Source of the DNA: Verrucomicrobia bacterium LW23
GTDB lineage: Bacteria; Verrucomicrobiota; Verrucomicrobiia; Methylacidiphilales; UBA1321
Length of the DNA: 24,000 nt
Assembly (NCBI GenBank): GCA_003054695.1
Contig: QAZA01000045.1
Coordinates: 669,956-693,955, forward strand
Direction of reading: 5' to 3'
Part shown: piece by piece, positions 1 through 24,000 of the stretch
Position numbering within the stretch: position 1 is the first letter of the stretch
Layout of the letters: each line of letters starts with the position of its first letter
Made by a program: the position numbers and the translations under genes
The notes under the pieces: generated by a model
The model's input: only the letters and a program-made list of their open reading frames with translations
What the model was told of the DNA's origin: nothing
Databases searched by the model: none

Positions 1-130
1 TTCCCGAGTCAAGCGAGGTTACCCCGGGAAGAGGCGCCTACCAAACAACCCCAGCGTGGATTGTATCCTTTGGATGGGGATCGCGACAAGAACAAGGAAC
101 TTTCAGACAGGCCTGCCCAGCAAGCTCCCT

Positions 131-232
131 CCCCCGTTGCGACCGTTGCGTGAAAATCCGCCAGGTACTTGGCTCCGCGAGTAGACGTAGCCCGACGAGG
201 AACAGATTTTCACGCAACGGCCGCAACGGGGG
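131..232. repeat. Imperfect palindrome, 28-nt arms and 46-nt loop (9-bp-periodic hairpin superfamily, CCGTTGCG variant)
   Basis: Left arm 131-158 is CCCCCGTTGCGACCGTTGCGTGAAAATC. Right arm 205-232, GATTTTCACGCAACGGCCGCAACGGGGG, is its reverse complement with one mismatch (27/28). The arms are a tandem CCGTTGCG(A/T) 9-mer bracketed by a C-run and a G-run. Weaker complementarity continues outward to roughly 110-260. Confidence 0.85.
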
Positions 233-304
233 AAGAAAGCTTGCTTGAGCGGGCTGCCTGTCAAAGCGCATCCTTCCCCTTTTGGTCCAGGGAAGCGCCT
301 GTTT

Positions 305-346
305 AGACCAATTCGGTTCAGAGCAAATCACATGGTTAGTTGGTCT
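305..346. repeat. Short hairpin with AGACCAA termini, possibly an internally deleted relative of the 17709-17872 palindrome
   Basis: AGACCAATTCG at 305-315 is identical to the first 11 nt of the 17709-17872 palindrome. TTGGTCT at 340-346 is the inverted terminus, and 28 nt lie between them. Confidence 0.4.
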
Positions 347-413
347 TACGCATGGGTTTAAACTGCTCCAAACGTCATTTCGAACGTCCCCGCGCGAGCT
401 TTTGCAATAGCCT

Positions 414-914
414 TTAATCCACCGCGGCTATTGCATCCGCGTTGATGGTTTTGGCGATACGGGTGAGCTCGTGGTCGGTGGCGCCTTCCTCGTCCAGGGT
501 GCGTTGCAGGAGCTTGGCTATCTCCTTGTGGCCCAACAGTTCGGCAAAGATGCGGGCGGTGCCGTAGCCGGCGATCTCGTAGTGCTCCACGCGCTGGGCG
601 GCGGCGATGAGCGCGGCGTCCTTCACGGCGACTTCGGCGTCCTCGTGGATGACGTCGGCGCCTTCTTCCACGAGGCCCTTCATCGCGGCGCAGGATTTGC
701 CGCGCGGGGAGGCGCCCAGCTGCTCCATAATTTGCTCGATGCGGGCGGCGTGCTCTTCGGTCTGCTTCAGATGCTTCTCAAAGCCGGCGCGCAGTTTGGG
801 CGATGAGGCCGCCGCCGCCATTTTGGGCAGCGCCTTGATGAGCTGCGTTTCCGCACTGTAAAGATCTTTAAGTTCGTGCACCAGAAGCTGTTCTAGAGTG
901 GATAGTTTGGACAT
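414..914 (-). CDS. DUF892 / YciE-YciF family ferritin-like stress protein
   Basis: The 166-aa product from the ATG at 912-914 (MSKLSTLEQLLVHELKDLYSAETQLIKALPKM ... AAAQRVEHYEIAGYGTARIFAELLG) resembles the YciE/YciF four-helix-bundle family over its whole length. The 240-aa ORF-track version (to 1136) only adds 74 non-conserved residues. Confidence 0.9.
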   Translation of the reverse strand: MSKLSTLEQLLVHELKDLYSAETQLIKALPKMAAAASSPKLRAGFEKHLKQTEEHAARIEQIMEQLGASPRGKSCAAMKGLVEEGADVIHEDAEVAVKDAALIAAAQRVEHYEIAGYGTARIFAELLGHKEIAKLLQRTLDEEGATDHELTRIAKTINADAIAAVD

Positions 915-1221
915 GAGAGAAACGTGTTTTGAAGTAATGAGAATGTGACTTGACGATGATTTTAGGAGAGGCAAGAGCCGTGCCATGTCACTCGCGATAT
1001 CTGCATCCTTCTGCCTGCCAACATGTTGCGCTTCCCGCAAGCGAGTGCGTCGCGCTGCCTCCATGCAAAATGTCGGGCGATACGATCCCGCAGCCTGCGG
1101 AATGCATGGAAGGAAGGAGTGCCCCCGCGGATCCACTCCCCTTCATGGTCCCCACCTTCGCGCTTTTCCGTGGTGAATGCTCCCCCGCTTCCCCTGTCCC
1201 CATGGAAGGCGGACCATTTTC

Positions 1222-1251
1222 TTGCGAAAACGGCGTCAAATGTGTGATAAT
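1222..1251 (+). promoter_or_regulatory. Candidate sigma70-type promoter with extended -10; the predicted TSS falls on ATG 1258 (leaderless mRNA)
   Basis: TTGCGA (1222-1227), an 18-nt spacer ending in TGT (1243-1245), then GATAAT (1246-1251). The A of ATG 1258 lies 7 nt after the -10 hexamer. This rests on motif matching only. Confidence 0.3.
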
Positions 1252-1257
1252 GCGGGG

Positions 1258-2298
1258 ATGCATGCGGAAGCGAAAAACCTGCAGGCGGCGCTGTCCCCGT
1301 CGCCGGCAGAATCGGCGGATCGGGCAGGCTCCACAACCAGCACAACACCAGCTCCTTCGGGTAGCGGCGCCAACGAGCGCGTGGTGCGGCTGCTGACGGT
1401 GGGCAACAGCTTTGCGGACGACGCCACGTTTTTCCTGGCAAAACTTGCCCGCAGCGCCGGCGGCCGGCTCGTAATGCTGGGCTGCAACCTGGGCGGCCAC
1501 AGCTTTGAGCAGCACGCGGGCTATATGGCTGCGTATGAGAAAGATGCGGAGGATCCCGCCGGCACGCCGTACCGGGATCGCATCCACCCCGTTACGGGTG
1601 CGACAACCCATTTCTCCCTGCGCGCGGGCCTGGAGGCGGACGCGTGGGACTACGTTACCGTCCAGCAAAACAGCATCCAGAGCTTCCGTCCGGAGACCTA
1701 CGAGCCGTGGGCGACCGAGGTGCTTGCCTACATTCGCAAGCACGCGCCGCAGGCGGAAATCCTTGTGCATGAGACCATTGCGTATCGCGAGGACTCGCCG
1801 CTCTTTGCGGCGTCCGATACGTTTACGCAGGCCGCCATGTACAACCGGCTGCGCGCCGGCTACGCGGCCCTGGCAGCGCGCAACGGGCTGCGCGTCATCC
1901 CCGTGGCCACCAGTTACCAGACGGCGCGTGCCACGCCGGAGTGGACGTTTACGCGCGACCCGGCGTTTGATTACGACAAGCCCGTCTACCCCGCGCTGCC
2001 CGATCAGTCCAAGAGCCTTAACATTGGCTACAAGTGGGACGCCCCGGCCCCGCTGAGCGGCGGCAAACCCACCTTCGGCCACGATCCCAACCACAGCAAC
2101 GACTTTGGTAAGTACCTGGGCGCGTGCACCTTTTACGAAGTGCTGTGGCGCGATGACGTGCGCAGATGCACCTTCCATCCCCCCACTATCACCGCCGGGC
2201 AAGCCGACCACCTGCGCGAGATCGCCCACCAGGCCGTCGCCTCCCGCGCAGACGTGGCGCTAAGCCCGGCAACACCGGCCGGCGTTGCCACGGCGTAA
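1258..2298 (+). CDS. DUF4886-family SGNH-like hydrolase (function unknown)
   Basis: The collinear pattern typical of DUF4886 is present: VRLLTVGNSFADDA, GCNLGGHSFEQH, AWDYVTVQQNS, EILVHETIAYRED, VIPVATSYQTAR, and HSNDFGKYLGACTFYEVL at the C-terminus. The start is uncertain: ATG 1258 is preferred, with ATG 1177 and 1240 as alternatives. No N-terminal hydrophobic signal peptide is visible with any of them. Confidence 0.85.
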   Translation: MHAEAKNLQAALSPSPAESADRAGSTTSTTPAPSGSGANERVVRLLTVGNSFADDATFFLAKLARSAGGRLVMLGCNLGGHSFEQHAGYMAAYEKDAEDPAGTPYRDRIHPVTGATTHFSLRAGLEADAWDYVTVQQNSIQSFRPETYEPWATEVLAYIRKHAPQAEILVHETIAYREDSPLFAASDTFTQAAMYNRLRAGYAALAARNGLRVIPVATSYQTARATPEWTFTRDPAFDYDKPVYPALPDQSKSLNIGYKWDAPAPLSGGKPTFGHDPNHSNDFGKYLGACTFYEVLWRDDVRRCTFHPPTITAGQADHLREIAHQAVASRADVALSPATPAGVATA

Positions 2299-2369
2299 CG
2301 CCGCGCGTAAACGTTTTGTCAGCCGCGGGACCGTGCCTGCCCGGGGGGGAGACCAGGATCCCGCTGGCG

Positions 2370-2654
2370 TCAACCAGCCTCGCCGTCCGACGCCTCCTGC
2401 CCGGGGAAAATGACGGCGATGACGGCGCCCAGGACAATCATACCGATACGGATCATCCAGCCTGTTTCCGGTCCCCAGTGGTCGACCCACATCAGTATCT
2501 TGAGCTCCATGTTGATCAGGTTGAGGACAAGCGACACGATGCCGCAGATCATGAGACCGTAGCCGATGGAAGCCATAGTGATAAGCCGGTGGGGATTGCC
2601 CGAAGCAAGCAAGTTTAGACGGCGAACGACGGTAAAACGCGACAGGCGCTTCAC
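2370..2654 (-). CDS. Small hypothetical membrane protein (two predicted TM helices)
   Basis: Two hydrophobic stretches (GYGLMICGIVSLVLNLINM and WMIRIGMIVLGAVIAVIF) with coding-like third-position GC. The track start at 2652-2654 is GTG. An ATG at 2574-2576 (MASIGYGL...) would give a 68-aa protein. I recognise no homolog. Confidence 0.55.
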   Translation of the reverse strand: MKRLSRFTVVRRLNLLASGNPHRLITMASIGYGLMICGIVSLVLNLINMELKILMWVDHWGPETGWMIRIGMIVLGAVIAVIFPGQEASDGEAG

Positions 2655-2957
2655 GCGTGTGACATCGTATCAGCGGCTTTATTTACGTAAAGAATATATC
2701 TCCTCGCCTTACTCTATACGCAACCCTCTGGCAGAGAGCTCCTTAGTTGGAGGGACTGGTGGCATCTTGTGTGACATGGAGAGATTTTTCCCGCAGAAGC
2801 CATGTGATGGGCCTATGACGGGCCTAAGTTGACCTCCATTTGCAGGCGGCGCTTTGCCTTGCAAAATATGGTGCGCTACAAAGTCATATTGCGAGTTACA
2901 CACCCTCACGCACGCTTCCAGGCCTCCTCCCCGTCAGTAATGCACACATACTCCGGC

Positions 2958-4160
2958 TCAGTCCGCCTTTGCCCCACCTTGCCAGGCGCAACGGAGGTTG
3001 AGGAGGCGGCGCCCGGCGGCGTCGAGGGTCTCCAGGCGCTTGGCGAAGTGGAAACGAATGTAGGTGTGCACGCCGGCCCCGGGGTCCGCCGTGTTGCGGA
3101 AGAAGCTGGAGCCAGGGACGCCGGCGACGCCGACTTCCTTGGCAAGCCACAGCGCAAAGTCTGTATCCCGCTCGTAGCCAAAGCTTTGGATGTTGACCAG
3201 GACGTAGTAGGCGCCCTCGGGCGTCTCGAATTCCAGGCCCGCGTCGCGCAGGTAGCCGAGGAAGAGCTCGCGCCTGGTGGCGTAGTCGCGCGCCAGCCCG
3301 GCGTAGTAGTCATCGCCCAGCTGCAGCGCGGTAACGGCGGCCTCCTGCAGCGGTGCGGCGGCGCCCACGGTCAGGAAGTCGTGCACCTTGCGGGCGCCGG
3401 CGATAACCCGCTCGTGCGCAAGCACATAGCCCAGGCGCCAGCCGGTAATGCTGTACGTTTTGCTGAGGGATCCGCACGTGATGGTGCGCTCCCACATGCC
3501 GGGCAGTGTGGCAAAGTAGATGTGCCGGTGGGGCGCGTAGACGATGTGCTCGTACACTTCGTCCACAATAACAAACGCGTCGTGCTCCACCGCCAGCCGG
3601 GCGATGACCTCCAGTTCGTCCGCGCGGAAGACGCGGCCGCTGGGATTGGCCGGGTTGCACAGGATAATCGCCTTGGGCCTGTGCTGGCGGAACGCGTGCG
3701 CAAGTTCCTCCGCATCAAACTCAAACGTGGGCGGGCGCAGCGGGATAAAGACAGGCACGGCGCCGCTCAGGATCGCATCGGCCGCGTAATTCTCGTAAAA
3801 CGGGGTAAAGACGATGACTCGATCGCCCGGGTTGCACGCCGTCATCACCGCCACCATCATCGCCTCCGTGCTGCCGCAGGTGGTAACGAGGTGCTTGTCG
3901 GGATCGATTCCGGCCAGCCCGGTAAAACGCCGCAGCTTCTCGGCCAGCGCCGCGCGAAAGTTGGGAGCGCCCCAGGTGATGGAGTACTGGTGCACGGGGC
4001 GCCGCACCGCGCGTTCCAGCGCCTCCAGCACAACCTCCGGCGGTTCAAAGTCGGGGAACCCCTGCGCCAGGTTAATGGCGCCATGCGTGTTCGCCACGCG
4101 CGTCATTTCGCGGATAACAGATTCGGTAAAGCCTTTGAGGCGGTCGGCGGTATCGGGCAT
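2958..4160 (-). CDS. PLP-dependent class I/II aminotransferase (YbdL / kynurenine-aminotransferase-like)
   Basis: The 400-aa product carries the fold-type I hallmarks: AINLAQGFPDF, GSTEA, NPANPSG, and the PLP-lysine motif SLSKTYSITGWRLGY. It has an ATG start and is full length. Confidence 0.95.
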   Translation of the reverse strand: MPDTADRLKGFTESVIREMTRVANTHGAINLAQGFPDFEPPEVVLEALERAVRRPVHQYSITWGAPNFRAALAEKLRRFTGLAGIDPDKHLVTTCGSTEAMMVAVMTACNPGDRVIVFTPFYENYAADAILSGAVPVFIPLRPPTFEFDAEELAHAFRQHRPKAIILCNPANPSGRVFRADELEVIARLAVEHDAFVIVDEVYEHIVYAPHRHIYFATLPGMWERTITCGSLSKTYSITGWRLGYVLAHERVIAGARKVHDFLTVGAAAPLQEAAVTALQLGDDYYAGLARDYATRRELFLGYLRDAGLEFETPEGAYYVLVNIQSFGYERDTDFALWLAKEVGVAGVPGSSFFRNTADPGAGVHTYIRFHFAKRLETLDAAGRRLLNLRCAWQGGAKAD

Positions 4161-4460
4161 GGTGGGCGGCTATGATTTGGCAATCGCGCCGCAAGCGCAA
4201 GCCGAAAGCACATAGACATGCTCGGGAATAATCGCGGCGGGGACGGGGATGGGGGAATCCGGCCGCTTCTCCGCGTGCTCGTCCCCTCCGACAGCCGCTC
4301 TTTTTTGTTCCCCACTTTTCCCAATCGCGCCGGTTGCCTTTGGGGGCGGGAGATCGTATGGTGTGGTCCCCCTTCTGCCCATGATTGAACTGCGGGTTTG
4401 TTGTTTCGCCCGTACCGCCGATCGTGGGCCTTTCTATCTGGAGGGATGAGCAGTTCTCTT

Positions 4461-4490
4461 TCGACACTCTTCGACACTTTTCGATTTCCC
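4461..4490 (+). repeat. Three tandem 10-mers (TCGACACTCT TCGACACTTT TCGATTTCCC) ending 10 nt before the FGGY kinase ATG
   Basis: Read directly from the sequence. The TCGA cores sit at 4461, 4471 and 4481, about one helical turn apart. Confidence 0.7.
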
Positions 4491-4500
4491 CCCTGCCAGT

Positions 4501-6279
4501 ATGGCCGCACGCAAAAAAACATCCGCAGCGCCCGCTCCGTCCAAAGCCAGGGCGAAAGCCGCACCCGCTGCCCCCCGCAAGGATAAGGATAAGCCAAAGA
4601 CGACCGCCACAGCAGCGGCAGCATCCGCAGCGCCGGCCCCGGCCGATCCGCCCATCCGCAAAGGCACCACCACCACGCCAAACGTCGCGGCTATTGCGGC
4701 GCGGCGCAAGGCGCTGGCAACAGCGGCGGTGGCTTCCGCCTCGGGCGGGCGCGAGCTGGTGCTGGGCATTGATGTCGGCACCTCCTCCATGCGGTGCGCT
4801 TTGTTCGACATTAAGGGCAACCGCCTGCCGGAGACAACCGCGCAGGCCGGCTACAGCCTGCGCGTCAAGGGCGACGGCACGGCGGAACTCGCTCCCGCGC
4901 AACTACTTCGCGCCACCGTTCTGTGCCTGCAAACCACTCTGGCCGCGCATGCGCAGGCGGAGGGCGGCCTCTCCACGCGCGCCATCGTCGCTGTGGGCAT
5001 GTCCTGCTTCTGGCACAGCCAGATGGGCGTGACGGCCGCCGGCAAGGCGGTTACCCCCATCTACACATGGGCCGACGCCCGCTGCCGCGAGGACGCCGCG
5101 CGCCTGCGCCGCACGTGGAGCGAGGAGGAAGCCCATGCCCGCACCGGCTGCATGGTGCGCTGCAGCTACTGGCCCGCCCGGACCACCTGGCTGCGCCGCA
5201 CCAGCACAGAGCTGTGCGCCCGCGTGGCCCGCTGGGTCAGCCCCGGCGAGTGGCTGCTGGAGCAACTGACCGGCCACGCGCAATGCTCCATCAGCATGGC
5301 CAGCGGCACCGGCCTCTACAACATCAGCGGGCTGGAGTGGGACGGCGTCATCCTCGGCCGCCTGAACCTGAGCGCCAGCCACATGAATCCTGTCAGCGAC
5401 GAGCCACTGCGCATGTCGCCCGAGATGGCCGGCAAATACCCCGCGCTGGCGGAGGCCGCATGGTACAGCCCCATCGGCGACGGCGCGGCCAGCAACCTGG
5501 GCAGCGGCGCGGTGGGCAACGGCATGGCGGCCATCAACGTAGGCACCAGTGCGGCCGTGCGCATCATCCACAAGCTGGGCGAGGACGAGACGGCCGGCGC
5601 ACCGCTCGGGCTCTTTTGCTATCGCGTGGATGACAAACGCGAGCTTGTGGGCGGCGCCATCTCCAACGCGGGCAACCTGCGCGCCTGGTGCCTGCGCGAG
5701 CTGATGCTGCCCGACGACGACGCCGTCATCGAGCGCGCGCTGAAGGAAATGCCCGGCCCGGACCACGGCCTCACCGTCCTGCCCTTTTGGGTAAATGAAC
5801 GCGCGCCCACCTGGCCGGAGGACCTCAGCGGCACCATCTTTGGCCTGCAACAAAGCACCACCGCCGTCGACATCCTCCAAGCCACCACCGAGGCCGTCTA
5901 CCATCGCCTGGCGGAGATCATCCGCAAAATGCGCGACGGCGGCCAGACCGCGCGCCAGCTCATCGTAAGCGGCGGTATCCAAAAGAGCCGCAGCGCGTTA
6001 CAACGCCTGTGCAACGTGCTGGGCCAACCCGTGTGGGCCAGCCCGGAGCCCGAAGCCAGCCTGCGCGGCGCCGCCGTCTACGCCCTGGGCCGCATGGGCC
6101 GTGACGTCGCCGCCCCCGAGCTGGGCAAGCCCCTGGAGCCCGACCCGGAGATCGCCACCGCGTACGTCGCCGCCCGCACCCGCCAAATCCGCCTGGAGGA
6201 GGCGATGCACGCCTACGTCAAGCCCGCCCCCACCATGCCCGTAGGCGGCGCCCACCACCTGCCGCCGCTGACGGATTAG
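4501..6279 (+). CDS. FGGY-family carbohydrate kinase (gluconokinase-like) with an ~85-aa basic Ala/Pro/Lys/Thr-rich N-terminal extension
   Basis: The FGGY N-terminal phosphate-1 motif LVLGIDVGTSSMRCALFD starts at aa 87. The C-terminal domain motifs are GGAISNAGN and LIVSGGIQKS. The only ATG upstream of the kinase core is 4501. An in-frame GTG at 4759 (VLGIDVG) is an alternative start that would remove the extension. Confidence 0.9.
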   Translation: MAARKKTSAAPAPSKARAKAAPAAPRKDKDKPKTTATAAAASAAPAPADPPIRKGTTTTPNVAAIAARRKALATAAVASASGGRELVLGIDVGTSSMRCALFDIKGNRLPETTAQAGYSLRVKGDGTAELAPAQLLRATVLCLQTTLAAHAQAEGGLSTRAIVAVGMSCFWHSQMGVTAAGKAVTPIYTWADARCREDAARLRRTWSEEEAHARTGCMVRCSYWPARTTWLRRTSTELCARVARWVSPGEWLLEQLTGHAQCSISMASGTGLYNISGLEWDGVILGRLNLSASHMNPVSDEPLRMSPEMAGKYPALAEAAWYSPIGDGAASNLGSGAVGNGMAAINVGTSAAVRIIHKLGEDETAGAPLGLFCYRVDDKRELVGGAISNAGNLRAWCLRELMLPDDDAVIERALKEMPGPDHGLTVLPFWVNERAPTWPEDLSGTIFGLQQSTTAVDILQATTEAVYHRLAEIIRKMRDGGQTARQLIVSGGIQKSRSALQRLCNVLGQPVWASPEPEASLRGAAVYALGRMGRDVAAPELGKPLEPDPEIATAYVAARTRQIRLEEAMHAYVKPAPTMPVGGAHHLPPLTD

Positions 6280-6310
6280 CGCTTTGGCGTTCATCGTATC
6301 GCAGCGCACC

Positions 6311-6430
6311 CAGGCTCCCAGAACGGCTGAGCCGTTCCATACCATAGCCGGAGGGTGCCCGCAGCATTCTGATGCGAGGACTACCCCGGGAAAGTTCGCA
6401 TCGGGAACCATACGCGAACCCTTCGCGCGC
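6311..6430 (+). repeat. Dispersed ~120-nt three-hairpin element (family 2), copy a
   Basis: 6321-6390 aligns at about 90% with 13916-13986 and with the reverse complement of 14161-14227 (core GCCGTTCCATA.CATAGCC...GCCCGCAGCATTCTGATGCGAGGACTACCCCGG). It contains the hairpins GAACGGC-TGA-GCCGTTC (6321-6337) and CGCGAA-CCC-TTCGCG (6413-6427). It lies between the convergent FGGY and dus genes. Confidence 0.8.
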
Positions 6431-6549
6431 GCTCATCGCACGGGCCCCCTCAACAACATTCAAACAGCGTTTTGACTCCAAGGGGGGTATGCTTTCCTCC
6501 GCTGTCGTTAGCTTTTTGCTATGGGGAGGCCTGGGTCTCACTCAATACA

Positions 6550-7656
6550 TCAATACGCCGCCTGCGTGGCGTTGAGGGAGGCGGCCCAGTTGGGCTCCGT
6601 TGCGTAGGCGTCCGCATCGGCGCGCTCGGGGGCGAGGAGGTAGGCGTCGCAGGCGGCAAACAGCTCGGCCAGGGTGGAGGCTTTGCGGAGGTTGCGGACA
6701 AACGCGTCGTCGCCGCCCAGGCCGGGAGCGATGTAGTTGAGGAGCTTTTTGAGGTGGCCCAGGTGGGCGCGCTCGCTGGTGCCTTCGCGGCGGGTTTCGC
6801 GCGCCAGCACGTCGATGTAGCCCCGCACGTCGGCCATGGTGGGGCGGAAGCGCGGGGCGCCGGCCGGCAGCTCGTAATGCTCGCGTATCTGGCGAAATAT
6901 CCACGGGTTGCGGATGGCGCCGCGGCCGATCATCAGCCCGCGCACGCCTGTATCGGCAGTGATGGCCTGGGCCGTGGTGGTGCAGCGCACGTTGCCGTTG
7001 GCCAGCACGGGGGTGCCCGCGCCGGGCGCCTGCATGCGCCGGGCGGCGGCGCCGATAAGGTCGTAGTGCACCACCGGCCCGTACATCTCGCGCACGGAGC
7101 GGCCGTGCACGGTCAGGGCGTCGAGCTGGTGCGAGGCGAAGATGTCGAGCAGCCGCGGGAAGTCGGCCGCGCTGTCGTAGCCGATGCGTGTCTTTACTGT
7201 AAAGCCGATGGCCGCGCCGCTACCGTCGCCGCACGGGGCGCCGATGGCTCCGCGCAGGGCGCGCAGGATGGCGTCGATGTGCGGTAAGTCGCGCAGCAGG
7301 CCGCCGCCGGCGTCCTTGCGGCACACAACCGGAGCCGGGCAGCCGAGGTTAAGATCCACAGCCACAATGGGATGTCGCTGCAGCACGGCTGCCGTCCGTA
7401 CCAGGCTGGGGATGTCGCGGCCAATCATCTGGGCGATAACAGGCCGGCCCGTTGCGTTGGCGTCGATATCGGCCAGGATGGGCTTCTCCGGGTGGCTGTC
7501 GGGATGCACCCGAAAGTACTCAGTATACAGCACATCCGGCGATCCATAATGCGCCAGCACGTTCCAGAACCGCAAATCCGTCACATCCTGCATGGGCGCC
7601 AGCGCCAGCACCGGCCGGTGCGCCGGGAGAAAGCGTTGGAGGACGGAGGCATGCAT
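6550..7656 (-). CDS. dus: tRNA-dihydrouridine synthase family protein
   Basis: The 368-aa product from the ATG at 7654-7656 (MHASVLQRFLPAHRPVLALAPMQDVTDLRFW...) carries the catalytic-cysteine motif DLNLGCPAPVV and a TIM-barrel Dus pattern. The longer track ORF (to 7806) reads into a palindromic repeat. Confidence 0.9.
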   Translation of the reverse strand: MHASVLQRFLPAHRPVLALAPMQDVTDLRFWNVLAHYGSPDVLYTEYFRVHPDSHPEKPILADIDANATGRPVIAQMIGRDIPSLVRTAAVLQRHPIVAVDLNLGCPAPVVCRKDAGGGLLRDLPHIDAILRALRGAIGAPCGDGSGAAIGFTVKTRIGYDSAADFPRLLDIFASHQLDALTVHGRSVREMYGPVVHYDLIGAAARRMQAPGAGTPVLANGNVRCTTTAQAITADTGVRGLMIGRGAIRNPWIFRQIREHYELPAGAPRFRPTMADVRGYIDVLARETRREGTSERAHLGHLKKLLNYIAPGLGGDDAFVRNLRKASTLAELFAACDAYLLAPERADADAYATEPNWAASLNATQAAY

Positions 7657-7701
7657 GGCGGGGAGGGGAAAGGGGAATGGAGGAAGGGAAAGGGGAATTG
7701 T

Positions 7702-8089
7702 ATAACCACGAAGCACACGAAGCACACGAAATTTCGGACGGGGACGAAAAGGGGCGGGGACTTTAGAGGCAGGCTCGCCGTGGTGCACTCCCCCCGTCCT
7801 TACCATTTGTCCCGTCCCCTCTTCGCGTCCTTAGCGTCCTTAGCGTCCTTAGCGTCCTTAGCGCCCTTTGCGCCCTTTGCGCCCTTTGCGCGAATAGGCC
7901 CCACACGTATCGCCTCACGTTTACGCAAGTCCTTACCACAACGAAGTTTCACGCAAAGAGCGCAAAGGACGCAGGGGACGCAAAGGGGGGATTAAGGCAA
8001 TAGAAATGAACTCGTCACCCCTTGTCCCTTGTCTTGTGTCCCCATCCCCTTTTCGTCCCCTCCGTAAATTTCGTGTGTTTCGTGGTTAA
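7702..8089. repeat. Outer inverted repeat of a nested palindromic complex (arms 7702-7761 and 8038-8089)
   Basis: Left arm: ATAACCACGAAGCACACGAAGCACACGAAATTTCGGACGGGGACGAAAAGGGGCGGGGAC. Reverse complement of the right arm: TTAACCACGAAACACACGAAATTTACGGAGGGGACGAAAAGGGGATGGGGAC. They differ by a handful of mismatches and indels, and the left arm carries one extra CACGAAGCA 9-mer. G-rich and C-rich flanks extend the symmetry to about 7660 and 8128. Confidence 0.8.
7816..7990. repeat. Inner palindrome of the nested complex; arms built from CCTTNGCG 9-mers (left 7816-7892, right 7950-7990)
   Basis: The left arm contains (CGTCCTTAG)x4 at 7826-7861 followed by (CGCCCTTTG)x3 at 7862-7888. The right arm CACGCAAAGAGCGCAAAGGACGCAGGGGACGCAAAGGGGGG is the complementary 9-mer type but roughly half as long (41 nt against 77 nt). 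The loop is about 57 nt. Confidence 0.8.
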
Positions 8090-8281
8090 ATCCTCCCCCT
8101 TCCCCTGCCGTTCCCCCGTTTTCACGCGTAAAGTCGAAGAAAAGTCTTTCTCCTGAGCGCCGGACGGCATAAAAGGTTCCTTTCGACGCGTTCCTTTGGT
8201 GCGCGACGGGGCGGGAATCCTCCGGGTTTCCGCGCCGGCTTTCACTCCTTAGCCCTTCAGCATCAGCATCTTGCAGCAGTA

Positions 8282-8851
8282 ATGCACCTCAGCCCTATGT
8301 CTCAGACCTCGGCACGCGACATTTTGGAAAGTATACTTGGGCACCTTGGTTTTCCCTTTCAGATTGAGGAAACAAAGCGCGGGGACTGCATTGTGCTGAA
8401 TATTATCAGCCGCGAGGCAGGCCGCCTTATCGGCCGCGACGGCCATACCATCGAGGACCTGCAATACCTCGTCAACCGCCTGCTGCACGGCGTGGAAGAC
8501 AGCCCGCAGCGCGTAATAGTGGATGTGGAAGGCTACCGCCAAAAGGGCGAGATCGACTTTATCGTCAACATCCGCGAGGTGGCCGACCGCGTGCGCGCCA
8601 CGGGCGAGCCGGAGTTGCTGCCCGCCATGAACAGCTACGATCGCCGCCTCGTCCACCAGGCCCTGGCGGAGGATGCAGAAATCACTACCCGCAGCGAGGA
8701 AGGCAACGCGCGGATGAAGCAAATTACCATTGAGCTTCGCCGCAGCCGCCAGCTGGGCGATGCCCAAGCCGCCACCCCCGCCGCAGCCGGCACCACCAGT
8801 ACTGCCGGCGGCGGCGAGGAGGAGGGTGCAACCACCTTGTCTACGGAGTAA
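8282..8851 (+). CDS. KH + R3H domain RNA-binding protein (Jag/KhpB-like, lacking an obvious Jag_N domain)
   Basis: The KH-type segment is IVLNIISREAGRLIGRDGHTIEDLQYLVNRLL. The R3H segment is MNSYDRRLVHQALAEDAEITTRSEEGNARMKQITI. The C-terminal tail is low-complexity. An alternative ATG lies at 8297. Confidence 0.85.
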   Translation: MHLSPMSQTSARDILESILGHLGFPFQIEETKRGDCIVLNIISREAGRLIGRDGHTIEDLQYLVNRLLHGVEDSPQRVIVDVEGYRQKGEIDFIVNIREVADRVRATGEPELLPAMNSYDRRLVHQALAEDAEITTRSEEGNARMKQITIELRRSRQLGDAQAATPAAAGTTSTAGGGEEEGATTLSTE

Positions 8852-9080
8852 ACGGCAGCCTCACGAGGCCGGCACGCCCACCGCTTGCACTACGGCGCAA
8901 CGCCCGGATTTGTAGCAAAAACGCAACGGAACGGAGGCGAAATATCGGCGCCGGCCCATTTTTCTTCAGCCCAACTGCATTTATTGTTTCCTTCCGCTTT
9001 GGTTTTTTGCTCTTTTGTCCCCTTTGGCACGCATGTGCCTCGCCCCTTTTTTCCGGACCGATTGACTGACTGATAGATTT

Positions 9081-10094
9081 ATGCCCAAAGCCCTCATTAC
9101 CGGTATCACCGGCCAGGACGGTTCGTACCTCGCGGAGCTGTTGCTTTCGAAAGGTTACGAAGTGCATGGCATCATCCGCCGCGCCAGCACATTCAACACC
9201 GAGCGTATCGACCACCTGTACAAGGATCCCCATGTCATTGGTGTTAAGCTGTTTCTGCACTATGGTGACCTGAGTGACAGCGCCTCGCTCAACCGCCTGC
9301 TGTACGATATCAAGCCCGACGAGATTTACCACCTCGGCGCCCAAAGCCACGTGCGCGTAAGTTTTGACGTGCCGGAGTACACGGGCGACGTGACAGGCCT
9401 CAGCACGGTGCGTATTCTGGAGGCCATCCGCGAGACAAACCTGAAGTGCCGCTTCTATCAGGCCAGCAGCTCGGAGATGTACGGCCTGGTGCAGGAGGTT
9501 CCGCAAAGCGAGACGACGCCGTTCTACCCGCGCAGCCCCTACGGCGCCGCCAAGGTGTACGCGTACTGGATTACCGTGAACTACCGCGAGAGCTATAAAC
9601 TGCACGCCAGCAACGGTATCCTGTTCAATCACGAGAGCCCGCGCCGCGGCGAGACGTTTGTCACGCGCAAAATCACCCGCGCCGTCGCCCGCATCAAGGC
9701 CGGCCTGCAAAAGGACCTGTACCTGGGCAACCTGGACGCCAAACGCGACTGGGGCTTTGCGCCGGAGTACGTGGAGGCGATGTACCTGATGCTGCAGCAG
9801 GATAAGCCGGACGACTACGTCATCGCCACCGGCGAGACCTATACGGTGCGCCAGTTTCTGGAGGAGTCATTCAGCTTCGTTAACCTGGACTGGAACGACT
9901 ACGTAAAGATTGACCCGCGCTATTACCGCCCGGCGGAAGTGGACCTGCTCATCGGCGACTCCACCAAAGCGCGCAAGAAGCTGAACTGGGAGCCGAAGAC
10001 GACCTTCAAGGAGCTCGTCCGCATTATGGTGCAGGCCGACATTGATCAGCTGGACCGCGTGATGGCCGGCAAGGAAATCCGCTCCGACTACTAA
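9081..10094 (+). CDS. gmd: GDP-mannose 4,6-dehydratase
   Basis: The product is collinear with E. coli Gmd: [105 protein letters not shown]. Confidence 0.97.
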
Positions 10095-10218
10095 AGGCTG
10101 TCGACATTTAGGCGAGCTGCGGTTCCCCCCTTGGCGATCTTTCCGTCCTTGGCGTTAAATTCTGTTCGATTGTATGGCGAGGGGATTCTTAACGCCAAGG
10201 ACGGAAAGATCGCCCAAG
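10095..10218 (+). repeat. Palindromic element abutting a stop codon, copy 1: leader AGGCTGTCGACATTT plus a perfect 26-bp hairpin
   Basis: It starts on the base after the gmd TAA (10092-10094). The arms 10133-10158 (GGCGATCTTTCCGTCCTTGGCGTTAA) and 10189-10214 are perfectly complementary, with a 30-nt loop. The leader and architecture match the copy at 17930-18045 on the minus strand. Confidence 0.9.
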
Positions 10219-10565
10219 ACTCAAAAGGGAAAAGCCCGTATTTTTCGGCTGAGGAGCAACGCGGGCGCCAAGCCTTTTATCAGATGCGAAAAATGGGATG
10301 CTGTAGGGTATTGGCAGCGCGCCAGCGCGTGGCGTTGCATACCCGTTGCTGACGGCCCCTGCGGGGGGCCGTCGCTGGGTAGCGCGAGGCGTGTGCGGTG
10401 CTTGTTTGGTGAGGAAGGCGGCGGAATCCCCGGGGGCAGGGGGTTGCGGCGGTTCGACTGGCAGGCGTTTAGCGATGGACTGCCTTGCGATGCTGCGGAG
10501 TGGCCGCATCGCCAGTTGCCATCGGGCGGATTCCCGTCTATTCTTCGGATTCCTTTTTCCATCCT

Positions 10566-11522
10566 ATGAGTTCCAGTTCTCCTCTTTCCAAAGACGCGCG
10601 GATTTTTGTCGCGGGGCATCGCGGCATGGTAGGCAGCGCCTGTGCGCGGCTGCTGCGGGCGCGCGGGTACCACAACCTGCTGCTGCGCACCCGACACGAG
10701 CTGGATCTGCGCGACACGGCAGCCGTGCGCCACTTTTACGAGGAGTACAAGCCGGAGTATGTCATTGTGGCGGCCGCCAAAGTCGGCGGCATTATCGCCA
10801 ACCGCGATCACCCCGTGGAGTTTCTGCTGCATAACATGCAGATACAGAACAACCTGATCTCCTCCGCGTTTGAGGCCGGCGTAAAGAAGCTGCTCTTTCT
10901 CGGCAGCTCGTGCATCTACCCCAAATTTGCACCGCAACCCATTCCGGAGAGCGCGCTGCTGACGGGAGCGCTGGAGCCGACCAACGAGGCCTATGCGATC
11001 GCCAAGATTGCCGGCATCAAACTGTGCCAGGCCTACGCCGCGCAGTACGGCGCCCCATTTATCAGCGCCATGCCCACCAATCTTTACGGGCCGGAGGATA
11101 ACTTTGACCTCACCAGCAGCCACGTGCTGCCGGCGCTCATCCGCCGCTTTCACGAGGCGAAGGAGCGCGGCGACGACTCCGTAACGCTCTGGGGCACGGG
11201 CTCCCCGCGCCGCGAATTTTTGCACGTGGACGACCTGGCCGAGGCGTGCCTGTTCCTGCTGGAGACGTACACCTCGCCCGAGATTGTGAACGTAGGGTGC
11301 GGCGAGGACGTGACGATTGCGGAGCTGGCCGGTATCGTCAAGGAGACGGCCGGCTTTGCCGGCGAGATCCGCTGGGACACCACCAAGCCCGACGGCACGC
11401 CACGCAAGCTGATGGACATCAGCAAGATACGCGCCCTGGGCTGGAGCCCCCGCATCGGCCTTAAGGAAGGCGTGGCCAGCGCCGCCCGCTGGTGGCTGGA
11501 CCACCGCGAAACGCTGGAATAG
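10566..11522 (+). CDS. fcl: GDP-L-fucose synthase (GDP-4-keto-6-deoxy-D-mannose 3,5-epimerase/4-reductase)
   Basis: The 318-aa product from ATG 10566 is collinear with E. coli Fcl: [76 protein letters not shown]. The track start at 10485 adds 27 non-homologous residues. Confidence 0.96.
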
Positions 11523-11613
11523 CCGGCCAGGCGCCCCGCCGCCCCTCGCCTGCGGGGGAAAGCCGCGCGTCACGGGGCTTTACCGTAATGCTGTTGTTAT
11601 GGGATGTTAGGGG

Positions 11614-12165
11614 ATGGAAAGAGCGCAAGCGAGAGGAGAGGAGATCACCGTGCGTCACATTACACTGCTGGGCATGATGGGCGCCGGGAAATCGAGCGTA
11701 GGGCGCGAGCTCTCGCAGCTACTCCGCAGGCCCTTCTACGACAGCGACTTCGAGATCGAGCGCAGCACCCGCATGACGATCCCGGACATCTTTGCCAAAC
11801 GCGGCGAGCCCTGGTTTCGCGACCGCGAAGCGCAAATCATCGCGGATATCGTCGAGGAGACGCAGCCCGTGGTGCTCAGCATCGGCGGCGGCGCGTTCGT
11901 CCGCGACACCACACGCGCCCTCCTCCTGCGCGATACCATCACCGTCTACCTGCGCGCCACCCTGCCCTCCCTGCTGGCCCGCCTGCACGGCGGCCACGGC
12001 CGGCCCCTTCTCTCCAGCAGCGAGGACCTGACCACGCGCCTCACCACGCTGATGGAAACGCGCGGCCCCCTCTACAGCCAGGCCGCCCTGCTCATCGATA
12101 CCGACGACGCCCAGCCCCGCGAAGTAGCCCGCCGCGTGGCGGTCGCCGTCCAGGCCCTGAGGTAG
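11614..12165 (+). CDS. aroK: Shikimate kinase
   Basis: The Walker A motif is ITLLGMMGAGKSSVGRELS, followed by FYDSDFEIE, FRDREAQ and SIGGGAF, the typical AroK order. ATG 11614 gives a ~14-aa N-terminal extension. An in-frame GTG at 11650 is an alternative start. Confidence 0.9.
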   Translation: MERAQARGEEITVRHITLLGMMGAGKSSVGRELSQLLRRPFYDSDFEIERSTRMTIPDIFAKRGEPWFRDREAQIIADIVEETQPVVLSIGGGAFVRDTTRALLLRDTITVYLRATLPSLLARLHGGHGRPLLSSSEDLTTRLTTLMETRGPLYSQAALLIDTDDAQPREVARRVAVAVQALR

Positions 12166-12513
12166 CCACGACCTTACGGCGCGCAACAGCCCCAGCATGG
12201 AGATGTTGCGTACCTACAGAACGCTGCGGAATTTCATCGTCACCCAGAGCTCACGCCCGGACTTCACGCCCCGGGCTACAGGCTTTCGCGCCTGGGGCGT
12301 TTCAGAACGCGGTGCAAATTCCTGCTTTCGTCGCAAGCCATTCCGGCGTATGATAGAAGCGGGTTGTGCAGGCTGCATGGCCTGCTTGCATTTGACACAA
12401 CGTATCCTCCTCATTATTTCCAGAGCCCCCTTACCGCTCGGTAGAACGCCACTTTTTCCGTCCGCTCCCCCTCGGGGCGGACAATATAAACACTTTTTGG
12501 TGAAATAATTTGA

Positions 12514-13143
12514 ATGCACGAGTCCCTGCCAGCGTCAGAGCCTGTAGAAGACGTGACATCCGAGACCGAATGGCGGGAGCGCTTATGCTCCGGTGACGAA
12601 GCGGCCTGGGCGGCGCTGCATGAGGCGCACTATCCCCGGCTTTGGAGCAGCGTTAACCGGATATTAAACAATCCCAGCCATACGGACGACATCGTACAGG
12701 AGGCTTTTGTAAAGGCACATCGGGAGATCGGCCGATTTCAGGGACAATCCCGCTTAGGGACGTGGCTCTACCGAATCGCCGTGAACCAGACGCTGGACTT
12801 TCTGCGCAAGCAGCAGCGGCTGGACCGATGGCTCTCTTTCTTCAGCCCCTTGCGCGACAAGGACGATGACACGGGAAGCTCGAACGTTGTGCCCGAGGGC
12901 GCGGTGGAACCCACCGTTACCGCCGGCCTGCACAATGCGGAGTTGCGCGAGACCATCGCCGCAGCCATCGCCGAGCTCTCCCCGGAACATCGCGCCGTCG
13001 TTCAACTCCGGCTTATCGACGAGATGAGTCTGGAGGAAACCGCGACCTTGCTTCGGTGCAAACCGGGCACGGTCAACTCGCGACTGCACTATGCATGCGA
13101 GCATTTGCGGCGGAAGCTGCGCCACGCAGTAGCCTCAGCCTGA
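12514..13143 (+). CDS. ECF-subfamily RNA polymerase sigma-70 factor
   Basis: Region 2 is DDIVQEAFVKAHREIGRFQGQSRLGTWLYRIAVNQTLDFLRK. Region 4 is LSPEHRAVVQLRLIDEMSLEETATLLRCKPGTVNSRLHYACEHLRRKL. Confidence 0.93.
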   Translation: MHESLPASEPVEDVTSETEWRERLCSGDEAAWAALHEAHYPRLWSSVNRILNNPSHTDDIVQEAFVKAHREIGRFQGQSRLGTWLYRIAVNQTLDFLRKQQRLDRWLSFFSPLRDKDDDTGSSNVVPEGAVEPTVTAGLHNAELRETIAAAIAELSPEHRAVVQLRLIDEMSLEETATLLRCKPGTVNSRLHYACEHLRRKLRHAVASA

Positions 13144-13171
13144 GCCTAAGGAGGGCTCCTTAATTCGAACA

Positions 13172-13570
13172 ATGAACAACGAGAATCTCAAAGAAATACT
13201 GCTCGCCTGCGATGAAGACGCTCGCGCCCGCGCCCGGCTTCATCAGGCCAGGGAGTGGCGAGAGCTTCGCGGTCGCTTGTTCGGGCAGGAAGCCGACGCG
13301 GAAGAGAAGCACGCAGCCGCCGGCTGGTGGTCGCTCAACTGGCTGACGGCCGGTGCCGTAGCCCTGGCCGTGGCCGCCGCCAGCGCCGGCCTGGTCTTCC
13401 AAAGCCCCAACGGCGGGCCCGGTGTCGTGAGCAACGATCCCCAGCACAAGGACGTGCGCCCCGCTAACCCCGAAGGCAACACCCCCCGCGATCCGTCCGC
13501 CCTGCCTGTCGAAGATCAGCAGCAGCAGAACAACAACAACCGTCCCCAGCGTCTCCCGGGCATTCCGTAA
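13172..13570 (+). CDS. Candidate single-pass membrane anti-sigma factor (hypothetical protein)
   Basis: It starts 28 nt after the ECF sigma stop on the same strand. It has ~50 N-terminal charged residues, one TM segment (WWSLNWLTAGAVALAVAAASAGLVF), and a ~55-aa Pro/Gln/Asn-rich tail. It has no zf-HC2 motif, so the call rests on position and topology only. Confidence 0.6.
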   Translation: MNNENLKEILLACDEDARARARLHQAREWRELRGRLFGQEADAEEKHAAAGWWSLNWLTAGAVALAVAAASAGLVFQSPNGGPGVVSNDPQHKDVRPANPEGNTPRDPSALPVEDQQQQNNNNRPQRLPGIP

Positions 13571-13834
13571 CCCGGGCGCGCCTCGCGCACCCGCGGCAGC
13601 CATCCTGTAGGGCCGGCGCCGCAGAATTGCAGCACAGTGAACGTAAAGCCTTTCCCCGCCCAAAGCGCAACATAACGCGCAGACGGAGAAAGGCTTGCGT
13701 TGTTTCAGGGTCTTTTCTGAAAAGCGGTCGCGCCAGTCGCCGCGCCCCCCTTTTGTGTCGTTGTGCCTTCCTCGTGAAGACTCCGCTCTGAGGCCAAGTC
13801 GCCGGGAGGAGGGGAACTCAGAGCAAAAGCCATT

Positions 13835-13942
13835 CAAGCTGGCGCGGGGTTGGCTCTCCGAGAACGGCGGAGCCGGACGTTCGCAACACAAGCTGGCGCG
13901 AGCGACGCTCTCCGAGAACGGCGGTAGCCGTTCCATAGCATA
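13835..13942 (+). repeat. Two tandem 54-bp units duplicating the 5' part of the family-2 element
   Basis: Unit 1 is 13835-13888 and unit 2 is 13889-13942. Both carry CAAGCTGGCGCG, then 7 variable nt, then CTCTCCGAGAACGGCGG(T)AGCCG. Only unit 2 continues into the full element. Confidence 0.8.
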
Positions 13943-14233
13943 GCCCGGGGTTGCCCGCAGCATTCTGATGCGAGGACTACCCCGGGTAGGCTGGAATCAG
14001 GAAACCCCACGCGAAGAGTTCTTCCGTCGGACCCTTCGCGCTCGTTCCTCGCGCGTGCCATGTTCGGAGCCGCAGCATCAGAGAGCGCCTCGCACATGCA
14101 TTAAACGAGCGCGAGTGGATCGCAATAAGACCAATTATCGGAATAAACCGGTACATTGGTGGGGTAGTCCTCGCATCAGAATGCTGCGGGCAACCCCGGG
14201 CTATGGTATGGAACGGCTCCGCCGTTTTCGGAG
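13910..14233. repeat. ~325-bp composite palindrome formed by two inverted family-2 elements
   Basis: The outer arms 13910-13986 and 14161-14233 are reverse complements with 3 differences by eye. A second tier is TCGCGCTCGTT (14036-14046) with AACGAGCGCGA (14104-14114). Both tiers share a centre near 14074. The right half additionally carries an AGACCAATT...ATTGGT mini-hairpin (14128-14160). Confidence 0.85.
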
Positions 14234-14418
14234 ACCTACGACACCGTTACGTAGCGGCGAGCGTTGAATGGAAGGGGGAAGCGCGGAGGGAGCGGTTTCA
14301 ACACGAGTGTGGAAATGACGCAATCCGAGGCGCCACGGGCGCGAAAGCCCGCCCTTTCCGCATTGACTTGCCGCCGCGGTATGGCACAAGGTTTCCCCCC
14401 GTTGGTGCTGATGCTGAG

Positions 14419-16278
14419 ATGGGGGCCTGCTGCGGCCACCGCCGGCAGCCGGGTGCCCGCCTTTTTTACCCTGTGGAAATCAATACAGTAGGCCGTCCGC
14501 GTAACGTGGGCTGGATCCGCGCCGCCGCCTTGTTGTATGGCGACTGGGGCACGAGCAAGGCGTATGTCCTGGGTCTGGGCCTGGCTACCATTGGCTTTCA
14601 TGCGTTGCCGCACTTTATGGCCGTGTGTTTCATCACGGCGCTGGTGGGCATCAACTACATCTGGGTCTGCAAGTTTTATCCCAACGGCGGCGGCGTCTAC
14701 TCGGCGGCGCGCGATCACGCGGACTGGCTGGCGGTGGTCGGCGCGCTGCTATTGATAGCGGATTACATCGTTACGGTATCGCTCAGTAGTCTGGAGGCGT
14801 TCCACTACCTTGGCCTGGATGACGCGGAGGCGCAGCGGTACACCATTCTCGCCATCTTTTTTGTTGGCTTTATCAACTACTTTGGCCCCAAGCACACGGG
14901 TGGCATTGCGGTCTGGCTGGCGCTGCCAACGGCGGCGGTGGTGCTGGTGCTGCTGGTGAGTGGCGTGCCGCATCTGGGCGAGTACAAGGGCGAGTGGCCG
15001 GTGGGCACGTGGACGGACAACTGGTTTCAGTTTGTCGCGCTTATTCTGGCGCTGAGCGGTGTGGAGGCGATTGCCAGCACCACAGGTGTTATGCAGCTGG
15101 ACAAAGGCAGCACCAACGAGAACCCCAGCGTTGTCAGCACCGCCAGCAAGGCCATCCTGGTCGTGATGGTCGAGGTCGTCATCGCCACCGGTTTCCTGTG
15201 CGTGCTGGCGCTTTGCCTTCCCGCAGATGGCGCCACCAAGCACAAGGAGGATCTGCTGCGCTACATGGCGGAAGTCTTTGTGGGTAAATCCTTTGGCTGG
15301 GTGGTGGGCGTAACGTTTGCGCTGCTGCTGCTCAGCGCCGCCAACACGGCCATCTGCGGCCTGGTCGCCGTCATGTACATGCTGGCGCGCGACAAGGAGC
15401 TGCCGGAGCCCTTTACGCATCTCAACCAGTTTGGCGTGCCCTGGGTGGCGCTGGGCATCTCCACCGTCATGCCCATCATCGTCCTCAACATCGCCCCCGG
15501 CGTGCAGGCGCTGGCGGATCTTTACGCGATAGGCGTGGTGGGCGCCATCACCATCAACCTCGGCTCGTGCAGCTACAACAACAAGCTGCCGATGAAGGGC
15601 TACGAGCGGTGGACGATGCGGCTTACCTTCTACTTTATGGCGCTGGTGTGGCTCAGCATCGCCTTCCACAAGCTGCACGCGCTGGGCTTTGTCGTTGTCA
15701 TTCTCGGCGTCGGCCTCGCCATCCGCTCCTACACGCGCAAAATGCTCATCTCGGCGGAGCCCTCCGAGGAGCAGAAAGAAGCTTTGCGCAAAATCGAGGC
15801 CGAGCGCCTGGAGCGCCTGGCCGACCTGCAGAAGGCCGCCGATCAGCAGGCCGCCGCCGCCCTGCCGGCCGAGGACCTCAGCGACACGCGCATCCTGGTG
15901 GCCGCCCGCGGCCGCACGCCCGCGCTGGCCTTTGCGATGGAAGAAGCCCGCATGCGCAAGGCGCGCCTGTTCGTCCTGTACATCCGCGAGGTGCGCGTGA
16001 ACATTGCCACCGACAGCGACTGGCGCGACGACCCGCAGGCCCGCGCCCTGTTCGAGTACGTGCTGACCGAAGCCAAAGGCGTGCGCGTGCGCCCCATGTA
16101 CAGCGTCAGCAACTCCCCGGCGGAGACGATTCTCGACATCATCGGCGTGGTGGAGGCCAACATGGTCATCCTGGGCGGCAGCCGCCGGGCCACCTTCGTC
16201 AACCTGGTAAAGGGCAATGTGATTACGGCCGTGGGCACCTATGTGGATCCTTCCGTGCGGCTGGTGATTATCGGGTAG
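14419..16278 (+). CDS. APC-superfamily permease fused to a C-terminal universal stress protein (USP) domain
   Basis: The polytopic N-terminal part has APC-like motifs (LLYGDWGTSKAYVLG, YPNGGGVYSAARDH) and many hydrophobic helices, followed by a charged coiled linker. The USP-like domain at 15889-16275 is RILVAARGRTPALAFAMEEARMRKARLFVLYIREV ... MVILGGSRR. Start ATG 14419 is chosen because the track start at 14203 lies inside a repeat. Confidence 0.85.
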   Translation: MGACCGHRRQPGARLFYPVEINTVGRPRNVGWIRAAALLYGDWGTSKAYVLGLGLATIGFHALPHFMAVCFITALVGINYIWVCKFYPNGGGVYSAARDHADWLAVVGALLLIADYIVTVSLSSLEAFHYLGLDDAEAQRYTILAIFFVGFINYFGPKHTGGIAVWLALPTAAVVLVLLVSGVPHLGEYKGEWPVGTWTDNWFQFVALILALSGVEAIASTTGVMQLDKGSTNENPSVVSTASKAILVVMVEVVIATGFLCVLALCLPADGATKHKEDLLRYMAEVFVGKSFGWVVGVTFALLLLSAANTAICGLVAVMYMLARDKELPEPFTHLNQFGVPWVALGISTVMPIIVLNIAPGVQALADLYAIGVVGAITINLGSCSYNNKLPMKGYERWTMRLTFYFMALVWLSIAFHKLHALGFVVVILGVGLAIRSYTRKMLISAEPSEEQKEALRKIEAERLERLADLQKAADQQAAAALPAEDLSDTRILVAARGRTPALAFAMEEARMRKARLFVLYIREVRVNIATDSDWRDDPQARALFEYVLTEAKGVRVRPMYSVSNSPAETILDIIGVVEANMVILGGSRRATFVNLVKGNVITAVGTYVDPSVRLVIIG

Positions 16279-16338
16279 CGGCACAAAACAGCTCACTTTC
16301 TGCGTGCGGTAAGGACGGATGCGTTTATCCTCTCCGCC

Positions 16339-17577
16339 ATGTGGAAGTCCCATAACAAGGAAAATGCCGCCACCCAAAGCTGGTGCGAGTATGACGACGC
16401 GCTCACCACGCTGAAGGGCAAGCTGCACTGGCCCTACCAGCTCACCGTGCGCATCCCGTTTATGACGGACGCGGAATCCGCCGCCGAGGCCCCCGCGCGC
16501 GCCGCCACGGAGCAGGAGCGCGCCAGCATCGCGGCGTTTCAACAGGAGCTGGCCGCGCGGCTGGGCGGGCGGGACAACGTGCTGGTAATGGCGCGCTGCT
16601 GGCACCTGGCCAGCGCCCAGCTGGAGTTTCGCGTGCACGACGCCAGAAAGACCGAGGCGGAGATCAAACGCATCAAGGCCGAGGAAAAGACCGCGCACCC
16701 CTTTATGGCCCTGCTCTTCCTGGATGGCACCTGGTCCATCCCGCACAATTACCGCTCCGGCGGCATCGTTTCCGGCCAGGCCGGCGGCTCCCTGGCAGGC
16801 AGCGAAGGCAGGCTGATGCAGGGCCTGGAAGGGCTGAGCCCCGAGGCGCTGGCCGAGGCCCTCAAAAAGCGGATTCAGGAGCAACTGACCCAAAAGCTGC
16901 AGAAAGAATTTGGCGGCACCTTGCCCGACCTCACCTCCGAGGAAGCCATGCAGCTGATGCACGCGGAGGAAAGCGACCTGGTGAACGACGACGACGAGGA
17001 GGAGGAGTCCGAATTTGACGAGGAGGACGAGGATTTTGACCTGGATGAGGATGACGAGGACGACGAGGATGATGATGATGACGACGACGACCTCGACCTG
17101 GAAACGGCCATCCGCCGCGAGGAGCTGCGCGGCACCCTGCACACCGCCACCGGCATGGATCGCATCCCCCTGATCTGCGAGCTGACAACCACGGCCGAAA
17201 CCAAGGAGCAGATGGAAGAAGCCCTGGAGCTGGTGCAGCAATCCCTCGCCACCTTCCCCACCGACCACCGCCTGCGCAACAGCCACGGCTACCTCCTGTT
17301 CTTTGGCGGGGAGCTCGAAGCCTCCCGCCGCGAACTCCTCGCCGCCATCGACGGCAACGAGCTCGTCGCCGAGTACCACCACAACCTCGCCCACACCCTG
17401 GCCGCCCTGGACGAGCACGACGCCGCCGTCGCCTCTCTCAAAAACGCCACGCTCATCGAGCCCTTTCGCATGATGATGATCGGCATGGACCCCCTCCTGG
17501 ATTCCCTGCACGACCACCCCGGCTTCAAGGAGCTAATGAAAGGCGACATCACGGACGAGGAGGAGGAACAAGAGTAG
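16339..17577 (+). CDS. Hypothetical protein with a hyper-acidic tract and a C-terminal TPR-like region
   Basis: The 412-aa ORF starts 60 nt after the permease gene. In aa 217-255, 33 of 39 residues are D/E (nt 16987-17103). The C-terminus has TPR-like helices and ends in DPLLDSLHDHPGFKELM, a pattern common at the end of TPR domains. The N-terminal ~140 aa is vaguely DUF695-like (low confidence). Confidence 0.7.
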   Translation: MWKSHNKENAATQSWCEYDDALTTLKGKLHWPYQLTVRIPFMTDAESAAEAPARAATEQERASIAAFQQELAARLGGRDNVLVMARCWHLASAQLEFRVHDARKTEAEIKRIKAEEKTAHPFMALLFLDGTWSIPHNYRSGGIVSGQAGGSLAGSEGRLMQGLEGLSPEALAEALKKRIQEQLTQKLQKEFGGTLPDLTSEEAMQLMHAEESDLVNDDDEEEESEFDEEDEDFDLDEDDEDDEDDDDDDDDLDLETAIRREELRGTLHTATGMDRIPLICELTTTAETKEQMEEALELVQQSLATFPTDHRLRNSHGYLLFFGGELEASRRELLAAIDGNELVAEYHHNLAHTLAALDEHDAAVASLKNATLIEPFRMMMIGMDPLLDSLHDHPGFKELMKGDITDEEEEQE

Positions 17578-17708
17578 GCAGAGGCAGGCCACCCCCACCC
17601 AAGGCAAGGCAAGACAATCCTCCGAAGCGCCACCGGCGCGATACGCGGGCTTACACCCTGGCATCGGGCTTTCGCGCCAGTGGCTCTCTAGGGGGATACA
17701 AGCCTCTA

Positions 17709-17872
17709 AGACCAATTCGCAAAGTTATTTGCTCTTTATGCGGAGCTGATTTTGGGCTATGGGTGCGCTGAAACGGAGGGAGTGCATTAGGATAATGCTC
17801 GACCGGAGTTTCAGTGCGGCCATAGCCCAAAAGCGGCCCGCAAAAAGCGCAAATAACTTTGCGAATTGGTCT
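17709..17872. repeat. 164-bp imperfect palindrome (family 3) with AGACCAATTCGCAAAGTTATTTGC termini
   Basis: 17709-17732 and 17849-17872 are perfect reverse complements (24/24). The arms stay roughly three-quarters identical to the centre, GCATTA-GGA-TAATGC (17784-17798). Each arm also contains a local CGCAAA-N4-TTTGC(G) hairpin. Confidence 0.9.
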
Positions 17873-17929
17873 AAGCTTGGGATAAAGGGGGAAACGTAAG
17901 GAAGGTTGAACATCGTGGAGGCAATCCTC

Positions 17930-18045
17930 TTGGCGAAACTTTCCGCCCTTGGCGATGTTATCTGAAGGTCCGTAGATCCAAGGCAGATAATATCGCCAAG
18001 GACGGAAAGTTTCGCCAAGGGAAGCAGCGGAAATGTCGACAGCCT
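17930..18045 (-). repeat. Palindromic element abutting a stop codon, copy 2 (minus-strand orientation)
   Basis: On the minus strand the MBOAT stop TAG (18046-18048) is followed immediately by AGGCTGTCGACATTT (18045-18031), the same 15-mer that follows the gmd stop. The arms 17930-17964 and 17984-18018 pair at 33/35 with a 19-nt loop. The shared arm core is CTTTCCGTCCTTGGCG. Confidence 0.9.
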
Positions 18046-19464
18046 CTAAAACTCGTAATACACAAACGGCATGGCCTTGCCGGAGGTGGTGGCGGCGATG
18101 ATGCCGAACAGGGCGATAAAGCAGGCGGCCTGGGCGTAGTTGGGCATCTCGGCAAACCGGCGCTCAAACCACTCGGCGGAGGAGTTGGGGGCAAAGTGCA
18201 GGGCGGCGGCAAGCAGGAGGATCAGCACTACGTTGGGGTTGAGCATCGCCGTGCCCATGTGCAGCTGCGCCATCTTGGCAAACATGGCGGCGACGACTTC
18301 CAGGTTTTCGGCGCGGAAGAAGATCCAGCAGGCGCACACAAAGTGGAAGGTGAGGATGCCGCCCACCACGCGGCCGATGGTCGACTCCACCTTCTCGCGC
18401 CCGGTAAGCTGGTAGTAGATGGTGACGAGCGTCATGCCCGTGCCGTGCAGCACGCCCCAGATAACGTAGCGCCACTCCGCTCCGTGCCACAGGCCGCACA
18501 GAAACATCACGATCCACATGTTAAAGTACATGCGCAACATGCCGCACCGGTTGCCGCCCAGCGGAATGTACAGGTAGTCGCGAAACCACGTGGAGAGACT
18601 GATGTGCCAGCGTCTCCAGAACTCGCGGATATCGGCCGACTTGTAGGGGGAGTTGAAGTTCTCAGGTATGGTAAGGCCCAGCAGCAGGGCGCTGCCGATG
18701 GCGATATCGGTATAGCCGGAGAAGTCGCAGTAGATCTGGAACGCGTAGGCGTAGACGCCGATAAGCGTCTCGAACGAGCTGTAAAAGCTGTCCTTGTCAA
18801 ACGCCTGGTCGACGATATTGGCGCCCAGGTAGTCGGCAATCACCAGCTTCTTGAACAAGCCGCACAGGATAAGCCACAGGCCGCGCGAGCCCATCTCGCT
18901 GGTCAGCACCGGCGTCGCAAGCATCTGTGGCAGAAAGGTTTTGGCCCGGATAATCGGCCCCGCCACCAGGTGGGGGAAGAAGCTCACATACGCCAGGTAC
19001 TCGTGGTAACGGTTGCACGGCTCCAGATCCCGCCGGTAAAGCGAGATGATGTAGCTCATCGTCTGGAAGGTATAGAAGCTGATGCCGGGCACCATGGCGA
19101 TGCTCCAGGGAATGTCCGGCCGCGCCTCGCCCGTCCACCACGCAAAAATGTCGGCATAAGTGGCACCGGCAAAGTTGGCGTACTTAAAGAACGCGAGCAG
19201 CCCCATGTTGGTGCAGATGCTGCACAACAGCAGGGCGCGCCGCTTCCACTGCACGTCGATCCCGGCCATCTTCCGGCCAATAAAGTAGTCCAGCGAGGAG
19301 GAGAAGAAGATCAGCGGCAAAAACTGCGGCGTAGGGAAGCTGTAAAAGATGTACGACGCCACCACCAGCACCGTGCCCCGCCACGTGCGCGAGGCATGCC
19401 CCAGCCAGTAGGCAACAAAAACAATCAGCAAAAAGATGCCGTATGTGGGATCCGTAAATTGCAT
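18046..19464 (-). CDS. MBOAT-family membrane O-acyltransferase (AlgI / DltB / PatA-like)
   Basis: The 472-aa polytopic protein is collinear with P. aeruginosa AlgI, including ISFYTFQTMSYIISLYR, FPHLVAGPIIR, YCDFSGYTDIAIG and the invariant-histidine motif FWRRWHISLSTWFRDYLYIPLGGNR. Confidence 0.95.
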   Translation of the reverse strand: MQFTDPTYGIFLLIVFVAYWLGHASRTWRGTVLVVASYIFYSFPTPQFLPLIFFSSSLDYFIGRKMAGIDVQWKRRALLLCSICTNMGLLAFFKYANFAGATYADIFAWWTGEARPDIPWSIAMVPGISFYTFQTMSYIISLYRRDLEPCNRYHEYLAYVSFFPHLVAGPIIRAKTFLPQMLATPVLTSEMGSRGLWLILCGLFKKLVIADYLGANIVDQAFDKDSFYSSFETLIGVYAYAFQIYCDFSGYTDIAIGSALLLGLTIPENFNSPYKSADIREFWRRWHISLSTWFRDYLYIPLGGNRCGMLRMYFNMWIVMFLCGLWHGAEWRYVIWGVLHGTGMTLVTIYYQLTGREKVESTIGRVVGGILTFHFVCACWIFFRAENLEVVAAMFAKMAQLHMGTAMLNPNVVLILLLAAALHFAPNSSAEWFERRFAEMPNYAQAACFIALFGIIAATTSGKAMPFVYYEF

Positions 19465-19607
19465 GCGAGCGTTGGGGCGGGGAGGGGGAGAGAGGAGAGA
19501 TATCGCAAACGACGCGCGCCGGCGTCAGGCCCATTCGCGAGGGGGTTGGGGGGAAACGGGGTTTAATCTTCTGCAGCTGATTACCTGTCCTCTGGTTTTC
19601 AGCATCT

Positions 19608-19750
19608 TTCCCCCCTTCGCGCTCTTTGCGTCCTTGGCGTCCTTTGCGCTAAAACCTGTATGAAGTACCGCCACACAAATCGATATCGCTATACGTCTGG
19701 GTGATTTCACGCAAAGGACGCTAAGGACGCAAAGAGCGCGAAGGGGGGAA
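19608..19750. repeat. Palindrome with 41-nt arms (40/41) and a 61-nt loop; CCTTNGCG 9-mer arms
   Basis: Left arm 19608-19648 is TTCCCCCCTTCGCGCTCTTTGCGTCCTTGGCGTCCTTTGCG. Right arm 19710-19750 is its reverse complement apart from one G/A difference. It sits in the 369-bp gap between the giant SGNH gene and the MBOAT gene. Confidence 0.9.
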
Positions 19751-19833
19751 TGGATTCTCGAATAGATAGTTACCTAAGAATAAAGGACTAAGGAGTTAAG
19801 TATGTTGAGTTATTGGCAAAGTCGTCCCTGGCC

Positions 19834-22800
19834 CTACTCGTACATGCTCTCCCGAGTAGCGGAGATGGTGGAGCCGGGCGAGGAGGGGCGGCGCTGGGGC
19901 GTTGCCTGCTCGGTACGCTCCGCACGGGCTGGCCGGCTGGCGCGGGGCGGCGCGGCGGCGGTGGTGTGCAGCGGCGGGGCGGAAGTGGTTGCGGGGGAAG
20001 AGGATCCGCCGGTGCGGTTGGCCGTGGCCATGCCGTTTCCGACGGCGGGCGCGGGGCGGCGGGCCTCCTGCTGCTGAGGCTGCGGCGAGGAAGAGGGGCG
20101 CGGGGCGTCGTTGCGATCGCGGTCGGCGCGCTCGGTCCGGTCGCGCTTGTTGTTCAGCTTGTCCTTATCTTTATCCTTATCCTTCTCCGGACGCTCCACA
20201 CGCTCCGCGCGGGGGGCCGTAGGCGGGGCGGCGGCGATCGGCGCTGTCGGGATGGACGCCAAATCCGGCATCGGAGCGGACACAGGGACGTTGTCCGGTG
20301 CGGCACCGCCGTTGCCATCCCCCTGCGGCCCGGAGACCGGGGCGGGTGCGGTGGCGGGCGTGTTGGCGGCGGACGTCGTCGCGGGTGCGGTGGCTGGCGT
20401 GGCAAAAGTGGCAGGCACCGCGGCCGGCGCGGGCGCAGGCGTTGTGGTCGGCGTCGACGCCGGCGCCGCGGGGCCGGACGCCGTGGCGTTGCCGGGCGTG
20501 CGAGGCGGCGTAAGAGGAGCGGGCGTATTGGCGGGCGGGGCGCCGGGGATGGGCACGCCGGGATTCAGCACGCGGTCCGCCACGCGAAGCAGGAAGCTCT
20601 TCATCACCGCGCGGTAAAGGGAGTCGCCGACAACCGCTGCGCCCGATTCCGTCGGATGGATAAAATCGCCGCTGACGAGCCTGGGGCGCATGCTGTGCCA
20701 GCGGCCCATCGTGCCGTCGCCGCCCATGGCTACAAAGGTGTTGAAGAACGCGCAGCCGTTTTTGAGCGCGGCGGCGCGCTGCGCCATAATGATGGTCGGC
20801 ATGTTCGGCTTCGTCACCACCTTGCCGTTGCGGCGCTCGCCGCGATCCAGCGCGCCCATCACCAGGATGGACGCCTTGGGCAACGCCTGGCGAAACAGCG
20901 CGAGCAGGCGCGAGTAGTCGGCCTCAATCGCCGCCATGCTGCGGTTGTCGTCGTCGCTCTCGTTGGCGCCAAAGTTCAGGACTATCAGGTCCGGGTGGCG
21001 CTCCTTAAGCTGGGCCACCAGCAGTTCCGGGCGAATCTCCTTCAGCCTCAGGCATCGGGCGCCGAGCACGCCGGCGGCGTCGTACACCACGCCGGGGCGT
21101 GTGCGCTCCAGCACCACGCCCAGCAGGCGGGGCGCGCCGCTGGTAACGTTGATGCGGGCGGTTTCGGCGCCGTCGTTCAGGCGAAGGCGTGCCACGCGGG
21201 CCTGCACTTCGTCGGCGCGGGTATCGATGGTGCCTTCCTTCTTGCCATTAATCAGCACGTCAAACTTGCCGCCCGTGGGGCGGGCCAGGTAGTGCACCTC
21301 CACAAGGCTGTAGGGGTCGCCTTCCTTCTTTTTGGGCACGGTGTACTCGGCAAAAGCGCCGGGCGCGCCGTCGAAGGCAAAGCCGCCCAGGCTGTAGTCG
21401 CCGGGCTTGGGCTTGACCTTCATGATGCTTTCGATCGTCCAGCCGCCGCCGCTTTTCCAGTTCAGGTCCATGCGCTGGTAGCTGGCGCTGGGGCGATCCA
21501 GCAGCATGTAGCCGGCGCCGCTGTCGCCAAAGAGGTTGTGCATGCGCTCGCGCATCTGGCCGGTGATGAAGTCCATCACCACAATGCTGTCGCCATAGTG
21601 CAGCACGCGCGTTACGGCGCCGGGCTTGCCCTGTTGCGTGCGCGTCAGGTTATCCAGGAAGTGATTGAGAGAGCCGGTGGGGTCCTCGATCGCGTCCTCG
21701 GTCGGCACATAGGCGGCCTTCTCCAGATCTATCTTGAGCGCGCGCGCCCCGTACGCGATCCGCTCCGCCTCGGTCTTCGGCAGCGGCACCCCTTCGGGCT
21801 TAAGCAGCGTGTTGGGGTTGACGCCGGGCGTGGGATTCATCCTGGCCAGCTGCGGCGTGGTGGCGGGGGCAGGGGAAGCGTGCGCGGCGGCCGGGGTGCT
21901 CGCCGTTGCGGGCGGGGGCGCCGTCTCGGGCTCGGGTGAGGCATTGCCGGTGCTGCCGCCGTTAAACAGGTCGGTCATCACGCCGTGAAGCACCTGATTG
22001 AGCGGATCGCTCGGTGTCGTCTTTGCCGCGGCCGTGGAGGTGGCGGAGGAGGCCGATGCCGTAGGGGCAGTCGCAGCGGGTGCGGCGGGAGCCGGTGCGG
22101 GCGTGGAGTTGCCGTGCGCTATCGCGATCGGCTGGTGCTCCTGCACCGTGGCCGGGGCGGGCGCCGTCGGCAGCGGGCCGGCGACAGGCGCGGCGGGGCC
22201 GGCGGGCGTCGCGACCGGATCGCCCGGAGCGATCGGCGCAGCGGGAGTCGGCGCGGGGGAGGCCGCGGGCGGTGTAAAAGGTTGCACGGGCATCGCCGGC
22301 TGCGCGCCGGTGCCAGGCTGGGAGTCGGTAGCCACCGGCGTAACCGGTTGGGCCGGCAGGGCCGCGGGAGCTTCCGGATGCGCGTGCGCATTCGTCGCCG
22401 TGGCCGCGATGGGCGTGGCCGGAGCGGGTTGCGCGGGGGTCGGAGGTGCGGATCCCGCCATCGAAGGCGTTTGCGGGGCGCCCGCAGTCGCCGGGCTGCT
22501 TGTCGCACCAGGCAAAGCCGCTGCGGCGGCCGGCAAAGGCGCGGGAGCCGAAGCCGTTGTCGTAGTCGTCGCACCCGTGCCAGGCGGGGTGGGAGCAGTA
22601 GCGGGAGATACTGGCGCCGTCGAGGCGCTCGCGGTCGCCGCCGGTGATGCCGTGGCCGGAGTGCCGGAGGCGGACGCCGCGGGCGCGGAGTCCGTGCCCG
22701 TGCCGGACGTGGCGGCAGGGGGCGCCGTTGCCACGGTGGTTGCCGTTTCCGCCGCAGGAGAGGGCGCGGTCGCCGCCGGCGTAGTTGCCTGCGCTCCCCG

Positions 22801-24000
22801 CGCGGGCGTGTCCTTCGTTTCGCTGCTGCTGTTGCCGCCCAGCTCTACCACGCCCATGGCGGGGGTGCCGGGGCCGGACGTCGCCGCCGTTTCCGTATCG
22901 GGCGCGGCGTCGGGGCGCACTTCCACTTCTATCTTCTGCTTAAAGTCGTAAGTCTTCGGTGCTTCGGCAATGCCGGGTTCGGAGATCTGCGGGAGCATCA
23001 GCATGCTGCCCTTCGTCACCACGGCAAAGGCGGCGGCGAGGTACAGCACTTGGGCGGTTTTGCTAAACACCGGGTTGCCGGTGCTGCTGCCGCGGATAAA
23101 CTCCTCCCACGTGGGCAGGGTAAGCTGGATATTGCGGCCCTCCACGCGAACGCCGGGCGCCGCGGCCAGGGCGGCGGCGGCCAGCACTTCATCGCTCACC
23201 GAGCCCGCGGTCGGCGGGCCGGGCAGGCGGATGGAATCGGCGCGCGCGGCAACCGTGTCCGGGCGTAGCTCCTCGCCGGGGGTGCCGGAGGCGGGGCGGC
23301 CGGAGCCATCGCCCAGCAGTCCGGCACTGGCGCGGGGCATCAGCCGGGCGCGACCAGGCGAGGCAGTGGCGGCGTCGATCTTAACGCCGCAAAACATGCA
23401 AAACGCGGTCTCCAGATGATCCGGCAGCAGCGCCTCGTTGGCGCACGCGGTGCAGCGCACCTCGCGAAACCCCGGGCGGGCCGGCTCCGCGGCCTGCAGG
23501 CGGGAGAGGCCGCCGGCGTAGCCGCCGCTGTCCAGCCGCGCCATGCGCGCGGTGGGGCCGGAGGCGATGAGATTGCGCACCTGCTCCATCGTGTGCGGCG
23601 TCACCGTCTGCAACAGGTAGGAGAAGACGGAGCTGACCGGGCGCCACACCTCGTCCTGCGCCGTGCACACCAGCGTCTCCGCGGGCAGCGTGCCGGCGCG
23701 CAGCAGGGGCACCAGGTCGTCCGGCTTAAAGGGGCCCTCCACATGCACGCCGTCCAGGCAGTAGAAGAACGGGCCGCGCGGGGCGGCGGAGGCCTGGGCT
23801 GCGGCCAGTGCTTTGGCGTCGGAGGGATCGGGCAGGGAGATATCGGGGAAAACGTCGCTGACGGGCTGCCAGTCGCTGCTGCCTTCGGCGCAAAAAGTGG
23901 TGTCGGCGCCGAGCCGGCCCGTAGTCAGCAGCTTTTCAATATCGTTGCGGTCGGCGGGACCGTGGACGGTGAGCCCGTCCTGGCAGTAAAAGTAGATCAT
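19834..24000 (-). CDS. 1388-aa multidomain protein: GYF_2 x2, zinc ribbon, TM segment, Pro/Ala/Thr linker, SGNH/GDSL hydrolase-acyltransferase domain, low-complexity tail
   Basis: GYF_2-like segments are aa 1-52 (MIYFYCQDGLTVHGP...SSDWQPVSDVF) and aa 77-127 (FFYCLDGVHVEGP...DEVWRPVSSVF). A CxxC-N14-CxxC motif spans aa 183-204. A hydrophobic segment spans aa ~314-336. The SGNH blocks are HYGDS (801-805), NFGANE (1009-1014) and GDFIH (1111-1115). The ATG is the last codon position of the window (23998-24000), so the upstream context is not visible. Confidence 0.9.
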   Translation of the reverse strand: MIYFYCQDGLTVHGPADRNDIEKLLTTGRLGADTTFCAEGSSDWQPVSDVFPDISLPDPSDAKALAAAQASAAPRGPFFYCLDGVHVEGPFKPDDLVPLLRAGTLPAETLVCTAQDEVWRPVSSVFSYLLQTVTPHTMEQVRNLIASGPTARMARLDSGGYAGGLSRLQAAEPARPGFREVRCTACANEALLPDHLETAFCMFCGVKIDAATASPGRARLMPRASAGLLGDGSGRPASGTPGEELRPDTVAARADSIRLPGPPTAGSVSDEVLAAAALAAAPGVRVEGRNIQLTLPTWEEFIRGSSTGNPVFSKTAQVLYLAAAFAVVTKGSMLMLPQISEPGIAEAPKTYDFKQKIEVEVRPDAAPDTETAATSGPGTPAMGVVELGGNSSSETKDTPARGAQATTPAATAPSPAAETATTVATAPPAATSGTGTDSAPAASASGTPATASPAATASASTAPVSPATAPTPPGTGATTTTTASAPAPLPAAAAALPGATSSPATAGAPQTPSMAGSAPPTPAQPAPATPIAATATNAHAHPEAPAALPAQPVTPVATDSQPGTGAQPAMPVQPFTPPAASPAPTPAAPIAPGDPVATPAGPAAPVAGPLPTAPAPATVQEHQPIAIAHGNSTPAPAPAAPAATAPTASASSATSTAAAKTTPSDPLNQVLHGVMTDLFNGGSTGNASPEPETAPPPATASTPAAAHASPAPATTPQLARMNPTPGVNPNTLLKPEGVPLPKTEAERIAYGARALKIDLEKAAYVPTEDAIEDPTGSLNHFLDNLTRTQQGKPGAVTRVLHYGDSIVVMDFITGQMRERMHNLFGDSGAGYMLLDRPSASYQRMDLNWKSGGGWTIESIMKVKPKPGDYSLGGFAFDGAPGAFAEYTVPKKKEGDPYSLVEVHYLARPTGGKFDVLINGKKEGTIDTRADEVQARVARLRLNDGAETARINVTSGAPRLLGVVLERTRPGVVYDAAGVLGARCLRLKEIRPELLVAQLKERHPDLIVLNFGANESDDDNRSMAAIEADYSRLLALFRQALPKASILVMGALDRGERRNGKVVTKPNMPTIIMAQRAAALKNGCAFFNTFVAMGGDGTMGRWHSMRPRLVSGDFIHPTESGAAVVGDSLYRAVMKSFLLRVADRVLNPGVPIPGAPPANTPAPLTPPRTPGNATASGPAAPASTPTTTPAPAPAAVPATFATPATAPATTSAANTPATAPAPVSGPQGDGNGGAAPDNVPVSAPMPDLASIPTAPIAAAPPTAPRAERVERPEKDKDKDKDKLNNKRDRTERADRDRNDAPRPSSSPQPQQQEARRPAPAVGNGMATANRTGGSSSPATTSAPPLHTTAAAPPRASRPARAERTEQATPQRRPSSPGSTISATRESMYE

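Follow-up and report, generated by a model that had tools for sequence, protein, structure and literature searches.

Intergenic hairpin-forming repeats with phased 9-base modules in Verrucomicrobia bacterium LW23 and the occurrence of their unit in other bacterial phyla and phages

At least five intergenic repeats able to form hairpins were found in the 24-kb stretch of Verrucomicrobia bacterium LW23 DNA analyzed here (the window), their arms being short arrays of the 9-base module CTTNGCGNN. We put the probability at roughly 0.5 that these elements belong to a dispersed, non-autonomous family of intergenic repeats with a REP/BIME (REPIN)-like organization and a different unit design. The hairpin loci, designated A to E, are located at 130-233, 7682-8109 (with 7816-7990 nested inside), 10095-10220, 17920-18045 and 19608-19750, and their stems of 26-46 bp enclose loops of 19-61 nt. 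All six loci reported in the initial annotation of this DNA were recovered as described there by sequence reads, an inverted-repeat search and Tandem Repeats Finder. The features are as follows:

120..245, unstranded, hairpin A: arms 130-158 / 205-233, 29 nt, 97% complementary (inverted-repeat search)
7682..7759, unstranded, B outer left arm: purine strand with tail TATAACC, CACGAAGCA x2.7 and a G-rich extension; partner 8041-8109
7816..7894, plus strand, B inner left arm: C-rich start, 8 modules, tail CGAATAG
7946..7990, minus strand, B inner right arm: tail GTTTCAC, 4 modules (CGCAAAGAG, CGCAAAGGA, CGCAGGGGA, CGCAAAG), G-run
8041..8109, unstranded, B outer right arm: AAATTTCGTGTGTTTCGTGGTTAAATCC followed by a C-rich extension
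10095..10220, plus strand, element C: arms 10130-10158 / 10189-10217, 30-nt loop, flank 10095-10129
17920..18045, minus strand, element D: arms 17929-17964 / 17984-18019, 94% complementary, 19-nt loop
19608..19750, unstranded, hairpin E: arms 19608-19653 / 19705-19750, 93% complementary (inverted-repeat search)

Pattern scans of the window returned 11 matches to three consecutive CTTNSCGNN modules against 0.00 expected, and 4 matches to TTTCACGCAA against 0.05 expected. Tandem Repeats Finder confirmed the period of 9 at 7707-7730, 7821-7890, 7951-7986, 19624-19648 and 19709-19734. A profile of 88 units, 87 of which were taken from other genomes, matched all five window loci, with no significant match elsewhere in the window, and array density was 7 in the 24-kb window versus 0 in 525 kb of unselected loci. 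RNA folding of hairpins A, C, D and E gave energies of -66 to -94 kcal/mol (z -7.1 to -14.8), equaled by 0 of 200 shuffles. Given these values, it is scarcely conceivable that the elements are no real feature but low-complexity sequence, tandem repeats of coding regions or palindromes that arose by chance in GC-rich DNA. The bare pattern does occur in genuine coding repeats, i.e., in Ala-Lys-rich Streptomyces proteins and in a phage head-morphogenesis protein with REERKDREE; however, ORF prediction together with Pfam and NCBIfam annotation placed all window loci in intergenic DNA, and coding repeats would not be expected to come as inverted pairs. The family is strictly non-coding.

The repeat unit is a polar, non-palindromic arm and not a palindrome. 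It spans ~40 nt and consists of a pyrimidine run (a C-run in the source genome), usually three 9-nt modules, and an A-rich tail with the consensus G(T/G)T-N-AA, i.e., G-K-T-N-A-A. Within the arrays, which keep a 9-nt period, each module combines an invariant CTT-N-GCG core with three free positions (4, 8 and 9). The palindromes are formed by two arms inverted relative to each other, as are REPs in BIMEs and REPINs, and all pairs in the window are arranged "tails-in" with the exception of the outer pair of locus B. The initial annotation had assigned one design to all palindromes, which agrees with the shared 9-mer arms but not with the nested locus B and its purine-arm-first outer pair. Similarly, arms were said to open usually with a C-run, with which element D does not start, and the shared "inner boundary" TTTCACGC, although present, is better read as the A-rich tail of the unit. 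Among intergenic arrays elsewhere, identified by a scan that demanded at least three modules per array, 57 of 60 had exactly three, which indicates that the array is a defined unit and not an open-ended microsatellite. The suggested growth by 9-mer slippage, which this count contradicts as a general rule, was borne out at locus B only, where 4 and 3 identical modules stand in tandem.

Hairpin A carries two modules per arm (CCGTTGCGA, CCGTTGCGT) and the tail GAAAATC around a 46-nt loop, and its palindrome continues outward as GCAAGCT...AGCTTGC. It folds at -76.7 kcal/mol (z -11.8) and lies ~180 nt 3' of a DUF892 gene (414-1136, minus strand). Hairpin E reads as a C-run, four modules (CTTCGCGCT, CTTTGCGTC, CTTGGCGTC, CTTTGCG), the tails CTAAAAC / GATTTCA, the complement and a G-run, with a loop of 51 nt, a folding energy of -94.3 kcal/mol (z -14.8) and profile matches at E 5e-9 and 1e-8. 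It is located 84 nt 3' of the stop of a GYF/GDSL gene and 144 nt 5' of the MBOAT start.

Elements C and D form one subfamily in opposite orientations and are homologous copies. The core pair of C, 10133-10158 / 10189-10214, is complementary at 26/26 positions in the inverted-repeat search, and its arm holds CTTGGCGAT, CTTTCCGTC, CTTGGCG and the tail TTAA. Element C (-65.7 kcal/mol, z -7.1) occupies the entire 126-nt convergent spacer between the gmd stop (10094) and the stop of the opposing ORF (10221). Both elements have an extra one-sided 5' flank (35 nt in C) that opens with the identical 15-mer AGGCTGTCGACATTT immediately past a stop codon; in D (-71.3 kcal/mol, z -10.0) this flank, 18045-18020, starts right at the MBOAT stop codon (18046-18048). 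A compensated indel distinguishes the arms of C and D (ATC/GAT vs AAAC/GTTT) and their loops are unrelated, in accordance with the earlier statement that arms are complementary within a copy while copies differ. The strong differences among the window copies speak against their recent amplification from a single master.

Locus B is nested, with an outer purine-arm-first pair around an inner pyrimidine-arm-first pair. The outer arms, 7682-7759 / 8041-8109, are of the CACGAAG type with tails GGTTAAA/TATAACC and are 80-84% complementary in the inverted-repeat search, and Tandem Repeats Finder reported 2.7 tandem copies of CACGAAGCA at 7707-7730. By the same search, the inner arms are 82% complementary over 7856-7894 / 7948-7986. 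The inner left arm is built from CTTCGCGTC, CTTAGCGTC x3, CTTAGCGCC, CTTTGCGCC x2 and CTTTGCG (7.8 copies with 95% matches at 7821-7890 in Tandem Repeats Finder); its array has been expanded by slippage, and the inner right arm is half its length. The whole composite (-208.6 kcal/mol, z -8.5) is flanked by two divergent genes, dus (minus strand, start near 7650) on one side and khpB/jag (8282, plus strand) on the other. As the initial annotation had warned, such arms inflate ORF calls: the ORFs 6550-7806 (minus) and 7372-7995 (plus) read through the B repeats.

Single arms do not fold: their DNA fold energies of -0.9 to -12.4 kcal/mol (z +1.6 to -2.2) are no better than those of shuffles. The few mismatches between window arms are transitions; read on the presumed transcript strand, two are G-U and two A-C, which gives no signal of RNA-level selection. 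Among 75 candidate inverted pairs, 18 were tails-in and 57 tails-out, the pairs of other phyla outside the window being mostly tails-out. Comparison of the arms in 44 inverted pairs showed agreement at 16-18/18 core positions even when only 1-2/7 variable positions agreed; conservation of the core does not depend on arm pairing, and the core is intact even where the variable positions are randomized. The variable positions of paired arms agreed at 3.7/7 versus 2.5/7 for shuffled partners, a value reached by 0 of 5000 shuffles.

We examined where the elements lie relative to genes. They usually abut stop codons, as C and D do, or fill intercistronic spacers, with 23 units in convergent versus 12 in divergent spacers, and single units had their purine strand in sense in 20 versus 9 cases. 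On phage contig L210/L255, elements either follow a terminator-like hairpin and precede the next gene start, or lie immediately 5' of a sigma-70-like promoter. Together with locus B in its divergent promoter region, these positions imply that a role at 3' ends cannot be general. No gene family recurred among the neighbors of 88 elements, and no transposase was present next to them.

The initial annotation had described the family within the window. A scan of public genomes (at least 120 loci) revealed the same polar unit, alone or in pairs, in non-coding sequence of more than 10 bacterial phyla and in some phages. Carriers among the matches listed include Acidobacteriota, Verrucomicrobiota, Planctomycetota, Chloroflexota, Cyanobacteriota, Nitrospirota and Myxococcota, with isolates of Nostoc and Herpetosiphon, and units are also present on cyanobacterial plasmids. 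Among viral contigs, 94 stretches matched, from uncultured phages, several copies being in contigs with terminase, tail-tube and Mu Gam genes. The presence of several copies in phage genomes, which are compact, suggests that the elements are not purely selfish but serve a useful function in cis. The elements are dispersed, and related genomes have gained or lost them: at 75% protein identity, the syntenic GYF-MBOAT locus of a relative has neither D nor E, and in two NC10 genomes (loci L050 and L102) the whole element including its loop is common to both while the flanks are not homologous, which points to copying rather than local evolution.

The elements were compared with known families. Rfam gave 0 matches at gathering score, only generic miRNA-precursor hairpins matching below threshold (22-28 bits vs cut-offs of 56-100), and no matching repeat was found in the literature, in agreement with the earlier failure to assign a named family. 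An integron attC site was rejected, as core sites, cassettes and integrase are absent and the neighbors are dus, khpB, gmd and MBOAT; so was a CRISPR array, the repeats being contiguous 9-mers in inverted arms and not spaced direct repeats. Intrinsic terminators were also rejected: neither strand of any window hairpin runs on into a U-tract, G-runs and A-rich sequence being found there on both. Canonical hairpin-plus-U terminators were not enriched in the window (18 vs 18.4 expected), and the terminator scan flagged none of the five loci whole, the sole hit inside them being a 7-pair sub-hairpin in the B right arm (7966-7948, minus strand).

The REP/BIME likeness proposed initially was supported for organization, as the elements are inverted extragenic dimers with short linkers near gene ends, but not for the arms. 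REP dimers are of HH, TT and HT types, and REPs end in a GTAG or CGTC tag (PMC3733652). The present unit has no terminal GTAG, and CGTC occurs only within GCG-TC-CTT at free module positions. A REP is a 20-40 nt imperfect palindrome with its terminal tag, whereas the window unit is a non-folding 9-mer triple with an A-rich tail, and arms that do not fold singly are not REPs. As the earlier reading had noted, there is no transposase or RAYT (Y1 HUH transposase) gene in the window by Pfam and NCBIfam; none was found among 88 neighboring ORFs elsewhere. The REP/BIME/REPIN systems of Proteobacteria, with IS200-like Y1 transposases as RAYTs, whose genes typically have such repeats on either side, are likewise high-copy and extragenic, mostly at gene 3' ends or inside operons, their head-to-head or tail-to-tail inverted dimers fold into long hairpins, dimer arms co-evolve, and copies are gained and lost between relatives. 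REP sequences are, however, lineage-specific, while the present core is common to more than 10 phyla and phages.

Other systems resemble the elements in part. DNA uptake sequences (Neisseria DUS and Pasteurellaceae USS, the latter with a 9-mer core) are motifs of ~9-10 nt, read sequence-specifically and scattered through the genome, often as inverted pairs in terminators just downstream of genes, where the hairpin is a by-product of two recognition sites. Uptake sequences are single motifs, confined to one family of naturally competent bacteria and common in genes, in contrast to the present motif, which comes as three copies in fixed 9-nt phase plus a tail, in non-coding DNA of unrelated phyla. 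Sites of the attC type are also imperfect palindromes that keep structure and arm complementarity while sequence and loop vary; the present elements lack R''/L''-L'/R' core sites (GTTRRRY), a cassette array and an integrase, and are flanked by housekeeping genes in mixed orientation. Intrinsic (Rho-independent) terminators share G+C-containing hairpins soon after stops, including between convergent genes, but not the 26-46 bp stems, the 19-61 nt loops or the phased sequence-specific cores, and some present copies are 5' of genes.

If the elements are such a dispersed repeat, a trans-acting protein would read the three phased cores, and this protein or a partner would spread the element. When transcribed, pairs would fold into very stable hairpins of 26-46 bp at 3' ends or between cistrons, and could act as read-through or exonuclease barriers, or processing sites, rather than canonical terminators. 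Arm complementarity may be kept by quasi-palindrome correction, in which strand switching templated by the hairpin rewrites one arm from the other, and arrays might expand now and then by 9-nt slippage, as at locus B. Tentatively, 3 x (CTT-N-GCG-NN) plus tail may be the recognition site of a widely distributed factor, which would be either a conserved nucleic-acid-binding protein of the host or a mobilizing enzyme of a new kind. In that case, the family would represent an unrecognized pan-phylum class of bacterial and phage cis-elements, the sister 9-mer types CACGAAG, CACAGAG, CACGGAT/CACAGAT and ATCCGCG belonging to one superfamily with the purine-strand consensus C-R-C-N-R-A-K-N-N.

The elements might instead be a host-encoded functional signal, a reading we hold to be rather improbable, in which a conserved host factor reads the phased CTT-N-GCG modules and hairpin in termination or RNA processing and stability (e.g., as a terminator that needs no U-tract, a processing site of RNase III type or a site for RNA-binding proteins); genomes and the phages of their hosts would each have recruited or re-created the signal where it was needed. 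This reading would account for the core conserved across more than 10 phyla regardless of pairing, for 4-6 intercistronic copies in phage contigs with bona fide phage genes, and for adjoining stop codons, the purine-strand bias and the lack of terminator enrichment. However, window hairpins are without a U-tract on both strands, locus B and the L210/L255 copies are 5' of genes or past a canonical terminator, only a minority of window gene ends have an element, orthologous sites in the relative have none, and an identical whole element including its loop stands at unrelated loci. It is unlikely that the arms are DNA-level arrays of three phased 9-bp sites bound cooperatively, as by ribbon-helix-helix or partition/nucleoid proteins, which recognize tandem repeats of 7-9 bp, with convergent or divergent pairs as chromosome-organizing, insulating or regulatory sites and the hairpin a by-product. 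The count of three modules, the free positions fixed at 4, 8 and 9 and core conservation that needs no arm complementarity would suit it, as would neighboring arms of different 9-mer types that pair poorly (L020) and the promoter-proximal copies of locus B and phages. The 9-bp spacing, however, does not keep phase with the helical turn of DNA, and the analysis yielded no candidate binding protein; agreement of free positions beyond chance and compensated indels are needless for simple sites, and spread to non-orthologous loci needs a copying mechanism anyway.

Classical MITEs are a very unlikely explanation; the arms would then be terminal inverted repeats with 9-mers bound by a transposase in subterminal position, and the elements would stem from a DDE transposon and be mobilized in trans. 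MITEs and transposons with subterminal sites (Tn7, Mu, Ac/Ds-type ends) likewise have several short phased repeats near inverted-repeat ends and short non-autonomous copies; whole elements were copied to new loci, nesting is seen, and a true MITE-like palindrome at 17709-17872, unrelated to the present family, indicates that MITEs are active in the lineage. The hallmarks expected of the MITE-like family suggested initially were nevertheless not found: by inspection, A, C, D and E show no target-site duplication or other flanking direct repeat, no defined termini could be made out, and no autonomous parent with the same ends was seen in ~1.6 Mb of loci. Moreover, the C/D flank is one-sided, modules are 9 bp against ~20 bp for transposon-end binding sites, and arm orientation varies between tails-in and tails-out with many solo arms. 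No full-length element has a transposase between its arms (the L064 pair flanks a toxin-antitoxin module, in direct orientation), nor does any of the 88 neighboring ORFs encode one.

Dispersal is also supported by short-read contigs, which end within the elements. For two Logan contigs of the source organism, all four ends (4/4) fall inside units, one of them ~420 nt past the window.

We read the five hairpin loci of the window (A, 130-233; B, 7682-8109, with an inner pair at 7816-7990; C, 10095-10220; D, 17920-18045; E, 19608-19750) as belonging to a family of dispersed repeats whose design is new. Every locus described in the initial annotation was recovered by an inverted-repeat search, with arms that are 82-100% complementary, and the 9-nt periodicity of the arms was recovered with Tandem Repeats Finder. 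Three consecutive copies of CTTNSCGNN matched 11 times in the window versus 0.00 expected, and TTTCACGCAA, which had been described as an inner boundary shared among copies, matched four times versus 0.05 expected. RNA folding of the loci gave -65.7 to -94.3 kcal/mol (z -7.1 to -14.8), and the 456-nt composite of locus B gave -208.6 kcal/mol (z -8.5). G+C content is about 64% across the window, whose genes were assigned with Pfam and NCBIfam as follows.

Genes of the window (coordinates, strand, assignment)
414-1136, minus: DUF892
1177-2298, plus: DUF4886
2958-4160, minus: aminotransferase
4501-6279, plus: FGGY kinase
6550 to ~7650, minus: Dus
8282-8851, plus: KhpB/Jag
9081-10094, plus: GDP-mannose dehydratase (gmd)
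10221-11573, minus: hypothetical
11604-12353, plus: hypothetical
12514-13143, plus: ECF sigma factor
13160-13963, minus: hypothetical
14203-16278, plus: permease/Usp
16339-17577, plus: TPR protein
18046-19464, minus: MBOAT
19834-24000, minus: GYF/GDSL

Neither a transposase, nor an integrase, nor a Y1/HUH protein was detected among these genes with Pfam and NCBIfam.

The anatomy of the arm is fixed across the loci: a pyrimidine run is followed by 9-nt modules with an invariant CTT-N-GCG, of which positions 4, 8 and 9 are free, and then by an A-rich tail. A single arm showed no self-structure on folding, and the basic unit is the arm, not the palindrome. Loci C and D belong to one subfamily and are oppositely oriented. 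In both, a one-sided 5' flank immediately follows the stop codon (TAA of gmd, TAG of MBOAT) and opens with the identical 15-mer AGGCTGTCGACATTT; the 11 matches to this 15-mer in viral contigs are estimated to be no more than chance. The arms of C and D are conserved, and each difference between them has its counterpart in the partner arm, an indel (ATC/GAT versus AAAC/GTTT) among them; the loops are unalignable, and C fills the entire 126-nt spacer between two convergent stop codons. Locus B, situated between divergent genes, is nested, with an outer purine-first pair of CACGAAG 9-mers (tails TATAACC/GGTTAAA) around an inner pyrimidine-first pair, the left arm of which has eight modules versus four in the right. 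Growth by 9-mer slippage, as initially proposed, applies at B and is documented nowhere else. Five AGGGGAA heptamers in a purine run (7664-7697) abut the probable dus start codon, and their C/T-rich complement is found at the opposite edge of locus B (8085-8110), so that the outer palindrome of B reaches ~450 nt and spans the whole divergent dus-khpB promoter region.

Counting of candidate inverted pairs in the sequences analyzed, some of them overlapping or weak, gave 75, with 57 tails-out (purine arm first) and 18 tails-in (pyrimidine arm first), the latter being the type found in the window. The pairs span the range from perfect to random, and the window pairs stand at the perfect end. Free positions matched at 3.7/7 versus 2.5/7 in shuffled partners, and none of 5000 permutations gave a value as high. 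Core positions matched at 16-18 of 18 even in pairs with just 1-2 of 7 free positions matching, which indicates that the core is constrained independently of pairing. Exactly three modules are present in 57 of 60 intergenic arrays. The invariant, phased core implies a putative sequence-specific trans-acting factor. Loop lengths modulo 3 were distributed 11/18/28 in a hand count, with a rough p of ~0.02 that is confounded by duplicate copies.

Inverted pairs of such units would inevitably form long hairpins in transcripts beside gene ends. Their arms may be kept complementary by hairpin-templated strand switching (quasi-palindrome correction, an established mechanism), or the pairs may be born by inverted duplication, since both routes agree with the compensated indel seen between C and D and with pairs that grade from perfect to decayed; independent compensatory mutation fits less well. 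Mismatches within the arms number four, too few for an asymmetry test, and split 2:2 between G-U and A-C.

A profile built from 88 units, 87 of them from outside the window, recovered all five window loci and nothing else of significance. Our scan of 185,579 public species genomes yielded at least 120 loci, the taxa of which are a sample and not a census. Some of the matches listed are coding Ala-Lys-type repeats, and the rest are non-coding, with three modules and a tail. Among the matches listed, the non-coding units occur in Acidobacteriota, Verrucomicrobiota, Planctomycetota, Chloroflexota (including Herpetosiphon isolates), Cyanobacteriota (Nostoc isolates), Nitrospirota, Methylomirabilota, Myxococcota, Thermodesulfobacteriota and Ignavibacteriota, as well as in some Beta- and Gammaproteobacteria and one Methanoperedens bin. 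The last is an archaeal MAG labelled Candidatus Methanoperedens, in which a typical tails-in pair (L094, 570-645) lies on a 2.3-kb contig; either the unit has spread across domains or the contig is bacterial and was mis-binned. In the plasmid collection, units were found in two cyanobacterial plasmids only, both copies being unannotated. Matches were found in 94 stretches of IMG/VR, several contigs having two to six copies alongside genes for terminase, tail tube and Mu Gam, and the cultured-phage collection gave no match to the unit. Homology of the units across phyla is inferred from a short motif and a shared architecture, a likeness that may also have arisen by convergence. Three-module arrays reach seven per 24 kb in the window and were absent from 525 kb of loci picked solely by MBOAT homology, which marks the window density as exceptional.

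Other 9-mer types (CACAGAG, CACGAAG, CACGGAT/CACAGAT, ATCCGCG, GCCACAG) adjoin or lie within CTTNGCG-type units in several phyla (L020, 3040-3230; the loops of L032, L050 and L080; L041, L059 and L076). Together with CTTNGCG, these sister types suggest a superfamily with the putative purine-strand consensus C-R-C-N-R-A-K-N-N. Some neighboring arms are of unlike 9-mer types, between which good pairing is not possible.

Among public genomes, a 'Candidatus Methylacidiphilales' (Verrucomicrobiota) MAG is the nearest relative, its MBOAT protein being 75% identical; no closer genome is on record, and a metagenome scan with the MBOAT protein returned relatives of at most 48% identity only. The syntenic GYF-MBOAT locus of this relative has neither D nor E, nor any module in 7 kb. 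Two NC10 MAGs have one whole element in common, including its loop, at 82-97% identity within non-homologous flanks, and one of the copies has lost part of its loop and gained 32 nt in an arm. Both assembled Logan contigs of the source organism start and stop inside units at all four ends (window positions 8048, 10156 and 17994). Another CTTCGTG-type unit (TCGTGTGCTCCGTGGTTAAACC, tail GGTTAAAC; L203, 1-30), ~420 nt past the right end of the window and upstream of the GYF/GDSL gene, is the exact start of a Logan contig. As a sign of dispersed repeats these contig ends are no more than suggestive, since a palindrome by itself can break a de Bruijn graph.

Because genes were called only crudely in the fetched loci, the following counts of position are approximate. 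Convergent spacers hold about twice as many units as divergent ones (23 versus 12), solo units favor the purine strand in sense (20 versus 9), and many units start 1-30 nt past a stop codon. On phage contigs, the elements lie in tight intercistronic gaps, in gaps between a canonical terminator and the following start codon, or immediately before a TTGACA-N16-TATGAT promoter. The family may be selfish, domesticated or a genuine host signal; its presence in phages speaks for usefulness, whereas its having been copied to unrelated loci speaks for mobility.

Individual loci add detail to these arrangements. On one phage-like contig (L210, 2960-3150 and 6000-6230; L255, 13560-13760), elements follow terminator-like hairpins with T-runs and lie 22-50 nt before gene starts, one being directly followed by the near-consensus TTGACA-N16-TATGAT; the loops are themselves palindromic, so that each ~95-nt element is one long hairpin. 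On IMG/VR contig 3300036987_000093 (L214, 4213-4309), a tails-out element straddles a gene start, with the purine arm directly 5' of the ATG (4238), the loop encoding residues 1-15, and the pyrimidine arm encoding LFALLAAFAL; the ORF, of 723 aa and fiber-like, has a signal-peptide-like N-terminus (MKNEIRGWRAEVASVLFALLAAFALNAPAQD...) with this stretch as its hydrophobic core. The element may have been exapted, or may occlude the start codon from translation. In three viral contigs (L242, L253, L263), the three-module-plus-GGTTC pattern lies inside a real phage head-morphogenesis gene, where it encodes NREERK(D/E)REE, with nucleotide conservation far above that of the flanking codons (~65-70% identical). 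In a Verrucomicrobia subdivision 6 MAG (L064, 2020-3210), two direct copies of one unit subfamily, each preceded by ATCTGAAAT(T/C)C, bracket two ORFs that by eye look like a DUF433-type antitoxin and a PIN-like toxin; a tails-in hairpin and a solo arm lie beside the left copy.

The initial annotation had placed the palindromes in no named repeat family, and our searches agree: Rfam 15, at gathering-score and E-value thresholds, returned generic hairpin noise alone, a Pfam scan of the translated repeats found no family, a search with one repeat translation found no database protein, and no description of the family was found in 8.3 million full texts, in plasmid or phage annotation, in a GTAG/CGTC REP survey or in an intrastrand-triplex paper. 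The suggested REP/BIME likeness holds in organization, which is the same as that of REP/BIME/REPIN elements, but the palindromic unit and GTAG/CGTC tag that are the hallmarks of REPs were tested for and are lacking. A MITE reading is disfavored, as inspection of A, C, D and E showed no target-site duplication and about 1.6 Mb of fetched loci held no parent element. Canonical terminators were rejected for want of a U-tract and for stems of 26-46 bp, and attC sites and CRISPR were excluded for the window loci. By hand check, the spacings of sigma-70, ECF-type and sigma-54 promoters and of the RNAP pause consensus do not fit the unit. A regulon or neighbor hypothesis was rejected, because no recurrent Pfam family was present among 88 flanking ORFs, which also included no transposase. 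Coding for a signal peptide or small membrane peptide was rejected as well, since the F/L-Ala-x frame stays open downstream no more often than the others (22% reaching at least 100 codons, versus 20% and 16%), although in one phage ORF an arm serves as a hydrophobic N-terminal segment.

If the units of the various phyla belong to a single homologous family, few small non-coding repeats known in bacteria would be as widely distributed. Such a family would also be of another kind than REPs, since a phased triple recognition motif, and not a palindrome, makes up its unit. It would give a handle on a putative sequence-specific factor in the poorly studied Verrucomicrobiota, Planctomycetota, Acidobacteriota and Chloroflexota, and a natural system for studying the upkeep of palindrome-arm complementarity. 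The units are a possible cause of metagenome assembly breaks. Spurious 'hypothetical proteins' with repetitive translations like LASLASLAS are probably widespread, and the family may account for this recurrent class; the window repeats translate as LASLASLAS, FAPFAPFAR and AKDAKDAK. The predicted inflation of ORF calls is real in the window, where the dus call is 5'-extended, and masking of the elements in annotation pipelines could avert it.

The window also contains other repeats. A separate, 165-nt palindromic MITE-like element (17709-17872, 81% self-complementary) has 38-nt terminal inverted repeats, CTAAGACCAATTCGCAAAGTTATTTGC..., and a 13-nt piece of its end also occurs at 303-315. Its ends resemble TTAGACCATTTCGCACAGTTAATTGG (90% over 21 nt, at a weak E-value of 0.07), a sequence on the relative's contig (L202, 6395-6415) that lies immediately before an IS630-type HTH transposase fragment. 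Between the divergently oriented ORF 13160-13963 (minus) and permease gene lies a 58-nt inverted repeat (13926-13983/14161-14218) that is 98% complementary, with arms 177 nt apart and a sequence unrelated to the 9-mer family; it is accompanied by a second arm pair (13855-13875/14214-14234) and by CTCTCCGAGAACGGCGG, present twice direct and once inverted. Terminator-like sites number 18 in the window versus 18.4 expected, without enrichment, and the clearest canonical one (12368-12385) lies right after ORF 11604-12353, with the stem GCAGGC...GCCTGC followed by TTGCATTTGA. Inside the TPR ORF (16339-17577), GAT/GAC/GAG-rich tandem repeats with periods of 3, 6, 9 and 24 (16993-17091) would encode an acidic Asp/Glu-rich stretch; they bear no relation to the 9-mer family of the intergenic loci.

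Follow-up and report, generated by a model that had tools for sequence, protein, structure and literature searches.

Two candidate copies of a lineage-specific long-hairpin repeat abut stop codons in Verrucomicrobia bacterium LW23

In the 24,000-nucleotide stretch of the genome of Verrucomicrobia bacterium LW23 analysed here (hereafter the window), two genes are followed, from the first base after their stop codons, by the same 15-nt leader and then by a long hairpin. The explanation that we favour, and to which as a whole we would assign a probability of roughly 0.55, is that the two units belong to a single subfamily of an interspersed long-hairpin repeat which is specific to the lineage and lands at gene 3' ends, that this repeat resembles REP, MITE and Correia elements in kind and constitutes a new, previously undescribed family, and that its copies were gained after LW23 split from its closest sequenced relatives. 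Within this explanation, mobility, choice of target, a function at the RNA level and further copies in the genome are what we infer, and the two leader-bearing copies together with the statistics of the short motif TAR-AGGCT at their junctions are suggestive of homing to stop codons.

The first unit, named copy C after its hairpin, follows gmd, the gene of GDP-mannose 4,6-dehydratase (9081-10094, plus strand; Pfam GDP_Man_Dehyd, E 1.8e-149), and its leader, AGGCTGTCGACATTT, occupies positions 10095-10109 (+) directly behind the stop codon TAA at 10092-10094. The identical 15-mer of the second unit, copy D, is found at 18045-18031 on the minus strand, directly 3' of the stop codon TAG (18048-18046) of an MBOAT-family acyltransferase gene (18046-19464, minus strand; PF03062, E 1.8e-31). 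A preliminary description of this DNA had reported a leader abutting the stop codon at both genes, and the sequence and a check of the open reading frames agree that the junction is exact in both copies; it had also called the last codons of the two genes unrelated, as indeed they are, the stops being preceded by GAC TAC in gmd and by GAG TTT in the MBOAT gene. A third copy of the leader is not present in the 24-kb window, even when 3 mismatches are allowed. The homologous units extend from 10095 to 10219 (+) and from 18045 to 17928 (-) and are about 80% identical over 118-125 nt in the alignment, which sets in at the stop codon and stops at the foot of the hairpin (...CCAAGA), similarity being lost on both sides. 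From 5' to 3' each unit is composed of the leader, a short spacer, a C-run and the long hairpin, and conservation is unevenly distributed over these parts, since the leader is identical at 15 of 15 positions whereas the remainder of the unit is only about 75% identical. The leader furthermore contains an 8-bp palindrome, TGTCGACA, which occurs at just two places in the window, both of them leaders, against 0.26 occurrences expected. The spacer and C-run of copy C (AGGCGAGCTGCGGTT CCCCCC) span 10110-10130 (+), and the spacer and shorter C-run of copy D (CCGCTGCTTCC, then a C at 18019) span 18020-18030 (-). This segment had been described as variable, and it is certainly present in both copies, but the two versions can be aligned as GCTGC..TTCCC and variable is therefore not the proper word.

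Hairpin C (10131-10219, +) is built of the 9-nt units TTGGCGATC, TTTCCGTCC and TTGGCGTTA, and its 26-nt arms (10133-10158 and 10189-10214) are 100% complementary and separated by a 30-nt loop. Hairpin D (17928-18019, -) is situated between convergent genes and has 36-nt arms (17929-17964 and 17984-18019) that are 94% complementary and enclose a 19-nt loop. That a long hairpin with a common core follows each leader, as previously proposed, is borne out by the presence of CTTTCCGTCCTTGGCG in both arms of both hairpins. The hairpins thus span 87-92 nt with stems of 26-36 bp and about 50% G+C, and the predicted RNA fold amounts to -80.1 kcal/mol for both regions, with z-scores relative to shuffled sequences of -7.2 (C) and -10.5 (D). 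The shared unit reaches 27-36 nt beyond the 5' arm, an extension that is not matched 3' of the hairpin; no inverted termini were seen other than the arms of the hairpin, which could themselves serve as such, and no candidate transposase was found. Neither hairpin is followed by a U-tract, the sequences after the stems being GACTCAAAAGGG and GGATTGCCTCCA.

The two hairpins differ from each other in several respects. Changes in one arm are mirrored in the other (ATC/GAT versus AAAC/GTTT), the loop-proximal stems are entirely different, the loops are unrelated, and indels separate the copies. In addition, C and D belong to a larger set of five long hairpins (A-E) within the 24 kb, all ten arms of which start with a C-run and then TTSGCG (TCCCCCC-TTSGCG) and contain 9-nt units of the type TCCTTNGCG. 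Hairpin A, a member of this 9-nt-periodic superfamily, is located at 126-237, hairpin B at 7810-7991, nested in a hairpin of a second type with arms at 7682-7759 and 8041-8109, and hairpin E at 19606-19752, between the stop of a GYF/GDSL gene and the start of the MBOAT gene. Hairpins A, C, D and E are each found downstream of a gene, and B lies in a divergent region. When A, C, D and E are folded together with RNAalifold, the consensus comprises 20 pairs, 6 of which (6/20) are kept through changes on both sides, and it is self-complementarity rather than sequence that is preserved. Such preserved pairing would follow either from selection for the hairpin, as RNA or DNA, or from the way in which the arms arise; selection is in agreement with the observation that arm differences between copies are compensated.

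Comparison with other genomes indicates that the unit is a recent addition at both sites. The GMD and MBOAT proteins of the window match proteins of LW23 with 100% identity. Apart from LW23 itself, the nearest genomes are 'Candidatus Methylacidiphilales' MAGs, including GCA_041287705.1 and GCA_035460925.1, whose GMD and MBOAT proteins are 92% and 75% identical to those of LW23, and in the nearest relatives the gene order is kept, both for the KH/R3H protein, gmd, fcl and kinase genes and for the GYF/GDSL protein and MBOAT genes. Their gmd genes end ...GAC GCT TAA and their MBOAT genes ...AAA TTC TAG, with the stops at the same positions as in LW23 (337 and 472 amino acids, respectively); for gmd this was seen in the relatives L086-L088. 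Leader and hairpin are absent at the orthologous gmd and MBOAT sites of the nearest relatives. The gmd-fcl spacer measures 175 nt in the closest relatives compared with 471 nt in LW23, where the part behind the hairpin (10220-10565, +) is not common to copy D and leads up to fcl, encoding a GDP-fucose synthase-type epimerase/reductase (10566-11522, +; Pfam Epimerase, E 2.4e-65). In more distant relatives, whose GMD is 84% identical, gmd either overlaps fcl or is separated from it by 5 nt. Because the element is missing from the orthologous sites and the spacer is so much shorter there, it was, on this comparison, gained in the LW23 lineage, at a gmd-fcl junction that was compact to begin with, and the earlier proposals that the element was acquired by insertion at gmd-fcl and that it splits the two genes by 471 bp are both upheld. 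The same comparison of orthologs makes both stop codons, TAA of gmd and TAG of the MBOAT gene, ancestral in position as well as in identity.

The assembly of the short reads offers a view on copy number outside the window. When the break points of k=31 contigs of SRR7051040 that are 100% identical to the window are compared with its repeats, a single rule emerges: wherever an exact repeat of 31 nt or longer is verifiable within the window, the contig stops after the first 29 nt of it. For a 45-nt inverted pair (13939-13983 and 14161-14205) the contig ends are at 13968 and 14176, and for a MITE next to hairpin D (17710-17871, -) the contig end at 17736 gives a repeat edge at 17707. The gmd contig ends at 10156 and the MBOAT contig at 17994, which by the same 29-nt rule places the starts of exact repeats at 10127 in copy C and 18023 in copy D, 4-5 nt before the TTGGCG foot. 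The repeats of at least 31 nt deduced at these two positions have no partner inside the window, and since the contigs break within C and D by a rule that fits the checkable repeats, near-identical copies of both hairpins very probably exist elsewhere in the genome. Drop-outs in coverage are an unlikely cause of the breaks, the 29-nt rule being exact at the checkable repeats. The leader is however too short to affect a 31-mer graph, and contig breaks are uninformative on the number of its copies.

Searches of other sequences brought no further true locus to light. The hairpin superfamily was found neither in 32 kb of the nearest relatives nor among the gmd loci of 80 other species, 1.3 Mb in total; plasmids and phages, compared by blastn, contained no match to the element, and viral contigs scanned for the hairpin core plus a complementary arm gave nothing. 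The leader together with the start of the hairpin had 0 matches in 185,579 species genomes, and a metagenome scan with the same query revealed no true locus, the one match, L002, being due to chance, since it lies in an unrelated low-GC context and has no hairpin. Rfam yielded 0 matches at gathering thresholds, and below threshold there were only generic microRNA-precursor models with 25-46 bits against thresholds of 76-117. Both copies were also translated in six frames, and the chimeric product retrieved nothing when used as a protein query; one open frame of the element retrieved 0 proteins in an exhaustive HMMER search, and no full-length IS with the element's ends was encountered, either in the window or among 1.3 Mb from other loci.

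The precise border between element and gene deserves particular attention. TARAGGCT, that is a stop codon TAA or TAG followed by the first five leader bases, occurs 4 times in the window compared with 0.9 times in shuffled sequences, and two of these occurrences are copies C and D. The third is TAA AGGCTATTGC at the stop of a DUF892 gene (416-409, -), which has neither the remainder of the leader nor an adjacent hairpin, and the fourth (17708-17701, -) immediately follows the MITE and is 340 nt away, in the downstream direction, from the stop of the MBOAT gene. The flanks of the DUF892 stop and of the MITE bear no likeness to the leader beyond AGGCT, and the idea that either represents a decayed leader was consequently discarded. 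A stop codon followed by AGGCT is found at 3 of the 15 genes in the window, compared with 1 of 878 long ORFs when other genomes are sampled, and in a relative the orthologous gmd stop reads TAA GGCTTT. Both observations raise the possibility that AGGCT is native; the pentamer may be the original 3' flank or target, in which case the element proper would start at GTCGACATTT, 5 nt after the stop. The TAR-AGGCT pattern fits a sequence-specific target as well as copying primed by microhomology. At the MBOAT locus a 9-nt direct repeat, TTAGAGGCT, is present at 18049-18041 and 17701-17709 (-), and the pair encloses the remainder of the leader, hairpin D, a 56-nt tail and the MITE. At gmd a corresponding direct repeat is missing, which, like the lack of further likeness to the leader at the two empty sites, speaks against a simple duplication model, and no target-site duplication is common to both copies.

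These data can be read in other ways, the first being that the unit is a 3'-end module maintained by selection. The leader would then either work with the terminating ribosome, which covers about 12-15 nt downstream of the stop, or contain in TGTCGACA a protein-binding site that acts together with the hairpin on termination or mRNA decay. This reading would account well for the perfect conservation of the leader within an otherwise diverged unit, for the restriction of the palindrome to these two sites, for the high frequency of stop codons followed by AGGCT and for the compensated differences between the arms. It is however in poor agreement with the fact that the orthologs in the nearest relatives do without the unit, the leader is predicted to pair differently with the sequence behind it in the two copies, the third stop-AGGCT site has AGGCT alone in common with them, and there are two instances only, so that we consider such a module unlikely, if far from negligible.

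A second alternative is that the sequence was copied once from one 3' UTR to the other, by template switching or recombination at TAR-AGGCT microhomology that both 3' ends already possessed, the stop-abutting junction being inherited from this microhomology. The direct repeat that brackets everything inserted at the MBOAT gene points in this direction, as do the GGCT behind the gmd stop of the relative, the TAA AGGCT at the DUF892 stop without any element, and the lack of further leader-bearing copies in the collections scanned. If LW23 is itself in the species collection with the window masked, the leader subfamily would have just two members, and one-off copying would then fit better than repeated targeting. 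The small number of known leader-bearing copies, two, and the lack of both a shared duplication and a candidate transposase do speak against the explanation that we favour. On the other hand the two units, with about 80% identity, indels and unrelated loops, do not look like one being a recent copy of the other, and at gmd the corresponding direct repeat is missing; a single copying event is accordingly a doubtful explanation, somewhat more so than a selected module. Similarly doubtful is a broader generalisation of the favoured explanation, namely that a mobile hairpin homes to TAR-AGGCT, with two of the four motifs in the window occupied and two empty, and that Verrucomicrobiota generally carry hairpins that dock at stop codons, as an unrelated hairpin type does at the gmd-fcl junction of an Opitutia genome.

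It was also suggested in the preliminary description that the element perhaps supplies the stop codon, which would require it to carry TAR or at least its last base. The identity between the copies can be read from the TA of the stop onwards (TA-R-AGGCT...), there are precedents for repeats that supply stops (PMC3733652), and in an Opitutia MAG (L011) a hairpin of a different type, situated at the gmd-fcl junction, overlaps the AA of the gmd TAA. The element-free orthologs however end at the same position with the same stop, and the element hence does not supply it. The related question of whether a native stop was replaced on insertion is answered by the element-free gmd-fcl junctions of the relatives, which have the same TAA in the same position, and both the creation and the replacement of a stop have become very improbable. 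Chance similarity or an assembly artefact, finally, has nothing in its favour apart from the small number of copies and is excluded, since an independent assembly, the short-read contigs of SRR7051040, reproduces both junctions with 0 mismatches, and since by our own arithmetic the expectation for sharing an exact 15-mer twice in 48 kb of searched strand is about 5e-5 and the probability that both repeat ends fall at offset 0 within intergenic regions of about 470 nt is about 5e-6.

We thus return to the interspersed repeat, and to the question of how it relates to systems already known. The RAYT-associated REPs are, like the present element, interspersed extragenic palindromes at gene 3' ends, they have proposed roles in mRNA stability and termination, and their termini may touch or provide a stop codon, those of GTAG-type REPs often providing the TAG stop of flanking ORFs (PMC3733652). 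REPs are however only 20-40 nt long and have a terminal GTAG/CGTC tag, and at the feet of the LW23 hairpins, which read CCCC-TTGGCG...CGCC(C)AAGA, neither GTAG/CTAC nor CGTC/GACG is seen at an end; a CTAC does precede the gmd stop, but it belongs to the coding sequence, and copy D lacks it. Unlike REPs, moreover, the LW23 element has a C-run/TTSGCG foot, a 9-nt periodicity and an asymmetric 5' tail of 27-36 nt. Correia elements possess 26-bp terminal inverted repeats, a TA duplication and an IHF site. The LW23 element is not similar to them in sequence, carries an additional leader on one side only and shows no duplication shared by its copies, nor was a TA...TA flank common to copies C and D found. 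Correia (CREE/NEMIS) and ERIC/RU elements are nevertheless comparable in being nonautonomous, 100-170 nt in length and transcribed into RNA that folds into long mRNA hairpins. In the case of Correia elements these hairpins are bound by RNase III, which cuts or protects the transcripts, and the expression of neighbouring genes is changed (PMC2649163).

The MITE that adjoins hairpin D is likewise small, multi-copy and intergenic, and it inserts at TTA, which is TAA on the other strand and thus resembles a stop codon. It has clear inverted ends, GACCAATTCGCAAAGTTATTTGC, beginning GACCAATTCGC..., and TTA duplications at 17872-17874 and 17707-17709. In the relative L089, a gene lying downstream of MBOAT is bordered by these ends as well; its product matches HTH_23/28/29/32/33 faintly to clearly, and we take the gene to encode an IS630-family transposase. 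In the leader-hairpin unit no such clear ends or common duplications were seen, nor was a matching IS encountered in the loci searched. Intrinsic terminators also place a stable hairpin shortly after a stop codon, but their stems are usually 5-14 bp and followed by a U-tract, whereas the stems in LW23 measure 26-36 bp, have only about 50% G+C and end without one; a terminator scan of the window did not report hairpins C and D. A relation to integron attC sites was considered and rejected, since the ends are TTGGCG/CGCCAA and not RYYYAAC...GTTRRRY, a GTTAAAT being found only beside the loop of C, and since the copies are on opposite strands, 8 kb apart and among housekeeping genes, with no integrase among the ORFs scanned with Pfam. 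IS200/IS605-type elements (PATE) have subterminal hairpins at both ends and insert 3' of a fixed target of 4-5 nt; a one-sided linker plus hairpin beside a fixed short sequence resembles a left end of this kind, although the LW23 unit has one hairpin that is far longer, and two copies cannot define a target. The element in sum lacks defining features of REP, Correia elements, IS-derived MITEs, intrinsic terminators and attC sites and reaches the threshold of no Rfam family, and its 9-nt periodic arms, C-run foot and one-sided leader are its peculiarities.

According to the repeat explanation, the element would consist of a 5' tail, made up of leader, spacer and C-run, and a near-perfect hairpin of about 90 nt composed of 9-nt units. 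It would insert at a short target that contains or adjoins TAA or TAG, with selection against hits inside genes filtering the outcome, and the exact junction would then most likely reflect a possible landing place and not the creation of a stop by the element. Once in place it would be transcribed within the 3' UTR of gmd or of the MBOAT gene. A perfect stem of 26-36 bp would be expected to halt 3'-exonucleases or, as in Correia elements, to be a site of cleavage by RNase III, and the hairpin probably acts on the RNA, be it as a barrier to 3'-exonucleases, as a substrate of RNase III or as a terminator lacking a U-tract, by which gmd would be uncoupled from fcl. A role in termination is not required, however, since the U-tract is missing and canonical short terminators occur elsewhere in the window (12368-12385).

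Should the targeting of stop codons prove true, the element would be a small one that finds gene ends and spreads without killing its host, gene ends being safe landing sites for it if it indeed homes to them. By supplying hairpins to 3' UTRs it would furthermore be a natural means of rewiring operons, here by splitting the normally fused gmd and fcl, and could give a handle on 3'-end formation in Verrucomicrobiota, in which terminators are poorly understood. If it is a two-copy repeat and no more, it is an ordinary lineage-specific intergenic repeat and a reason for caution in assembly and annotation.

Several further readings of the region were tried and abandoned. A larger element bounded by TA...TA or TTA...TTA and extending to 10279 and about 17877, with weak inverted ends AAGGCT/AGCCTT, finds no support in alignments, which are like those of shuffled sequences; local alignments 3' of the hairpins and between the intergenic regions of LW23 and a relative gave p = 0.1-0.7. 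One marginal intergenic match near a TPR stop had p of about 0.03. A likeness of the leader to the MITE ends or to the flank of hairpin A, perceived by eye, was unsupported in the alignment of all ten arms. An antisense ORF ending ...NVDSL* can be dismissed, as the two copies have it in different frames and its stops on the antisense strand are formed by unrelated bases of the genes. The reading frames past the two stops stay open for 85 and 105 codons, and readthrough was rejected on the grounds that the downstream peptides are unrelated beyond RLSTF. The leader was likewise rejected as a promoter, for TCGACA resembles a -35 box but has no -10 box at the right spacing. A sigma-70-like site is found at 10516-10544, 22 nt before the start of fcl, and from this site fcl may now have a promoter of its own.

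The arms of the long hairpins, including those lying 3' of gmd (10131-10219) and of the MBOAT gene (17928-18019), are composed of the 9-nt units TCCTTNGCG, TTTGCGCCC and GTTGCGACC, and five members of this superfamily are found within 24 kb, the other three being located at 126-237, 7810-7991 and 19606-19752. A C-run stands at the start of the arms and frequently a G-run at their end, while the arms of the 7810-7991 hairpin are unequal, with about eight units in one against four in the other. To our knowledge, no bacterial repeat with such a 9-nt periodic build has been described.

The 7810-7991 hairpin is furthermore enclosed by a hairpin of a second type, built of CACACGAAG units (AACCACGAAGCACACGAAAT...) and situated at 7682-7759 and 8041-8109, of which a further LW23 copy is found directly past window position 24000 (L083, positions 1-30). 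The sequence of this second type is common to LW23 and an Opitutia MAG (locus L011), where hairpins at 11039-11116 and 11565-11637 lie on either side of a PDDEXK_3 nuclease-family gene (E 9e-29) that is found between gmd and fcl and is an insertion into this junction. The first of these hairpins starts with the very base that follows the gmd stop codon, TAA, whose AA is shared with the element consensus AACCACG. The LW23 gmd-fcl spacer may contain a second repeated element downstream of the gmd hairpin, since contigs of the short-read assembly SRR7051040, which stop 29 nt into those exact repeats of at least 31 nt that can be checked within the window, end at window positions 10350 and 8048, from which we infer additional exact repeats, ending at 10379 (within the spacer) and at 8077, whose partners lie beyond the window.

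Long hairpins at the ends of genes are also present in other genomes. In an acidobacterial Pyrinomonadaceae MAG (L005, approximately 11003-11131) a hairpin with a 34-bp stem overlaps the 3' end of gmd, and in the nearest relative L086 a hairpin with a 20-bp stem and A-rich and T-rich flanks (8168-8210), found between convergent genes, is likely a bidirectional terminator.

With respect to the stop codons themselves, TAR followed by AGGCT occurs in LW23 at 10092-10099 (+), 416-409 (-), 18048-18041 (-) and 17708-17701 (-), and TAA GGCT in the nearest relatives at 1750-1756 of L086 and 4636-4642 of L089. A stop codon is followed by (A)GGCT in 3 of 15 LW23 genes and, as TAA GGCT, in 2 of 12 genes of the nearest relatives, compared with 1/878 long ORFs of other genomes for stop+AGGCT and 6/878 for stop+A0-2GGCT. 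The recurrence may reflect a post-stop motif specific to the lineage, a target site or a footprint. Open frames extend beyond the stops of both gmd (85 codons, 10095-10349, +) and MBOAT (105 codons, 18045-17731, -), but since the two peptides have nothing in common except RLSTF, these frames are probably a composition effect.

The MBOAT frame passes through a 162-nt MITE (17710-17871), which, like a 40-nt mini-version at 306-345, has GACCAATTCG... ends and flanking TTA duplications, and because the element end begins with G, insertion at a TTA overlapping a TAG stop would restore the stop. In L089, from approximately 6397 onward, ends of this MITE's type (TTAGACCATTTCGCACAGTTAATTG) are found on either side of a gene downstream of MBOAT with HTH_23/28/29/32/33 matches, which we take to be an IS630-family transposase. 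Another MITE with a solo end is probably represented by a 58-nt inverted pair (13926-13983 and 14161-14218; 98% complementary, spaced 177 nt) between a hypothetical gene and a permease/Usp gene, together with a third copy of 73-78 nt at 6315-6407, after the FGGY kinase gene.
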